The notes beneath the pieces are model-generated. The model was given only the letters and a program-made list of their open reading frames with translations, made no database searches and had not been told where the DNA came from. Position numbers and translations under genes: made by a program. From NCBI GenBank assembly GCA_034520565.1, contig JAXHNL010000002.1, forward strand, positions 160,001 to 224,000: 64,000 nucleotides of DNA, given 5' to 3'. Within the stretch, counting starts at the first letter, position 1. Each line of letters starts with the position of its first letter. This DNA comes from Halodesulfurarchaeum sp. Lineage in GTDB: Archaea > Halobacteriota > Halobacteria > Halobacteriales > Halobacteriaceae. This document shows, piece by piece, positions 1 through 64,000 of this stretch.

Positions 1-81
1 GGTATCCGATGGGTAGCTCGCACTCCGATGCACAGTGGAGCGTACAGTGTATGAACCGCCCCAGCACGAGGTGTCCGTGAG

Positions 82-1286
82 ATGGCCGAGGACTATCCCA
101 CCCGACGGTGGGCGATCCTGGGCCTCGCCTGGGCAGTGTTCTTCTCGATGGCAATGGCGTGGTACATCATGCCAACACTCCAGCCGGATATCCTGAAGCT
201 GTACGGCATCACGGGCAGCCAATTCCAGCTCGCGTTGACAGTGCCGTTCGGCGTCGCGGCCGTGCTTTCGATTCCCGGCGGGATGCTTGCCGACCGACTC
301 GGGATCAAACGGGCCGCCAGTCTCGGAATGGCCATTTCGGGGCTGGGTTTCCTCGCTCGGTCCCAAACGGGCGGCTTCCCGGTGTTGATGGGCTCGATGC
401 TCCTGGTCGGGGTTGGACTCGGGATGGTGATGCCGAACCTCCCGAAGCTGGTCAGCATCTGGTTCCCGCCGAGCGAGACCGGGCTCGCCACCGGGATTTA
501 CAACACTGGACTGATGGGGGGCATCTCGACCGGGATGATCGTGGCCCCGTTCCTTCCCGGCTGGCAGACGGGAAACCTCCTGCTGGGCGGTATCGTCCTG
601 GTATTCACGGGTGGGTTCTTCGTTGTCGTCAGGGACACGCCACCGGAAAGGAACTCCCGCCAACGAATCTCGTCGAAGGGCTCCAGCACGCCGTTCGCAG
701 TAAGAATACGTGGGTCGCGGCGTTCGCGGTTTTCGCGGGGCTCGCCGGCATGGTCGCCATTCAGGGTGAACTGCCGGTCGCCCTCTTCGAGGAATACGGC
801 ATCGCCCCGGCCACGGGTGGACAGATCGCCTCGCTCATCACCTACGGGGGAATCCTGGGGTCGCTGACGATTCCGACGATCGCCACCAAGCTGGACCGCC
901 GGAAAGCCGTTCTCGTCACCGCAGCCGTCGGGTTCGGCGTCGTCGAGTTCCCGGTCTGGTTGACCGGCAACACCTCGATCCTGTTCATCGGGACCGCAGT
1001 CGCCGGGTACCTCGCCGGCGGGGCACTCCCGATCATCATGGAGGTCCCGACCTGGTTGCCCCGGGTCGAAAGCGATCCGGTCGAGGCACAGCACGTCGGC
1101 GGTGCCTCCGGCCTGATGACGGCAATGATGAACCTCGGAGGGTTCATCGGACTGCCGTTCATCGTGGGCCCGATCATCGACATGCAGGGCTACACGATCG
1201 GCTTCCTCGTCGCCATGATCATCTTCTCTTTCCAGGGCATCCTGGGCATCTTCTTCACGCTTCCCGAGTTGCACCCCGAAGAGTGA
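82..1286 (+). CDS. MFS transporter (CynX/NimT-like), split by a frameshift near 645
   Basis: The N-half in ORF 82..867 has MFS motif A (GMLADRLGIKR). The C-half is in ORF 108..1286 from GKELPPTNL onward. Adding one G in ccggaaag (643-650) joins them into one MFS-length protein. Confidence 0.8.
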
Positions 1287-1340
1287 TTCGAGCGTACCCG
1301 GTTGCGGCAGTTTTTTACCACGAGATTAGAAACGAATTGT

Positions 1341-2162
1341 ATGAACGGGATCGTCGCCTGCGAGACGTTCTATCCACACCTCGGCCGGATCGACCCGGAC
1401 GCGGAGGTCCGCTATATCCCCCAGTGGTACCACGAATTCCCCATTCACACCCCGGAATCGGAGCGTGCCCACGAGCTGCTCCAGGACCGAATCGACGAAC
1501 TCGAAGGAGAGGGCGTCGACCGGGTGACAGTGCTGTATTCCGACTCCGCTGCGCTCGAGGGGCTCGTCACCGAAACGGTGCCACTCCACGTCTATCGCGG
1601 CGGCGACTGCATCGAGATCTTCCTTTTCGGGGAGCCCAGGGGCCCGGGCGAGGAACGGAAGGACGGCGGCACGTACTACCTGACGAGGGGATGGATCGAC
1701 GTCGGCGTGGATTCCTACAAGGTGTATCACGCATACGCGGGAAAACTCGATGAACTGCGGGAGCGATTCGATCAGGCCGAACGGGCGGATCCCGAAATGC
1801 GAGTCTCGTGGCCGGAGAGCCAGAAAATCTCGCAGGCCGCCACACGGAGCGAGTCGATGCGAACCGATCCGGCTGCCATACTCCGGACCGTGATCGACGC
1901 CTACCGGCACGTCGTCCTGATCGATAACGGCGAATTGCAGCCGTTTCACCACGAGTACGCCGAGTCGTTCAGAACCTTCTTAGCCGAGACCATCCCGGAA
2001 GACGGCCCGAGAGACACGGATCTGACGGTCGTCGACGGCCAACTCGAGACGCTCCGAACGGTGCTCACGTCCCCCGATTCCGCGTCCGACGTGCTGACCC
2101 TGGAACCGGGCACGCCCGTCCCGAAGGAACCTGGATTCAGGCCGGGCCCCCAGCACCACTGA
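1341..2162 (+). CDS. DUF1638-domain protein (family often found near corrinoid methyltransferase genes)
   Basis: N-terminal GIVACETF, then DCIEIFL and GTYYLTRGWI motifs typical of DUF1638. ATG at 1341 preferred over the ORF-track start. Confidence 0.65.
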   Translation: MNGIVACETFYPHLGRIDPDAEVRYIPQWYHEFPIHTPESERAHELLQDRIDELEGEGVDRVTVLYSDSAALEGLVTETVPLHVYRGGDCIEIFLFGEPRGPGEERKDGGTYYLTRGWIDVGVDSYKVYHAYAGKLDELRERFDQAERADPEMRVSWPESQKISQAATRSESMRTDPAAILRTVIDAYRHVVLIDNGELQPFHHEYAESFRTFLAETIPEDGPRDTDLTVVDGQLETLRTVLTSPDSASDVLTLEPGTPVPKEPGFRPGPQHH

Positions 2163-2169
2163 GCGGACG

Positions 2170-2188
2170 CGTTCGGTAAAGACGAACG
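2170..2188. promoter_or_regulatory. Palindrome upstream of the IclR gene, possible autoregulatory operator
   Basis: CGTTCG-GTAAAGA-CGAACG, a perfect 6-bp inverted repeat about 105 bp upstream of the IclR ATG. The function is inferred. Confidence 0.35.
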
Positions 2189-2292
2189 GTTTTGGCAGGG
2201 CATGACATCGACTTCCGGTGTCGATACCACCGCCAAACAGGCCCAAAACCGACCGGGGGAACGCTTTTCATCCAGCCACGAGAGGAACAAAT

Positions 2293-3078
2293 ATGGCTCA
2301 CGCACCCATCGGAGCTGTCGACCGCCTGTTCGACATCATCGAAACGATTCAGGTGCGAGACGGGGCCGGCGTCTCGGAACTGGCCGAAGAGTTGGACATG
2401 GCAAAAAGCACGGTGCATGGCCACCTCGCGACGCTCAAAGAACGGGGGTACCTCGTCCAGGACGAAGCAAGTCGGTACCACCTCAGTCTCACGTTTCTCA
2501 CCCTCGGCGGCGCCGTTCGACAGGTACGAACGATCTACAGCCACGTCGAACCGCTCCTCGCGGAAATCGCCAGCGAAACTGGAGAGAGCGTGAATTACGT
2601 GATCGAGTCCCAGGGGAAAATGACCTTCGTCGGGTCGGTTCTCGGCGAGGAGGGAATCAGGACGGAGGTCGACGTCGGCTTTCGGACCGATCTCCATACG
2701 ACGCCGGAGGGGAAGTTGGTCCTCGCCCACCTCCCCGCGTCCCGGCGACGGGAGTTACTCGACGAGATCGAGTTTCCCATCGGTAACTCGGTCGGGCGAG
2801 CTGCATTTACGGCCGAACTCGACGAGATCCGGGAGGCAGGCATCGCCTACGGAAACGAGACCATCGTCAAAAACGTCTCCACGGTCTCGGTTCCGGTGAT
2901 CGACAACGAGGACATCTTCTACGGGGCGATCGTGGTGGCCGGCCCCTCACTGCGATTCACGCAGGATCGCGTCGAGTCGATCAAAGAGACGCTCCAGTAC
3001 AAGGTCGGAAAACTGAACATCGACCTCACGTACGAAACTCAGGAGTCGGTCGTCGAAAACCGTCTCGAGACCCAATAA
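2293..3078 (+). CDS. IclR-family transcriptional regulator
   Basis: HTH GVSELAEELDMAKSTVHGHLATL and an IclR effector domain (LHTTPEGKLVLA, GAIVVAGPSLRF). Confidence 0.9.
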   Translation: MAHAPIGAVDRLFDIIETIQVRDGAGVSELAEELDMAKSTVHGHLATLKERGYLVQDEASRYHLSLTFLTLGGAVRQVRTIYSHVEPLLAEIASETGESVNYVIESQGKMTFVGSVLGEEGIRTEVDVGFRTDLHTTPEGKLVLAHLPASRRRELLDEIEFPIGNSVGRAAFTAELDEIREAGIAYGNETIVKNVSTVSVPVIDNEDIFYGAIVVAGPSLRFTQDRVESIKETLQYKVGKLNIDLTYETQESVVENRLETQ

Positions 3079-3173
3079 TCGCGAAGTACATATTTCCTAA
3101 CAACCGTAATGTCGTTACGAAATACCCATACGACCGGTATCTTCTTGTAAGCCGCGACAGTGGTCCCGACATA

Positions 3174-5097
3174 ATGGTTCAATCGACCGCGGAACGACCG
3201 CAAATCGACGTCTCCGTGGAAAACATCGGCGGCATCTCCGAAACCGAGGTCAGTCTCCCGGCAGGGGTCAGCGTCCTCGAAGGGGAAAACGCGACGAACA
3301 GGACCTCGTTTCTCCAGGCGATCATGGGCGCGCTCGGAAGCGACCAGCCTTCCCTGAAGGCTGACGCGGATTCGGGGCGGGTTGAACTGCAGATCGGCGA
3401 AGAAACCTACACCCGAGCGTTCGAACGGACGGGGACCGGGGTCAGAACGAGTGGCGACCCCTATCTCGAGGATCCGACACCCGCCGATACCTTTGCGTTC
3501 CTTCTCGAGGAGAACCCCGCGCGGCAGGCGGTCGTCCGTCGGACAGATCTCAGATCGGTCATCATGGAGCCGATCGACACGACGGCGATTCGGGCCGAAA
3601 TCACGCAGAAGCAGGCCCGAAAGCGCAAACTCGACGAGCGGTTGGCCGAACTCGACTCGCTCAGAAACGAGCGGCCCACACTCACCGAGGAAGCCACCCG
3701 GCTCGAGACGGAACTCGCGGAGAAGCGCGATGAACTCCAATCGGTCCGCGAGGAGATCGAGGGGGCCGAAGTGGACCTCTCGGAGACGAAAGAGACGAAA
3801 GAGGCGATGGAATCGGCCCTCGAGGAGGTCCAGCGGCTCCGCTCGGAACATGCGTCCGTCACGGATCGTTTGGCGGCAGAGCGGGAGAGTCTCGCCGCCG
3901 CACGATCGGAGCGGGAGGAGTTAGCCGCCGAACTCGAATCGGCGCCGGAAGCAGTGGCGGACCGGCGAAACGAGATCGAAGGGCGGATTTCGACGCTCCG
4001 CAGCGAGCAGTCCCGGCTCGAATCCACGGTGAGTGAACTCCAGAACCTCGTGCAGTTCAACGAAGACCTCCTTGAGGGCGAGCCAGGGGCTCTCGCAGAT
4101 CTCCGGGAAACCGGGGACGCCGTGACGGATCAGCTGGTCGGTTCGGATTCGGTGACCTGCTGGACCTGCGGATCGGTGGTCGAACGCTCACAGATCACCG
4201 AGACTGTCGAACGGCTCCGCGAGCTTCGGGCCGACAAACTCGACCGGACGAGTGCGATCGAGACGGAGATCGGAGAGCTGACCTCGGAGGTCGAAACCCT
4301 CGATCGGCGCCGGGAGAAACGCCAGGAACTCGAAGCCGAACTCGATTCGATCGACCGGGAGATCACGTCCCGATCGGCGACCATCGACGATCTCGAGGAC
4401 AAACGAGAACGCCTCGAAGCGGAGGTGGAAGCAGCGGAGGCGGACCTCGAGTCCCGGGAGTTCGCCAGCCGGCACGACGAACTCCTCGAACTCCATCAGC
4501 GAGCCAACCGGCTCGAACTCGAAGTCGAACGACTCGAGTCCGAAGCGGGCGGACGTCGAATCCGAACTCGAATCGATCGAGGAGCGCCTCGACCGACAGG
4601 CCGATCTGGCGGCCGAGCGCGAAACGGTTACCGAGGAACTCACCGAATTGCGGACCCGCGTCGAGCGGATCGAGGCCGAGGCCGTCGAGGAGTTCAACGA
4701 TCGGATCGCGGAAATCCTCGAGATCATGGGGTATTCGAACATCGCCCGGATCTGGATCGAGCGCACGGAGGGAGGAACCGGGGACGAATCCACGTTCCAG
4801 CTCCACGTCGTCCGGAACGATTCCTCGGGGATTGCCTACGAGGACACGATCGACCACCTCAGCGAGAGCGAGCGCGAGGTGACCGGGCTCGTCTTCGCCC
4901 TGGCCGGGTACCTCGTCCACGAGGTGAGCGAGACGGTGCCGTTCATGCTGCTAGATTCCGTCGAGGCGCTCGACAGCGAGCGGATCGCCCACCTCGTCGA
5001 GTACTTCGAGGACCACGTCCCGTACCTCGTCGTCGCCCTGCTCCCGGAGGACGCCCGGGCGCTGGACGATCGCCATCACCGCATCACGGAGATCTGA
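3174..5097 (+). CDS. sph3: Archaea-specific SMC-related coiled-coil protein (Sph3-like), frameshift near 4543
   Basis: N-terminal ENIGGI and degenerate Walker A GENATNRTS, long coiled coil, CWTC zinc hook. The C-terminal LSESERE signature and MLLDSVEALD Walker B lie in ORF 4648..5097. One extra A in cgaagcgg breaks the frame. Confidence 0.8.
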
Positions 5098-5100
5098 TCG

Positions 5101-5709
5101 ATGACCGAGGACGGACCCGGTCCGGGTCGCCCCAGCAAGGTCGCCCGCGTCATCGAGACGTACGATCTCGATGGATTGGGAGCGGAACTCGAGGCGGCAT
5201 GGACCGCACCCGAAAGCGAACGGCAGAGCCTCCGCGAGCTGGCCGAACTGGTCAATCGCCGCGTCGTTCGATCAGTTCTCGAACGGGCGGGCGACCGACC
5301 GTTACCGGGCGAGATCACGACGGTCGTCGAAGCCCTCGCCGGGGAAACCGACCGTGCGACCGAGCGGGACGTGGCGAATAGGCTCGAGAATCTCGGTCTG
5401 GAAAAACCGGAATTGGTGGGGGACATGGTCTCCTACCAGGCCGTCAGGACCTACCTGCAAAGCGTTCGCGGCGCCGAGTACGAGCCCCCGCCGAACGATC
5501 CGACGGAATCGGCCCGGGATCGCATCCAGGGGTTGCAAGGCCGCCTCCGGGCCGTGACCAAGGGCCAGCTCGACGGGCTGGCCGAACGGGACGAGATCTC
5601 GCTGGGCGCGTCTCGAGTCCTCGTTCAGGTCCAGGTCTACTGCGAGGACTGTGGCCGTCAGTTCGACGTGGACGAACTACTCGAGCGGGGCGGCTGTGAC
5701 TGCGAGTAA
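5101..5709 (+). CDS. rdfA: Rod-determining factor RdfA
   Basis: SKVARVIETYDLDGLGAELEAAWT, VSYQAVRTYL and C-terminal CEDCG...GGCDCE. Lies directly after the Sph3-like gene, as in other haloarchaea. Confidence 0.8.
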   Translation: MTEDGPGPGRPSKVARVIETYDLDGLGAELEAAWTAPESERQSLRELAELVNRRVVRSVLERAGDRPLPGEITTVVEALAGETDRATERDVANRLENLGLEKPELVGDMVSYQAVRTYLQSVRGAEYEPPPNDPTESARDRIQGLQGRLRAVTKGQLDGLAERDEISLGASRVLVQVQVYCEDCGRQFDVDELLERGGCDCE

Positions 5710-5767
5710 CCGAATTTGCGACCAGTTGTACTATCGTTCGGATATTCCCCCTCCCCCTTGGACAGAA

Positions 5768-5905
5768 ATGGTTTTTGGCAAAAGACAGACGCCCGTACGA
5801 GTGGTTGCCTATTGTGAGGAATGTGGCCGTTCGACTCCAGACCCACCCGCACCGATTCAAGAGCGATGGGAGGGGAGACCCACCACAGCCAGGCGCGTGT
5901 TCTGA
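5768..5905 (+). CDS. Possible small CxxCG protein or gene remnant (45 aa)
   Basis: MVFGKRQTPVRVVAYCEECGRS has only one CxxCG knuckle and lies in lower-GC DNA. Confidence 0.25.
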   Translation: MVFGKRQTPVRVVAYCEECGRSTPDPPAPIQERWEGRPTTARRVF

Positions 5906-6183
5906 AATTCCTGATACAGCCCATACCTCCCTGCATTCGATTCCATTTCGTCCAACAGGTTGATCCCCTCTACAGACATCTTAGAACGCCACTTGATCAG
6001 CTGCTATTTCAACTGGAAAGAGACAAATTCTCACAACGTATCGGGGGGGGAAACACTCCGTGATAGGATTTATATCCGTAAAATTAAAATTAGTTGTCAC
6101 ATATTTTATGTGCTGATGAGTTCCAAACGAAACAAGGGATGTGGTCCCCGAAGCTGGTGCTGCACCATTCAGTATATCCCCCC

Positions 6184-7515
6184 TCACTTACACAGTGCCG
6201 ACTCGACGACCTCGAGTGGATGGCGGATCTCGTAGCCCGTCCCGTGTTCCATCTGGGACGCGCAGGTCGGACACTCGGTGAGTCCGGTCTCGCCCGGCAC
6301 CTGTTCCATGTGCTCGAACATGTCCGCCCCGATTGCCATCGAGGTCTCGTAGTGCTCGTCCTTCCAGCCGTAGGTCCCCGAAATTCCCGAGCAGGAGTCG
6401 CCCACGTCCGCCGCCTCAACGCCGGCGAGGTCCGCGAAGAGTTCGACCGGCTGGCCGTCGAGTCCCTGGTCCCGTGCGTGACAGGGGGCGTGGTAGGCGA
6501 GGGCTCCGTATGCTGCCTCGCTCACCTCGGCCGCCGCGAGTTCGTCGGCCACGTCGGTCTTCGTCCGGAGGAATTCGAGTGCCTCCCACGTGTTCTCGGC
6601 CAGGGTTTCGATTCCCGACAGCTCGAACAGCTCCGAATACTCCTGGCGCAACGCCATCGAGCAGGACGTACAGCTCGTGATGACGCTGTACCCCGCTTCG
6701 ACCGCGTCGCCCAGGGAATCGACGTTCACCGCGGCGTGCCGGCGGGCGTCCGCGAGCATTCCGTTGGCGAACATGGGCGTGCCCGAACACCGCTGTTCGG
6801 GGACGACGACCTCGTATCCGAAGTGCTCGAAGACCCGGACCATCGCCTTTCCCACCTCCGGCGTGTTGTAGTTGGCATAGCAGCCGTGGAAGTAGGCGAC
6901 TTTCAGGTCCGCGTCCGGATCGTGCCCCAGCCGTTCGCGACGTTCGCGAGCTCGGACCCTCGATTCAGCAGCACCACCGCGGCCCTCCCACCACTCCCTG
7001 AAGGTCTCGGTCGCGAATTCGGGGAACTCCCGTTCCGCCGTGACACCCAGCGTACGGTCGAGGAGCCACCGAACCGGGCCGAATCCCATGACGGCGTTTG
7101 CCAACCGTGGCAGCTTGCTGGCCAGCCAGGCGGAGGTTCGATAGTTCGCGAGCAGTCGGTTGCGCCAGTAGGTCCGGCTCAACTTCGAGAGATCGCTCCG
7201 CACGTATTCGGCGCGGGCCTCGTTGTGCATCTCTGAGAGGGGAACGTCCGAGGGACAGGACGAATCACACCGCATACAGTTCGAGCACTCCATGATCGAG
7301 GGATCGATCGACGGCTCCCCGTCCCGGGAGAGACGCCACTGCTCTGGCCCCTGAAATTTCGGCCCCGGAAACGAGTCCTCGACGGCCGCGACCGGGCAGT
7401 TCGTATCGCAGGTCGAACAAGCGTAGCAGTCATCCGAGCCCGGTCGGAGATCGACCCGATCGCCGGACGTATCGATGGGACCGATCCCCGGTTCGGGTGG
7501 CTGCGAATCGCTCAT
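6184..7515 (-). CDS. glpC: Anaerobic glycerol-3-phosphate dehydrogenase subunit C
   Basis: Two 4Fe-4S motifs (CYACSTCDTNCP, CSNCMRCDSSCP), FPGPKFQGPEQWR and CCG-type domains. Confidence 0.93.
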   Translation of the reverse strand: MSDSQPPEPGIGPIDTSGDRVDLRPGSDDCYACSTCDTNCPVAAVEDSFPGPKFQGPEQWRLSRDGEPSIDPSIMECSNCMRCDSSCPSDVPLSEMHNEARAEYVRSDLSKLSRTYWRNRLLANYRTSAWLASKLPRLANAVMGFGPVRWLLDRTLGVTAEREFPEFATETFREWWEGRGGAAESRVRARERRERLGHDPDADLKVAYFHGCYANYNTPEVGKAMVRVFEHFGYEVVVPEQRCSGTPMFANGMLADARRHAAVNVDSLGDAVEAGYSVITSCTSCSMALRQEYSELFELSGIETLAENTWEALEFLRTKTDVADELAAAEVSEAAYGALAYHAPCHARDQGLDGQPVELFADLAGVEAADVGDSCSGISGTYGWKDEHYETSMAIGADMFEHMEQVPGETGLTECPTCASQMEHGTGYEIRHPLEVVESALCK

Positions 7516-8762
7516 GTCGCCTCCTCCCCCGCCAGACGGCCGGCGAGTGCTCCAGTCGCGAGACTGATTCCGGTTCCGGAACCCGAGGCGGCAAAATCGA
7601 ACCCACCAATGACGCTGCCGGCGGCCCGGAGGTTCTCAAACTCCGGCACCCCCGCCGCCGACCGGGGTTTGAGCTGCTGGTCGACGGAAACGCCGAACCG
7701 AGCGTAGGGCTGCTCGCCGTACCGGTCCGCGACGGACCAGTGTGTCCGGTCGTCCGGGACCGGAACGTGGCAGTCGAACACCGGCTCCCGAACGGCCTCC
7801 CGATCGGCTTCGAGTCCGGTGCCCACGAACCCTCCGGTGGCGAGCACGAACGAGGACGCGGTGTGGGGAATCCGCTGGCCGTTCCGGTTCACCGTGACTG
7901 ACGTGATCCTGTCCTCGTCAGCTTCGAAATCGACGACGGCGTTCTGGACGACGGCCACGCCCGCCTCGCGCAGCGCACGCCGAAACAGCGTCTCGAGACG
8001 GATTCCTGGCAGGCTCGGTGGGCCCGTCGGCACCTCGAACACGTCCGCATCGAGGGTGGTGGCAAGTTCGGTGAGGATCTCCCCGGCGCCCGTCGGTACG
8101 GAGCACGGCCGGGAGCCCCAATTCGCGGCTCGCCACGGTGGTGGGTCGTGATCTGGTCGGCGAGTTCGGCTCGAGCGTCCCCGTCGTCGATATCGAGTGC
8201 ATGGGCGTACCGAGCTCGCCTTCCTCGCATCCGCCTGGAAGTCGAGTGGAAAGTCCACGGTTACCCCACGGGTCTCGAAAGGAACGCCTGCAGCCGCCAG
8301 GTGGGCCGCGGCGGAGGGGGCGTCGAAGTCCACCAACCCCTTGAACCCGACCAGCAACACGTCCCGGTCGTCGCTCGCGAGGCCCGGGGCGACGCTGGCC
8401 GGGTAGCGGGCAGTCGGTTTGACTGTCCCGCCGTGAGTCGGGACGAGCGCGTTGCGGTCGGTGTGGCCACCTCGATAGGCGTCACCCGTAACCGCGTCGA
8501 ACCGCCGCAAGCCCGCTCTGAGGCCTGCCTCGCCGACGATCGAATAGGGGTGTTCGGCGGGGAGCGTGTCGATTTCCTCGAAGGGATTCGCCACGAGGTC
8601 CCCGTCCACGTACCCGAGAACGTCGGCGAGGCCGGTCGCCTGGCGGAGCGTACTTTGCTTTTTCCTCGCCAATCGCACGGAGGCCCCTTCCTCGGCCGCA
8701 GCGAGCGCGGCGGTCATGCCGGCGATCCCTCCGACGACGAAGACGTCGTCCTCAATCGCCAC
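7512..8762 (-). CDS. glpB: Anaerobic glycerol-3-phosphate dehydrogenase subunit B, with an internally frameshifted segment (about 8090-8215)
   Basis: [15 protein letters not shown] start, [27 protein letters not shown] and [10 protein letters not shown]. The middle of the protein is scrambled across three frames. Confidence 0.85.
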
Positions 8763-10467
8763 GGCGATCACCCGGATTGGGGTCGACCGGCTCATCGCCG
8801 GACCCGTCGTCGAACGCCGCCCAATCGACGAATTCGCCGGTGCGGGCCGGATCCCGATCCTCGTTCATCGTGGTTCGAAAGTGCGCGTCGTTCAGCATGA
8901 CCTGGGCGAGCTGGGTTCCCCAGAGCGCGTGGCGCTGGCCCTTCCACCGCTCTGCACGGAGTTCATCGAGCGCTTCACGAGCCGTTTGCTCGTCGTACTC
9001 CCGGTGCAATTCGGCGGCAAGACGATGTCCACAGCGACCGCCCTGACAGTTCCCCATCGAGGCCCGAGTGCGGATTCTGACCGCGTTCAAGTCCGAGCCC
9101 ACCCCCTCGATGGCGTCCTGGATCTCCGCCCGGGTCACCGCCTCACAGTTACAGACGACCGGGTTCGGGTCTACGTCGGCCAGGACGGCCTCGGTCCGGG
9201 ATCCCAGCCGCTCGGTGCTCCGTCGGGCGACGGGCGATCGGAGGCCGAAGCGGTCCATCGCTTTGTCCAGGTCGCCGGGGCGTTCGCTTCCCGGGAGCGG
9301 TACAGAAGCCGTGTCGCTCGTCGCTTCGACCCCCAGTTTCTCGCAGACGTGATCCCCGACTACCTCGGCCATCAGCCGGTAGGTGGTGAGTTTGCCGCCG
9401 ACAATGGTCGTCAGGCCTGCCGTGTCGTCCCGGGTCTCGTGGTCGAGGACGAAGTAGTCCCGGGTGATGTCACTGGAATCGGCCGTGCCGGTTTCCGGCG
9501 GCTCGTAGAGCGGCCTGACGCCCCAGTAAGAGCGAACGGTCCGGGCGTCCCGAATCCCAGGAACGAGTTCGCTCAACTCCGCGATCAGGAGATCGACCTC
9601 CCACTGGGCTTCCGGGTAGGCGTCGGGATCATCCACCTCCACGTCGGTCGTTCCCAGGATCGCTGTCGTCTCGTGTGGGACGACGATATCGGCGTCGCCC
9701 TTGGGCCGGCAGCGGTTGATGACGGTGTCGACGGGACGAGAGTTGAGCACCGTCATGGCCCCCTTCGACGGGCGGACGGCGACGTCGATAGCTGCAAATC
9801 CCGCGATCTGTCCGGCCCAGGCGCCAGCGGCGTTGACGACGTGGTCCGCCCGGATCTCTTCGAGTTCGTCGTTCGTCTCTTCCACGCCGTGACCCGGTTT
9901 CGGCTCGTGAGCGACGACGGCTCCGACGACCGCCTCGTCTTCCACAACGAGATCGACGACCTCGGCGTGGGTGAGAATGCGAGCCCCGTTCTCCTCCGCG
10001 TCGACGGCGTTTGCCACGCAGAGTCGGAAGGGATCGATGGCTGCGTCCGGGACGGTGATCGCCCGTTCCACGGCCGGATCGAGTGCCGGTTCGACCGCTC
10101 TCGCTTCCTCGCCGGACATGACTTCGACCGGAATTCCACAGTCCCGACACGCGGCCACCTTCCGCTCGAAGTACGCCCCGGAGTCCTCCGTTCGCTTCAC
10201 GAAGAGGCCGCCGGTATCCTCGATGCAATGGCCCGCGATGTCACGGAGGATCCGATTTTCCGCGATGCACTCCCTGGCGCTCTCCGGGTCGGAGACGGCA
10301 TAGCGGGCGCCGGAGTGGAGCAGGCCGTGCATCCGGCCGGTCGTCCCACTGGCGAGCGTGCCAGATTCAACGAGGGCCGCGTCGACGCCACGACGGGCGA
10401 GATCGCGAACGAGGCCGGTGCCAGTCGACCCGCCCCCGATCACGAGGACCGCCGTGGAGTGTGCCAT
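8752..10467 (-). CDS. glpA: Anaerobic glycerol-3-phosphate dehydrogenase subunit A
   Basis: [40 protein letters not shown] and a C-terminal BFD-like CNCE...GNCQGGRC. Confidence 0.95.
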
Positions 10468-10611
10468 TCGTTCGTGTGCACTCTGTTCGTGTTCTCCCTT
10501 AAGGTTACGCAAGCCGGTGTCGTCCGGGGATCGGAGCCACCGTTTCTCCCCGGCCGGTCCGGGCACGACCGGACGAACGTTTAACAGGTCCGGAGGGATA
10601 CTCACGAGAAA

Positions 10612-10920
10612 ATGGCGACCCAGGCCGTCTTCTTTGACGACGAGTTCGACGTCGTCCTGGCGGACGACGACGTCGACGGGGAGTCAAAGCCCAGCCCAGT
10701 CCCCTACCGTCTGGCGGCGGAATCGATCGGTATCGAACCCGCAACCGCCATCGCGGTCGAAGACTCCCATCATGGCGTCGAGTCGGCCGTCCGGGCGGGA
10801 ATGGAGTGCATTGCACTTTGCGGGGCCGGCAACCGCGAGTCGGACATGTCTGCAGCCGACGCGATCGTCGAAGATGCGGCGGCGCTCCGGAAGTTGCTCG
10901 AGGCACGGTTCTCGAGTTGA
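10612..10920 (+). pseudogene. HAD-superfamily hydrolase with an internal deletion
   Basis: Starts MATQAVFFD and runs straight into [10 protein letters not shown]...SKPSPVPY and AVEDSHHGVESAVRAGM. The DGVL part of motif I, the cap domain and motif II are missing. Confidence 0.6.
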
Positions 10921-11341
10921 GTGACGATCATCAGCTCAGGACAAAACACTCAGTCAAAGTGAACCTCCAGTGTGAGCCCGTCTTCCCTCATTCCCCGTGA
11001 GTTATCAAATTATTTCTCCGAGCGATTTCATAATTTTACAAAATAGATTTATTTTAGTTAATAACCAACCAATTTAGTTAATTTCAAATTATCCAGTAAA
11101 AGTATAGTTTATTCGATTTTAATCCTGTTTTTCGTTATCTTTCCAAATATATCATTGATTTATTTCCATAATTACATTTAAAATTGGTTATTGTCGATAC
11201 AGTATTAAGTTAGATGCTATATGTATCTGAAGTCATATTATTTAATTATTCAGTCATATATATAATTTGAACACAATAAATTCCGTCCTCGTCACCGGCC
11301 CCATCGGTGAACTTTAAGAGGTGTCACAGCGTGGATCGCCT

Positions 11342-11524
11342 ATGGCTCGAAAGGTGGCAAAACGAGACGGCTGGAAACCGTTCCTGGTAATTGCCGCCGC
11401 GGGAGCGGCCGGGATCTACGTCGCCTCGACGCTCTCGATCGACACGATCACGAAGACCGCGGCGATGGCCATCATCGGGATCGTCGTGGTCGCCGCCTAC
11501 GAGTATTTCGTCGGGTGGGGCTGA
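11342..11524 (+). CDS. Small two-TM membrane protein (60 aa)
   Basis: Basic N-terminus, two hydrophobic helices, host-like codon usage and a TATA-like tttaag at about 11313. Confidence 0.6.
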   Translation: MARKVAKRDGWKPFLVIAAAGAAGIYVASTLSIDTITKTAAMAIIGIVVVAAYEYFVGWG

Positions 11525-11527
11525 GAA

Positions 11528-12949
11528 TCAGTACTGCATGCCGCCACTGAAGGGCGGTTCGGCGTCCGATGGCAGGGGAGTCTCGTAGCTTCGCTTGCCC
11601 GTCGCCGATTCGAACTCTTCGGTCGCCGCTTCGAGTCGATCAGGTGACGTCATGAGGTCATACGCCGTCCCGGCGAGAACCTTCGCGGCGTACGGAACCG
11701 TCCGCAGGCCGAACCCACCGCTGGCGGCAGTGGCCTGCCAGGTGTGGGCCCGCGCTCCCACAGGCCACGAGGCGACACGGAACTGGGCGGTCGGGGCGAT
11801 CCAGCTCACGTCACTGACGTCAGTCGAGCCCATCATGAGCGGCGCGGCGTCAGTCCGCGAGAACGGTTCGGCAGCGAGAGATTCCCCCTCGACCGCCTCC
11901 CGCACGTCATCTGGAAGGTCGTCGAGGCGCGTGAGTAACGTCTCCGTATCGATCGTCTCGTGGAGTTCGGCGGCGAACTCCCGGTCCTCCTCGTCATAGG
12001 GAATCGGCCCGATATCCTGCATGTTCTCCCACATGAGATCCGCGATCGAGTCGTTCGTGAGGAGTTCCCACGCCCCTGTCACGTAATCGCGCTCAACGCC
12101 AGTTTCGGTCATGAGAGCCGCCCCTTCGGCGATGTTGTCGACACGATTCGTGAGGTTCTCGACCTGGGGACGGGTCGGTGATCGGATGAAGTACCAAACC
12201 GTTGCCTCGGCCGGGACCACGTTCGGCGCACCGCCACCTTCGGTAATGGTGTAGTGGATGCGCGCCCGGTCAGGGGCGTGTTCGCGGAGATATTCGACGC
12301 CCGTGTTCATGAGCTGGACTGCATCGAGGGCGCTCCGGCCCGCTCCCGGAGCCATCGCCGCGTGTGCGGGACTCCCCTTGAACGTGTACTTGATCGAGTC
12401 GACTGCGAGAGAACTGGTCCGCTGGGGACCGGTTACGTCGGCTGGATGCCACGTCAGTGCCGCGTCGAGGTCGTCGAACGCTCCCGCCCGGGCCATGAAC
12501 ACCTTCCCGACGATCGTCTCCTCGGCGGGCGTGCCGTAGAAGCGAACGGTGCCCTCGATCTCGCCGCGGTCGATCGCCTCGGCCAACGCCATCGCCGCGC
12601 CGATGCCTGCGACGCCGAAGAGGTTGTGACCGCAACCGTGTCCCGGTTCGCCGACTTCGACGGCCTCCCGCGTCGTCGAAGCCATCTGAGAGAGTTCCGG
12701 GAGGGCGTCGTACTCGCCGAGAATCCCGATCGTCGGCTCGCCGGTGCCGTAGGTCGCGGTGAACGCCGTCGGCATGCCGCCGACGCCACGCTCGGTAGCG
12801 AAGCCGGCGTCTTCGAGTTCTTCGCGGAGCCGGTTCGCGGCGTATTCCTCCTCGAGTGCGATTTCGGGGTGGTCCCAAATATCACTGGCCAAAGCCCGAA
12901 ATTCGGCACCCCGATCGTCAATAGATTCAAAAACGCGAGATTTTGACAT
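11528..12949 (-). CDS. M20 amidohydrolase, p-aminobenzoyl-glutamate hydrolase subunit B-like
   Basis: GEYDALPEL, GHGCGHNL, GTPAEE, WHP, GRSALDAVQLM, GSTDVSDVSW and HTWQ motifs of AbgB-like enzymes. Confidence 0.85.
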   Translation of the reverse strand: MSKSRVFESIDDRGAEFRALASDIWDHPEIALEEEYAANRLREELEDAGFATERGVGGMPTAFTATYGTGEPTIGILGEYDALPELSQMASTTREAVEVGEPGHGCGHNLFGVAGIGAAMALAEAIDRGEIEGTVRFYGTPAEETIVGKVFMARAGAFDDLDAALTWHPADVTGPQRTSSLAVDSIKYTFKGSPAHAAMAPGAGRSALDAVQLMNTGVEYLREHAPDRARIHYTITEGGGAPNVVPAEATVWYFIRSPTRPQVENLTNRVDNIAEGAALMTETGVERDYVTGAWELLTNDSIADLMWENMQDIGPIPYDEEDREFAAELHETIDTETLLTRLDDLPDDVREAVEGESLAAEPFSRTDAAPLMMGSTDVSDVSWIAPTAQFRVASWPVGARAHTWQATAASGGFGLRTVPYAAKVLAGTAYDLMTSPDRLEAATEEFESATGKRSYETPLPSDAEPPFSGGMQY

Positions 12950-13136
12950 TCCTGAATGGAAGTGGACAGCCGTAAATGAATATTTCGAAGCGGGAATTTC
13001 TGGCGGAAAACACGGCCGGCTCCGACGCGAAAACTCTGAGAAGGAACTGTTACCGGGCCATGGACACCAGTTTCGTAGATCGTCCCGAAAAGCGGCAATC
13101 GTAACCCCTTTATCGAACGTATTGCTATCATTTATC

Positions 13137-14438
13137 ATGGGCTCAGATGACATACCCCAACCGCGAGATCTGCTGGTGTTGTTGCCGACCGACCGGGACC
13201 GCGACAAGCTCGGGGACCCACCGGAGGAGTACGAACTCCACTGGTTCGAGGACGAGAACTTCGATTACCCCCAACCGGGCCCCGAGTTCGACATGGTCGA
13301 GTACACGGAACGGGCCTCCGAGTACGTCATGAGCGAGGACATCGATGGCGTGCTTTTCTCCCACGACGTGGCAAACCTCGTTGCCGGGGTGCTCGTGGAC
13401 CGGCACGACCTGCCGGGGCCACCACTCGAGTCGGTCTTCCTCGCCGATCACAAGTACTACTCCCGGAAGAATCAACCAAACGTGCCGTGGTTCGATTACA
13501 TCGACATGGAAACCGGCGAGTGGGGCGATCTGGACGTCCAGTTCCCGGCGTATCTCAAACCACCGTACTTGACGCTAACCCTCCTTCAGTACCGGGTCGA
13601 CAATCAGGAGGAGTACGATGAAGCTATGGAGGTCATCAACCGAGATCTGTCGAAGTACACCGGCCCGTTCAAGGATTTCTTCGAGGCCTACGTGGATACC
13701 GAGAAGTACCCGCTCGCGGCGAAAGACACCATGCTGGTCGAGGAGCCACTCGAGGACTGGACCCAACACTGTGTCGAGGGGTGGATCGATCCCGACGGGG
13801 AGATCCATATCTGGGCCATCTCGGACCACAACTACTACGACGGGAACGAACTCGCCATCGACAACTACTCCACCCCGTCGACGTTGCCGAGCGAGGATCA
13901 GGCAGAGTTGATCGACATCGCCAAGGATGCCATCGTCCAGCACGGCTACGAACACAGTTTCTTTAACGTTGAGGTCTTCAAGCTTGAGGATCGGCACGTC
14001 ATCACCGAGGTCAACGGTCGGACGGCGTCCGTGTGGGAGCCACTCTACCAGGGGGCCTTCGACACCTCGGTTTACGAGGGGATCATTCACCTCGCCGCCA
14101 ACAACCCCGAGCGGACCGCGGCAATCGCCCCGGATTGGCAGCCCGACCCGAACTACGACATGATGGGTGCCCAGTTCCACGTGGTCACCTTCGGCGAAGG
14201 ACCAGCCGAGCAGTACGTTGATTTCGACTATCTCGACTCCTCGGAGGTGGACACGGACATCGAGGTGTTCGTCGAGCCGGGCGACGAGATCGAACAGACC
14301 CGGACCAGCGGGTTCTGGGTGGCCCGCTTCAACCTCTTCGGCGAGGACTACGAGGCGTTGGTCGACCGGGCCGACGAAATCCGGTCGGACATCCTCAAGC
14401 AGCCGGAGGAATCACCGGAACCCGATCGGTACACCTGA
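13137..14438 (+). CDS. ATP-grasp domain protein
   Basis: DHKYYSR, FPAYLKP, LVEEPL, FFNVEVF and ITEVNGR (ExNxR) ATP-grasp motifs. Confidence 0.75.
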   Translation: MGSDDIPQPRDLLVLLPTDRDRDKLGDPPEEYELHWFEDENFDYPQPGPEFDMVEYTERASEYVMSEDIDGVLFSHDVANLVAGVLVDRHDLPGPPLESVFLADHKYYSRKNQPNVPWFDYIDMETGEWGDLDVQFPAYLKPPYLTLTLLQYRVDNQEEYDEAMEVINRDLSKYTGPFKDFFEAYVDTEKYPLAAKDTMLVEEPLEDWTQHCVEGWIDPDGEIHIWAISDHNYYDGNELAIDNYSTPSTLPSEDQAELIDIAKDAIVQHGYEHSFFNVEVFKLEDRHVITEVNGRTASVWEPLYQGAFDTSVYEGIIHLAANNPERTAAIAPDWQPDPNYDMMGAQFHVVTFGEGPAEQYVDFDYLDSSEVDTDIEVFVEPGDEIEQTRTSGFWVARFNLFGEDYEALVDRADEIRSDILKQPEESPEPDRYT

Positions 14439-14450
14439 ATCGGCACCCGG

Positions 14451-15086
14451 TCAGTCGAGATATTCCATCGCCTCCTCGTCGCTCACCTGTTCGAACTGCT
14501 CGTAGAACTGGCCGACGGCCCGGAACTGACTCGGTGTCTCAAGACAGACGACCTCGTCGGCCATGTCCTCGAGGGCCGCAATCGTGTCCGGCGGGCCCAC
14601 CGGAACGGCTACGACGATCCCGGCCGCCCCGGCCGCCGCAAGCATCGCCAGACACGCGCGGAGCGTCGAACCGGTGGCGACACCGTCGTCGACCACCGCA
14701 ACACGTCGACCGTCGAGGTCGGGTGGTGATGCCCCGTCGCGGTATCGGTCGGCTTTCGTCCGAGCGGTTTCCGCCTCGCGTTCACGCTCGCGCTCGAAAT
14801 ATGCCTCGCCGGCACCCGTCCGGCCGACCGCCGACTCGTTTCGCCAGACGCTGCCGTCGCTCGCAACGGCGCCGATGGCGTATTCGGGATTGTTCGGGGC
14901 ACCGATCTTCGAGGCAACCACGATGTCGAGTGGGGCCCCCAACGCGTCGGCAACGGCTCGACCGAGTGGCAGCCCGCCCCGCGGAATGGCCAGAACGATA
15001 TCCACGTCGATTCCCCGTTCTCGAAGGGCCTCCCCGAGCTGTTCGCCCGCGTCAGTTCGATCGGTGAATCGCTTGACCGGGGACAT
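14451..15086 (-). CDS. Phosphoribosyltransferase-family protein
   Basis: FTDRTDAGEQL, LAIPRGG and the PRPP-binding VVDDGVATGST. Confidence 0.85.
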   Translation of the reverse strand: MSPVKRFTDRTDAGEQLGEALRERGIDVDIVLAIPRGGLPLGRAVADALGAPLDIVVASKIGAPNNPEYAIGAVASDGSVWRNESAVGRTGAGEAYFEREREREAETARTKADRYRDGASPPDLDGRRVAVVDDGVATGSTLRACLAMLAAAGAAGIVVAVPVGPPDTIAALEDMADEVVCLETPSQFRAVGQFYEQFEQVSDEEAMEYLD

Positions 15087-15249
15087 TGCCTTCACCCGGG
15101 GCTACGGCCCCGCCGATCATAACCTGACTGGCGAATGCGGGCGAATCGAAAAAGCACCGATCACCACCCTGTTCCAGCCATCGAAGTATCACCGAACCAC
15201 CGACGAGTCAACCAAGGGAATATAATCCACTCCGCCTCGAACGACCGGC

Positions 15250-15921
15250 ATGGACGTGATCTGCCACCGGGCCTGTCCCGCCGGGGGCCCGGAGAATTCG
15301 CTCCCGGCCGTCCGCGCTGTGCCCGACTGGGTGGACATGGTCGAAGTCGACGTCCAGCGATGTGCGAGCGGGGAACTGGTCGTCTTCCACGACCGGGTGC
15401 TGGATCGCGTGACGGCTGGAACTGGCGCCATCGCTGGAACCGACTGGAAAGACCTGGAGGAACTGCAACTGGAGGGAACCGACGCAACTGTCCCCAGGCT
15501 TGCGTCCCTCATCGAGGCACTTCCACCGGGAATCGGACTCAACGTCGAACTCAAACACGCCGGCATGGCGACCGATCTCGCCCCGATCCTGAAAGCCGTG
15601 GATCGGAAGGTGCTCGTCTCCTCGTTCGTGCCCCAGGCGATCGTCCCGCTTTCCAAGCGGGGGTTTCAAACGGCCCACCTGATACAGCCGGATCAATCCT
15701 CGAGGTGGGAGAGTGAGCTGGCAGCCGCCGAATCGGTCGGGGCCGAAGCCGTCCACCCGCACTTCGAGGCCGTCGATTCGGCAGCCATCGAGGCGGCACA
15801 CGACCGCGGGCTGGCCGTGAACGCCTGGACGGTTCCTGACGAATCGACGGTGAATCGGCTCCGAGAAGCCGGTGTCGACGGCGTGATCGTCGACGACTGG
15901 CGGCTCGTCGAGTCGGCGTGA
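15250..15921 (+). CDS. Glycerophosphodiester phosphodiesterase (GlpQ/UgpQ family)
   Basis: ICHR...PENSL, EVDVQ...VVFHD, NVELK, VNAWTV and GVDGVIVD. Confidence 0.88.
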   Translation: MDVICHRACPAGGPENSLPAVRAVPDWVDMVEVDVQRCASGELVVFHDRVLDRVTAGTGAIAGTDWKDLEELQLEGTDATVPRLASLIEALPPGIGLNVELKHAGMATDLAPILKAVDRKVLVSSFVPQAIVPLSKRGFQTAHLIQPDQSSRWESELAAAESVGAEAVHPHFEAVDSAAIEAAHDRGLAVNAWTVPDESTVNRLREAGVDGVIVDDWRLVESA

Positions 15922-15998
15922 AATTCGGGGTCGAACGAGCTTCCCTCCGGCAACCGCCCCAACTCTCTTGTCGAGAGCCCGACTCTTCGATGTCGGGC

Positions 15999-16700
15999 AT
16001 GGCCGAGCACCTCTACACGGACCACCCGGACCTCTACGACGCCATCCAATCGGGGTGGGATTACGACCGAGACGTCTCGTTCGTGCTCGACGCGTTGGAG
16101 CGACACGGTGTGGATGGTCGCCGGCTGCTCGAGATTGGATGCGGAACCGGCGAACACACCTGTCGATTCGACAGTGCGGGCTTCGAGGTGACTGCGGTGG
16201 ACAAGTACGAAGGCATGCTGGATCGTGCTCGGGAAAAGTGCGACCTAAACTATCGCCAGGACGCGTTGCCAGCGCTCTCCGTCGGGGGTAAATACGACAT
16301 TGTCGTCGCCATTCGGGGCGTCATCAACCACGTCCAGCCGGATGCCCTCGAACCAGCAATCGGCGCACTTGCCAGCCGGGTCTCGAATGGCGGGATCCTC
16401 GTGTTCGACAACGCCCCGCTTCCGCCGGGGGGCAACGAACCTGCACTCGACGTTGGGGCGACAGACGCGGGTCAGTACGTTCGAGTCGCCCATCACGCCC
16501 CGGCGGGTTCGGGGACCCTCGACTGGCGGGCGGTCACCTTCACCTCGGACGGTGAATGTTTCGTCAACAGCCGGAAAATGACGCCGTTCGCCGATGGAGC
16601 CATAACTGAGGCACTGGCACAGCACGGGCTCGAGGTCGAAACTCACGACGGCTATGGAGCGGGCGATTCCCGGACTGTGTTCGTCGCGCGTCAGAAGTGA
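15999..16700 (+). CDS. Class I SAM-dependent methyltransferase
   Basis: LLEIGCGTGEH motif I, VTAVD and GGILVFD. Confidence 0.85.
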   Translation: MAEHLYTDHPDLYDAIQSGWDYDRDVSFVLDALERHGVDGRRLLEIGCGTGEHTCRFDSAGFEVTAVDKYEGMLDRAREKCDLNYRQDALPALSVGGKYDIVVAIRGVINHVQPDALEPAIGALASRVSNGGILVFDNAPLPPGGNEPALDVGATDAGQYVRVAHHAPAGSGTLDWRAVTFTSDGECFVNSRKMTPFADGAITEALAQHGLEVETHDGYGAGDSRTVFVARQK

Positions 16701-16789
16701 TTACCATACTGCACGTCTCTTGGCCCGGCTTTTCGGCCAATCGGACTGGATCCAATGCCATTTTCCCGCGGTCACCCGTCTGTCCGACC

Positions 16790-17578
16790 ATGAACGGCAT
16801 TCTGGATCACGTAATGGTCCGCGTCGCAGACCTCGAAACATCCCTGGACTGGTACCGAACCCACCTCGAGTACGAGGAGAAGGACCGCTACGAAGGGGAG
16901 GACTTCACGATCGTCTATCTCGGCCCGCCGGATCTACACCCGGACGGCGCCATGCTCGAACTGACCCACAACGAGGGCGAAACCCCGGAGATCGGGGACG
17001 CGTGGGGCCACGTCGCGGTTCGGGTCCCGGAAGGGGAACTCGAGTCGGCCTACCAGCAGTTGCTCGACGGCGGCGTTTCGGACTACCGCGACCCGGAATC
17101 CTGCGGCGGTAACTATGCGTTCGTCAAAGATCCGGACGGCCACGAGATCGAGCTCGTGACCCGAAAGGAGGGGGAGATGTGGAGCCTCGATCACACGATG
17201 ATTCGGGTCGAGGACGCCGATCGGACCATCGGCTTCTGGGGGCGGAAGTTCGAGTACGAACTCGCCGGTCGGTGGGAGGCCGACACGTTCGCGAACTTCT
17301 TCCTCGAACCGGCGGATTCCGCCCCGGAAGCGATGGCGGTCGAGTTGACCTACAACTACGACGGGCGGACCTACACGCACCGGGACGGTTGGGGCCATCT
17401 GGCGGTTCGAGCCGACGAGCTGGCGGCCGACTGGGAGACCCTGATGACTCGGGAGGCAGAAGCGTACCGACCACCGGTCGAGAACGACAACCGGTACGGA
17501 TTTACGAAAACCCCGGACGGCCACGAGATCGAGGTACTGGACCGGGATCCGGAAAGCAAGTCGCTGTTTCCGTTTTAG
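16790..17578 (+). CDS. Two-domain VOC/glyoxalase (lactoylglutathione lyase-like)
   Basis: Duplicated LDHxMxRV...ELTxN...WGHxAV...PDGHEIE modules. Confidence 0.88.
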   Translation: MNGILDHVMVRVADLETSLDWYRTHLEYEEKDRYEGEDFTIVYLGPPDLHPDGAMLELTHNEGETPEIGDAWGHVAVRVPEGELESAYQQLLDGGVSDYRDPESCGGNYAFVKDPDGHEIELVTRKEGEMWSLDHTMIRVEDADRTIGFWGRKFEYELAGRWEADTFANFFLEPADSAPEAMAVELTYNYDGRTYTHRDGWGHLAVRADELAADWETLMTREAEAYRPPVENDNRYGFTKTPDGHEIEVLDRDPESKSLFPF

Positions 17579-17611
17579 GTGAGCGGAATCGGTGCTCGTC
17601 AGGAGCGGCGC

Positions 17612-17782
17612 GAGAAGTGGGCTCGGGCAGGCGAACCGGAACCAGACGTGCTCGCTCACCTCCGTTCGCTGCGCGCGACTGATAGGGCTCGACTCCACGT
17701 CACCAATTACGAACGCCATCCCAGACGAAGCGACACGCAACGCGGTCGCTTCGTCGTGGGAGTAGGAGAAATGGGCTCGGGC
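17612..17782. repeat. Direct repeat of the tRNA-Val 3' end enclosing a hairpin-rich spacer
   Basis: gagaagtgggctcgggc (17612-17628) versus gagaaatgggctcgggc (17766-17782), 16/17 identical. Internal 11-bp inverted repeat GACGAAGCGAC/GTCGCTTCGTC (17724-17755). Confidence 0.7.
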
Positions 17783-17843
17783 GGAGTCGAACCGCCGTCT
17801 CGTCCTTGTAAGGGACGCGTCATAACCACTAGACCACGAGCCC
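17772..17843 (-). tRNA. tRNA-Val (TAC)
   Basis: Reverse complement GGGCTCGTGGTCTAGTGGTTATGACGCGTCCCTTACAAGGACGAGACGGCGGTTCGACTCCGCCCGAGCCCA folds as a cloverleaf. Anticodon stem CGTCC/GGACG with loop CTTACAA, T-loop GTTCGAC, no encoded CCA. Confidence 0.95.
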
Positions 17844-17952
17844 GGTAGGCGTACAAACCGACCCCACGGCAAAAACCTTTGTCGATCCACCGCGCCCGAC
17901 GGAAACAAATCCACCTGTCTTATTATGCAGCGAAAACAACCGAAAAACTAGC

Positions 17953-19998
17953 ATGGCAACAACCAGTGGCGGCGAACTGGACCCGCAAAAGTCCATCTGC
18001 CCGTTCTGTGGGGTGGGCTGTGGACTCACGTACAACGAAGACAACGGCAAAGGCACGGGCTGGGAGGCATCGGTCAATACCCGGGGCGAACTCTGTCCCA
18101 AGGGCGCAGCGGGGTTCGAGATGCTCGACGCCGACGATCGGCTCACCCAGCCGATGGTCCGGGAGAACGGCCACCTCGTCACCGCCTCGTGGGACGAGGC
18201 CTTCGACCGGATCGCCGAGAACTTCTCCGAAATCGTCGAGGAACACGGGCCGGAGGCCCTGGGCTTCTATGCCTCGTCGAACTGCACGAACGAGGAGAAC
18301 TACCTCCTCCAGAAGATCGCCCGGAAGATCGGCTCGAACAACATCGACAACTGCGCGCGTCTCTGTCACGCCTCCACGGTGGCCGCGATGGCCGACCGTC
18401 TGGGCGTCGGCGCGATGACCAACACGACCGACGACCTCGGCGAGGCTGACGTGTACCTCGCCTGTGGGGCCAACCCCGCCGAACAGCACCCGGTCATCTT
18501 CAACTCGCATCTCGGCCCGGCCATCCGGGACGGGACCGACCTGATCCACGTCGATCCCCGCGAGAACCAGACGACTCGCCAGGCCAGTCAGCACGTCCCG
18601 GTCACGCCGGGCTACGACATCCCCGTGCTGAACGCGATGGCGAAGGTCATCCTCGATGAGGGGTTGTACGACGAGGAATTCGTCGAGGAGCGCACCGAGG
18701 GCTTCGAAGCCTTCGAGGCACATCTCGCCGACGTCGACGTGAGCGAGAACGCCGAACTGGCCGGCGTCGAGGAATCGACCATCCGGGAGGCCGCCCGAAC
18801 CTTCGCCGAGGCCGAGCGGGCCGCCGCATTCACCGGCATGGGCATGAGCCAGCACAAGTACGGGACGGACAACGTCCACGCGCTGATCAACCTCGTGTTA
18901 CTCACCGGGAACATCGGCAAGCCCGGAACTGGTGTGAATCCGCTCCGTGGCCAGAACAACGTCCAGGGAGCCGGTGACATCGGTGCGAGCCCGAGCTCGC
19001 TTCCGGGTTACCAGTCCGTCGAGGATCCCGAGGTTCGGGCCGACTTCGAGGACGCCTGGGGTTTCGAGCCGCCGGCCGAACCGGGACTCACTGAGGTCGA
19101 GATGAGTCACGCGGTGGGCGAGGACGTCTTCGGTCTCTACGTCTTCGCGGAGAACCCCGCGATCACCGAACCGCACTCCGGCCGGATCGAAGCGGAACTC
19201 GAGGAGGCCTTCCTCGTCGTCCAGGACCTCTTCATGACCGAGACCGCAGAATACGCGGACGTGATCCTCCCGGGTAGCGCCTGGGCGGAGAAAACCGGGA
19301 CGGTGACGAACACCGACCGCCGGGTTCAGATGATGCGCCAGATGCGTGACCCGCCGGGAGACGCGAAGACCGATCTGGAAATCATCCAGGAGTTCGGGCG
19401 GCGGATGACCGACCTCGACGTCGAGTACGACGACGCCGAGGCCGTCTTCGAGGAACTCACCGACGTCAGTCCGATCTACGCGGGCATGTCCTATGACGGC
19501 ATCGGGGAGAGCTACCAGCGCTGGCCCTTCTACGAGGGTGCGGAAGCGGGTGTGGACGTCCTCCACGAGGACACGTTCTACAGCGGCTCGAAAACCGCCG
19601 AATTCGCCGCCGTGGGCCACATCCCGCCGGGCGACGAGGTCGAGGAAGGCGAGCTCGTCCTCACGACCGGGCGTGTGCTCCAGCACTTCAACAGCGGGGC
19701 CATGTCCCGCCGGACCGAGACGCTCATGCGCATGCGCGGGGAGGACACCCTCGAGATGCACCCGACCGACGCCGAGGAGCGGGGCATCGAGGACGGCGAC
19801 TGGGTCGTCGTCGAGAACGAGCGTGGCGAGGTCGAAGTCGAGGTCGCCGTGACCCCGGCGATCACCGAGGGAACAGTCTTCATGACGTTCCACTACGCCG
19901 ACCCGCTCGTGAACACGCTCACCGGCGATTACCTCGACCCGGTGGCGAAGATCCCCGAGTTCAAGCACAGCGCTGTCTCAGTCTCGTCCGCCGAGTAG
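17953..19998 (+). CDS. fdhF: Formate dehydrogenase alpha subunit (FdhF type, Cys ligand), copy 1
   Basis: CPFCGVGC...LCPKG, NCARLCHAST, PLRGQNNVQG and DPVAKIPEFK. No Tat signal. Confidence 0.9.
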   Translation: MATTSGGELDPQKSICPFCGVGCGLTYNEDNGKGTGWEASVNTRGELCPKGAAGFEMLDADDRLTQPMVRENGHLVTASWDEAFDRIAENFSEIVEEHGPEALGFYASSNCTNEENYLLQKIARKIGSNNIDNCARLCHASTVAAMADRLGVGAMTNTTDDLGEADVYLACGANPAEQHPVIFNSHLGPAIRDGTDLIHVDPRENQTTRQASQHVPVTPGYDIPVLNAMAKVILDEGLYDEEFVEERTEGFEAFEAHLADVDVSENAELAGVEESTIREAARTFAEAERAAAFTGMGMSQHKYGTDNVHALINLVLLTGNIGKPGTGVNPLRGQNNVQGAGDIGASPSSLPGYQSVEDPEVRADFEDAWGFEPPAEPGLTEVEMSHAVGEDVFGLYVFAENPAITEPHSGRIEAELEEAFLVVQDLFMTETAEYADVILPGSAWAEKTGTVTNTDRRVQMMRQMRDPPGDAKTDLEIIQEFGRRMTDLDVEYDDAEAVFEELTDVSPIYAGMSYDGIGESYQRWPFYEGAEAGVDVLHEDTFYSGSKTAEFAAVGHIPPGDEVEEGELVLTTGRVLQHFNSGAMSRRTETLMRMRGEDTLEMHPTDAEERGIEDGDWVVVENERGEVEVEVAVTPAITEGTVFMTFHYADPLVNTLTGDYLDPVAKIPEFKHSAVSVSSAE

Positions 19999-20045
19999 GC
20001 AAGTAATACGCGCCTTTTTGTCACCCGCGGCAGAACCGGGTTTCG

Positions 20046-20450
20046 ATGGCGAAGGACTACCAGATACTCGAGCCCGATTCGATTCCGGAGACGCCGTTTC
20101 CCGAATCCGGAGTGACCCATCGCAAACTCACTGGCGAACTGCGTGCCCAGGAGATGCGGGTCAACCAGGTCACCGTCGACCCGGGCGAGGTCGTCGGCTA
20201 TCACAGCCACAAGCGACAGGAGGAGATCTACGTCTGTCACAAGGGGCCCGGAGAGGTGTACGTCGACGGCGAGCACCTCGAGGTTCCCGAGGGAGGGATC
20301 GTACGGATCGGCGTTGATGTTCCACGACAGGTGCTGAACACCGGCGATTTCCCCACCGTGTGGATCATGTTCGGAGCCCCGCCGATCGGAACCCGCGAGG
20401 ACTACGGCGAATACGAGGTAAGCGATGGGGGTTACGGCGAGGAACCGTAA
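20046..20450 (+). CDS. Cupin-domain protein
   Basis: HSHKRQEEIYV cupin metal motif and PRQVLN. Confidence 0.8.
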   Translation: MAKDYQILEPDSIPETPFPESGVTHRKLTGELRAQEMRVNQVTVDPGEVVGYHSHKRQEEIYVCHKGPGEVYVDGEHLEVPEGGIVRIGVDVPRQVLNTGDFPTVWIMFGAPPIGTREDYGEYEVSDGGYGEEP

Positions 20451-20553
20451 CCGAAGCGGCTGGACGATCTGGGATCGGTTGTCGGTACCGGCGAAAGCCG
20501 GGCGACATCAGGTATACTTAACTGGCGAACCGTCGATAGTCCGTTTGTACGCT

Positions 20554-22017
20554 ATGAGTCTCGAATTCGATCTCGAAACACAGCAGACGCCGTATATCGA
20601 CCGCCTCGACGAGGAGGCGCGTGACGCCATCCACGAGGCCTCGATGTACATCATCGAAGAGCTGGGCATTCAGGTCAAACACGACGAAGCGGTCGAGTAC
20701 TTCGAGGAGGCCGGTGCGACAGTCGAAGACGAGTATCTCGTGAAGGCCGACCGCTCGTTGATCGAGGAGAACGTGGAGAAGGCCCCGGAGTCGTTTACCC
20801 TCCACGCCCGTAACCCCGAGAACAACCTCGAAATCGGCGGCGAGGACACCTTCCGCGCGCCGGGATACGGTGCCCCGAACATCCGGACCTTCGAGGACGG
20901 CCGGCGAAGCTCGACGGTCGCGGACTACGAGCTGTTCATGAAGCTGGCCCAGCAGGAAGACGTCATCAACTCGACCGGCTACAACGTGGCCGAGCCGACC
21001 GACGTCGACCAGGAGGTCAAACACCTCGAGATGGTCAAGCGGTCCCTCGAGTTCACCGACATGCCGGTCATGGTCTCGACCTACGGCCAGAACAGGACGG
21101 ATGCCAACCTCGAGATGGTGGGGATGGTCGTCGAGGATCCGGACCTCTCGAAGACGTATGCCGCCGGGTTGGTCAATACCGTCCCACCGCGGACCCTGGA
21201 CAGCGCGATGACCGGCGGGCTCGTCGGCCTCGCAAAGCAGGGCCAGGCGCCAGTCGTCTCCTCGTTCATCCAGGCCGGGGCATCCGGCCCGGGCACGATG
21301 GCCGGCGCGGTCGCGCTCGCGAACGCCGAAAACCTGATGGGTATCACTCTCGCACAGTTGATCAATCCCGGAAACCCCGTCGTCTACGGGGTGCCAGCCT
21401 CGAACCTCGACATGCGCTACGGTTCGCTCTCCATCGGCAGCGCCGAGTCCGCCCTCTTTGCGAACTTCGCCGGGACGATGGGTCGATACTACGGCGTCCC
21501 CGCGCGTGGCGGCGGCGGCCTGACCGACTCGAAGACGGTCGACTACCAGGCCGGGTTCGAGTCGATGCTGGTCAACATGGTCGCGGAGTTCTCCGGCGTC
21601 GACTTCATTCTGCACTCGGCCGGCATTATCGAATCCTACTCCACGATCTCTCCCGAGAAGTTCGTCCTCGACGCGGAAGCCATGCGCTTCCTCGACCGAT
21701 TCCAGGATGGCTACGTGATCAACGAGGAAATGCTCGCACTGGACATCGTCGAGAAGATCGACCCCGACGATCACTTCCTCGGCGAGTCCCACACCCTGAA
21801 GTTCGCTGGCAAGGACTTCCTCATCCCGGAACTCGTCGACAAGCGCTCCCACGGAGACTGGAAGGACGACGGCGAAAAGACCGCCTTCGAGATGGGCCAC
21901 GACAAGGTCCAGGAACACCTCGAGGCCTACAGCAAACCGGAACTCGACGAAGACATCCAGGCCGAACTCGACGCCTACGTCGAGGAGGAGGCCGCCCGAA
22001 TCATGGACGAGGCCTGA
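20554..22017 (+). CDS. MttB-superfamily methyltransferase without pyrrolysine (glycine betaine:corrinoid methyltransferase MtgB-like)
   Basis: IHEASMYIIEELGI, APESFTLHARNPE, PGTMAGAVALANAE, QLINPGNPVVYG, YYGVPARGGGGLTDSKTVDYQAGFES, HSAGIIES and HFLGESHT. No in-frame amber codon. Confidence 0.88.
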   Translation: MSLEFDLETQQTPYIDRLDEEARDAIHEASMYIIEELGIQVKHDEAVEYFEEAGATVEDEYLVKADRSLIEENVEKAPESFTLHARNPENNLEIGGEDTFRAPGYGAPNIRTFEDGRRSSTVADYELFMKLAQQEDVINSTGYNVAEPTDVDQEVKHLEMVKRSLEFTDMPVMVSTYGQNRTDANLEMVGMVVEDPDLSKTYAAGLVNTVPPRTLDSAMTGGLVGLAKQGQAPVVSSFIQAGASGPGTMAGAVALANAENLMGITLAQLINPGNPVVYGVPASNLDMRYGSLSIGSAESALFANFAGTMGRYYGVPARGGGGLTDSKTVDYQAGFESMLVNMVAEFSGVDFILHSAGIIESYSTISPEKFVLDAEAMRFLDRFQDGYVINEEMLALDIVEKIDPDDHFLGESHTLKFAGKDFLIPELVDKRSHGDWKDDGEKTAFEMGHDKVQEHLEAYSKPELDEDIQAELDAYVEEEAARIMDEA

Positions 22018-22411
22018 TCGGCACCGATCGGGAGATCACCTGTTCTTCGCGGTCTCGTCTCTATCGAAACGCCGAATGCAGCCATGGCTGAGTCCGACAA
22101 GACCGACCGGACGGGACAACCACAAATCCGCCCAATATATCAAGAATACTACTATCGGATAAAGGCCCGACCAGACGGGTCGGAAAACCGCTTTACGTCG
22201 GGACGGCGCTTCCGTCGAAAAATCCGCTCGTGAAGGAAACGGCCATTTCAGCCCGTGCTATGTTGTTACAAACCATATTCGAATCTCCGCACGGCTGGAC
22301 GGTGGTAATCGAACACGGCATCACAGCCGCCGAAACCTGGACGAACGGCCGTCGTCCTATCAAGCAAGATGAGTAGATTAATGTGGGGATGCGGCGAACT
22401 AACGTAGTGAT

Positions 22412-24115
22412 ATGTCCTCGGAACCAGAGACTGACTACGAGATCGCACAATCCGTAGACGAGAAACCGATTTGGGAGGTCACCGAACCCTTCGGGCTCGA
22501 CAAAGACGACCTCGAACTGTACGGTGACTACAAAGCCAAGATCAGCGAGGAGGCCATCGACGACCTCCTCGAGGGGGACAAGGAGGACGGTGACGTCATC
22601 CTCGTCACCGGCATGACGCCCACACCGATGGGCGAAGGGAAGACGGTGACCTCCGTCGGCCTGGGCCAGGCACTGAACCACATCGGCGAGGAGGCGATGA
22701 TCGCAATCCGCGAACCCTCGCTGGGCCCGGTCTTCGGAATCAAGGGCGGCGCGGCCGGCGGCGGCTGGTCGCAGGTCCTGCCAATGGAGGACATCAACCT
22801 CCACTTCACGGGCGACATTCACGCCCTGACGGCCGCTCACAACCTGATCTCGGCGATGCTCGACGCCCACATCTCGAAGGGCAACGAGCTCAACATCGAA
22901 ACGACGAGCGTCGCGTGGCCGCGCGCGGTCGACCACAACGACCGGGCCCTCCGCCAGACGATCGTCGGCGCCGGCGAATCCGCCGGTGTCACCCGGATGG
23001 ACGAGCACGTCCTCACCGCGGCCTCGGAACTGATGGCCATCCTCTGTCTCGCGGAGGACGTCGAGGACCTCAAAGAGCGCATCAGCCGCATCATCGTCGC
23101 CTACGACGAGGACGGCGACCCTGTCACGGCCGGGGACATCGAAGCCGCCGGCGCTTCGGCCATCCTGCTGCGGGACGCCCTCCGACCGAACGTCGTCCAG
23201 ACGATCGAGGGGACCCCCGCCCTGGTCCACGGCGGCCCGTTCGCGAACATCGCCCACGGAACGAACTCGCTGATCGCGGACTACGTCGGCAAGAAGATGG
23301 GCGATTACCTCGTCACCGAGGCCGGCTTCGGCTCCGCCCTCGGCGGGGAGAAGTTCCTCAACGTCGTGAGCCAGCTCGGCGACATCGAGCCAAGCACCAT
23401 CGTGCTGGTCGGCTCGGTCCGCGCCCTGAAGTACCACGGTCAGGACATGTGGCCCTTCGAGGGCCAGGAGGCCCTCCAGGAGGAGGACGTGGAAGCCGTC
23501 AAGGCCGGCTTCGAGAACCTCGACAAGCACGTCGAGAACCTCACGCAGTTCGGCCTGCCGGTCACCATCGCGATCAACCGCTTCCCCACGGACACGGACG
23601 CGGAGATCGACGCAGTTCGGGAGCACTACGAGGACGTGGACGACGTTCGCGTGGCCGAGTCCAACGTGTTCGGCGACGGTGGCGCGGGCGGCGTCGAACT
23701 GGCCGAGAAGGTCGTCGAGTCGATCGAGGAGTCCGAGGGCGAATTCCAGCCGCTCTACGACCTCGAGGACTCCCTGAAGGAGAAGATGGAGGCCGTTGCG
23801 ACCAAGATCTACGGTGCTGACGGCGTCAACTACGTCGGGAGCGCCGAGGAGGACATCGCCCAGCTCGAGGAGATGGGCCTGGATAACGTTCCGGTCGTCA
23901 TGTCCAAGACCTTCCACTCGCTCAGCGACGACCCGTCAAAGAAGGGCGCCCCCGAGGGCTGGACCCTCGACGTCCGCGAACTCTACCCCTCTGCAGGTGC
24001 CGGATTCGTCGTCGCACTCACCGGTGACGTCATGACCATGCCCGGCCTGCCTGCCCGGCCGGCCGCCGCCGACATGGACATCGAGCCCGACGGCACCATC
24101 TCCGGCCTGTTCTAG
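22412..24115 (+). CDS. fhs: Formate--tetrahydrofolate ligase
   Basis: TPTPMGEGKT, GIKGGAAGGGWSQV, INLHFTGD, HGGPFANIAHG and VMTMPGLP. Confidence 0.97.
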   Translation: MSSEPETDYEIAQSVDEKPIWEVTEPFGLDKDDLELYGDYKAKISEEAIDDLLEGDKEDGDVILVTGMTPTPMGEGKTVTSVGLGQALNHIGEEAMIAIREPSLGPVFGIKGGAAGGGWSQVLPMEDINLHFTGDIHALTAAHNLISAMLDAHISKGNELNIETTSVAWPRAVDHNDRALRQTIVGAGESAGVTRMDEHVLTAASELMAILCLAEDVEDLKERISRIIVAYDEDGDPVTAGDIEAAGASAILLRDALRPNVVQTIEGTPALVHGGPFANIAHGTNSLIADYVGKKMGDYLVTEAGFGSALGGEKFLNVVSQLGDIEPSTIVLVGSVRALKYHGQDMWPFEGQEALQEEDVEAVKAGFENLDKHVENLTQFGLPVTIAINRFPTDTDAEIDAVREHYEDVDDVRVAESNVFGDGGAGGVELAEKVVESIEESEGEFQPLYDLEDSLKEKMEAVATKIYGADGVNYVGSAEEDIAQLEEMGLDNVPVVMSKTFHSLSDDPSKKGAPEGWTLDVRELYPSAGAGFVVALTGDVMTMPGLPARPAAADMDIEPDGTISGLF

Positions 24116-24293
24116 GCCGCGTCGATATTGCTGCGGGTTTTCTCGTTTGCTGGTTTCGAGAGCCGGTTTTTCCAATTTCGTGCGGCCTGACCAAGCCCGC
24201 AGCCAGAGCCGGCGACAACCCCCCGCTGCCGAAGCTTATTAATCGTCTGACTCCAACTTCCGCCGAACCCGGGTCTCCGGGATTACACGTACC

Positions 24294-26366
24294 ATGAGCA
24301 CTGAGGACGATTCGGTCAAGACGATCTGTCCGTATTGTGGAGTCGGCTGTGGGCTCAAAATCGAACCGGGCGAGGAGCCCGGGTCGGTGAACTTCAAACC
24401 GTGGTTCGACGCGCCGGTCAACGAAGGCGCACTCTGTGTCAAGGGGAGTGCCGCCGTCCAGCACGTCGACCACGAGGACCGGCTTACAGAGCCACTCATC
24501 AAAGAGGACGGGGAGTTCCGCGAGGCGACGTGGGATGAGGCCATCGCTCGCGTCGTCGAGGAACTCGAATCCGTCCGCGAGGAATACGGCCCGACGGCGG
24601 CCGGCTTTTTCGCCTCCTCGCAGGTGATGAACGAGGAGAACTACCTGATGCAGAAGCTGGCCCGGCGATACGGATCGAACAATATCGACAACTGCACCCG
24701 ACTCTGTCACGCCTCCACCGTCGCCGCATTGCGGGACAGTCTCGGCACGGGCGCGATGACCAACAGCATGGCCGACCTAAAAGAATCCAGTGACGTCTAC
24801 TGGATCCAGGGGGCAAACCCGGCCGAGCAGCACGTCATCGGCCACTCGAAGTACTTCAAACAGGCCGCAAACGAGGGAACGACGGTCATCCAGGTGGACC
24901 CACACGAGAACAAGACCACGAAGTCCGCGGACGTCCACTTGCAGGTCAAGCCGGGAACGGACATCCCACTCTTGAACATCGTCCTGAAGACGATCCTCGA
25001 GGAGCAGCTGTACGACGAGGAGTTCATCGCGGAGCGAACGAAGGGCTTCGAGACCCTGGAAACCGAACTCGCGGACTTCGACGTCGAGGCGGCCGCCGAA
25101 ACCGCCGGCGTCGACGCCGAGGCGATCAAGGAAGCCGCCCGAACCTTTGCCGAAGCCGAGAACGGCGCCATCTTCACCGGGATGGGAATGAGCCAGAAGA
25201 CCTGTGGCACCGACAACGTCCAGAACCTCATCAACCTGGCCCTGATCACGGGCAATCTCGGCAAGCCGGGGACCGGAATCAACCCGCTTCGCGGGCAGAA
25301 CAACGTCCAGGGGACCAGCGACGTCGGGGCGCTTCCCAACGTCATGCCGGGGTATCGCGAGGTCGAGGATCCGGACGACAGAGCCGCCGTGGCCGACGTC
25401 TGGGGCTTCGAACCGCCAGCGAAAAACGGCCTGACCAGTCTCGAGGTGACAGAGGCGGCCGGCGAGGAGATCCAGGCCCTCTATGTCATGGGCGAAAATC
25501 CCGTCCTGAGCGATCCGAACTCGAATCACGTCGTCGAAAACCTCCAGGAACTGGAGTTCATGGTCACCCAGGACATCTTCATGACCGAGACCGCGAAGCT
25601 CGCGGATGTCGTCCTGCCGGCCACCTCGTGGGTCGAGCGCGGCGGGACGGTGACGAACACCGACCGCCGGGTCCAGCGCATGCGGGGGGCAGTCGACGTG
25701 CCAGGCAACACACGCCACGACTTCGACATCCTGAGCGAGATTGGCACCCGGATGTTCGGCGAGGGCTTCGACTTCGACGGTCCGGAGGCGGTCTTCGAGG
25801 AACTCCGCGAAGTCGCCCCCATCTACGCCGGCCTCACCTACGACCGGATCGGCGAAACGGGCATGCAGTGGCCGGTTGAAAGCGAGGAGGACGACGGGAC
25901 CCAGTACCTCCACAAAGAGGAGTTCCCCACGGAAGACGGCCTCGGGAAGATCCGGGGGGTTAGCCACCAGCCACCGGCCGAAGTCGAGGACGAGCAGTAC
26001 CCGCTGGTGCTCACGACCGGCCGCATCGAGGAACACTACAACACCGGCGAGATGAGCCGGCGCTCGGAGAACCTCATGCGGCAGACCGAGCACAACTTCA
26101 TCGACATTCACCCCGAAGACGCCGAAGCGCGGGGCATCGAGGACGGCGATATGGTCCAGTTGACGACCCGCCGTGGCGAAATCGACGTGGCCGCGAACGT
26201 AACCGAGGCCACCAAACGGGGAGTCGTCTGGACGACCCCACACTTCGAGGACTCGCCGACGAACCAGGTGACAAACGATGCGGTGGATCCGGTCGCAAAG
26301 ATCCCCGAGTTCAAGGTCGCGGCCGCGACGATCTCCGTCGACGTCGCAAATTCCGGTGCGGACTGA
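24294..26366 (+). CDS. fdhF: Formate dehydrogenase alpha subunit (FdhF type, Cys ligand), copy 2
   Basis: CPYCGVGC...LCVKG, NCTRLCHAST, PLRGQNNVQG and DPVAKIPEFK. No Tat signal. Confidence 0.9.
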   Translation: MSTEDDSVKTICPYCGVGCGLKIEPGEEPGSVNFKPWFDAPVNEGALCVKGSAAVQHVDHEDRLTEPLIKEDGEFREATWDEAIARVVEELESVREEYGPTAAGFFASSQVMNEENYLMQKLARRYGSNNIDNCTRLCHASTVAALRDSLGTGAMTNSMADLKESSDVYWIQGANPAEQHVIGHSKYFKQAANEGTTVIQVDPHENKTTKSADVHLQVKPGTDIPLLNIVLKTILEEQLYDEEFIAERTKGFETLETELADFDVEAAAETAGVDAEAIKEAARTFAEAENGAIFTGMGMSQKTCGTDNVQNLINLALITGNLGKPGTGINPLRGQNNVQGTSDVGALPNVMPGYREVEDPDDRAAVADVWGFEPPAKNGLTSLEVTEAAGEEIQALYVMGENPVLSDPNSNHVVENLQELEFMVTQDIFMTETAKLADVVLPATSWVERGGTVTNTDRRVQRMRGAVDVPGNTRHDFDILSEIGTRMFGEGFDFDGPEAVFEELREVAPIYAGLTYDRIGETGMQWPVESEEDDGTQYLHKEEFPTEDGLGKIRGVSHQPPAEVEDEQYPLVLTTGRIEEHYNTGEMSRRSENLMRQTEHNFIDIHPEDAEARGIEDGDMVQLTTRRGEIDVAANVTEATKRGVVWTTPHFEDSPTNQVTNDAVDPVAKIPEFKVAAATISVDVANSGAD

Positions 26367-26405
26367 GCCCAAAGGGTTAGTATACCCCTCTTCCAATCGG
26401 GAGAC

Positions 26406-26747
26406 ATGAGTGAGGTTCCGGACGCCATCGACAACGTCGACAACCGGTTTTTCAAACGGGGGATGGTGGTGGCCATCCTGTACGCGATCGTCGACGTCCT
26501 CATCCTGACCGTCGGTGGCCCGTTCGTGTTTTTCCGCCTGATCGGCGTGGTCGCCGCGTACTATGCGACTCGCGACATCATCGTGCTCAGGGAAGCCGGA
26601 CTGGAGTGGGGAAAGACGCGGTATGCGATCCTCGTGTTCGTGGGCATCGGGGGCTTTCTCGGCTATTTCTACTACGCATGGCGGCGAACGGTCCACCTCA
26701 GGGGAATCGAAATCGAGCCCGAAGCGGAATCGACCGAGGAGAAATAA
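26406..26747 (+). CDS. Hypothetical membrane protein
   Basis: Three hydrophobic segments, acidic tail and host-like codon usage. Confidence 0.7.
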   Translation: MSEVPDAIDNVDNRFFKRGMVVAILYAIVDVLILTVGGPFVFFRLIGVVAAYYATRDIIVLREAGLEWGKTRYAILVFVGIGGFLGYFYYAWRRTVHLRGIEIEPEAESTEEK

Positions 26748-26748
26748 C

Positions 26749-27477
26749 TCAGTCCCGAATTTCGACCAGCGGCTCCGCCGAATCGATGAGCCGCGCCAGG
26801 GCGACTCGCTCGGCGCGACTCCACTCGAGCACCCGGTCGGCGATCCCTCGGGCCGTCGCCAGATCGTCCTCGTCGTCGACCTTGTTGAGCACCGGCACGT
26901 ACTCGGCCGAACCGGGAACGTGCTTCTCGGTTCCCTCGGGGCTGGAAAGCACGGTCGCCACGTCCTCGACCCCGATCGTCTCCCCACGCTCGAGGCCGGT
27001 CAGGGCCGTGACTCGCTCCGGGCGGTGGACGAACTCCTCGGTCAGCGGCTTTCCCACGACGTGGGTGCTGACCAGTCCCAACACGCGATCCGCCCCCGGG
27101 GGAATTCGGGGCTCGTCCTCGCCCGGCGCTTTGAACTCGCGGTTTCGGGCCCCGTCAGCTTTGACCAGGACGGCGTCCGGAACCGGACTCGCAGCGATTT
27201 CCTCGATGGCTTCCAGGTCGTACCCGAGATACCGGGCCTCCTCGAACCCGGGAACCAGTCCGACGGGCCACTCCTCGACGAACGGCAGGACCGAGACCGG
27301 ATCTGCGGTCTCGTGCAGTTCGGCGACGTGTTCGTCAAATCGCGGAATGCGGACGGCCGTCGTGACCACGGCGCGATCGAGTTCGTTCCCGACGGTGTAC
27401 AGCGTGCTCTTCTTGCCGCCGGCACCGACCACGGCGGTCAGCCCCGAATCGAGGCCGAGTTCCGTGACGTACTCCAT
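26749..27477 (-). CDS. yqeC: YqeC-family accessory protein (associated with selenium-dependent molybdenum hydroxylases)
   Basis: AVVGAGGKKSTL, VTTAV, VLVKADGARNREFKAPGEDEPRIP, VHRPE and LNKVD. Confidence 0.8.
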   Translation of the reverse strand: MEYVTELGLDSGLTAVVGAGGKKSTLYTVGNELDRAVVTTAVRIPRFDEHVAELHETADPVSVLPFVEEWPVGLVPGFEEARYLGYDLEAIEEIAASPVPDAVLVKADGARNREFKAPGEDEPRIPPGADRVLGLVSTHVVGKPLTEEFVHRPERVTALTGLERGETIGVEDVATVLSSPEGTEKHVPGSAEYVPVLNKVDDEDDLATARGIADRVLEWSRAERVALARLIDSAEPLVEIRD

Positions 27478-27533
27478 GGGCCTGCTATCGCGGGCTGGCC
27501 AATAAGCCCCCCGACAGCCGCGACCCGAACTGA

Positions 27534-28490
27534 TTATTCGCTCTCGACGGCGATGAGACTGCCGACCGATTCCCCCTCCATCACCGTCGACCCGCGCTTG
27601 AGCGAGAGTAACATCCCGTCCCGGCCCGCGGTGACGGTCTGTAAGCGCTCGTAACTGGTCGGGTCGAAGACCTCGCCGATCTCGGTCCCCGCCTCGAGGT
27701 GATCGCCCACGGAGACGGCGTTCGAGCGGAAGAGCCCCGACTCCTCGGCGAAGATGGCGGTCTTGTCCCGCCCCACCGTCGGGTTCGTTTGCTCGACCGG
27801 CAGGTCCAGGACGTCGAGTTCGGCGAGGACGTTCTCGATCCCGGCGACGCCGGTCTCGACGGCGGACTCGACGATCTCCCGGCTGTGAGCGAGTTCCGGC
27901 GTGATGGCCGGAATCCCCGCCGCCGCGGCAACCTCCCGAAGCTTGCCCTGCTCGCCGGTTTCGGAATCGACACCCGAGCCCTCCGCGACGAGCAGGTCGA
28001 CGCCGAAGGCGTCGGCCAGTTCGCGCGAGCGGGTATCCTCCGGGGTGAATCGGGTGTGCGAACACATGTAGGGGCCGCCCGTGTGAAGATCGACGATGGC
28101 GTCGGCCCCCATCGCCCGGTCCCAGAGACTGTCGACGAGCCGTTCCATGAGCGTTCCATCAGGATCGCCCGGCCAGAGCCGGTTCATGTTCGAGTTGATC
28201 GCGTCCAGCCGCGTCGGGGCCATGTAGACCCGATGATCGAAGGCAAAGGGATTCGCGACCGGGACCGCGAGCACCTCCCCGGCAAGCGGGCGACCCGCGA
28301 GCCGGTCGTGAAGCCGCCTGAGCACGGCCGCCCCGTTCACTTCGCCCCCGTGCTGGAGCGCTTGGAGGTAGACAGTGGGACCCGGTTCCACACCCCGGTA
28401 CCGGTGGAGGAGCGTCTCGACCGTGCGCCCGGAGGGCAGTCGGGCAAGCGGCACCGATTCGACGGTGTGCGTGCGAGTCCGGTCGGGCAT
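27534..28490 (-). CDS. Succinylglutamate desuccinylase/aspartoacylase-family deacylase
   Basis: QHGGEVNG, VPVANPFAF, NMNRLWPG, VDLHTG and a C-terminal biotinyl-like domain. Confidence 0.85.
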   Translation of the reverse strand: MPDRTRTHTVESVPLARLPSGRTVETLLHRYRGVEPGPTVYLQALQHGGEVNGAAVLRRLHDRLAGRPLAGEVLAVPVANPFAFDHRVYMAPTRLDAINSNMNRLWPGDPDGTLMERLVDSLWDRAMGADAIVDLHTGGPYMCSHTRFTPEDTRSRELADAFGVDLLVAEGSGVDSETGEQGKLREVAAAAGIPAITPELAHSREIVESAVETGVAGIENVLAELDVLDLPVEQTNPTVGRDKTAIFAEESGLFRSNAVSVGDHLEAGTEIGEVFDPTSYERLQTVTAGRDGMLLSLKRGSTVMEGESVGSLIAVESE

Positions 28491-28649
28491 GGCCAAGAGT
28501 CGACTGCCAACCGCCTTGAACGTTCATATCCGACAGTTCGATCGCCCAGTGGGCCATCGAGCCGAATCCCGCAGTCACGAACTGATACGGGCCAAAACGA
28601 CTTCGTTCAATTACCTTTTGTATCGTCATCGTGTACCACGGGCATACAC

Positions 28650-30602
28650 ATGACCGAGGAGTCGCAGGTTACGTTCTATCCCTGGAAGAAGACGATCGAC
28701 GTGAAGCCCGATACGACCCTTCTCGATGCAGCCGAAAACGCAGGGGTGAGCATCGAAGGGCTCTGTGCCGGTAACGGCCGCTGTGGGACGTGCAAGGCGA
28801 TCATCGGCGAGGGGGATGAGTACCTCTCCCCGGTCACCAAGGCAGAAGAGCAGACACTCTCCACCAAACAGCTCGAGGACGGCTACCGTCTGACCTGTCG
28901 CGCGAAGATGGCCGAATCCGGCTCGGTCGACGTGACCGTTCCACCGGACTCCCAGAAGACCGCTGGCATCGTGCTCACGGAGGGCCACGAACTCGAGTAC
29001 GCCATCGATCCCGTCGTCAAGAAGTACCACGTGGATCTGCCGCTCCCGTCGCTATCGGACAACCTCGCGGACTACGAGCGGATCGGGGAGGCCCTCGAAA
29101 GGACCTACGACCTCGAACTGGAAGCCGTGGACTACGAGGCCCAACGGGAACTCCCGAACCGGATGCGCGAACGGGAGAGCGAGGACCGCCTGGAGGCCAC
29201 CGCAACCGTCTACGACGGAAGGGAACTCATCGACGTCGAGCCCGGGCTCTCCGAGACCGCCTACGGGCTGGCCATCGACCTGGGCACGACCACCGTCGCG
29301 ACGTACCTCGTGAACCTGAAAAACGGGGAAACCGAGGCGGTCAGCTCGCAACTCAACCCCCAGACGAAGCAGGGCGGGGACATCATGACTCGAATGCGGT
29401 ACACGCGCCGGAACGACGACGGTCGGGAGGAACTCAAAGCGGAAATCCGGGACGGGATCAACGAGACCATCGAGGAGGTCGTCACCGAGGCCGACATCGA
29501 GCGCGAGAACATCTACGAGAGCGTCTTCGTGGGCAACACGGCGATGCATCACCTCTTCTTGGGCATCGATCCAGCCTACGTGGCCGGCTCCCCCTACGTG
29601 GCCGCTCGGGAAGCCCCGATCGAGGTCAAGGCCCGCGAACTCGGCATCGACATCAACGAGTCCGGATACGTGTACTGGCTCCCGGTCAGCGGCGGATGGG
29701 TCGGCCCGGACAAGGTATCCGTGCTCTTGGTCGCCGGCCACTACAAGGAGGAGCCGACCACGGTCTGCATCGACATCGGAACGAACGGCGAGATTTCGGT
29801 GGGCAACGAGGACGAAATGCTCGTCACCTCCGCGCCGGCCGGCCCGGCCCTCGAGGGCGCGGAACTCCGATACGGGGTCCGCGCGCAGGCCGGCGCGATC
29901 GAGACGTTGTGGATCGATCCGGAGACGCTCGAGCCCGAGTACGAGACCATCGATGACGAGCCGCCCAACGGTATTACGGGGTCGGGCGTGATCGACGCGC
30001 TGGCCCAGCTGTTCGAGGTCGGCATCGTCGACCAGCGCGGGAAGTTCCGCGAGGAGGTGCTCGACCATCCACGGGTTCGCGAGAACGACGACGGGGAACT
30101 CGAGTACGTCGTCGCACCCGAGGCGGAGGCCGCCCTCGCGGAGGACATCGTGCTCACCCAGAACGACATTCGCTCGATCCAGATGGCCAAGGCCGCGATC
30201 CAGGCCGGGACCCGCGTGCTCATGAGCGAACTCGACATCGACAACCCGGACCGGGTGCTCATGGCCGGGGCCTTCGGGAACTACATCGATAAAATCTCCG
30301 CGATGACGATCGGCATGTACCCGGATATCGACCCCGACGACGTGATCTCACTCGGGAACGCCGCGGGCGTCGGCGCCAAACTCGCCCTGCTCGATAAAGA
30401 GCGACGGGCCGAGGCCGTCAGGATCGTCGACGAGGTGGAGTACTTCGAAATCGCCGGCACGGACGTCTTCCAGGAGAACTTCATGGAGTCGATGTATCTC
30501 CCTCACCAGGACTTCGACCTCTACCCGCACGTCAAAGAGCGGGTACAGAAGAGCCGGGAACTCGAGGCGGCACGGCTCGAGGCAGCTGAATCGGAGGACT
30601 GA
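28650..30602 (+). CDS. ASKHA-domain reductive activator of corrinoid proteins (RACo type) with N-terminal 2Fe-2S
   Basis: CAGNGRCGTC...RLTC ferredoxin domain, AIDLGTTT, VGNTAMHHLFLG, DIGTNGEI, AGPALEG, DIRSIQMAKAAI, AGAFGNYI and GNAAGVGA. Confidence 0.9.
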   Translation: MTEESQVTFYPWKKTIDVKPDTTLLDAAENAGVSIEGLCAGNGRCGTCKAIIGEGDEYLSPVTKAEEQTLSTKQLEDGYRLTCRAKMAESGSVDVTVPPDSQKTAGIVLTEGHELEYAIDPVVKKYHVDLPLPSLSDNLADYERIGEALERTYDLELEAVDYEAQRELPNRMRERESEDRLEATATVYDGRELIDVEPGLSETAYGLAIDLGTTTVATYLVNLKNGETEAVSSQLNPQTKQGGDIMTRMRYTRRNDDGREELKAEIRDGINETIEEVVTEADIERENIYESVFVGNTAMHHLFLGIDPAYVAGSPYVAAREAPIEVKARELGIDINESGYVYWLPVSGGWVGPDKVSVLLVAGHYKEEPTTVCIDIGTNGEISVGNEDEMLVTSAPAGPALEGAELRYGVRAQAGAIETLWIDPETLEPEYETIDDEPPNGITGSGVIDALAQLFEVGIVDQRGKFREEVLDHPRVRENDDGELEYVVAPEAEAALAEDIVLTQNDIRSIQMAKAAIQAGTRVLMSELDIDNPDRVLMAGAFGNYIDKISAMTIGMYPDIDPDDVISLGNAAGVGAKLALLDKERRAEAVRIVDEVEYFEIAGTDVFQENFMESMYLPHQDFDLYPHVKERVQKSRELEAARLEAAESED

Positions 30603-30681
30603 CCGACCGGGAACGGTTCCACGACCGGGCGGCCCGGAGGATTGTGCCGAAAAATTCCACGTTCGAGGGGACCCGACGACG

Positions 30682-31590
30682 TTACCGGAAAATCTTGAAC
30701 AGCGGGTGATCGGTGTCCGCGCGGCGACCTTCGCCCATCTGGGCGCCGTAGGCGACGTAGGCGTCGGCGGTGGACATGACCTCGAACATCTCGGCGGCGC
30801 CGTGGACCGGACCGTAGATGTTGAAGTCCGCACCCAGTATCGCGATGACGGAGTTCGCGACGGCCTGGCGGAGCTGCCGTGAGTTCTCCGTGAGCGGGTC
30901 GTTCATCTCCCACTGGATGACCTCGTTGTGGGGCGCACACCCCATCGGGATTCCGTACTCCTTCTTGAGTTCGTGAATGATCTTCGCTACGTAGCCCGAG
31001 TCGGGGATGTCGATGACGCCGGGGTCGACGATCGGCTGGTCGATCCCGGCCTCCTCGGCCACCTCGAGGTTGGCGTCGAGGGCGTTCCGGCGACCGTCGA
31101 TTGACATGTCCGTCGTGTCGATCGAAAGAAGGACCGCCGAGTTGATACCTGACTCCTGAATCGCCTCGATCTCCTCGTCGACTTGCTTGGTGGAGGACTC
31201 GATCGAATTGTAGATGATCTGGTCCTCGATGCCGATTTCGCCGGCGAACTTCGCGGCTTCGGATCGGATCGAGGGGGTCGGCCCGTCCATGAAGATCGGG
31301 GCGTCGGTCGCGTCGGCCATGAACTCGATGTGTTTTTTCAGGGCCTCGGGTGAGTCACCGATGGTGTCGAAGGCCGGTGGGTTCCCGGTCTGCTCGGCCA
31401 CTTCTTCGACCTTCTCGACCGCCTCCATTGCGGCCTCCTCGTCGAACTCGCCGGTCTTCGGGTCGACCTGAACGTCGTCTCCCTTGTAGAAGATGCTCCC
31501 GACCATGAGCGTGGGCGTTTCCCCCGGTTGCCCACCGATCTTCGTGCCGTTGATCTCGTATACGTCTTGCTCCGCCTCGAAGGTGAACAT
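30682..31590 (-). CDS. MtrH-family methyltransferase (MtgA-like methylcorrinoid:pterin methyltransferase)
   Basis: MFTFEAEQDVYEINGTKIGGQPGETPTLMVGSIFYKG, IIYNSI, GCAPHN and GADFNIYGP. No other mtr subunits in the window. Confidence 0.88.
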   Translation of the reverse strand: MFTFEAEQDVYEINGTKIGGQPGETPTLMVGSIFYKGDDVQVDPKTGEFDEEAAMEAVEKVEEVAEQTGNPPAFDTIGDSPEALKKHIEFMADATDAPIFMDGPTPSIRSEAAKFAGEIGIEDQIIYNSIESSTKQVDEEIEAIQESGINSAVLLSIDTTDMSIDGRRNALDANLEVAEEAGIDQPIVDPGVIDIPDSGYVAKIIHELKKEYGIPMGCAPHNEVIQWEMNDPLTENSRQLRQAVANSVIAILGADFNIYGPVHGAAEMFEVMSTADAYVAYGAQMGEGRRADTDHPLFKIFR

Positions 31591-31697
31591 CGCTAGGAAT
31601 TCGACTACGAGCCAAGTTAATTCTTCTCAATTTCGTTCGGGTTTCAGGCCGTCAGCCTGCAAATCTTACCGGATACTGGCGGTCTGGTCCGGGCTGG

Positions 31698-32534
31698 TTA
31701 GACGTACTGCTTCCGCCACGCCTCGGTGTCCCCGGCCTGGTTGAACGTGTAGAGGTGGACGGCCTCGATCCCGTAGTCGCCGGTCTCGTAGTACCCTCCA
31801 ATCCCCTCGATGAAATCATCCGGGGCGTACTGGCCCCGGGAGCCGATGAACTGTTTGACGAAGTCGAGAATCCCCGTCGTCTTGCGGAGGTAATTGAGCG
31901 AGTCGCCCACGCCGATTTCTCGAGAGATCTTCAGGAGTCGCTGGTACTTCATGACACCCGGCACGCCGACGATGATCGGCAGAGAGACATCGGCTTCCTC
32001 GCGGATCTCCGTTGCCCACTCGGCGACAGCGTCCGGGTCGAAGGTCATCTGGGTAACGATGTAATCGGCGTAGGGCTCCTTTTTCACGAGGTGTTCTCTG
32101 AGGGTGTCGTCGTCGATGAACTGGTGACCCTCCGGATAGCCCGTAATGCCCACCCGTTCGAACTCGGTTCCGATCTCTTCGTCGAGATCGGTGAGCAACG
32201 CGTAGGCGGAATCGTATGGGCCCTCGGGTTCCTCGTTGTCACCACCCGGAACGAAAATGTCCTCGATCCCGGCCCCCTTGAGCCGGTCGGTGAGTTCCTC
32301 GAGGTGGTCCTCGCTCCGCACCGCGCGGGCGGCCACGTGTGTCGATACCTCGAAACCCATCTCGGCGAGTTCGATCGACCGGTCGATCGTCTCATCGACG
32401 CCTTTGTCCGGAGAGGCGGTCAACGCGACCGTCGAGCCATCGGGAAGCTGTTTGGCCTCCTCGTACAGTCCCGAAAAGGGCAACAGTTCGTAATGCGGTT
32501 CGGTCAGTAGTTCGCGGACGCCGTCCCGTGTCAT
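31698..32534 (-). CDS. metF: Methylenetetrahydrofolate reductase
   Basis: THVAARAV, IFVPGGD, GITGYPEGH and IVTQMTFD. Confidence 0.85.
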   Translation of the reverse strand: MTRDGVRELLTEPHYELLPFSGLYEEAKQLPDGSTVALTASPDKGVDETIDRSIELAEMGFEVSTHVAARAVRSEDHLEELTDRLKGAGIEDIFVPGGDNEEPEGPYDSAYALLTDLDEEIGTEFERVGITGYPEGHQFIDDDTLREHLVKKEPYADYIVTQMTFDPDAVAEWATEIREEADVSLPIIVGVPGVMKYQRLLKISREIGVGDSLNYLRKTTGILDFVKQFIGSRGQYAPDDFIEGIGGYYETGDYGIEAVHLYTFNQAGDTEAWRKQYV

Positions 32535-32686
32535 GTGTGCTAGTTCTACCCGTGTCGAGGGTTTTACTCTTTGCCAAGCCGAAATTTAGGGGGCATTTAC
32601 GGGACGGTGACGAGTCGGTCTAGAAAACCTCAAGGTGGGTTCCCGGGTAGTATACAGACGGCACGGACTCCGTGTTCGATCGACCA

Positions 32687-33562
32687 ATGGCATACATTAT
32701 TGACGGCAACGAACTCGCGGACTCGATTCGCACAGACCTCGAAGACAGCGTACAGACCCTCGACGACGAGGGCGTTACCCCAGGTCTCGCCACCGTCCTG
32801 ATGAGCGACGACCCGGCCAGTGAGACCTACGTCTCGATGAAACAGAAGGCCTGTGAGGAGATCGGCATGGAGAGTTTCCACGTCGAGATCGACCCGGAGG
32901 CTCCCGCCGAGGAACTCTATGACACCATCGACGACCTCAACGCGGACCCGGAGGTTCACGGCATCCTCGTCCAGTTGCCGGTTCCGGACCAGGTCGATGA
33001 GAGCAAGGTCCTCGAGCAGATCGACCCGATGAAGGACGTGGACGGCTTCCATCCGACGAACGTCGGACTCATGGTGTCCGGAAACGCGCGGTTCAAGCCC
33101 TGTACGCCCCACGGCGTCCTCAAGATGATCGAGGACGCAGGCGTCGACACCGAGGGCAAGGACGTCACCGTCGTCGGCCGCTCGAACATCGTCGGCAAGC
33201 CGGTCGCAAACCTGCTCATGCAGAAGACGGAGTACGGCAACGCGACCGTGACGGTCTGTCATTCACGCACGGAGGACCTCGCGGAGAAGACCCGCAACGC
33301 CGACATCGTGATCGCGGCCGCCGGCGTCCCGGAGATGATCGACGGCTCGATGCTTTCGGAGGGCCAGACGGTCATCGACGTCGGCACCAACCGCGTCGAC
33401 GGCGAACTGGTCGGTGACGTCGACTTCGAGTCCGCAAAGGACGTCGTCGACGCCATCAGCCCGGTTCCGGGTGGCGTCGGCCCGATGACGATCACGATGC
33501 TCCTCTACAACACGGTCAAGGCCGCGAGCCTGCAGCACGACATCGACGTCGAACTGCCGTAG
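32687..33562 (+). CDS. folD: Methylene-THF dehydrogenase/methenyl-THF cyclohydrolase
   Basis: YVSMKQKAC, GILVQLP, KDVDGFHP, PCTPHG, GRSNIVGKP and PVPGGVGPMT. Confidence 0.97.
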   Translation: MAYIIDGNELADSIRTDLEDSVQTLDDEGVTPGLATVLMSDDPASETYVSMKQKACEEIGMESFHVEIDPEAPAEELYDTIDDLNADPEVHGILVQLPVPDQVDESKVLEQIDPMKDVDGFHPTNVGLMVSGNARFKPCTPHGVLKMIEDAGVDTEGKDVTVVGRSNIVGKPVANLLMQKTEYGNATVTVCHSRTEDLAEKTRNADIVIAAAGVPEMIDGSMLSEGQTVIDVGTNRVDGELVGDVDFESAKDVVDAISPVPGGVGPMTITMLLYNTVKAASLQHDIDVELP

Positions 33563-33695
33563 GCACGATCGGTCTTTTCGCTGTTCTTCGGTCGGCACCC
33601 TGACCAGCGACCGCTCTCTCGGTGGCCAGCAAATCGCGTTTTCTCGAGTGGAACGACGATCCAAGAGAAAAACGAAAAATCCCGAGGTACTGTCG

Positions 33696-34664
33696 CTACT
33701 CTTTGGCGGCCGTGATGGCCTCGGTCAGTTCGGGAACGACCTCGTGGAGGTCGCCCACGATGGCGTAATCGCCCTTGTACATGATCGCCGCCTCGGAGTC
33801 GGTGTTGATAGCGAGGACGTTCTCCGCGCCCTTCGCACCGACCCAGTGCTGGACGGCGCCGCTGATGCCAGCGGCGATGTACAGGTCCGGCGAAATCTTC
33901 TGCCCGGTCTGTCCGATCTGGTCGTCGTGGGGACGCCACCCCTCGTCGACCGCAATGCGGGTCGCCCCGACGGCCGCGCCCTCGAAGACATCGGCCAGCG
34001 CTTCGATCTGGCCGAATTCCTCTTCGCCGCCGACGCCGCGGCCACCACCGACGACGATGCGGGCTTCCGGAAGCGGAACGCCTTCGACGTCGGCCTCCTC
34101 GGTCCGGTCGACTTTGACCTCGAAGGATGAATCGTCGACGTCCGGCTCGATCATCTCGACGACCGCTTCGGCGTCGCCGACGGCCTCGATCGGGAGTTCG
34201 TGATCCGGCGTCGAGAACACCTTCGTCTCGCCGTCCATCGTCGCGTGCTCGAGCAGGCTGCCACCCCAGCGGTGGCGGGTGAGTTCACAGGTTTCGCCGT
34301 CGGTCTCGATCTCGATGGTGTTCGCCGCCATCGCGTAGTCCCGCTTCGCACTGAGGTGTGCAAGCACCTCGTTTGCGGTATCGGTCCCGCCGCCGATGAC
34401 GGCCGACGGTCCGAGATCGTCGATCAGGTCGCCGAGCGCGTCCGCGCGGGCTTCCGGCGCGTAGGTCTCTGCCAACTCGCCCGTACAGACGTAGGCGGTG
34501 TCGACGCCGTATTCGCCGAGTCCGGCCGCGAGGGCTTCGCCGCCGAACATCGCAGCGGTCACGTCCTCGCCGACCTGTTCGGCCAGATCGCGGGCGAGAG
34601 TGAGCATCTCGAGGGACGTCTCGAGGATTTCGCCCTCTTTGTGTTCGATGAGTGTCAGCACCAT
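33696..34664 (-). CDS. etfA: Electron transfer flavoprotein alpha subunit
   Basis: VGGGRGVG, QIGQTGQKISPDLYIAAGISGAVQH and AINTD. Confidence 0.93.
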   Translation of the reverse strand: MVLTLIEHKEGEILETSLEMLTLARDLAEQVGEDVTAAMFGGEALAAGLGEYGVDTAYVCTGELAETYAPEARADALGDLIDDLGPSAVIGGGTDTANEVLAHLSAKRDYAMAANTIEIETDGETCELTRHRWGGSLLEHATMDGETKVFSTPDHELPIEAVGDAEAVVEMIEPDVDDSSFEVKVDRTEEADVEGVPLPEARIVVGGGRGVGGEEEFGQIEALADVFEGAAVGATRIAVDEGWRPHDDQIGQTGQKISPDLYIAAGISGAVQHWVGAKGAENVLAINTDSEAAIMYKGDYAIVGDLHEVVPELTEAITAAKE

Positions 34665-34665
34665 C

Positions 34666-35415
34666 TTAGAGCACCTCCAGTTCCTCGAGGACTTCGACGG
34701 CACGATCCACCGCCTCGGGGCCTTCGCCGAGGACTTCTGCCTCCTCGTCCTCCGACTCGGGCGTCTCGAGTTCCTGCATCTGCAGGCGGTCCGCGGTCTC
34801 GACCGGCTCGATGACTTCCAGTTCCGTCTTCTTGGCCTGCATCCGGCTCCGCATCGACGGGTAGCGCGGCGTGTTCAGGCCCTCCTTGACGGTGATAACT
34901 GCGGGCGTTTCGACTTCGAAGACTTCCGAGCCGCCGGGGACGTCGCGCTTGGCGATGGCCGTGTCCCCGTCGACTTCGAAGTCCTTGATGCCGGTGACGA
35001 CCGGGAGATCGAGCAGGTGGGCAACGCGAATGCCGACCTGATAGTTCGCGTTGTCTCCGGACTCGTTGCCGAAGAAGAGGAGATCGAAGTCCCGGTCCTC
35101 GACGGCGTCGGCGATGGCGGTGGCCGTCGACTCCGGCCCCCACTCTTCGCCGTCGGTTTCGAGGAGCATCCCCTCGTCGGCACCGCGGCCGATTCCTTCG
35201 TAAATCTGGTCCTCTATGTCCTCGGGGCCGAGACTCAGCACGGTCGACGTGCCGCCCTCCTCCTCGACTGTCTGGACGGCCTCCTCGATCGCACATTCCT
35301 CGTGTGGGCCCATCGTATACCCCACGGCGGAGGCGTCGACCGACTGTTTGTCGTCGGTCAGGACGATCTCTGCCCCGGTATCCGCGACGCGCTTGATACA
35401 GGCTAATGTTTCCAT
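34666..35415 (-). CDS. etfB: Electron transfer flavoprotein beta subunit
   Basis: CIKRVAD, ECAIEEAVQ, GNESGD..YQVG and NTPRYPS. Confidence 0.93.
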   Translation of the reverse strand: METLACIKRVADTGAEIVLTDDKQSVDASAVGYTMGPHEECAIEEAVQTVEEEGGTSTVLSLGPEDIEDQIYEGIGRGADEGMLLETDGEEWGPESTATAIADAVEDRDFDLLFFGNESGDNANYQVGIRVAHLLDLPVVTGIKDFEVDGDTAIAKRDVPGGSEVFEVETPAVITVKEGLNTPRYPSMRSRMQAKKTELEVIEPVETADRLQMQELETPESEDEEAEVLGEGPEAVDRAVEVLEELEVL

Positions 35416-35500
35416 AGTTGTGATAACGTGTAGTTAGTGACCGGTGGATGGCCCCGGACGCCCGAAAGGCGGACCCAGGAAAACTGACCGGTCAGTCAGT

Positions 35501-38035
35501 TTAGCTCAGGATCCGCTCGTTGCTCGGGTCGAACAGCGGGCGGCCGCCGACGACTTCGATCGTGACCGGATAGTCCTTCCCGAAGTACTCGACTTGCAGC
35601 TGCTTGCCCTCCTCGGCGACGTCCATCGGAATGTACGCCATCAGGATGTGCTTGCCGACGGAGGGGCCCGTCGCGGCGCTCGTGACGTAGGACCGGCGGC
35701 CCTCGTCGTCCATGAGCACCTCGCCGTCCATGTCTTTGACCGGCTCGCCACCGAGCGGGTAGCGTTCCTCGCCACCGTTCGGGGCGTGGTCGTCGACGGT
35801 CAGCATGCAGAGCTTGGCTGCGGGCTCTCCTTCGACCGCTTCCACGTAGGCGTCCTTGCCGATGAAGTCGGCGTCCTTGACGCCGTGGAAGTCGAGACCG
35901 GCCTCGACCGGGTTGTAATCGGTCTCAAGTTCGGCACCGAGCAGGCGGTAGCCCTTCTCCATGCGGCCGGTGGCACCGTAGACACCGGTCCCGACCGGAC
36001 GGAGATCGTACTCCTGACCGGCCTCGTAGATGGTGTCCCACAGACGACCGGTCTGCTCCATCGGCGCGTAGATCTCCCAGCCGAGTTCGCCGACGTAGGA
36101 GATACGCATCGCGAAGGCCTCGACGTCACCGATGTGGACCTGCTGTCCGGTGTAGGCCGGGAAGGCCTCGTCGGACATGTCCTCCTCGGTGATCTCCTGC
36201 ATGACCTTCCGGGCGTTCGGCCCCCAGACGCCCATCGTGCCCAGCGCGGAGCTCTTGGAGACGAGCTCGACTTGCATGTCGTCTTCCATGTGCTGGCGGA
36301 TCCACTGCTTGTCGTGGCCGGCGTCCCCGCCGCCGGTGATGAACCGGAAGCGGTCCTCGGCCAGTCGCACGACAGTCAGGTCAGCACGGAAGCCCGCTCC
36401 CTGGTCGAGAACCGGCGTGTAGACCAGTTTGCCAATGTCGACGTCCATCCGGCCGACGGTGAGCTTCTCGGCCATCTCGAGGGCGTCAGGGCCCTGGAGT
36501 TCGTAGATCCCGAAGCCCATGTCGCCGATCAGGCCGACGTTGTCCCGCATGTGCAGGTGCTCGGCCAGGATGATCGGTGACCACCAGCGGCGGTCCCATT
36601 CGTTCGGTCGGGAGAACTCGCTGATCGTCTCCTGGTACTTCTGGATCAGGTCCGCGTTGTCGCGGAACCAACGGGGTCGCTCCCAGCCGGCGGCCTCGAA
36701 GAACATCGGATCGAACTCCTCGAGGCGGTCGTGGAAGCCGGTCTGGCGGAGCGGCCGACCGGACATCCACTGCTCGGATGGGTGAATCGTACCGTAAATC
36801 TTGCGGAACCCTTCCTTCGAGCGCTCCTCGATGTAGCTCTTCGAGCGGCCGTATTCCTCGTAGCGGGCGATGTTCTCGCCCTCGAGGTCCACGTCGATTG
36901 CGCCGTAGCCTTGGGTCATCCACTTGGCCACTTCCTCGGCCAGCGCGGGTGCCTCCTTGATCCAGATGGCAGCGACCGACCACAGGTTGTCGAGTTCTTC
37001 GACCGGACCGATGACCGGCCCACCGTCGGCGGTCAGGGAGAGCAGGCCGTCGATCGAGTGCCGGATCCCCGCGTCGGGGTCGTCGAGGATCTCGGGCATG
37101 AGCTCGAGCGCGTGCTCCATGGACTCCTCGAAGGCGTCCTCGGTGAGCGGTGGCTGGGTCGGCGAGAGCGGCGCCTCGTCGATGGACGGAATGTCCTCGA
37201 CGTCCCACAGGATCGGGCGGTGGGAGTAGGAGCCGACCTCGATCTCGCTGCCGTGCTGGCGCTCGTACATCCGGTGGTCCATGTCCCGGACGATCGGGTA
37301 CTCGATGCCCTCGATGCCCTCGAACTGCTCGATCGGGCCCACGCTGATCATCTGGTGGACGGCCGGCGTGAGCGGGATGCGCGTGCCAGCCATCTCGGCC
37401 AGTTCGGGACTCCAGATCCCGGCGGCGATGACCAGGGTATCATCGACCTCGACGTTCCCGCGGTCGGTCTCGATGGCCGTGACTTCCTCGCCCTCGGTGA
37501 GAATGTCCGTCACTTCCGTGTTCGGGGAGACCGTCAGCGCGCCCATGTCCTTGGCGCGCTGGCGGCAGATCTCACCCCACTGAAGTGAGTCACACACACC
37601 GGCGTCGTCGAAGTAAACGGCGCCTTCGATGATGTCCTCGTTGATGTAGGGCACCATCTCTTTGACTTCGTCGGCGTCCAGCATTTCGGCGTGGCCACCG
37701 AAGGACTTCGACGACTGGACTCGCCGCCTGTTCTCCTCCATCTGCTCTTTCGTTCGAGCGACTTCCAGGCCACCGGACTCGGTGTAGACGCCGGCTTCCT
37801 TGTACTGCTCGATGGACTTGTATCCGAGCTCGGTGATCGCCTTGCCATGTGTCACCGGCATCAGGAAGTTCGACGCGTGGCCGGTCGATCCGCCGGGGTC
37901 CGGGAGGGGACCCTTGTCGACGAGAAGGATGTCTTCGACTCCCTGATCGGCGAGATGATATGCGAGACTGTTCCCCACGATACCGGCGCCGATAATTACT
38001 GTACCGGCGCTGTCGGGTAGTGTGTTTGAACTCAT
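35501..38035 (-). CDS. GcvT-family flavoprotein, dimethylglycine/sarcosine dehydrogenase-like
   Basis: IIGAGIVG, GSTGHAS (the His corresponds to the covalent FAD site), GWERP, RISYVGELGWEIY and RMEKGYR. 844 aa with FAD and folate-binding domains. Confidence 0.9.
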   Translation of the reverse strand: MSSNTLPDSAGTVIIGAGIVGNSLAYHLADQGVEDILLVDKGPLPDPGGSTGHASNFLMPVTHGKAITELGYKSIEQYKEAGVYTESGGLEVARTKEQMEENRRRVQSSKSFGGHAEMLDADEVKEMVPYINEDIIEGAVYFDDAGVCDSLQWGEICRQRAKDMGALTVSPNTEVTDILTEGEEVTAIETDRGNVEVDDTLVIAAGIWSPELAEMAGTRIPLTPAVHQMISVGPIEQFEGIEGIEYPIVRDMDHRMYERQHGSEIEVGSYSHRPILWDVEDIPSIDEAPLSPTQPPLTEDAFEESMEHALELMPEILDDPDAGIRHSIDGLLSLTADGGPVIGPVEELDNLWSVAAIWIKEAPALAEEVAKWMTQGYGAIDVDLEGENIARYEEYGRSKSYIEERSKEGFRKIYGTIHPSEQWMSGRPLRQTGFHDRLEEFDPMFFEAAGWERPRWFRDNADLIQKYQETISEFSRPNEWDRRWWSPIILAEHLHMRDNVGLIGDMGFGIYELQGPDALEMAEKLTVGRMDVDIGKLVYTPVLDQGAGFRADLTVVRLAEDRFRFITGGGDAGHDKQWIRQHMEDDMQVELVSKSSALGTMGVWGPNARKVMQEITEEDMSDEAFPAYTGQQVHIGDVEAFAMRISYVGELGWEIYAPMEQTGRLWDTIYEAGQEYDLRPVGTGVYGATGRMEKGYRLLGAELETDYNPVEAGLDFHGVKDADFIGKDAYVEAVEGEPAAKLCMLTVDDHAPNGGEERYPLGGEPVKDMDGEVLMDDEGRRSYVTSAATGPSVGKHILMAYIPMDVAEEGKQLQVEYFGKDYPVTIEVVGGRPLFDPSNERILS

Positions 38036-38580
38036 TTATTGTACCTCGGGACTGTCCACGTGCGATCTCCATGGTGCGGCGATCGGGAGGATCGTCGCAG
38101 GGTGTGAACCGGCCCCACATTCGTTTGTCTAGTCGGTTTTGCACATATAACTAACGAAGTGCGTGATAAACCATGTATAAAAGCATCGTGCCATCAAATA
38201 GAGGATAGCGTTTCACGTTATAGAAAACCGAAAGGCGGCGACGGCCCAAAGAAGTCGGGGAACCGATATGTCCTCGCCTCGGCGACAGGCCAACTCCAGT
38301 GTCGCGGTCGGAGTTTCGCATGGTAGCGTGTGACAATCTCCAAAAGTATCAGTTCGAAAGAATAGTAAATCAGGCACGATCGCCGGGAATCGGAACCACG
38401 GGATTGGAGCCGATCGAACTCGAATCGATTCCCTGGGACACGAACGGTACGCGGGTATCGAGTCGACTCCCTCGCTGTGTGACGATGGCGAGGGACTGGC
38501 CGAAACCGGTGGACTTCTCAACCCGTCCCCCGTACCGATCATTCGTGACCGGCGAGTCAGTTCCGCCCCGTCGAACGGCG

Positions 38581-40314
38581 ATGCTCGAAGTTGACCTCAC
38601 CGAGCGGACGGTCCGTCGCGAGGAGATTCCGGTGGCGTGGCGGCAGCAGTTCATCGGCGGGAAAGGACTCGGGGCCCGATACCTCTACGAGCGGACCGAA
38701 GCGGGGGTCGACCCGCTCGGTCCAGGAAACGCCCTCCTGTTCATGACCGGGCCGATCTCGGGAGTGATCCCTGGTGAACCCCGCTATGCGGCGATCACGA
38801 AGTCGCCACTCACCGGCACGTTTCTCGACTCCTACAGCGGCGGTGACTTTGCCGCCCACCTGGCGGGGAGCCTCGCCGACACAATGGGCATCATCGTCAC
38901 CGGGCAGGCGTCAGAACCGGTGGCGCTGGTCGTCTCGAACGGTGACGTGTCGATCGAGTCCGCGACCGAATGGGGCGAGGACGTCGAGACGGCCTGTGGG
39001 GCCTATCCGGACGCCAAAGTCGCGTGTACGGGCCCGGCCGGCGAAAACGAGGTGGTCTACGCCACGATCGCCTCGGACGGCGGCGACCATCACGCGGGTC
39101 GTGGGGGCGCGGGCGCGGTCATGGGTTCAAAGCGGCTCAAGGCCGTCGTCGCGAGAGACCCACCGCCAGAGGGACTGGAATCGCTCAGAGCCGAGTACGA
39201 GGAGCGGTACGGCGACGGGGCGACCGACGGCTGGCACCGGGCCAGTGAAACCGTCGAATCGGTCGACTTCGCTGACGAGGTCGGGGCCCTCTCGACACGC
39301 GGCTGGCAGGAGAGCACCTTCGAGGGCACCGACAGCATCGGAATCGAAGCCGTCGAGTCCGCAGCGGACGCGCGCGAACACGAGGACAGTCCCATCCCGG
39401 GCGGGTTCCAGGTCGAGGTCGGCGACGAGACGAGCACGCCCCGCGGCGGGACCCAGATGACCCTCGGTGCCGGGCTGGGAATCGACGACTTCGAGGACGT
39501 GGCGACCCTCGGGCTCACCTGCGATCGGCTGGGCGTGGACATCATCGGCGTGGGCAACGCGATCGCGTGGGCGATCAGAGCCGGCACGGAAGGCGTGATC
39601 GACTTCGAGGGAGAGTTCGGCGACCTCGCAGCCGCCGTTTCACTCGCCGAGGACATCGCAAACCGGGACGGCGAACTCGGAGACGCGCTCGCGGACGGGA
39701 TCGACAACGCGGCCGCCCGTTTCGGGGGCGAAGACCTGATCCCGACCGTCAAGGGCATGGAACTGCCCTCGTATGACCCGCGCCGGGCACCGAGCATGGC
39801 GCTCGCGTACGCGACGAGTGACCGGGGCGCCTGCCACCGACGGGCGCGACCGATCGAGACGGCCGTCTTCGAGCCGGACACGGACGAGCCCGTGCGTCGC
39901 GCCCGCGAGGTCATCGCCGAACAGGACTTCCGGTCGTTGCTCTGGAGTCTCATCGCCGACGACTTCACGGAGACCCTCTTCGCGGGCGATTTCGGCTCGG
40001 AGTGGCTCGGGGCGGTCGGCATCGATCTCTCGCCGGCGGAGCTCAGGCGGGCCGGCACCCGTATCTGGACGATGACCCGACTGTACAACGTCCGCGAGGG
40101 GTTCGACCGAGCGGACGACGAGTTACCGCCGGTCCTCGAAGAACCCGTTTCCGACGGTCCGGGGGCGGGTGAGGCAGTCTCGATGGAGTCCTTCGAGGCG
40201 ATGCGCGAGGCCTATTACGCCGAACGCGGCTGGGACGAGCGGGGTGTCCCGACGGCCGATCTACTCGAGGGCCTCGGGCTCGACGGCATCGACGTGCCCG
40301 CCGAAATCGACTGA
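38581..40314 (+). CDS. Aldehyde:ferredoxin oxidoreductase-family protein (atypical)
   Basis: FIGGKGLG, KSPLTG, GPAGEN, GRGGAGAVMGSKRLKA, VKGMELPSYDPR, DRGACH and YYAERGWD. The start may be slightly further upstream. Confidence 0.85.
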   Translation: MLEVDLTERTVRREEIPVAWRQQFIGGKGLGARYLYERTEAGVDPLGPGNALLFMTGPISGVIPGEPRYAAITKSPLTGTFLDSYSGGDFAAHLAGSLADTMGIIVTGQASEPVALVVSNGDVSIESATEWGEDVETACGAYPDAKVACTGPAGENEVVYATIASDGGDHHAGRGGAGAVMGSKRLKAVVARDPPPEGLESLRAEYEERYGDGATDGWHRASETVESVDFADEVGALSTRGWQESTFEGTDSIGIEAVESAADAREHEDSPIPGGFQVEVGDETSTPRGGTQMTLGAGLGIDDFEDVATLGLTCDRLGVDIIGVGNAIAWAIRAGTEGVIDFEGEFGDLAAAVSLAEDIANRDGELGDALADGIDNAAARFGGEDLIPTVKGMELPSYDPRRAPSMALAYATSDRGACHRRARPIETAVFEPDTDEPVRRAREVIAEQDFRSLLWSLIADDFTETLFAGDFGSEWLGAVGIDLSPAELRRAGTRIWTMTRLYNVREGFDRADDELPPVLEEPVSDGPGAGEAVSMESFEAMREAYYAERGWDERGVPTADLLEGLGLDGIDVPAEID

Positions 40315-40557
40315 ACCGTTCCCGGTCCCGTTACTCGTGGGAATCGAACGCCACGACACCCGTTCGGCAGGCCCCGTGATCCGGCCAACAAATTCAGTTT
40401 GTTTAATGAATGCTAGATTGTATAAACGACGTTCCAGTTGTATCCGAACAAAACCGCATGCAAGCGCCGGGGTCCATCGCGTCAATTATCGAAGGGTTCG
40501 ACCGGACTTTCAAAACCTTTATTCTTGCTACAGGGACCTATTTAGATAGGGATTCAC

Positions 40558-41232
40558 ATGACAGACGAGGACTCAGCCGACGACCTCGACCCCATCATCG
40601 AGGACATTCAACAGGCGATCATCGACCTCGAGGAGGACAAAACGGCCGAACTGACCCAGAAGGCCATCGACATGGACATCAGTCCACTGATCATCCTCCA
40701 GGAGGGGCTGACCAACGGGGTCAGGACGGTCGGCGACAAGTTCGGCAGGGGGGAAGTCTTCCTGCCCGAACTGGCCATGTCCGCTGACTGTATGCGAGCA
40801 GGGGTCGACCTCGTCGAACCATTGTTGGACGAAATGGATCTCGCCGACGAGGACACGGCCGGGAAGGTCATCCTCGGGACCGTCGACGAGGACATCCACA
40901 ACATCGGGAAGAACATTCTGCTCACGATGCTGAAGGCAAACGGCTTCGACGTCATCGACCTCGGCGTCGAGATCCCCAACGAGGACTTCGTCCAGGCCGT
41001 CAAGGACGAGGAGCCCGACATTCTGGGCATGTCCGCACTCATGACCATGACGATGGACCACCAGGAAGAGGTCATCGAACTCCTCGAGGAAGAAGGCATT
41101 CGCGATCAGGTCAAGGTCATGGTCGGTGGCGCACCGACCTCCGAAGAGTGGCGGGACGAAATCGGTGCGGACGGCTACGCTGACAACGCCGACGCGGCCG
41201 TGGAAAAGGCGATCGAGCTGCTCACCAAGTAG
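40558..41232 (+). CDS. Methyltransferase cognate corrinoid protein (MtgC/MttC-like)
   Basis: B12 cap VGDKFGRGEVFLPEL, base-off/His-on motif EDIHNIGKN, SALMT and VMVGGAP. Confidence 0.93.
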   Translation: MTDEDSADDLDPIIEDIQQAIIDLEEDKTAELTQKAIDMDISPLIILQEGLTNGVRTVGDKFGRGEVFLPELAMSADCMRAGVDLVEPLLDEMDLADEDTAGKVILGTVDEDIHNIGKNILLTMLKANGFDVIDLGVEIPNEDFVQAVKDEEPDILGMSALMTMTMDHQEEVIELLEEEGIRDQVKVMVGGAPTSEEWRDEIGADGYADNADAAVEKAIELLTK

Positions 41233-41417
41233 CGCAATTCTTGACAGCGTCGACAGTTTTATTATAACCTATCAGTTGCAAAACCGCCGGAATGCAGCCG
41301 CGTCCCGAACCGATCGTTCGATCATGACGAAAAAAGAATAAATAATTTCATAAACCCCGAGTCGCATCGTTAGTGCGTATCGGACCCACAACCAACGGTT
41401 GGGTGACGATAACACAC

Positions 41418-43045
41418 ATGAGTACAGGAAACAAAGGTGCAATCGGCACGTTTATCGACGAACTGGACTGGGTAACGTATGGTGTCGGCCTCGGGGTATC
41501 GATCCTCGCGATCCTCGCGCTGATCCTCTCCCCGGAGGCTGCAAGACAATTCATCAACAACGCCTTCACCTGGATGACACAGCAGCTCGGGTGGGCCTAC
41601 CTGCTCGTGGGCTTTTCACTCGTGCTTTTCGCGCTCTTCCTGGTGTTGGGCCCGTGGGCGACATTCGTATCGGGAAACCCGACGAGGAGCCGGAACATTC
41701 GTTCAAATCCTACTTCGCGATGCTCTACTCGGCTGGCATCGCGGCCGGGATCGTGTTCTGGGGTCCGGCTGAAGCGATTTCCCACTACGAACTCTACGTC
41801 CCACCGGTTAACAGCCCGCTGGGCGGGGCCGAGGGAGGAACCCCGGCAGCCGCAGTCGACGCGATCACGTACACGTTCTTCCACTGGGGGATTTCGGCGT
41901 GGTCGTTCTACGTGCTGCTCGCGCTGCCCATCGCCTTCTTCGCCTACCGCTATGGCGCACCGATGCGGATTTCGACGGTGCTCGCCCCGTTCCTCGGAAC
42001 GGACAACCTCGATGGCGCGCTCCCGAAGGTGATCGACATCCTCGGCGTGTTCGCGACCATCGGCGGGATCGCCACCTCGCTCGGATTCGTCGGAGGCCAG
42101 TTCCTGGCCGGGCTGAATTACATCTTCGGCATCCCGACCACTGACGTCCTCACCATCGTGATGATTACCGGCTTGACGGCCTTCTTCACCATCTCGGCCG
42201 CACTCGGCGTGGAGAAGGGGATCAAGCGGGTCTCGAACTTCAACATGATGGTGTTCTTCTTCCTGATGATCGTGGTATTCGTCTTCGGCCCCACCGCCTA
42301 CATCCTCGACATCGGGGTCGAATCCATCGGTGCATACCTCAACAACTTCATCCAGGTGAGCACGTTCACCAACTCCGCCGGCGTCGATCCGACCGGGTTC
42401 GTGCCCCTCTGGACCGTCTTCTACTGGGCCTGGTGGTTCGCGTGGGCCCCGTTCGTCGGCCTGTTCATCGCCCGCATTTCGAGGGGTCGAACGGTCCGAC
42501 AGATGGTCGGGACCGGCGTCATCGCCTCGACCGGCGTCACCATCCCGTGGTTCGCCGCCCTCGGTGGCTCCTCGATCTGGATGGAGATCAACGACGTCGC
42601 ACCGATCGTCGACACCTACAACAACATCGGGTACGACGGCCTCGGCTACCCGCTGTTCGAAGCACTGCTGCCGGGCGTGCTGGGCGTGTTCCTCATGCTC
42701 GCGTTCCTGGTGCTCGTGACGACGTTCTTCGTCACCTCTGCTGACTCCTCGACGCTCGCGCTGGGCATGCTCACGACGGGTGGCAAACGGAAACCCTCGA
42801 CGATCAACCGCACCATCTGGGGCGTCACGATGGGTGCCCTCGCGTCGCTGCTCCTCGTCTTCGGTGGGGCAAACGCGTTGCAGACCGCCTCCGTGTTGAC
42901 CGGTGGTCCATTCGCACTCGTCCTGATCCTCGCCGTCTGGGCGACGATCCGGACCTTCCGACAGGTCGAGCCCGTGTTCCTCACCGAGAAGGAACGCGAC
43001 GAAAGCGCAAGGGAGATCGACCCGAGCGGCGGTCTGGACGACTGA
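41418..43045 (+). CDS. BCCT-family (betaine/choline/carnitine) transporter, frameshift near 41656
   Basis: FFHWGISAW, the WTVFYWAWWFAWAPFVGLFIARISRGRT signature and FFVTSADS. The N-terminus is in ORF 41373..42032; one missing G in tgggcgac separates the two parts. Confidence 0.9.
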
Positions 43046-43062
43046 TCGGCCGAAAATAATTC

Positions 43063-43083
43063 GGATTTTTTCTTCCGTTTTTC
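43063..43083 (+). terminator. T-rich archaeal terminator candidate after the BCCT gene
   Basis: gattttttttcttccgttttt-like oligo-T tract between convergent genes. Confidence 0.4.
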
Positions 43084-43119
43084 CCCGCCGAGCGACGGCA
43101 CCGGCGACGGAGCAAACAG

Positions 43120-45522
43120 TTAGGCCCGGTCGACGCCGCCGCTCGTCCGCACGGCTGCCAGGTTTTCCGCCACGTCGTGAACGCGGAGCGCTGCTGCCCC
43201 TCGCTCTGCGGCCATGGCGGAGGCGACGACCGTCGGAAGCAGCCGGTCCCCGTCCCCGTAGCCGATCCCGGCAAAGAGGGACTTTTGGGAATGGGCGAAG
43301 AGCACGGGCAGCCCCAGGCCCGTCAGTTCGTACAGCCGATCGAGCAACTCGAAGTTCTCCGCGGGCGTCTTGCCGAAGCCGATCCCCGGATCGGCGACGA
43401 TCTGCTCGCGGTCAATGCCAGCCCGCTCGGCCAGCCGAACCCGCTCGTTGAGATCGCTGATGACGTCTGCGACCACGTCGTCGTAGGGAACCTCGGCGTC
43501 GGGGTCGACTGGCGTATTGATGCTGTGCATCAAGATGACCGGCACGTCGTACTCGGCGACGACGGCACGCATCTCGGGGTCTTCGAGACCGTCCTGGTCG
43601 TTGATGATGTCCGCGCCGGCTTCGATCGCGGCTTCGGCGACCTCGGCCTTGCGGGTGTCGACCGAGATGGGCACGTCGAGCTCCTGCAGGGCCTCGAGCA
43701 CCGGCACGATCCGATCGATCTCCTGTTGAATTTCGACCGGGTCGGCCCCGGGCCGGGTGCTCTCGCCGCCGACGTCGAGGACATCCGCTCCCTCCGCAAC
43801 GAGCTGCCGGGCCCGCTCGAGGGCCTGTTCGACAGTGTCGTACTCCCCGCCGTCGTGGAACGAATCGGGCGTGATGTTGAGAATGCCGAGCAGGGCCGGC
43901 GTTCGCCCCGTTTCGACCGGCAGTTCCGTGGAGTGGGGCTCGAGTGCCGCCCGAACGTCGTTCGGAAGTGTCGGACAGCCCGTTCGTGAGTCGACTCGCT
44001 CCAGGAACCGCTCGAAGGTCGCTCGGGTGCCCGAAAGGAGAACGTCCACGAATCGGGCCACGTCAACGAGCGCCGAGACCTGACACTCCCCGCCGACCCG
44101 GAGCATCTCCTTTTGGACCATGCGCGCACACGGCCGGGGAAGACGGGTCCGGAGCGTGACGTGTCGCCGCGAATCGGGGTCTGACGGGTCCGCTGCCACG
44201 TCGAGTTCGGCGACTGGCGACGTCCCGTCGGCCTCGCTGGCCAGCTTCACATCGGTCGGAACGACCGTTCGGGTCCATCGCTGTCTGGCTTCCGAGACCG
44301 TGTAGAGCGAGCCGGCGACGACGACCAGATCGTCGGGGCCAGCCAGGTCGATGGCTCGGTCAACGCTCTCGAGCACGGACGGAACGGGCGTGGCGTCCAC
44401 CCCGACCGCCTCGAAACCCTTCGCAAGTACCTGCTCGTCTTCGGCGCGTTTCGTGTCCGGGCGACAGGTGAAGACCTGATCGGGGCGGGGGAGGGCCTCG
44501 ATCATCGCCCCCTGATCCTTGTCGTGCATGGCCCCGAAGACGAGATAGAGGTCCGCGTACTCGAGATCCGAGATCACGCGTCCCAGCTGTTCGCTCGCGT
44601 CCGGGTTGTGTGCGCCGTCGAGCAGCACCGTCGGGTTCCGTTCCATCACGTCGAACCGGCCCGGCCACTCGGCCTTCCGGAGCCCGCGGGCGATCGTGTC
44701 CCCATCGACGGTGGTGACCTGACTGGCCAGTGCGACGGCCACGCCGGCGTTGAGGGCTTGATGGCGACCGGGTTGTGGGATCTGTGCCACGAGTTCGATG
44801 CCGACACCCCGGATCGAAACCGTCTGTGCATCGACTCCGTCCCGCTCGAGCGATTCGACCACCACGTCGGTCCCCTCGGTCCCGACCGTCAGCAGCTCGC
44901 TCCGCTCCCGGAGGGTCTCGAAGACGTTCTCGGCCGCCGTGACGAGTGGGCCGTCGTCTGGAGCGACGTGGACCTTATCGCGAGCGATCTCCTCGACGGT
45001 GTCCCCGAGGACGTCGGTATGTTCGAGTGAGACGTTCGTGACACAACTCGCAACCGGCGAGACCACGCTCGTCGCGTCGTACTTGCCGCCGATGCCGACC
45101 TCGAGGATGGCCACGTCGACGTCCCGGCGGTCGAAGTACCAGATAGCGAGGGCGGTCGTCGCCTCGAAGTGCGTGAGCGGTTCGTCGCGAGCGGCCCCGC
45201 TGTCGATCCCGTCGCGGTAGGTTTCGACGAACTCGGTCACGGCCGATTTCGGGATCTTCCGCCCGTTGACCTGGATACGCTCTCTGAACTCGTCGAGTTC
45301 GGGCGAGGTGTAGAGCCCGACGTCGAGGCCGGCCTCACGCAAGATCGAATCGAGCATCCGCGCCGTGCTCCCCTTCCCGTTCGACCCCGCGACCTGGACG
45401 AAGTCCGTGCCCGTGTGAGGCGAACCGGCGCCCTCGAGAAAGTTCCGCGTGGCATCGGTCCCGAGCTGGGTTCGGAACCGTCGCAAGCCGAGGAGGTACG
45501 TCGCCGCCTCGCTGTAGTGCAT
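43120..45522 (-). CDS. folCP: FolC-FolP fusion (folylpolyglutamate synthase / dihydropteroate synthase with linker)
   Basis: VAGSNGKGS, EVGIGGKYDAT, WPGRF and DGAHN, then GILNITPDSFHDGG, GGESTRPG, DPGIGFGK and LRVHDV. Confidence 0.93.
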   Translation of the reverse strand: MHYSEAATYLLGLRRFRTQLGTDATRNFLEGAGSPHTGTDFVQVAGSNGKGSTARMLDSILREAGLDVGLYTSPELDEFRERIQVNGRKIPKSAVTEFVETYRDGIDSGAARDEPLTHFEATTALAIWYFDRRDVDVAILEVGIGGKYDATSVVSPVASCVTNVSLEHTDVLGDTVEEIARDKVHVAPDDGPLVTAAENVFETLRERSELLTVGTEGTDVVVESLERDGVDAQTVSIRGVGIELVAQIPQPGRHQALNAGVAVALASQVTTVDGDTIARGLRKAEWPGRFDVMERNPTVLLDGAHNPDASEQLGRVISDLEYADLYLVFGAMHDKDQGAMIEALPRPDQVFTCRPDTKRAEDEQVLAKGFEAVGVDATPVPSVLESVDRAIDLAGPDDLVVVAGSLYTVSEARQRWTRTVVPTDVKLASEADGTSPVAELDVAADPSDPDSRRHVTLRTRLPRPCARMVQKEMLRVGGECQVSALVDVARFVDVLLSGTRATFERFLERVDSRTGCPTLPNDVRAALEPHSTELPVETGRTPALLGILNITPDSFHDGGEYDTVEQALERARQLVAEGADVLDVGGESTRPGADPVEIQQEIDRIVPVLEALQELDVPISVDTRKAEVAEAAIEAGADIINDQDGLEDPEMRAVVAEYDVPVILMHSINTPVDPDAEVPYDDVVADVISDLNERVRLAERAGIDREQIVADPGIGFGKTPAENFELLDRLYELTGLGLPVLFAHSQKSLFAGIGYGDGDRLLPTVVASAMAAERGAAALRVHDVAENLAAVRTSGGVDRA

Positions 45523-45640
45523 GTTCCGGATTTGGAGAACCGGTCGCTTTAACGTACCGGAGACGGCGATCCACAGATCGACCCCGGTGTCGTTCGCAAA
45601 CCGGAACAGGCTTAACCCGACTCCGGACTGCAGGTCTCCC

Positions 45641-46375
45641 ATGGCGGTGGCCATCATCACGGTCGGGGACGAACTCCTGGCCGGGGAAACCGAGAACACC
45701 AACGCGACGTGGCTGGCCCGCCGGATCACCGACCGCGGTGGGGACGTCCGTGAGATCCTGACCGTCGGCGACGATCGGGCCACGATCGCCTCGCGGGTCG
45801 AATCGCGGGAATCGCAATTCGACCGGGTGATCGTCACCGGCGGGCTCGGCGGGACCCCGGACGACCTGACCATGGCGGCCGTGGCAGACGCGCTCGACCG
45901 AGATCTCGAGGTCGACCCGGAGGTCCACGAGGCCGCCCGGGCGTCCTCGGAAGCCTTCGTCGAGGCCCATCCCGATCTGGCCGAGAAATACGAGCTGGGC
46001 CTGGACGCCGCGCGCGTCGCCGAAACGATCGCGGGCGGGCGGATCATCGAAAACCCGGAGGGACTCGCGAACGGCTGTGTCGCTGATGGCGTGTATGTCC
46101 TGCCGGGCGTTCCGAGCGAGTTGCGAGCCACGTTCGAACAGGTCGCCGGGGAATTCGCCGGCGAGAAACGCGTGGAGACGCGGTTCACGGACGCCCCGGA
46201 AGGCGTGCTGGGACGGCACATCGCCGACCTCGAGTCGCGATTTGCCGTACGGGCCGGGAGCTACCCGGGTGAGCGAACGGATCGCAACCGGGTCCGCGTA
46301 ATCGGCGACGATGCCGAATCCGTGACGGCCGCCCTCGACTGGCTGGGGGAACGGGTGGCTCTCGAACGAGAATAG
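45641..46375 (+). CDS. CinA-like molybdopterin-binding domain protein
   Basis: ITVGDELLAG..NTNATWL, VTGGLGGTPDDLT and LPGVPSEL. Confidence 0.85.
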   Translation: MAVAIITVGDELLAGETENTNATWLARRITDRGGDVREILTVGDDRATIASRVESRESQFDRVIVTGGLGGTPDDLTMAAVADALDRDLEVDPEVHEAARASSEAFVEAHPDLAEKYELGLDAARVAETIAGGRIIENPEGLANGCVADGVYVLPGVPSELRATFEQVAGEFAGEKRVETRFTDAPEGVLGRHIADLESRFAVRAGSYPGERTDRNRVRVIGDDAESVTAALDWLGERVALERE

Positions 46376-46425
46376 GGCGGGAGTTCGCGTCGGACCTCCT
46401 CTGGCGAGGGTTCCGTTCGACCGGG

Positions 46426-46719
46426 TTACACGTCCTCGCCCCAGGCCTCGTGGGTTTTGATCTCCTCCTGAATGGGTTCGAGGTCCGCCTCGCCGTCGAT
46501 CCCGAGGAAGTTCAGGACGTCCTGGCGGGTCTGCCGGTCGACCGTCTCGACGTCGCCCCCTTCGACCAGTTTAAACGACGGTTTTGTTCGCCCGCCGAGC
46601 AGATTCGAGACTTCCGCGTCCTCGTCGACGACCGGGACGGTTTCGGTCCGGGCCAGCAGTTCGATGGTTTCGGCCCGACCCGCGTCCATCGCTTCGCGGA
46701 GTTCGCTTTGCACCACCAT
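46426..46719 (-). CDS. Small acidic hypothetical protein, tandem paralog A (97 aa)
   Basis: 65/97 residues identical (hand count, ungapped) to the neighbouring ORF 46820..47113. Confidence 0.75.
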   Translation of the reverse strand: MVVQSELREAMDAGRAETIELLARTETVPVVDEDAEVSNLLGGRTKPSFKLVEGGDVETVDRQTRQDVLNFLGIDGEADLEPIQEEIKTHEAWGEDV

Positions 46720-46819
46720 GGTCCACCCGTACCTACCGGTTCGATGATAGTAAAATTTCACCCCCGTTCGGTTCTCGCTCGGTTCGTGGGAACGACCGGG
46801 TCAAACCCGACTCGCCGAA

Positions 46820-47113
46820 CTACGCCAGTTCGCCCCAGGCGTCGTGGTTTTTGATCGCCTCTTGCACCGGTTCGAGGTCGTCCTCGTCGTCGACGCCGAG
46901 GACCTCGAGGACTTCCTGTCGTGTTTGCCGATCCGTCGTTTCCACGTCGCCCGGTTCGCTCAGTTTGAACTCGGTGTTCGTCCGCCCACCGAGAAGGCTC
47001 GACACCTCCACGTCCTCGTCGACTTTCGGTACGGCTCGGTACTGGGCGAGCACTTCGATCAACGCGTCGCGGCCGCGTTCCATCGCCTCCCGGAGTTCGT
47101 TTTGGACGACCAT
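46820..47113 (-). CDS. Small acidic hypothetical protein, tandem paralog B (97 aa)
   Basis: Shares LLGGRT, DRQTRQ and H.AWGE motifs with paralog A. Confidence 0.75.
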   Translation of the reverse strand: MVVQNELREAMERGRDALIEVLAQYRAVPKVDEDVEVSSLLGGRTNTEFKLSEPGDVETTDRQTRQEVLEVLGVDDEDDLEPVQEAIKNHDAWGELA

Positions 47114-47350
47114 GATCCATTCGAAAATACCGGTCGCATGATATTAATATGCGCTACGTTTCGGGGGTCGTAGGAATCGACCCCTGTAGCCGCTGAACGC
47201 CAGATTTGTGGCGGTTTCACTGCGTGCGTGACCGTCACTAATCACGTGCTCGCACCGATCGTCCCGGTCGAAGGACGCGGTTTGCCGGCCGAAGCACAAT
47301 TTCGATTGGAGTAGACAAATATAAGTTTCACAGTCCGGTTTGTCGAGGTA

Positions 47351-48406
47351 ATGCGTTACACACGACAACTGCTCGCCGTGGCACTCGCGCTGTTAGTCCT
47401 GACAACCGGGGCCGTCGGCGTCATGGGCACGGTAACCGCACAGGAGGAGACGACAACCGAATCGTTTCCGCTCACCGTGACTGACGCGACGGGCGAGGAG
47501 ATGACGATCGAGGAGCCACCCGAGCGGGTGGTGACCCTCGCACCGAGCGCGGCCCAGACCATGTACGAGATCGGCGCCCAGGACAAGGTCGTCGGGATCT
47601 CCGACCGGGGAACGTATCTCGACTGGGACGAGGAGAAGGCCATTATCTCGAGTGGCGGCACCGTGAACACGGAGAAGATCGTCAACCAGACCCCCGATCT
47701 GGTGCTCGCCCCGGACATCATCGGCGATGACAAGGTCGAGCAGCTCCGGAGTGCTGGCCTCACCGTCTACAACTTCGCGGGCGCGACCTCGATGGACCAC
47801 GTCGTGGAGAAGACCCGGCTGACGGGCCAGCTCGTCGGCGCGAGTGACGGCGCGAACGCCCGTGCCGACGAGATGGCGGAATCACTCGAGATCGTCCGCA
47901 CGGCCGTCGAGGGTGAGGAGCGTCCGACCGCACTCTACCTGCTCGGTGGCGGGTTCACGGCCGGTGACGAGACCTTCATCAACAGCGTCATCGAGACCGC
48001 AGGCGGCACGAACATCGCCGCGAAGCACTTTGCCGGCTACTCGATTATCAGCGAGGAGGTCGTCGCCAACGAGAGTCCCGAGTACCTCCTCGTGAGCAAC
48101 GAAGCGCCCGAGATGGTCCCGAAGACAGACGCGTATAACGGCACCCACGCCGTGCAGAACGACCAGATCATCGGAATCGACGCGAACTACCTGAACCAGC
48201 CCGCGCCGCGGACCGTCCAGGTCGTCGAGGACCTGGCGAGCACGTGGCATCCCGACGCCTACGAGTCCGCCGTCGAGAGCTTCGCCGAGGAGACGACCGA
48301 GAGCGCGGCCACGACCGCCGTGACCACGGAGACCGAAGCGCCCGGCTTCGGCCCGATCGTCGCCCTGCTCGCGATCGTCGGGGCGGCGTTCCGGCTTCGA
48401 GAGTGA
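47351..48406 (+). CDS. btuF: PGF-CTERM-anchored BtuF-like corrinoid-binding protein
   Basis: Signal peptide, PERVVTLAPSAAQ, PDLVLA, LNQPAPR and C-terminal Thr-rich linker plus APGFGPIVALLAIVG. Directly precedes the cob genes. Confidence 0.8.
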   Translation: MRYTRQLLAVALALLVLTTGAVGVMGTVTAQEETTTESFPLTVTDATGEEMTIEEPPERVVTLAPSAAQTMYEIGAQDKVVGISDRGTYLDWDEEKAIISSGGTVNTEKIVNQTPDLVLAPDIIGDDKVEQLRSAGLTVYNFAGATSMDHVVEKTRLTGQLVGASDGANARADEMAESLEIVRTAVEGEERPTALYLLGGGFTAGDETFINSVIETAGGTNIAAKHFAGYSIISEEVVANESPEYLLVSNEAPEMVPKTDAYNGTHAVQNDQIIGIDANYLNQPAPRTVQVVEDLASTWHPDAYESAVESFAEETTESAATTAVTTETEAPGFGPIVALLAIVGAAFRLRE

Positions 48407-48481
48407 GGTGGTGACCGCACCCCTCGCGGGACCACCGGACCGACCGACTGATATCCCACGCGCCGAAAACGCGAGGACGAC

Positions 48482-49468
48482 ATGGCAGCGATAGCCTCCC
48501 TGGCGGTCGCCGTCGCCTTCCTGCTCGATGCCACCGTCGGGGAGCCGCCCGAATCGGTCCATCCGGTCGCCAAACTCGGCGCGGCGATCGCCGTCCTCGA
48601 TCATCCCGGCCCGGCACCCCACCTCTATGGGGCGACTGTCGCGCTCGTCGTTCCCCTCCTCGCGGCGGGTCTCGCGGCACTTCCCGTCTGGCTCCTTGCG
48701 CCCGGCTACCCTGTTCTGGCCGGGGTGCTGGCCGGGACAATCCTCTTTACGACCGTGAGCCTCGACATGCTCACGGAGCTCTCGAGTACCGTGATCGGTG
48801 AAACTGATGCCGACCTCGAGCGCGCGAAAACCGACGTCGTGGGACTCGTCGGGCGTGACACCGCTGACCTCTCCGCAGCCGAGGTCCGAAGTGCCGCGGT
48901 CGAAAGTCTCGCGGAGAACCTCGCGGACGGGCTCGTCGGCCCGCTGCTGGCGTTCGCGTTCGGCAGCTTCGTCTCGCTCCCGGTCGCCGTCGGGGCCGCC
49001 GCGTGGGTCAAGGCAGTCAACACGCTCGATTCGATGCTCGGCTACCGCGATCGACCCCACGGCACCGCCAGTGCCCGTCTCGACGACGTGGTCGAGTGGC
49101 TTCCGGCACGGCTGAGCGCGGGCCTCATTGCCAGTGCCGCCCTCGACCCATCAGCACTCACGACCGCCCGGACCTGGGCCCACGAGCCAGCCTCACCGAA
49201 CTCGGGCTGGCCGATGGCGACGATGGCCACAGCAATCGGCGTCAGGCTGCACAAATCCGACCAGTACGATCTCAACCCGACCGCCCGACTGCCGACCGTC
49301 GCGGACGCTCGAGGGGCCATTACGGTCGGACACCGGGCCGGGCTGCTGGCGTTCGCCCTCGCGGCCGGAATCGCCTGGATCGGGGGCAACGCCGGCTTGC
49401 TGGCAGGCGGGGTCGGCTGGGCCGGCGACCTGCTTTCCCTCCGTGGCGGGGTGATCGAATGGTTCTGA
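48482..49468 (+). CDS. cbiB: Adenosylcobinamide-phosphate synthase
   Basis: GEPP..HPV, LVGRDT, ESLAENLADG, KAVNTLDSMLGY and SPNSGWPMA. Confidence 0.93.
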   Translation: MAAIASLAVAVAFLLDATVGEPPESVHPVAKLGAAIAVLDHPGPAPHLYGATVALVVPLLAAGLAALPVWLLAPGYPVLAGVLAGTILFTTVSLDMLTELSSTVIGETDADLERAKTDVVGLVGRDTADLSAAEVRSAAVESLAENLADGLVGPLLAFAFGSFVSLPVAVGAAAWVKAVNTLDSMLGYRDRPHGTASARLDDVVEWLPARLSAGLIASAALDPSALTTARTWAHEPASPNSGWPMATMATAIGVRLHKSDQYDLNPTARLPTVADARGAITVGHRAGLLAFALAAGIAWIGGNAGLLAGGVGWAGDLLSLRGGVIEWF

Positions 49469-50202
49469 GTGCCGTCCGGGGTGCGCTCGGTTTCCTGACG
49501 ACACTTCCCGTGGGCCACTCCACGGCCGCCTGGGAGGCCTTCGCCGACCGGCCGGCAGTCATGGTCAGTGTCGGCTATGTCCTCGGGGGCCTGCTCACGC
49601 TACCGCTCTTCCTCCCAGTCCCCGAAACGATCGCGGGCTTCGGATTCGTGCTGGGGATCGCGGTCTTCGCCGGCATCAACAACTTCGACGGGCTGCTGGA
49701 CGTCGCGGACGGTGTCGCGACCCACGGAGACCCGACCGAGGCTCGATCGGCGATGAAAGACAGCGCGATCGGAGTCGGTGCCGTCCTCGCCCTGGGAATA
49801 CTCCTGCTCGGCCTGTTCGCGGTGGGGTCCACGCTCGCCGGTGGATCGCCGCGAGTGGTGAGCGTCGTCGTCGCGGCCGAAGTCGGGGCGAAGCTGGGCA
49901 TGGTCGGCGTCCTGGCGCGCGGGACTGCCAGCCACGAGGGACTGGGATCCGCGCTTTCGACCAGCGCCGGTCCCTGGACCCTTCCCCTGGGTGTGCTCCT
50001 CGCACTCCCGGCGGCGATCCTGACGGTGCCCCATCCCGCCGCGGCGATCACCGTCGCGGTGGGACTCGGAACGGGGCTGGTGATCCAGCGCTGGGCGCGA
50101 GATCGGCTCGGGGGCATCAACGGCGACGTGCTGGGCGCGACGAACGAGGTGGCCCGGCTGGCTGCGCTCCTCGCGGGGGTGATCGCGTGGACGCTCTGGT
50201 GA
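49459..50202 (+). CDS. cobS: Cobalamin synthase (adenosylcobinamide-GDP ribazoletransferase)
   Basis: GFLTTLP, DGLLDVADG, MKDSAIG and GGINGDVLGATNE. Confidence 0.9.
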   Translation: MVLSAVRGALGFLTTLPVGHSTAAWEAFADRPAVMVSVGYVLGGLLTLPLFLPVPETIAGFGFVLGIAVFAGINNFDGLLDVADGVATHGDPTEARSAMKDSAIGVGAVLALGILLLGLFAVGSTLAGGSPRVVSVVVAAEVGAKLGMVGVLARGTASHEGLGSALSTSAGPWTLPLGVLLALPAAILTVPHPAAAITVAVGLGTGLVIQRWARDRLGGINGDVLGATNEVARLAALLAGVIAWTLW

Positions 50203-50753
50203 TGTGTGGTGGACGCGGTTCCAGACTCGAGTTCGACGGCGAGAAGCCGCTCTACGAGATCGGCGGGATCCCAATGATCGACCGCGTCATCGACGCGCTG
50301 CGGGCGAGTGGAATCGGGGAGATTCACGCAGTCGGTTCTCCACACGTCCCCGAAACCATGGCCCACGTCGACGTGCCCACGATCGAGGGACCGGGTGAAG
50401 GCTACGTCGCTGATCTTCTCGTTGCCCTCGAATCCGTCCCAAAGCCGGTCCTGACCGTCGGGGCCGACTTGCCCCTGCTCGACGGCCCGGCCATCGATTG
50501 GGTCCTCGACGGCTACGAAACTGGCTCGGCGATGGTGGCGGTCCCGGCGGCCCGCAAGACCGAAATCGGCGTCTCGATCGACGAAACGGCAGCACACGAC
50601 GGCGAACGCGTCGTCCCGAGCGGCGTCAACGTCGTCGGCGACCCGGAACCCGAACAGACACTCATGACGACCGATACACGATTCGCGGTGAACGTGAACC
50701 GACAGAGAGACGCGATGATCGCGGCCCACCTGGTGAGTTCGGATGGATCGTGA
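50187..50753 (+). CDS. cobY: Adenosylcobinamide-phosphate guanylyltransferase
   Basis: MCGGRGSRL...EKPL, GYVADL and NVN, plus position in the operon. Confidence 0.87.
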   Translation: MDALVMCGGRGSRLEFDGEKPLYEIGGIPMIDRVIDALRASGIGEIHAVGSPHVPETMAHVDVPTIEGPGEGYVADLLVALESVPKPVLTVGADLPLLDGPAIDWVLDGYETGSAMVAVPAARKTEIGVSIDETAAHDGERVVPSGVNVVGDPEPEQTLMTTDTRFAVNVNRQRDAMIAAHLVSSDGS

Positions 50754-51750
50754 CCGAACCGGGTCCGTCGGCCGGGTACCCCACGGAAGCGAGCCCGAGA
50801 GGGACGGGATCGACTTCAGCGCGAACGTCAACCCGGAGATCCCCCCCGGAATCGACTCGGTTTACGACTCGGCTTTCGAAGCGAGCCGACACTACCCCCA
50901 GGACGCCGCACCGACATACCGACTGGCGGCCGGGGAGTACGTGGACGTCGATCCACGACGGGTGATCCCGACCGCCGGTGGCCTCGCAGCGATCAGACTC
51001 GCACTCTCGGTCACGCTCTCGCCCGGGGACAGCGTCCTCGTCCCGTTTCCGAGTTTCGGGGAGTACGCCCGCGAGGTGCGCCTCCAGGGGGCTGAACCCG
51101 AGTTCGTGTCCCACGACGAGCTGCTTGCAGCGGACCCCGGCCCCCACGAACTCGCCATCGTCTGCAATCCGAACAACCCGACGGGGGACGCGTACGACGC
51201 TTCGGAGCTCCGGGACTTCGTCGAACGGGCCCGGAACGTCGAAACGCCGGTGCTCGTGGACGAGGCGTTCCTCGGGTTCACCGACGAGCCGAGCCTCGCC
51301 GGCACGGACGGGGTAGTCGTCGCCCGATCGCTGACCAAACTTTTCGGCTTGCCGGGGCTTCGGGCGGGCTTCGCGGTGGCGGCTGGGGACCTCCGGGAGC
51401 GGATGGAGACGGCACGACTCACCTGGAATCTCGGCGTGCCGGCCATGGAAGTGGGCGCCCAGGTCATGCGGGCGACCGAGTTCGTCGAGGAGACCCGTGA
51501 TCGTGTCCGGAGGGAGCGATCCCAGATTCGAGCAACGCTCGAGGACCGGTACGAGATCCACGAGTCCGCTGCCCCGTTCCTCCTGCTCGAGGTCGAGGGG
51601 TCCGTCACCGACCTGCTCGAGCGGGCCCGCGAGCGTGGCGTGATCCTGCGGGACGCGCGGACGTTCCGTGGCCTCGACGCCCACGTCAGAGTCGCGGTCC
51701 GCAAGCCTTCGGAAAACCGCCGGCTGGAGGAGGTATTACTGGATGTTTGA
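50743..51750 (+). CDS. cobD: Threonine-phosphate decarboxylase
   Basis: HG..DFSANVNP, CNPNNPTG, VDEAFLGF and RSLTKLFGLPGLRAG. Confidence 0.88.
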   Translation: MDRDRTGSVGRVPHGSEPERDGIDFSANVNPEIPPGIDSVYDSAFEASRHYPQDAAPTYRLAAGEYVDVDPRRVIPTAGGLAAIRLALSVTLSPGDSVLVPFPSFGEYAREVRLQGAEPEFVSHDELLAADPGPHELAIVCNPNNPTGDAYDASELRDFVERARNVETPVLVDEAFLGFTDEPSLAGTDGVVVARSLTKLFGLPGLRAGFAVAAGDLRERMETARLTWNLGVPAMEVGAQVMRATEFVEETRDRVRRERSQIRATLEDRYEIHESAAPFLLLEVEGSVTDLLERARERGVILRDARTFRGLDAHVRVAVRKPSENRRLEEVLLDV

Positions 51751-52447
51751 GACCGAGATTCGGGATGGCGTTTTCCAGGCCCGCTCGCCCGGCGGCCGTT
51801 GGCTCCTCACGGGGTGGAGCGGCGGGTACACCGACGCCGACGCGGTCTACAACGTCTCGGTGCCAGAGGGGTGGGACCGCACGGATCTCGCGGCCTACAC
51901 GACCGAACGGCGGGAAGCGGCCGGGTTCGACACGCCGGGCCGGTCGCTTCTGACCGGCGTCGACATGAAACACGCCGTGGGCGCCGAACTCGATGGCGTC
52001 CGGGTCGTCGCCACCGTCGGGCTCTCGAATCCGGCACACCTCCCGCTGGAGCCGGACGGAACCGTGCCGGCGGGGCTCGTGCCCGAGGAGTCGCCCGAGA
52101 CTGGCACGGTCAACCTGCTCGTGGGCACGGAGCGCGCTTTGGCAGATGGCGCGCTCGCGACGCTGCTGGGAGTCGCCGTCGAGGCGAAAACCGCGACCCT
52201 CCAGGGGTTGACCGGCTTCTCGGGAACGACTTCCGACGCGGTCGCTGTCGGCACCGATCCAGACGGTGTGAAAGCGGCCTTCGCCGGGAGCGCAACGGTC
52301 GTCGGGGACGCCACGAGAGCCGCCGTCCGCGAAGCCGTTCGGGGAAGTTTCGAGTCGCGGTTCGCGACGGAAGCACCACCGACATCGGTCGACTCGGCCG
52401 ACGCCGGGATCGTGACGAGTCGAATGGCCGAGGTGTTCGATCCGTGA
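51743..52447 (+). CDS. cbiZ: Adenosylcobinamide amidohydrolase
   Basis: [27 protein letters not shown] and GTTSDAV. Confidence 0.88.
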
Positions 52448-54015
52448 CCGAGCCGAGCGGGGGAGAATCCGACGCGACGACGATTCTCGTAGCCGGTACG
52501 GCCAGTCACGTCGGCAAATCCGTCGTGACGGCGGGGCTCGCACGACTGTTGGCCAACAGCGGGGTCGCCGTGGCGCCGTTCAAGGCCCAGAACATGAGCA
52601 ACAACGCTCGCGTGGTCGTCTCGCCGGATCGGGACGGCGAATCCGGAGACTGCGCCGGCACTGCCCGCGACGGGGAAGCCGAATGGGGCGAGATCGGCGT
52701 CTCACAGTACGTCCAGGCCCGGGCGGCCGACGTGACCCCGACGACGGATATGAATCCCGTGCTCCTCAAACCCCGGGGCGACGGCGAGAGCCAGCTCGTC
52801 CTCCACGGGCAGGCGATGGACCACTTCGAGCCCGGAACGTACTACGAGGACCACTGGGGGGCCGCACGGGACGCTGCCGTCGCCTCCCACCGCCGGCTCG
52901 CAGCCGAGTACGACGTAATCGTCGCCGAAGGGGCCGGAAGCGTCGCGGAGATCAACTTGCTCGACCGCGACCTCGCCAACGTCGAGACAGCTCGCTTTGC
53001 CGACGCCGAGATCATCCTGGTCGGCGACATCGAGCGCGGAGGCGTGTTCGCCAGCCTCTATGGCACTCTCGAGTTGATGCCGGCGGATATCCGCGAGCGA
53101 GTGGCCGGGCTCATCATCAACAAGTTCCGCGGCTCGAAAGCCGTCCTCGACCCGGGAATCGAGGAGTTCGAGTCGATGACCGGCGTCCCCGTGCTCGGCG
53201 TGCTCCCGGCCGACGATCCGGGACTCCCAGCGGAGGACAGCGTCTCGCTGCCGGCCGAAGGCGAGTACACCGTGTTCGGGGACGTTGACGGGGTCGACGC
53301 GGACCGGTCGGTCCACGTCGCCGTGCCCCGGATTCCGTTCATCTCGAACTTCACCGACCTCGAACCCCTTTCCGCCGAACCGGGTGTTCGGGTTCACTAC
53401 GTCCCCCTCGACGCCGAGTTGGGGACGTACGACGCGGTCGTGCTCCCGGGCTCGAAAAACACGGTCGACGACCTCCTCGCTTTGCAGGAGGCGGGATTCG
53501 GCCCACGGATTCGGGCCTTCGACGGGCCCGTGGTGGGCATCTGTGCCGGCTACCAGATGCTCGGCGACCGGATCGAGCGCGCCGGCATCGAGAGCACGGC
53601 GGTCGACGGCACCGTCGAGGGGCTCGGGGTGCTCCCCGTCGTGACCGAATTCTCCAGCGAGAAAACGGTCACCCGAACCACCTGCGAGGTCGAGGGTGCA
53701 GGGCCCATCGCGGGAGCGACTGGGCCCACCTCGGGGTACGAGATTCACATGGGCGACACGCGCTTTCTCGTTTCCCTCGAACACCCGCTCGAAGCCACGA
53801 GCGCGCTCGACGGCGACGTCCTTGGGACCTACCTCCACGGGCTCTTCGAGAACCGCTCAGTTCGGGAGGCGTTCGTCCGGACGCTCTTTTCCCGTGCCGG
53901 GCTGGAGCGGCCAGAAGCGAGCGGGCGAGGCAAGTCCCCATACGACCGGGCCGCCACGCTCCTGGAGGCGCATCTCGATTTCGGGCCAGTCGACGGACTC
54001 GGTGAACTTCGGTAA
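52444..54015 (+). CDS. cbiP: Cobyric acid synthase
   Basis: [48 protein letters not shown] and GYEIHMG. Confidence 0.93.
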
Positions 54016-54022
54016 CGCCGAA

Positions 54023-54982
54023 TCAGAACAGGTGTTCTTCCGAGACTTCGACGCCACCGCCCACGCGCCAGACGCGGGTCGGGATCCCCTCGTCCTCGAT
54101 TGCCTGTCGAACCGTCTCGACGTATTCGGCGGTCGTGTTGAGGTACGCGGTCGCGCCGGTATCCGCGGAGAAATAGACAGGGACCCCGTTCTCCCGGAGA
54201 TTGCGGGCGGTCTCGAGGACGGCAAGGGTCTCCGGGCGCCAGTAGAGCCACCCCTCCGGACCCGTCATCGTAACCCCCAGGAGTTCGATCGACTCGCGCT
54301 CTGCGATGGCGAAGGTGGCCTCGAAGTCCCCCGTCCGAATCGCCCGGCGGAGGTCGGCACTCGTCTCGTGCACGCCGGCCAGTCGGGCTTCGAAGTACGG
54401 CGAGTCCGGGGTCGTCGCGTGAGCGCGCGAGGTGTACTTTCGCTCCGGCAGCGAGGCGATGACGATTCGGATGTCCGCGTCGAACCCGGCGGGAATCGCT
54501 TTCGCGACGGCTGCCTCGGGCGCATCCTGGGTCTTTAGATGTGCGAATCCGCCGACGACGCTCCGGGCGGCGGAAGCAGCTCCCCGTCTGGCGAGACGGG
54601 AGAGTTCCGCTCTGGACGGGTCGAGACCGGCCGCGTCGGCCGCGGCCCTGGCCAGGGCCGCGTAGGCCGAGGCCGAGGCGCCGAGGCCGACGTTCGACTC
54701 GAAGGTGTTCTCGGAGACGACCCGCGCGCCGCTGTCCAGTCCGGACTGCCCACGAACGAGGTCCAGCACCTCCCGTGCCCGGCCAGCGCCCTCCTCGTCG
54801 ATCGGCTCGCCGTCGACGAGGATCGAATCGGCGTCGTGGCCGAACTCGACCGTGGTCGTGGTCCGGGAGGGGGCCGTACAGACCGAGATCGAGTCGTGGG
54901 CCGGGACGTTCCGCGACGGATCGCGGAACCCGTGGTACTTCAACAGGCCCTGGATCGGATGTGCGACGGCGGTCGCCTTCAT
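54023..54982 (-). CDS. mvaD: Phosphomevalonate decarboxylase (GHMP family)
   Basis: MKATAVAHPIQGLLKYHG, HDSISVCTAPS, NVGLGASASAYAAL and YFSADTGA. Confidence 0.88.
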   Translation of the reverse strand: MKATAVAHPIQGLLKYHGFRDPSRNVPAHDSISVCTAPSRTTTTVEFGHDADSILVDGEPIDEEGAGRAREVLDLVRGQSGLDSGARVVSENTFESNVGLGASASAYAALARAAADAAGLDPSRAELSRLARRGAASAARSVVGGFAHLKTQDAPEAAVAKAIPAGFDADIRIVIASLPERKYTSRAHATTPDSPYFEARLAGVHETSADLRRAIRTGDFEATFAIAERESIELLGVTMTGPEGWLYWRPETLAVLETARNLRENGVPVYFSADTGATAYLNTTAEYVETVRQAIEDEGIPTRVWRVGGGVEVSEEHLF

Positions 54983-55124
54983 GGCCTGTCGAAACGGTAC
55001 GGCCACCGCCCAATAACCAGTTCCGGTCTCGCCGGGCACTCGTCAGTCCCGACGAAGTGGACACTCCAGCCGGCGAATTACCGCCACGGGCACGGTTAAC
55101 TTCGTGGGGCCCATTTCCGGCAGT

Positions 55125-56015
55125 ATGAACATCTTGGTCACCGGAGCGACCGGCTTCATCGGAAGCAACCTGGTGCCGGCCCTGTTGGAGCAGGGACACG
55201 ACGTCTCGGCGCTCACCAGGGACCGGGAGCGGGGACGAGCCCAGTTGGATTCACGGGTCGACGTCCGCGAAGGTGACGTGTTGGCCCCCGAGACCCTCGA
55301 TGGGGTCTTCGAGGATTGCGAGGTGGTCTACTACCTCATCCATTCCCTCGGCATCGGTGACGAGTTCGAAGAACGGGACAAGCGGGCCGCCGAGAACTTC
55401 GCCGAGGCCGCAAGCGTGGCGGGGGTCGACCGGGTGATCTATCTCGGTGGACTCGGGGAAACCGGCGAGGACCTCTCACCCCATCTCCGGTCCAGACAGG
55501 AGGTCGAAGAAACCCTGCGAACCGGGAGCTACGATCTCACGGGCTTCCGGGCCGCGATCGTGGTGGGTGCGGGGAGTGCGAGTTTCGAGATGGTCCGTCA
55601 GATGGTCTCCAGACTGCCGGTGATGATCACGCCGAAGTGGGTCAGAACGCCCTCCCAGCCCATCGCGATTTCGGACGTGGTGGAATACCTCGTCGGGGCC
55701 CTCGATGTACCCGAAACCCGCGGTGAGACCCTCGAAATCGGCGGCCCCGAAGTGCTCTCCTATCAGGAAATGATGGAGCGCACGGCGGCGGCGATGGGGC
55801 GGCGGCTTTACATTGTGCCCGTCCCGGTGCTCACGCCCAAACTCTCGGTGTACTGGATCGACCTGGTAACCGACACGCCGAAACACATCTCACACCCGTT
55901 GATCGAGGGACTGCGCAATCCGGTCGTCGTTCGCGACGACCGAGCCCAGGCGCTGCTGCCGATCGAGCGAACGCCCTTCGACGAGGCCGTCCGGCGGGCC
56001 ATCGAAGCCGAATGA
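55125..56015 (+). CDS. NAD(P)-binding SDR/epimerase-like protein
   Basis: LVTGATGFIG, YYLIHSL and LSPHLRSRQEVE. Confidence 0.85.
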   Translation: MNILVTGATGFIGSNLVPALLEQGHDVSALTRDRERGRAQLDSRVDVREGDVLAPETLDGVFEDCEVVYYLIHSLGIGDEFEERDKRAAENFAEAASVAGVDRVIYLGGLGETGEDLSPHLRSRQEVEETLRTGSYDLTGFRAAIVVGAGSASFEMVRQMVSRLPVMITPKWVRTPSQPIAISDVVEYLVGALDVPETRGETLEIGGPEVLSYQEMMERTAAAMGRRLYIVPVPVLTPKLSVYWIDLVTDTPKHISHPLIEGLRNPVVVRDDRAQALLPIERTPFDEAVRRAIEAE

Positions 56016-56746
56016 CCCGGCCAAAGTCGTCTCGTGGTGCCAGGAGTCGGTCTCGACCACCCGGTGACCGCGAATGGGTCTACGAGAGCATCGTGCGGAG
56101 CGTCCCCGGGGTCAACACGTCCCGGCGGGTCGCCGTCGCCGTCCAGTTTCTCGCCTTCGAGGCCGCCGTGCTTGGGTTTGGCTGGTATCACGGGTTGTGG
56201 AAGGCCGCACTCGCGGGGACGGCCGGGGTGCTCGTCGCCGTCGCCGGCAGCCTGTTCATGCTCCGGCTCTCACGGGGTCTCAAAAGCGGCGAGGGGCCGG
56301 ACCGGTACGTCGACCTCCTCTTCGGTTCGAGTATCGAACTCGTCCTCGGGCTGGTCTCCTTCACGATGTTGATCGTGTACGCCTTCGTGTACGACCCCCA
56401 GGGGGCCGGTCCGGCCCTCGTCGCCGATCTCCTCGGGGACCCCCCACCACTCGCGTTCACGTTCGTGCTCCTGCTCGTCGGCTGGGACGTCGCCTACCGG
56501 ATCGGAGTCGGGTGGTGGGCCAGTGTCACGGGGCTGTGGCGCTCGGTCGCCATGGCCGAGTCGCTCTCCGAATCGGCGCGTCGCCGCTTTACCAGGCTGG
56601 ACGCGATGACGATCGGGTTCGCCAGCTTGCAGCTGGTGCTGGTGCCGATTCTCGGTGGCCACCCGCTCGTCCAGATCGCCCTGCTGGGGCACGTCTTTGC
56701 CGTCGCGTTGGTTTCCGGGACGTCGATCCTGCTCCTCAACCGATGA
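56012..56746 (+). CDS. Hypothetical membrane protein
   Basis: About six hydrophobic helices. ATGA overlap with the upstream gene. Confidence 0.75.
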   Translation: MTRPKSSRGARSRSRPPGDREWVYESIVRSVPGVNTSRRVAVAVQFLAFEAAVLGFGWYHGLWKAALAGTAGVLVAVAGSLFMLRLSRGLKSGEGPDRYVDLLFGSSIELVLGLVSFTMLIVYAFVYDPQGAGPALVADLLGDPPPLAFTFVLLLVGWDVAYRIGVGWWASVTGLWRSVAMAESLSESARRRFTRLDAMTIGFASLQLVLVPILGGHPLVQIALLGHVFAVALVSGTSILLLNR

Positions 56747-56788
56747 GGATACCAGGCGGTTGGGTTTTCCCGGTCCCAACCGAAGGTC

Positions 56789-57280
56789 ATGGCGATGACC
56801 CGCGCTCGGTCCTGGCTGCTCGCTCTTTTCCTGCTCGTGATGGCCATGACGCTGGTCGTGGGCGGGCCGGTCGGGGAGGTCCGCGTCGGCGAGCACGCGC
56901 CGGCCGGGGCGGAGTACGCGACAGTCACGTTCGTGGACGAATCCGGCAGCGAGCTGGGACAGGTATCGGGCCCCGTCCTCGACAACCGATCCGAGCGATA
57001 CACCGGCCTCAGCGAGACCGAGAGCCTCGATCCGAACGAGGGAATGATTTTCGTCTACGACGACGAAGCCACGCGGAGCTTCGTCATGCAGAACATGTCC
57101 TTCCCCCTGGACATCATCTTCGTCGGGGCCGACCGGCGGATCACCGTGATCCACCACGCGGCCGTCGACGACGAGGGACGGTTCACTGGTAAGGCCCGGT
57201 GGGTCATCGAGGTCAATCGCGGGTACACCGACGAGCACGGCGTGTCCGTCGGCGACGAGGTCCAGGGCCTCCCGCGGTGA
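56789..57280 (+). CDS. DUF192-domain exported protein
   Basis: RYTGLS, GMIFVY, MQNMSFPLDIIFV and VIEVNRG. Confidence 0.85.
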   Translation: MAMTRARSWLLALFLLVMAMTLVVGGPVGEVRVGEHAPAGAEYATVTFVDESGSELGQVSGPVLDNRSERYTGLSETESLDPNEGMIFVYDDEATRSFVMQNMSFPLDIIFVGADRRITVIHHAAVDDEGRFTGKARWVIEVNRGYTDEHGVSVGDEVQGLPR

Positions 57281-57342
57281 AACATCCACAGGACGGGGGG
57301 ATTCGACAACCCTTTTGAACGAACGCGGCCCCACATTGACGT

Positions 57343-59277
57343 ATGGCCTATTCCGCCGACGAGGACGACCCCTTCGAGGACGTCCGGGAGCAGGCCTCGA
57401 ACCCGATGGAGCGCCTGTTCGTCGGCTACGGCGGGTCGTATTTTCCCTACTTCCTCGTCGGAGTCATCACGAGCGTCTTCGCCCGGCTGCTCGACCTCCT
57501 GCCGCCGATTCTCCTGGGGATCGCCATCGACTCGGTCTTTCGCGATACCGTGCCCTTCGATTCCAGGCTCCCCATCTCGTGGTTCCCCGATCCCTGGCTC
57601 CCCGTCACCCCCGAAGGGAAGTTCTGGTTCACCGTCGGGCTGATCGCCTTCAGCTTCGCCGGCGCGGCGATCTTCCACTGGACCCGCAACTGGGGCTGGA
57701 ACTCCTTCGCCCAGAAGATCCAGCACGACGTGCGCACCGACACCTACGACGAGATGCAGCGACTGGACATGCGCTTTTTCGCCGACAAGCAGACCGGGGA
57801 GCTGATGTCGATCCTCTCGAACGACGTCAACCGCCTCGAGCGCTTCCTCAACGAGGGAATGAACGGGGCACTTCGACTGGGGGTCATGGTGCTCGGGATC
57901 GGTGGGGTGCTGTTCGCGCTCAACTGGCAACTTGCGCTCGTCGCACTGCTGCCGGTTCCCCTGATCGCCGGGTTCACGTACGTCTTCGTGCGCCTGATCC
58001 AGCCGAAGTACGCCACCGTGCGGGCCTCCGTGGGAACGCTCAACTCCCGACTGGAGAACAACCTCGGGGGAATTTCAGTGATCAAGAGCTCGAACACCGA
58101 GGCCTACGAGTCCGAACGGGTCGAGGACGTCTCGATGGAGTACTACGACGCCAACTGGGACGCGATCCGGACCCGGATCACCTTCTTCCCCGGCCTCCGC
58201 TTGCTCGCCGGAATCGGCTTCGTGATCACGTTCACGGTCGGTGGTCTGTGGGTCTTTCGCGGGGTTGCCCCCGGTCCGTTTTCCGGCACGCTCGAGGTCG
58301 GGAGCTTCGTCACGTTCATCCTCCTGACCCAGCAGTTCATCTGGCCGATGGCCCAGTTCGGTCAGATCATCAACATGTACCAGCGGGCCCGGGCCTCCGC
58401 CGAGCGCATCTTCGGACTGATGGACGAGCCCAGCCAGATCCCCGAGGATCCCGACGCGCCGGCCCTCGAGGTGACCGACGGCGAGGTCGTCTTCGACGCG
58501 GTGAGTTTCGGCTACGAGGAGGAGGGCATTCTGAAAGATCTCTCCTTTCGGGCGGAAAGTGGGGACACGCTGGCGCTCGTCGGACCGACTGGTGCCGGGA
58601 AATCGACTGCACTCAAGCTCCTGTTACGCATGTACGACGTGGACGACGGCGCGATCCGCATCGACGGACAGGACATCCGTTCGGTCTCCCGGTCCAGCCT
58701 CCGCTCGCATATCGGCTACGTCAGCCAGGACACCTTCCTCTTCTACGGGACGGTCATGGAGAACATTCGGTACGGGGCAAGGGACGCCACAGATGAGGAG
58801 ATCATCGAGGCCGCGAAGGCGGCCCGGGCCCACGAGTTCATCGAGAACCTGCCCGAGGGGTATGACACCAAGGTGGGCGAACGCGGTGTCAAACTCTCCG
58901 GCGGCCAGCGCCAGCGTGTCGCGATCGCCCGGGCGGTCCTGGCGGACCCGAAGATCCTGATCCTCGATGAGGCGACCTCCGACGTCGACACCGAGACGGA
59001 GATGCTCATCCAGCGGAGTTTGCGCGAACTCACCGAAGACCGGACGACCTTCGCAATCGCCCACCGGCTCTCGACAGTCAAGGACGCCGAGACGATCGTC
59101 GTGCTGGACGAAGGGCAGGTCGTCGAGCAGGGCACCCACGAGGAGTTGCTCGAGGAGGGGGGCCTGTACGCCAACCTCTGGGGCGTCCAGGCCGGCGAAA
59201 TCGAGGATCTGCCCGATGCGTTCGTCGATCGCGCCCGCGAGCGACTGATCGACGGCGAGCTCGAGTTCGAGGACTGA
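57343..59277 (+). CDS. ABC exporter, fused permease and ATPase
   Basis: N-terminal TM domain, GPTGAGKS, LSGGQRQR, ILDEATS and IAHRLST. Confidence 0.93.
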   Translation: MAYSADEDDPFEDVREQASNPMERLFVGYGGSYFPYFLVGVITSVFARLLDLLPPILLGIAIDSVFRDTVPFDSRLPISWFPDPWLPVTPEGKFWFTVGLIAFSFAGAAIFHWTRNWGWNSFAQKIQHDVRTDTYDEMQRLDMRFFADKQTGELMSILSNDVNRLERFLNEGMNGALRLGVMVLGIGGVLFALNWQLALVALLPVPLIAGFTYVFVRLIQPKYATVRASVGTLNSRLENNLGGISVIKSSNTEAYESERVEDVSMEYYDANWDAIRTRITFFPGLRLLAGIGFVITFTVGGLWVFRGVAPGPFSGTLEVGSFVTFILLTQQFIWPMAQFGQIINMYQRARASAERIFGLMDEPSQIPEDPDAPALEVTDGEVVFDAVSFGYEEEGILKDLSFRAESGDTLALVGPTGAGKSTALKLLLRMYDVDDGAIRIDGQDIRSVSRSSLRSHIGYVSQDTFLFYGTVMENIRYGARDATDEEIIEAAKAARAHEFIENLPEGYDTKVGERGVKLSGGQRQRVAIARAVLADPKILILDEATSDVDTETEMLIQRSLRELTEDRTTFAIAHRLSTVKDAETIVVLDEGQVVEQGTHEELLEEGGLYANLWGVQAGEIEDLPDAFVDRARERLIDGELEFED

Positions 59278-59342
59278 TCGAGTCCGTCTTCCCCGGACAC
59301 GCGAACGGGGTGTTTTTTGGTCTCGCCCGCCGCCCACTGCAC

Positions 59343-60077
59343 ATGGACCTCCACGCGAGCACCTGGACCGACGTCGACGCGGCCGGGACCGACCTGGCTC
59401 TCCTCCCCGTCGGCAGCACCGAGCAACACGGGCCCCACGACCCGCTCGGGACGGACTTCCTGACCGCCGGGCGGGTCGCGAGCGAAACCGCCGACCGAAT
59501 GGCGGATTCCGTCATGGTCGCGCCGCCGGTTCCGGTCGGAATCTCCGAAGAGCACAGCCAGTTCACCGGAACGCTCTGGGTCGCCCCGGACACGTTCCGG
59601 TCCTACGTCCGGGAGGTCGCCGAATCGCTCGTGCATCACGGCTGGAACCGGATCGTCCTCGTCAACGGGCACGGTGGAAACGTGCCGGCACTCGGGGAGG
59701 TGGCCGCTGATCTCTCCCGGCAGTCCGAGGCTCTCGTCGTCCCGTTCACCTGGTTCGATGCCGTCGACGGCCAGTTCGACATGGGCCATGCCGGCCCGAT
59801 CGAGACCTCCTTCCTCCTCCACACCCATCCCGAACTGGTCCGCGAGGATCGGCTCGAAGCGGGCCGTGACGGCGGGACGGACAGCTGGGGAGAGTGGGTC
59901 TCCGGGACGAATCTGGCCCACGACGCCGCCGAGTTCACCGAGAACGGGACGGTCGGCGACCCGACGAAGGCGAGTGCCGAGGCGGGCGAAAACCTGCTCG
60001 ATGGGGCCGTCACGGCGCTCGAAGCCCTCCTCGAGGCGGTCGCGGAGCGGCCCGTCGAAAAGCCAACCCACCGATAG
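59343..60077 (+). CDS. Creatininase-family amidohydrolase
   Basis: PVGSTEQHGPH...TD, SEEH..FTGTL, NGHGGN and HAGPIETS. Confidence 0.88.
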   Translation: MDLHASTWTDVDAAGTDLALLPVGSTEQHGPHDPLGTDFLTAGRVASETADRMADSVMVAPPVPVGISEEHSQFTGTLWVAPDTFRSYVREVAESLVHHGWNRIVLVNGHGGNVPALGEVAADLSRQSEALVVPFTWFDAVDGQFDMGHAGPIETSFLLHTHPELVREDRLEAGRDGGTDSWGEWVSGTNLAHDAAEFTENGTVGDPTKASAEAGENLLDGAVTALEALLEAVAERPVEKPTHR

Positions 60078-60145
60078 TCGTCCATCCGGCCGGCCAGGAC
60101 CACCGCAAAGAACGATGCTGTCGTCACCGGTCGTCCCCCGATCGC

Positions 60146-60481
60146 TTACTCGACCGCGTCGAGGGTCATCAGCGGGTAGCCATCGACCATCGTCATGGAT
60201 CCCCGGGCTCGTTTCCCCTCCATCGCGACGACCACGTCGACGTTCATGTGCCGGCCCGCCAACCCGGTGTAGCCATACGGGCCGACGTCCGCGGCGACGG
60301 CCTCGCGGTCGATTGTCACCGTGACCGTCTCGCAGTGAGGCTGGTTCTCAATTGACTCCTCGATTGCGGTCTCGAGACTCGCCGCACTCGATTCGCCGAC
60401 CGGCGTCCCTATGAACTGGTGAAAGAGGGCGCCGAACTTGATGCCGAGTTCGAAACTCGCCTGCTCGCCGTCGGTGGGCAT
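60146..60481 (-). CDS. mptD: Archaeal dihydroneopterin aldolase
   Basis: FELGIKFGALFHQFIGTPV, IENQPHC and GYPLM. Confidence 0.85.
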   Translation of the reverse strand: MPTDGEQASFELGIKFGALFHQFIGTPVGESSAASLETAIEESIENQPHCETVTVTIDREAVAADVGPYGYTGLAGRHMNVDVVVAMEGKRARGSMTMVDGYPLMTLDAVE

Positions 60482-60565
60482 GGCAGACACCTGTGGGGAC
60501 AGCGGCAAAGCCGTTCGGGTTCGAACCACATCCTACTTATTCCCGCTTGCCTACTCATCACTCGA

Positions 60566-61339
60566 ATGGACGAGCCGGTACTGCTGACCGGGGCTGCCGG
60601 GCGGGTCGGCACCGCGATCAGGGAGAAGATCGGCGAGAAGTACGACTTTCGCCTCCTCGACCGCGAGCCGCCCGCCGAACCCGTCTCCCACCCGCTTTAC
60701 GTCGGCGACATCACCGAACGGGACACCCTCGAGGAGGCGATGGAGGGAGTCTCGGTGGTCGTCCACCTCGCGGGTGACCCGCGCACGGACGCCCCGTGGG
60801 AGAGCGTCCTCCGGAACAACATCGACGGGACCCGGATGGTCTTCGACGTCGCGGTCGAAGCCGGGGTAGAGAAGGTGATCTTCGCCTCGACGAATCACGC
60901 CGTCGGCCATTACGAGACCGATCGCGAGCCCGAGATCTACCGGACCGACGACGAGTTCCGCCTCGACGGCACCGAACTGCCCCGGCCCAGCAACCTCTAC
61001 GGCGTGAGCAAGGCCGCGGGGGAGACCCTCGGACGCTACTACCACGACGAGTACGGGATCAGCGTCCTGAACGTCCGGATTGGGAATCTCACGAAGGACC
61101 ACCCGCCGCGGAACTACGAGCGCGGGCAGGCGATGTGGCTCTCCCACCGGGACTGTGCCCACCTCTTCGATCGGGCGATCGAGGCCGAGTACGGCTTCGA
61201 GATCGTCTACGGGATCTCCGACAACGACCGGAAGTTCTACTCCCTGGAGCGAGCGCGGGAGGTGCTGGGGTACGAGCCACGGGACAACTCCGGGGAGTAC
61301 ACGTTAAGCGGGGAGCCGAAAGACGGCGACGACTTGTAG
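60566..61339 (+). CDS. azf: NAD-dependent glucose-6-phosphate dehydrogenase (Azf-like SDR)
   Basis: LLTGAAGRVG, HLAGDPR, FASTNHAVG, YGVSK and YERGQAMWLS. Divergent from mptD. Confidence 0.8.
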   Translation: MDEPVLLTGAAGRVGTAIREKIGEKYDFRLLDREPPAEPVSHPLYVGDITERDTLEEAMEGVSVVVHLAGDPRTDAPWESVLRNNIDGTRMVFDVAVEAGVEKVIFASTNHAVGHYETDREPEIYRTDDEFRLDGTELPRPSNLYGVSKAAGETLGRYYHDEYGISVLNVRIGNLTKDHPPRNYERGQAMWLSHRDCAHLFDRAIEAEYGFEIVYGISDNDRKFYSLERAREVLGYEPRDNSGEYTLSGEPKDGDDL

Positions 61340-61699
61340 GTTGCCGATTGGTCGAATAATCCCGCTCCTGTAGCGTGTCGAAAGCCGCCTCTCGCGGGAC
61401 GGCATTTTCGTAGGCATACACGCCGGGTAGGGGGGTAGATTCCATCGGGCGGTTCGTCCGTAGGTTCGCCGGGAGGGTCTTAGAAGTTGGCCCTAAAATT
61501 GGTTTAGAAGGGTTGCGTCGACTGATTACAGACAAATCGATACTCCAGAGTCATACAATCTGTTGAAACTGCTTGGATGGTGATGAGAATAGGTTGCAAG
61601 ATATCGGGCCTGTATGCAGCATGCTGGTTCCGTGGCGACAGGCCATTATCGGTGGTGCCCACCAAACGGGTTTTCACTTTGGCCTTGGAGGTGGAGTGC

Positions 61700-62158
61700 A
61701 TGGAGGTCGTCGAGAACACACTTGAAGTACCACTGGACGAGTTTCTTGCCCGGCCGCTGTTCTGTTTTTTTGCACAGGAATCTAATGGCGGCCCCCGGGT
61801 GTCCCCACTCTGGTTCTTGTGGGAGGCAGGGGCCATTTGGAACGTCGCACGGTTGGATGGCCGGTCGTACCCCGAGCGGGTAAAGCAGTATCCGCAAACG
61901 GCACTCGCAGTCGTTGATTTCAACCCCGCTACGGGGCGGGTGGAACACGTCGGAATGCGTGGAAAGGCAACGCTCGAACCGTACGATACGACCCGAGCAG
62001 AACGCCTTTTCCAGAAGTATCTCGGTGACCAACAAAGCGAGTGGCCCGCGATGTTCGTCGAGTTCGATACGGACGATTACCGACTACTCAGATTCGAACC
62101 TGAGACGGTTGTGGCCCGTGATCAATCCTACCCGGCTCCGGCAGACAGTAGTAACTAA
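61700..62158 (+). CDS. Pyridoxamine 5'-phosphate oxidase-family (FMN split barrel) protein
   Basis: FLARPLFCFFA, PRVSPLWFLWE and HVGMRGKA. Confidence 0.75.
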   Translation: MEVVENTLEVPLDEFLARPLFCFFAQESNGGPRVSPLWFLWEAGAIWNVARLDGRSYPERVKQYPQTALAVVDFNPATGRVEHVGMRGKATLEPYDTTRAERLFQKYLGDQQSEWPAMFVEFDTDDYRLLRFEPETVVARDQSYPAPADSSN

Positions 62159-62326
62159 AATGGCAATTCACTTGGAAGACCCATCAGAATTCAGGGACGC
62201 ATGTGACCGACACGCGCGTTGTATTCAGCACATTCCTATCAACCTATCTGCTCGCTGTTAGAAAGCCCGTGCAAGATATAGAAAATGATTACAGCAGGAG
62301 TTCGATGGCACGTTCGTCCCACGGTA

Positions 62327-63985
62327 TCAGTTCGCCGTTAGTAGCTCCACCACGAACACACTCCCACCAGGCTCGTTATCCTCGACCCAAACCTGACCCC
62401 CATACTGATTGACTAACGTCTGAACGAGATACAGTCCGATACCGGTCCCGGGGCTATCGAGTCCTTTTTCACCCTTTCCGAAGATCTCGTCCTTTTGTGA
62501 ATCCGGGATTCCAGCCCCGTTATCAGCAATTCGAACCCGGACAACATCATCGCGGACCTCACCACTAACAGTTATTTTCGGTGTTTTCTCGTTATTGTGC
62601 ACAATGGCGTTGTTCAGCAAATTCTGAAAGACCGATGAGAGCATCGCGTTCGCCTGCACCCTGACGTCTGGTACCGTTCCGTCAATTTCAAATTTGGCGT
62701 GGGGATATGTCTCGCGTACCGCTTCCAGTTCCAGATTGATCTGTCGGCGTAGCGCGATTGGTTCGATGTCCACTTTCCCCTCACCAGTTACCGCATCCAC
62801 GAGGTCGCTCGCGTTCTCCGTGAGATTGATCACGTGTTCTGATTTGCGCCGGACGCGTTCGAGAACGTCTTCTACCGGATCATCGAGATCCCCCGGAAGC
62901 GTGTCCATCCACCCGACAATGACTGCCATGTCATTCCGAATGTCATGGCGGACGAGTCGATTCAACGCTTCGAGCTGCTCGGTCATTGTTTCGAGCTCCC
63001 GACGGTAGTGTTCCCGTTCAGTAACGTTAGAGAGGGTAATCACGTGGGCTGTAACCACTTCGCCAGCCAGTATCGGACTCGTGGCCACGTGGTAATACTC
63101 CGTATCGTCTCCATACTTTCTAGTGATTGGGTCCGGATCCTCCGCTTCAAGTCGCTCGGCAAGGGCCGGGAGCACAGCAGCAATCGGGCGACCAGTTGTG
63201 CCGTCGAGTTCGGGAAACAGGGCTATGGCTGGCTGATTTGAATCACGAATCGTTCCGTCCTGGTCGAGAAAAATCGTCGGCCCATCGCTGCCACCGACAA
63301 ATCGAATGGCCTCAAAGCGCTCGAAGTACACGAACAGCGTACCGACAGCAAAAATCGCCACTCCAAGTGGCTCATACCAGATCGGAAGCAGCGACTCTCC
63401 CATTGCACCGAGAATATTAAATACAATTGGGAGGGCTGTGATCCCCACAAGCGCGGCTAACGGCCGAGCACTGGCGCCAGACGAGTAAAACCGTTCAAGC
63501 AACATGAAAAAGCTCACGCCGATGGCGACGTAGGCGAATGCGAGAACAACCCAGTGAAGAATACCCTGCTGAAGGGCAAGGTGGGGGAACGGCTCGGTGG
63601 CCCACTCGGTCGTGAAGTAAAGTTGATGGAGCGGATTTGTGATTTTTAGCAGCACGAGAAAGAGAAATCCACCAATGATAAAACGCCGGTAGGGAGCCTG
63701 ACGGGGCGTTCGACCGGTATAAGCGGCACTAAAGTACAGCCACGCACCAACGCACCCAAGTGCGGCGATCAGTCCGAAGATGTACGATGCGACTTTGAGC
63801 TCTGCCGTCGGAAGGAGAAAGTATCCGAGGTAGCCGCCAGCCCAGAGCCCACACGTGAGCAAAATGGCGACGAACCCTTCGCGTGTCCCGCGATGTTGGA
63901 TCTGCTGCGCTTTCGCGATACTGGCAAAGCAAAGGAGCGCTGAAACAACAAAAACCGACAGATGACCGAGGTAGAGAAAGTTCAT
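62327..63985 (-). CDS. Sensor histidine kinase with N-terminal 7TM region and PAS-like domain
   Basis: H-box LVRHDIRN, N-box NLLNNAIVHN, DNGAGIP and GTGIGL. Confidence 0.92.
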   Translation of the reverse strand: MNFLYLGHLSVFVVSALLCFASIAKAQQIQHRGTREGFVAILLTCGLWAGGYLGYFLLPTAELKVASYIFGLIAALGCVGAWLYFSAAYTGRTPRQAPYRRFIIGGFLFLVLLKITNPLHQLYFTTEWATEPFPHLALQQGILHWVVLAFAYVAIGVSFFMLLERFYSSGASARPLAALVGITALPIVFNILGAMGESLLPIWYEPLGVAIFAVGTLFVYFERFEAIRFVGGSDGPTIFLDQDGTIRDSNQPAIALFPELDGTTGRPIAAVLPALAERLEAEDPDPITRKYGDDTEYYHVATSPILAGEVVTAHVITLSNVTEREHYRRELETMTEQLEALNRLVRHDIRNDMAVIVGWMDTLPGDLDDPVEDVLERVRRKSEHVINLTENASDLVDAVTGEGKVDIEPIALRRQINLELEAVRETYPHAKFEIDGTVPDVRVQANAMLSSVFQNLLNNAIVHNNEKTPKITVSGEVRDDVVRVRIADNGAGIPDSQKDEIFGKGEKGLDSPGTGIGLYLVQTLVNQYGGQVWVEDNEPGGSVFVVELLTAN

Positions 63986-64000
63986 TGGAGGATTTTGAAG

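What the first reader, a model, noticed from the sequence alone, without database searches (positions are those of the whole stretch)
17953..43045. Haloarchaeal corrinoid-dependent quaternary-amine (probably glycine betaine) demethylation cluster wired to a THF methyl branch and formate dehydrogenases
Seen: within 25 kb lie a BCCT transporter, a Pyl-free MttB-superfamily methyltransferase, a corrinoid protein, a RACo activator, an MtrH/MtgA-like enzyme, metF, folD, fhs, two fdhF genes, a DMG/sarcosine dehydrogenase-like gene and etfAB. Established: MtgB/MtgC/MtgA move a betaine methyl group to THF in anaerobic bacteria such as Desulfitobacterium, and MetF-FolD-Fhs-Fdh form the Wood-Ljungdahl methyl branch. 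Inference: betaine is imported and demethylated to dimethylglycine without O2. The methyl-THF is oxidised to formate, with ATP from Fhs run in reverse, and then to CO2. DMG is further demethylated to give methylene-THF and reduced ETF. This would be non-methanogenic anaerobic methylotrophy on a dominant brine osmolyte, in a class not usually credited with it. Novelty must be checked against work on anaerobic sulfur-respiring haloarchaea, where betaine use may already be reported.
Basis: partly seen in the sequence, partly recalled or inferred. Interest (0 to 1): 0.9.

Follow-up and report, generated by a model that had tools for sequence, protein, structure and literature searches.

The report
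Haloarchaeal vitamin-B12 betaine-demethylation gene cluster
A salt-loving, sulfur-breathing archaeon carries a complete set of genes for stripping the methyl groups off glycine betaine without oxygen and burning them to CO2, a diet not yet credited to this group, although the same genes were already published, differently interpreted, for a sister species.

Summary
Four more lie there: an aldehyde:ferredoxin oxidoreductase, a cupin, YqeC and an AstE-like deacylase.

The window is from a Halodesulfurarchaeum-like metagenome genome. Its gene order matches HTSR_1736-1759 of H. formicicum (PMC5437934). That paper read the Fdh, THF, Etf and "GcvT" genes as formate and C1 metabolism and never mentions betaine or corrinoids.

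- **MttB homologue:** closest to D. hafniense MtgB (390 bits), and it keeps that enzyme's four betaine-binding residues as Y/R/H/Y (PMC13080624).
- **MtrH-like protein:** closest to MtgA.
- **"GcvT":** a dimethylglycine oxidase/dehydrogenase homologue.
- **Conservation:** the same 14-gene set recurs in another order in a genome of another haloarchaeal family.
- **Rarity:** of 401 Halobacteria genomes, 12 have MttB, and 5 have MtrH and RACo.

Best reading (about 0.6): anaerobic betaine demethylation to THF, oxidation through formate to CO2, with electrons passing to sulfur respiration. No growth or enzyme data exist.

The BCCT gene is frameshifted in this assembly.

My searches found no paper linking MtgB to haloarchaea. 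Verdict: new member of a known kind. The scan had noted this same stretch once before (e1-6431517).

The parts
17953..19998 (+). FdhA1, cytoplasmic FdhF-type formate dehydrogenase catalytic subunit (Cys type)
   Evidence: Pfam Molybdop_Fe4S4, Molybdopterin and Molydop_binding. TIGR01591 scores 720 bits against a cut-off of 666. RLCH Cys-His motif at residue 136.
20046..20450 (+). Cupin-domain protein, role unknown; travels with the cluster
   Evidence: PF07883 at 44.5 bits. Found beside MttB in L005-L010. Found at 50% identity inside the G394 cluster.
20554..22017 (+). MtgB-like, pyrrolysine-free MttB-superfamily methyltransferase (quaternary amine:corrinoid; probably glycine betaine)
   Evidence: PF06253 at 466 bits. 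Best solved relative is D. hafniense MtgB (9yce/2qne), E 1.8e-115. Residues Y105, R318, H354 and Y362 correspond to MtgB Y97, R312, H348 and F356 (PMC13080624). The called protein is 487 aa.
22412..24115 (+). Fhs, formate-tetrahydrofolate ligase
   Evidence: PF01268 at 802 bits. NF010030 scores 797 bits against a cut-off of 652.
24294..26366 (+). FdhA2, second cytoplasmic FdhF-type formate dehydrogenase subunit (Cys type)
   Evidence: TIGR01591 at 774 bits. Best solved relative is the alpha subunit of an F420-dependent formate dehydrogenase at 656 bits; E. coli FdhH scores 493 bits. RLCH motif present.
26406..26747 (+). Small predicted membrane protein, unknown role
   Evidence: No Pfam or NCBIfam match. 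Conserved in L007-L010.
26749..27477 (-). YqeC-family protein (accessory protein for molybdenum-enzyme cofactors); probable start at 27477
   Evidence: PF19842 at 90 bits. TIGR03172 scores 149 bits against a cut-off of 73. Start read.
27534..28496 (-). AstE/AspA-like deacylase, role unknown
   Evidence: PF24827 at 93 bits. Conserved only in the Halodesulfurarchaeum-type loci.
28650..30602 (+). RACo-type ATP-dependent reductive activase of corrinoid proteins, with an N-terminal 2Fe-2S ferredoxin domain
   Evidence: Fer2, RACo_linker, Raco_middle and RACo_C_ter (305 bits). Four N-terminal cysteines.
30682..31590 (-). MtgA-like (MtrH-family) methyl-corrinoid:tetrahydrofolate methyltransferase
   Evidence: PF02007 at 239 bits. 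Best solved relative is the D. hafniense methylcorrinoid:THF methyltransferase 6sj8 at 216 bits over the full length.
31698..32534 (-). MetF, short non-canonical methylene-THF reductase
   Evidence: PF02219 at 51 bits. Best solved relative is 7xg9, a 288-aa MTHFR, E 3.2e-26.
32672..33562 (+). FolD, methylene-THF dehydrogenase/methenyl-THF cyclohydrolase
   Evidence: PF00763 and PF02882. NF010764 scores 515 bits against a cut-off of 477.
33696..34664 (-). EtfA, electron-transfer flavoprotein alpha subunit (probable start at 34664)
   Evidence: PF01012 and PF00766. Start read.
34666..35415 (-). EtfB, electron-transfer flavoprotein beta subunit
   Evidence: PF01012. Best solved relative is human ETF beta at 99 bits; bifurcating Etfs score 81-91 bits.
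35501..38035 (-). Dimethylglycine (or sarcosine) dehydrogenase/oxidase homologue with a folate-binding GcvT-like half
   Evidence: DAO, FAO_M, GCV_T and GCV_T_C. Best solved relative is A. globiformis dimethylglycine oxidase 1pj5 at 442 bits over the full length; mammalian DMGDH scores 313-318 bits. It is the only such gene in the genome.
38581..40314 (+). Tungsten-type aldehyde:ferredoxin oxidoreductase (probable start at 38581)
   Evidence: AFOR_N and AFOR_C. Solved relatives: 9mqx at 293 bits, H. volcanii WOR83 at 249 bits, formaldehyde:Fd oxidoreductase 1b25 at 240 bits. Start read.
40558..41232 (+). MtgC-like corrinoid protein
   Evidence: B12-binding_2 and B12-binding. TIGR02370 scores 227 bits against a cut-off of 215. 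DxHxxG at residues 112-117.
41418..43045 (+). BCCT-family transporter, frameshifted in this assembly near 41650-41657
   Evidence: PF02028 at 478 bits. Best NCBIfam match is the glycine betaine uptake BCCT, 422 bits, below its cut-off of 650. Frameshift shown. Trp-box WTVFYWAWW at residue 343.
43120..46221 (-).
   Evidence: Mur_ligase_M, Mur_ligase_C and Pterin_bind. TIGR01499 and TIGR01496 score above their cut-offs. It lies beside MttB in 12 of 42 haloarchaeal loci.

Best explanation
The cluster encodes a complete route for using glycine betaine (GB) as a methyl and electron source without oxygen, in a strictly anaerobic, sulfur-respiring haloarchaeon of the genus Halodesulfurarchaeum or one very near it. 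The identity of the parts is shown by sequence. Every step of the route below, and its direction, is inferred.

1. GB enters through the BCCT carrier.
2. The MtgB-like enzyme moves one N-methyl group onto the Co(I) corrinoid protein and leaves dimethylglycine.
3. The MtgA-like enzyme passes the methyl group to tetrahydrofolate (THF).
4. RACo re-reduces any oxidised corrinoid, at the cost of ATP.
5. MetF, FolD and Fhs oxidise methyl-THF to formate. The Fhs step yields ATP.
6. The two cytoplasmic FdhA enzymes oxidise formate to CO2.
7. The flavin enzyme (DMG dehydrogenase-like) removes the remaining methyl groups from dimethylglycine, and perhaps from sarcosine. It delivers the carbon to THF as methylene-THF and the electrons to EtfAB.
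8. From EtfAB the electrons can reach menaquinone through the FixCX-like oxidoreductase encoded elsewhere in the genome, and from there the sulfur, thiosulfate or DMSO reductases.
9. The glycine cleavage system, also encoded elsewhere, would take the glycine.
For: **Parts.**
- The MttB homologue scores 390 bits against D. hafniense MtgB, 266 bits against the Sinorhizobium homologue 4yyc and 146 bits against pyrrolysine MttB.
- The four residues that bind GB in the solved MtgB structure and are needed for activity are Y97, R312, H348 and F356 (PMC13080624, abstract and passages). Here they are Y, R, H and Y. That paper reports F356Y as near wild type. It also reports that the aromatic pair is not conserved in the carnitine, proline betaine, butyrobetaine and choline enzymes.
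- The MtrH-like protein is closest to MtgA.
- The corrinoid protein has DxHxxG.
- RACo has all four of its domains.
- The flavoenzyme aligns over its full length with dimethylglycine oxidase.

**Linkage.**
- In G394, a genome of another family, 14 of these genes lie in a different order within about 22 kb.
- Fhs lies beside MttB in 29 of 42 haloarchaeal loci. FdhA (at least 60% identity) does so in 15, a DMGDH homologue (at least 55%) in 8 and BCCT in 12. Many of these loci are cut short by contig ends.
- None of 29 bacterial loci has Fhs, FdhA, EtfB, RACo, MtrH or BCCT nearby.
- Of 31 haloarchaeal MttB rows with Fhs in the locus, 30 have Tyr or Phe at position 97. Of 17 rows without Fhs, 7 do. 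I counted these by hand. Related genomes are not independent.

**Expression in the sister species.**
- All cluster proteins were detected in three proteomes (Table S11 of PMC5437934).
- MttB made up 0.45-0.93% of spectral counts and Fhs 0.58-1.46%.
- The 'GcvT' at the position of the flavoenzyme was the most abundant protein of all.

**Rest of the genome.** It holds a FixC/FixX-like pair with a second EtfAB and GcvP.
Against: - There are no growth, labelling or enzyme data for any haloarchaeon. The 2017 paper lists the donors tested on H. formicicum and betaine is not among them.
- That paper's proteomes came from formate-grown cells with 100 mg/l yeast extract. High expression is therefore equally compatible with its formate/C1 reading, or with constitutive expression.
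- I matched HTSR_1750 to the flavoenzyme by gene order and annotation only, not by sequence.
- NCBIfam's curated cut-offs for MtgA (249 against 550), MtgC (224 against 310) and the GB-type BCCT (422 against 650) are not reached.
- The BCCT gene is frameshifted in this assembly.
- The oxidation of methyl-THF by MetF is thermodynamically hard, and no electron acceptor is identified for it or for the FdhA enzymes.
- The authors of the MtgB study say the four-residue motif is probably a minimum requirement, not proof of specificity.
- No characterised MtgB, MtcB, MtpB, MtyB or MthB sequence could be put in my tree.
Confidence: 0.6

Rival explanations
1. The published reading. The cluster is mainly a formate and C1 hub. 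The cytoplasmic FdhA enzymes, with EtfAB as an electron-bifurcating interface, oxidise imported formate. The THF enzymes provide C1 units for purines, thymidylate, methionine, serine and glycine. The corrinoid methyltransferases only top up methyl groups for biosynthesis.
For: This is how PMC5437934 interprets HTSR_1736-1750 (passages). The organism grows on formate, and cytoplasmic FdhA abundance rose with thiosulfate. The proteins are abundant in formate-grown cells. Fhs is common in Halobacteria regardless of MttB: 156 of 401 genomes have it.
Against: - It leaves unexplained why a full MtgB/MtgC/MtgA/RACo set, a BCCT carrier and a dimethylglycine dehydrogenase homologue travel with Fhs and FdhA in two families.
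- It leaves unexplained why the flavoenzyme is the most abundant protein.
- MttB-Fhs-FdhA-DMGDH modules also occur in genera such as Halopenitus, Halobaculum and Halobacterium.
- EtfB is slightly closer to human non-bifurcating ETF, the natural partner of DMGDH, than to bifurcating Etfs: 99 against 81-91 bits. This is weak evidence.
Confidence: 0.17
2. The same machinery serves another methyl donor. This could be a different quaternary amine (choline, proline betaine, carnitine, butyrobetaine) or several donors. The flavoenzyme would then act on another N-methyl amino acid.
For: - MttB-superfamily members with 30-50% identity have different substrates (PMC13080624; PMC12478193 discussion).
- The genome has two further MttB paralogues (47% and 30% identity), four corrinoid proteins and a second RACo.
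- NCBIfam's GB-specific cut-offs are not reached.
- MtgB itself does not use proline betaine, although the motif would allow it.
Against: All four GB-contact residues are kept in this copy, including the aromatic pair that the other characterised enzymes lack. The paralogues differ at these positions: GRHY and RRNF. The neighbouring flavoenzyme is the one that takes the product of GB demethylation. The closest solved relative is MtgB.
Confidence: 0.15
3. The system runs towards methylation. Methyl-THF made from formate would be passed through MtgA and the corrinoid protein to an acceptor, for example sulfide, giving methanethiol, or dimethylglycine, giving betaine.
For: Traces of methanethiol are reported for H. 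formicicum cultures (species description). MtgD-type enzymes are described as bidirectional in Ruegeria.
Against: A salt-in haloarchaeon has no evident need to make betaine. The DMG dehydrogenase, ETF and BCCT importer fit breakdown, not synthesis. No MttB-family enzyme is known to me to run in reverse physiologically (recalled).
Confidence: 0.03

Closest known systems
MtgB/MtgC/MtgA (+ RamA-type activase) glycine betaine:THF methyltransferase system of Desulfitobacterium hafniense (PDB 2qne, 9yce, 6sj8; PMC13080624, PMC7154762)
   Same: Same three-component logic plus an activase. MtgB and MtgA are the best solved relatives of the two methyltransferases here. The GB-binding residues are kept. 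THF is the methyl acceptor. The host is an anaerobic respirer, not a methanogen.
   Different: The host is archaeal and extremely halophilic. The genes are scattered over several transcription units. They are joined to a dimethylglycine dehydrogenase/ETF pair, Fhs, FolD, MetF and two FdhA, so all N-methyl groups could be oxidised rather than one. NCBIfam equivalog cut-offs for MtgA and MtgC are not reached.
HTSR_1736-1759 / HSR6_1804-1824 of Halodesulfurarchaeum formicicum (PMC5437934)
   Same: By the annotated names, the gene order is identical from FdhA to CbiB. This is the same cluster in a sister species. Its proteins were detected by proteomics.
   Different: The published interpretation is formate oxidation with Etf-based bifurcation plus biosynthetic C1 metabolism. 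MttB, MtrH, the 'ferredoxin' (RACo) and the corrinoid protein appear only in supplementary tables. The words betaine and corrinoid are absent from the main text. The window's MttB is at most 96% identical to any fetched relative.
MtgBCD with MetF2 and THF-linked C1 oxidation in aerobic Ruegeria pomeroyi (PMC12478193)
   Same: A B12-dependent first demethylation of GB. A dedicated MetF paralogue oxidises methyl-THF. THF-linked oxidation follows. Further demethylation of dimethylglycine and an OpuD/BCCT carrier are part of the scheme (passages).
   Different: In Ruegeria the methyl-corrinoid:THF enzyme is a pterin-binding (PF00809) MtgD shared with methionine synthesis. Here it is an MtrH-type MtgA with a RACo activase. 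The host here is an anaerobe. The Rhodobacterales MttB homologues are only 31-37% identical.
MtgB/MtgC with a CoM methyltransferase in the methanogen Methanolobus vulcani (PMC6855144; listing and abstract start only)
   Same: An archaeal, corrinoid-dependent GB demethylation.
   Different: There the methyl group goes to coenzyme M and methane. Here it goes to THF and CO2, and no methanogenesis is involved.
Dimethylglycine oxidase of Arthrobacter globiformis and mammalian DMGDH with ETF (PDB 1pj5, 5l46, 1efv)
   Same: The same four-domain flavin plus folate architecture, with full-length alignment. An ETF is encoded next to it, as for the mitochondrial enzyme.
   Different: Whether it uses ETF or O2, and dimethylglycine or sarcosine, is not known. 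The host is a strict anaerobe, so a dehydrogenase is assumed.

Membership tests
MtgB (glycine betaine:corrinoid methyltransferase, non-Pyl MttB superfamily) | MttB-superfamily TIM-barrel domain (PF06253) over the full length | tested here: met
   466 bits, profile positions 25-496 of 500
MtgB (glycine betaine:corrinoid methyltransferase, non-Pyl MttB superfamily) | No in-frame UAG (pyrrolysine) codon | tested here: met
   The frame 20425-22017 has no stop codon
MtgB (glycine betaine:corrinoid methyltransferase, non-Pyl MttB superfamily) | GB-contact residues Y97, R312, H348 and F356 of the D. hafniense enzyme | tested here: met
   Y105, R318, H354 and Y362. F356Y is near wild type in PMC13080624
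MtgB (glycine betaine:corrinoid methyltransferase, non-Pyl MttB superfamily) | GB-dependent methylation of cob(I)alamin or MtgC | not testable with these tools
   Needs an enzyme assay
MttB proper (trimethylamine methyltransferase) | NCBIfam equivalog TIGR02369 above its cut-off, with pyrrolysine | tested here: not met
   305 bits against a cut-off of 525; no UAG
MtgC-type corrinoid protein | Cap domain plus Rossmann B12 domain with DxHxxG | tested here: met
   PF02607 and PF02310. TIGR02370 scores 227 against a cut-off of 215. DIHNIG at residue 112. The motif itself is recalled.
MtgC-type corrinoid protein | NCBIfam GB-specific MtgC models above their cut-offs | tested here: not met
   NF047995 scores 224 against 310; NF047996 scores 198 against 370
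MtgA (methyl-corrinoid:THF methyltransferase, MtrH family) | MtrH fold; closest relative is the characterised MtgA | tested here: met
   PF02007 at 239 bits. 6sj8 at 216 bits, residues 2-301. Methanogen MtrH 9qtp scores 153 bits
MtgA (methyl-corrinoid:THF methyltransferase, MtrH family) | NCBIfam equivalog NF047990 above its cut-off | tested here: not met
   249 bits against a cut-off of 550
RACo/RamA reductive activases of corrinoid enzymes | N-terminal Fe-S domain, linker, middle domain and ASKHA ATPase domain | tested here: met
   Fer2 at 52 bits, RACo_linker at 55, Raco_middle at 177 and RACo_C_ter at 305. The AcsV and RamA NCBIfam cut-offs are not reached: 455 against 800 and 102 against 500
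Dimethylglycine dehydrogenase/oxidase | DAO, FAO_M, GCV_T and GCV_T_C architecture with full-length likeness to a characterised enzyme | tested here: met
   1pj5 at 442 bits, residues 12-842
Dimethylglycine dehydrogenase/oxidase | Substrate (dimethylglycine or sarcosine) and acceptor (ETF or O2) | not testable with these tools
   Only one such gene in the genome
FdhF-type formate dehydrogenase | TIGR01591 above its cut-off; Cys or Sec followed by His at the active site | tested here: met
   720 and 774 bits against a cut-off of 666. RLCH in both. It aligns to RLxH of 9t1s
Wood-Ljungdahl pathway | Carbonyl branch (CO dehydrogenase/acetyl-CoA synthase) | tested here: not met
   No PF03598 (CdhC) match in G000, while the controls rang in two methanogens. 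Caveat: the genome is 80.7% complete
BCCT betaine carrier | Intact 12-helix carrier with the Trp box | tested here: inconclusive
   PF02028 at 478 bits and WTVFYWAWW present. However, the first two helices are in another frame. No read contig spans the site

The most novel reading that the evidence does not exclude
Halodesulfurarchaeum and a few other haloarchaea are non-methanogenic archaeal methylotrophs. At salt saturation they would oxidise all the methyl groups of glycine betaine to CO2 by sulfur, thiosulfate or DMSO respiration. A B12 step (MtgBCA with RACo) would be coupled to a flavin step (DMG dehydrogenase/ETF), with ATP gained at Fhs. The same THF hub would also be fed by two further MttB paralogues and by an O-demethylase-like island just upstream. 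The most abundant protein in the published H. formicicum proteomes would then be a betaine-pathway enzyme, not a glycine-cleavage protein.
Probability: 0.4. Interest if true: 0.75.

Novelty: new member of a known kind. Interest (0 to 1): 0.6.

Why it matters
Glycine betaine is a main organic osmolyte released in brines. From recall, its known anaerobic fates at high salt are fermentation to trimethylamine and methanogenesis.

If sulfur-respiring haloarchaea oxidise it completely, three things follow.
- A new sink for betaine, and a new link between the carbon and sulfur cycles, exists at salt saturation.
- The known diet of a genus described as growing only on formate or H2 widens.
- A published proteome has to be re-read.

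The claim is directly testable because H. formicicum strains are in culture collections.

The comparative data raise a second question. Several other haloarchaea keep an MttB-Fhs-DMGDH module but have no recognisable corrinoid protein, MtrH or RACo.

Tried and rejected
- **Expression in public runs.** No RNA holder is listed for window:20401-30400. The stretch is held at 0.94 of its words by one DNA run labelled salt pan metagenome. This says nothing on expression.
- **Checking the BCCT frameshift against reads.** The contigs of runs X1 and X2 stop at 41626-41629 and resume at 41656, so none spans the site. One low-depth X2 contig lacks a letter at 41886. This conflicts with the uninterrupted protein alignment and may be an error. 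The question remains open.
- **Tree.** The careful tree did not finish in 300 s, so I used the quick IQ-TREE result. It had 54 of 78 rows. I left out 21 bacterial rows and 3 duplicate rows from the window's own genome. No characterised MtgB, MtcB, MtpB, MtyB or MthB sequence was available as a stored protein, so the tree carries no functional labels.
- **Ticak et al. 2014.** Not held under its DOI.
- **Glycine/betaine reductase (PF07355).** No match, but the control genomes were silent too, so the result is uninformative.
- **The strain names 'H-GB1-1', 'H-GB11' and 'H-GB2-1'.** These are NCBI taxa that carry close MttB homologues. No paper in the library names them. That 'GB' stands for glycine betaine is my guess.
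- **A structure or complex prediction.** Not run.
- **Papers checked and found irrelevant.** PMC11237645, PMC9765009 and PMC12650772.
- **Supplements I could not see.** Supplementary file x1 (.doc) of PMC5437934 cannot be read here and may bear on how the authors treated these genes.

Full report
**What is there**

The window has 54-69% G+C and many spurious long frames. I picked genes by third-position G+C and acidic composition, then tested them against Pfam and NCBIfam.

Between 17953 and 43045 lie, in order:
- FdhA1
- a cupin
- a pyrrolysine-free MttB-family methyltransferase
- Fhs
- FdhA2
- a small membrane protein
- YqeC (minus strand)
- an AstE/AspA-like deacylase (minus)
- a RACo-type corrinoid activase
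- an MtrH-family methyltransferase (minus)
- a short MetF (minus)
- FolD
- EtfA, EtfB and an 844-aa DAO + GcvT flavoenzyme (all minus)
- an aldehyde:ferredoxin oxidoreductase
- a corrinoid protein
- a BCCT carrier

A FolC-FolP fusion, a MoCF-biosynthesis (CinA-like) gene and cobalamin uptake and salvage genes follow.

The 967-aa frame at 27699 is a spurious extension, and the activase starts at 28650. Probable true starts of MttB, AOR, EtfA and YqeC are 20554, 38581, 34664 and 27477.

**Whose DNA it is, and what is already in print**

The window is positions 160001-224000 of contig C2 of a 1.86-Mb, two-contig genome rated 80.7% complete. A public run labelled salt pan metagenome holds 94% of its sampled words.

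The nearest named relatives of its MttB protein are Halodesulfurarchaeum genomes assembled from metagenomes, at 85-96% identity.

The supplementary proteome table of Sorokin et al. 2017 (PMC5437934) lists HTSR_1736 to HTSR_1759 of H. formicicum in exactly the window's order:
- formate dehydrogenase alpha
- hypothetical protein
- trimethylamine:corrinoid methyltransferase
- formate-THF ligase
- formate dehydrogenase alpha
- hypothetical protein
- 'anaerobic dehydrogenase'
- succinylglutamate desuccinylase
- 'ferredoxin'
- MtrH
- MTHFR
- FolD
- EtfA and EtfB
- 'glycine cleavage system protein T'
- AOR
- 'corrinoid methyltransferase'
- BCCT
- dihydropteroate synthase
- CinA
- two hypothetical proteins
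- cobalamin-binding protein
- CbiB

I read passages of the main text and searched two supplementary files.
- The paper treats the two FdhA, Fhs, MTHFR, FolD, EtfAB and 'GcvT' as formate oxidation with Etf-based bifurcation plus biosynthetic C1 metabolism.
- The words betaine and corrinoid do not occur in the main text.
- MttB appears only in supplementary tables.
- All cluster proteins were detected in cells grown on formate with S0, thiosulfate or DMSO.
- 'GcvT' HTSR_1750 was the most abundant protein of all, at 0.86, 1.81 and 2.47% of spectral counts.
- Betaine is not in the list of electron donors tested. Yeast extract at 100 mg/l was required.

**Identity of the key enzymes**

MttB homologue:
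- It scores 390 bits against D. hafniense MtgB (9yce/2qne), 266 bits against the Sinorhizobium homologue 4yyc and 146 bits against pyrrolysine MttB.
- Picking et al. 2026 (PMC13080624; abstract and passages read) showed by mutagenesis and a betaine-bound structure that Y97, F356, R312 and H348 hold glycine betaine. They found F356Y to be near wild type. They also found that the aromatic pair is not conserved in the carnitine, proline betaine, butyrobetaine and choline enzymes.
- I mapped these residues through the printed alignment, where the 9yce chain numbering is offset by 2. The window's protein has Y105, R318, H354 and Y362.
- The two other MttB paralogues of this genome have GRHY and RRNF at these positions.

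Other components:
- The MtrH-like protein is closest to the solved methylcorrinoid:THF methyltransferase MtgA (216 bits over the full length). It scores 153-205 bits against the two solved chains deposited as MtrH.
- The corrinoid protein has both B12 domains and DxHxxG.
- The flavoenzyme aligns end to end with Arthrobacter dimethylglycine oxidase (442 bits) and with mammalian DMGDH (313-318 bits). It is therefore not a plain GcvT.
- Both FdhA pass the NCBIfam Fdh-alpha cut-off and have Cys-His at the active site.
- MetF resembles a 288-aa solved MTHFR, 7xg9. From recall, that entry is a mycobacterial flavin-independent type.
- NCBIfam's narrow cut-offs for MtgA, MtgC and the betaine-type BCCT are not reached. 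I therefore call these proteins '-like'.

**Is the grouping meaningful?**

I surveyed the same 401 Halobacteria genomes with four Pfam families.
- MttB: 12 genomes, 11 above the cut-off.
- MtrH: 5 genomes.
- RACo: the same 5 genomes.
- Fhs: 156 genomes.

The five genomes with the whole B12 set are the window's genome, its three congeners and G394, a genome of another family.

In G394 the genes lie within about 22 kb in this order: EtfA, EtfB, DMGDH, cupin, RACo, DUF1638, MetF, MtrH, FdhA, Fhs, MttB, FolD, corrinoid protein, BCCT. This is the same set in a different order.

A scan of one genome per species returned 42 haloarchaeal and 29 bacterial loci. Many haloarchaeal loci are cut short by contig ends. 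Among the 42 haloarchaeal loci:
- Fhs is beside MttB in 29
- FdhA (at least 60% identity) in 15
- FolC-FolP in 12
- BCCT in 12
- a DMGDH homologue (at least 55%) in 8
- EtfB in 7
- RACo in 7
- MtrH in 5

None of the 29 bacterial loci has Fhs, FdhA, EtfB, RACo, MtrH or BCCT nearby.

Named hosts of the reduced module include Halocatena marina, two Halopenitus species, Halobacterium bonnevillei, Halobacterium yunchengense and Halobaculum gomorrense.

In a quick tree, all Fhs-linked MttB proteins fall in one clade of 36 rows (SH-aLRT 98). Paralogues with Gly or Ala at position 97, including the window genome's second copy, form a separate group.

Of 31 Fhs-linked rows, 30 have Tyr or Phe at position 97. 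Of 17 unlinked rows, 7 do (hand count). Related genomes are not independent, so I give no statistics.

**How it most likely works**

Shown by sequence:
- a complete MtgB/MtgC/MtgA/RACo-type set
- a THF route between methyl-THF and formate
- two cytoplasmic formate dehydrogenases
- a dimethylglycine dehydrogenase homologue with its own ETF

Inferred:
1. Betaine is imported.
2. One methyl group goes through the corrinoid protein to THF.
3. The other methyl groups are removed by the flavoenzyme, with their carbon delivered to THF and their electrons to ETF.
4. THF-bound C1 units are oxidised through FolD and Fhs (ATP) to formate, and by FdhA to CO2.
5. ETF is re-oxidised by the FixC/FixX-like pair found at C2:741027-742660, next to a second EtfAB.
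6. Glycine goes to the glycine cleavage system (GcvP).

No acetyl-CoA synthase subunit was found. The methyl branch would therefore run oxidatively rather than as part of acetogenesis.

Speculative roles:
- The AOR might remove formaldehyde or supply reduced ferredoxin for RACo.
- The cupin is conserved in both complete clusters but has no assigned role.

Unsolved: the electron acceptors of MetF and FdhA.

**Weak points**

- Nothing has been measured in any haloarchaeon.
- The 2017 proteomes cannot separate this reading from the formate reading.
- I equated HTSR_1750 with the flavoenzyme by position and annotation only.
- The four-residue motif is a minimum requirement, according to its authors.
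- The BCCT gene is broken in this assembly. Its first two helices, from ATG 41418, are in another frame. The shift lies in a run of G near 41650-41657, and no read contig spans the site.
- A two-contig genome with only 80.7% completeness, together with a second frame break in MttB paralogue 2, suggests indel errors in the assembly. This is not proven.

**Novelty**

B12-dependent betaine demethylation to THF is established in anaerobic bacteria, in a methanogen (with CoM as acceptor) and, since 2025, in aerobic marine bacteria. In the marine bacteria, a MetF paralogue and THF-linked oxidation are part of the scheme (PMC12478193, passages).

For haloarchaea, my literature searches found the following.
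- A 2011 note that dimethylglycine-oxidase-like genes sit next to BCCT genes in four aerobic species (PMC3102087).
- The 2017 paper discussed above.
- 'haloarchaea' + 'MttB' + 'glycine betaine' gave two unrelated papers.
- 'MtgB' + 'haloarchae' gave one unrelated paper.
- 'Halodesulfurarchaeum' + 'betaine' gave three unrelated papers.
- 'Halanaeroarchaeum' + 'methyltransferase' + 'corrinoid' gave none.

Subscription journals are not covered by these searches. NCBI holds three unpublished-looking haloarchaeal isolates named H-GB1-1, H-GB11 and H-GB2-1 that carry close homologues. Someone may already be working on this.

I rate the finding a new member of a known kind, with a concrete re-interpretation of published data, and give it an interest of 0.6.

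Noticed in passing
G000:C2:147572-161286 (runs into window 108-1286), plus window 1302-3078: A second corrinoid methyltransferase island lies directly upstream. It holds a second RACo (51% identical), four URO-D-family methyltransferases, two corrinoid proteins, a pterin-binding MeTr-like methyltransferase (PF00809) and two MFS transporters, followed by DUF1638 and an IclR regulator. It looks like an O-demethylase (MtvABC or MtoABCD-like) system that could feed the same THF branch.
   Followed up: partly
G000:C2:32408-43388 and C2:127647-129101: There are two more MttB paralogues. One is 47% identical, has GRHY at the betaine-contact positions, and sits in a 54%-GC stretch with an OpuAC-type binding protein, a URO-D methyltransferase and a corrinoid protein. 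Its C-terminus is in another frame. The other is 30% identical, has RRNF at those positions, and sits beside VWA and AAA (CbbQ-like) genes.
   Followed up: partly
G022, G071, G073, G326, G376; loci L018, L024, L025, L028, L044, L045: Several other haloarchaea keep an MttB-Fhs-(FdhA)-DMGDH-EtfAB-FolCP-BCCT module. In them, MtrH and RACo were not found. The window's corrinoid protein gave only weak B12-domain matches at 24-30% identity. The MeTr-like protein gave none. What carries the methyl group there is unexplained.
   Followed up: partly
window 41418-41700: The BCCT gene is split between two frames at a run of G near 41650-41657. Together with the 80.7% completeness of a two-contig genome, this hints at indel errors in the assembly.
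   Followed up: partly
window 46426-51750: Cobalamin uptake and salvage genes follow the cluster: a BtuF-like binding protein, CbiB, a MobA-like nucleotidyl transferase and a class I/II aminotransferase. They fit the B12 demand of the methyltransferases.
   Followed up: no
window 6184-10605: A GlpC-like Fe-S/CCG protein and a GlpA-like FAD dehydrogenase with a BFD domain lie here. They probably encode an anaerobic glycerol-3-phosphate dehydrogenase.
   Followed up: no
L012, L016, L081 and window 1302-2162: DUF1638 lies next to RACo in three other haloarchaeal loci. In G394 it lies inside the cluster. It may be an accessory of corrinoid methyltransferase systems.
   Followed up: no
PMC5437934, species description: Traces of methanethiol are reported in H. 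formicicum cultures. Methyl-corrinoid chemistry with sulfide could be a source. This is my speculation.
   Followed up: no
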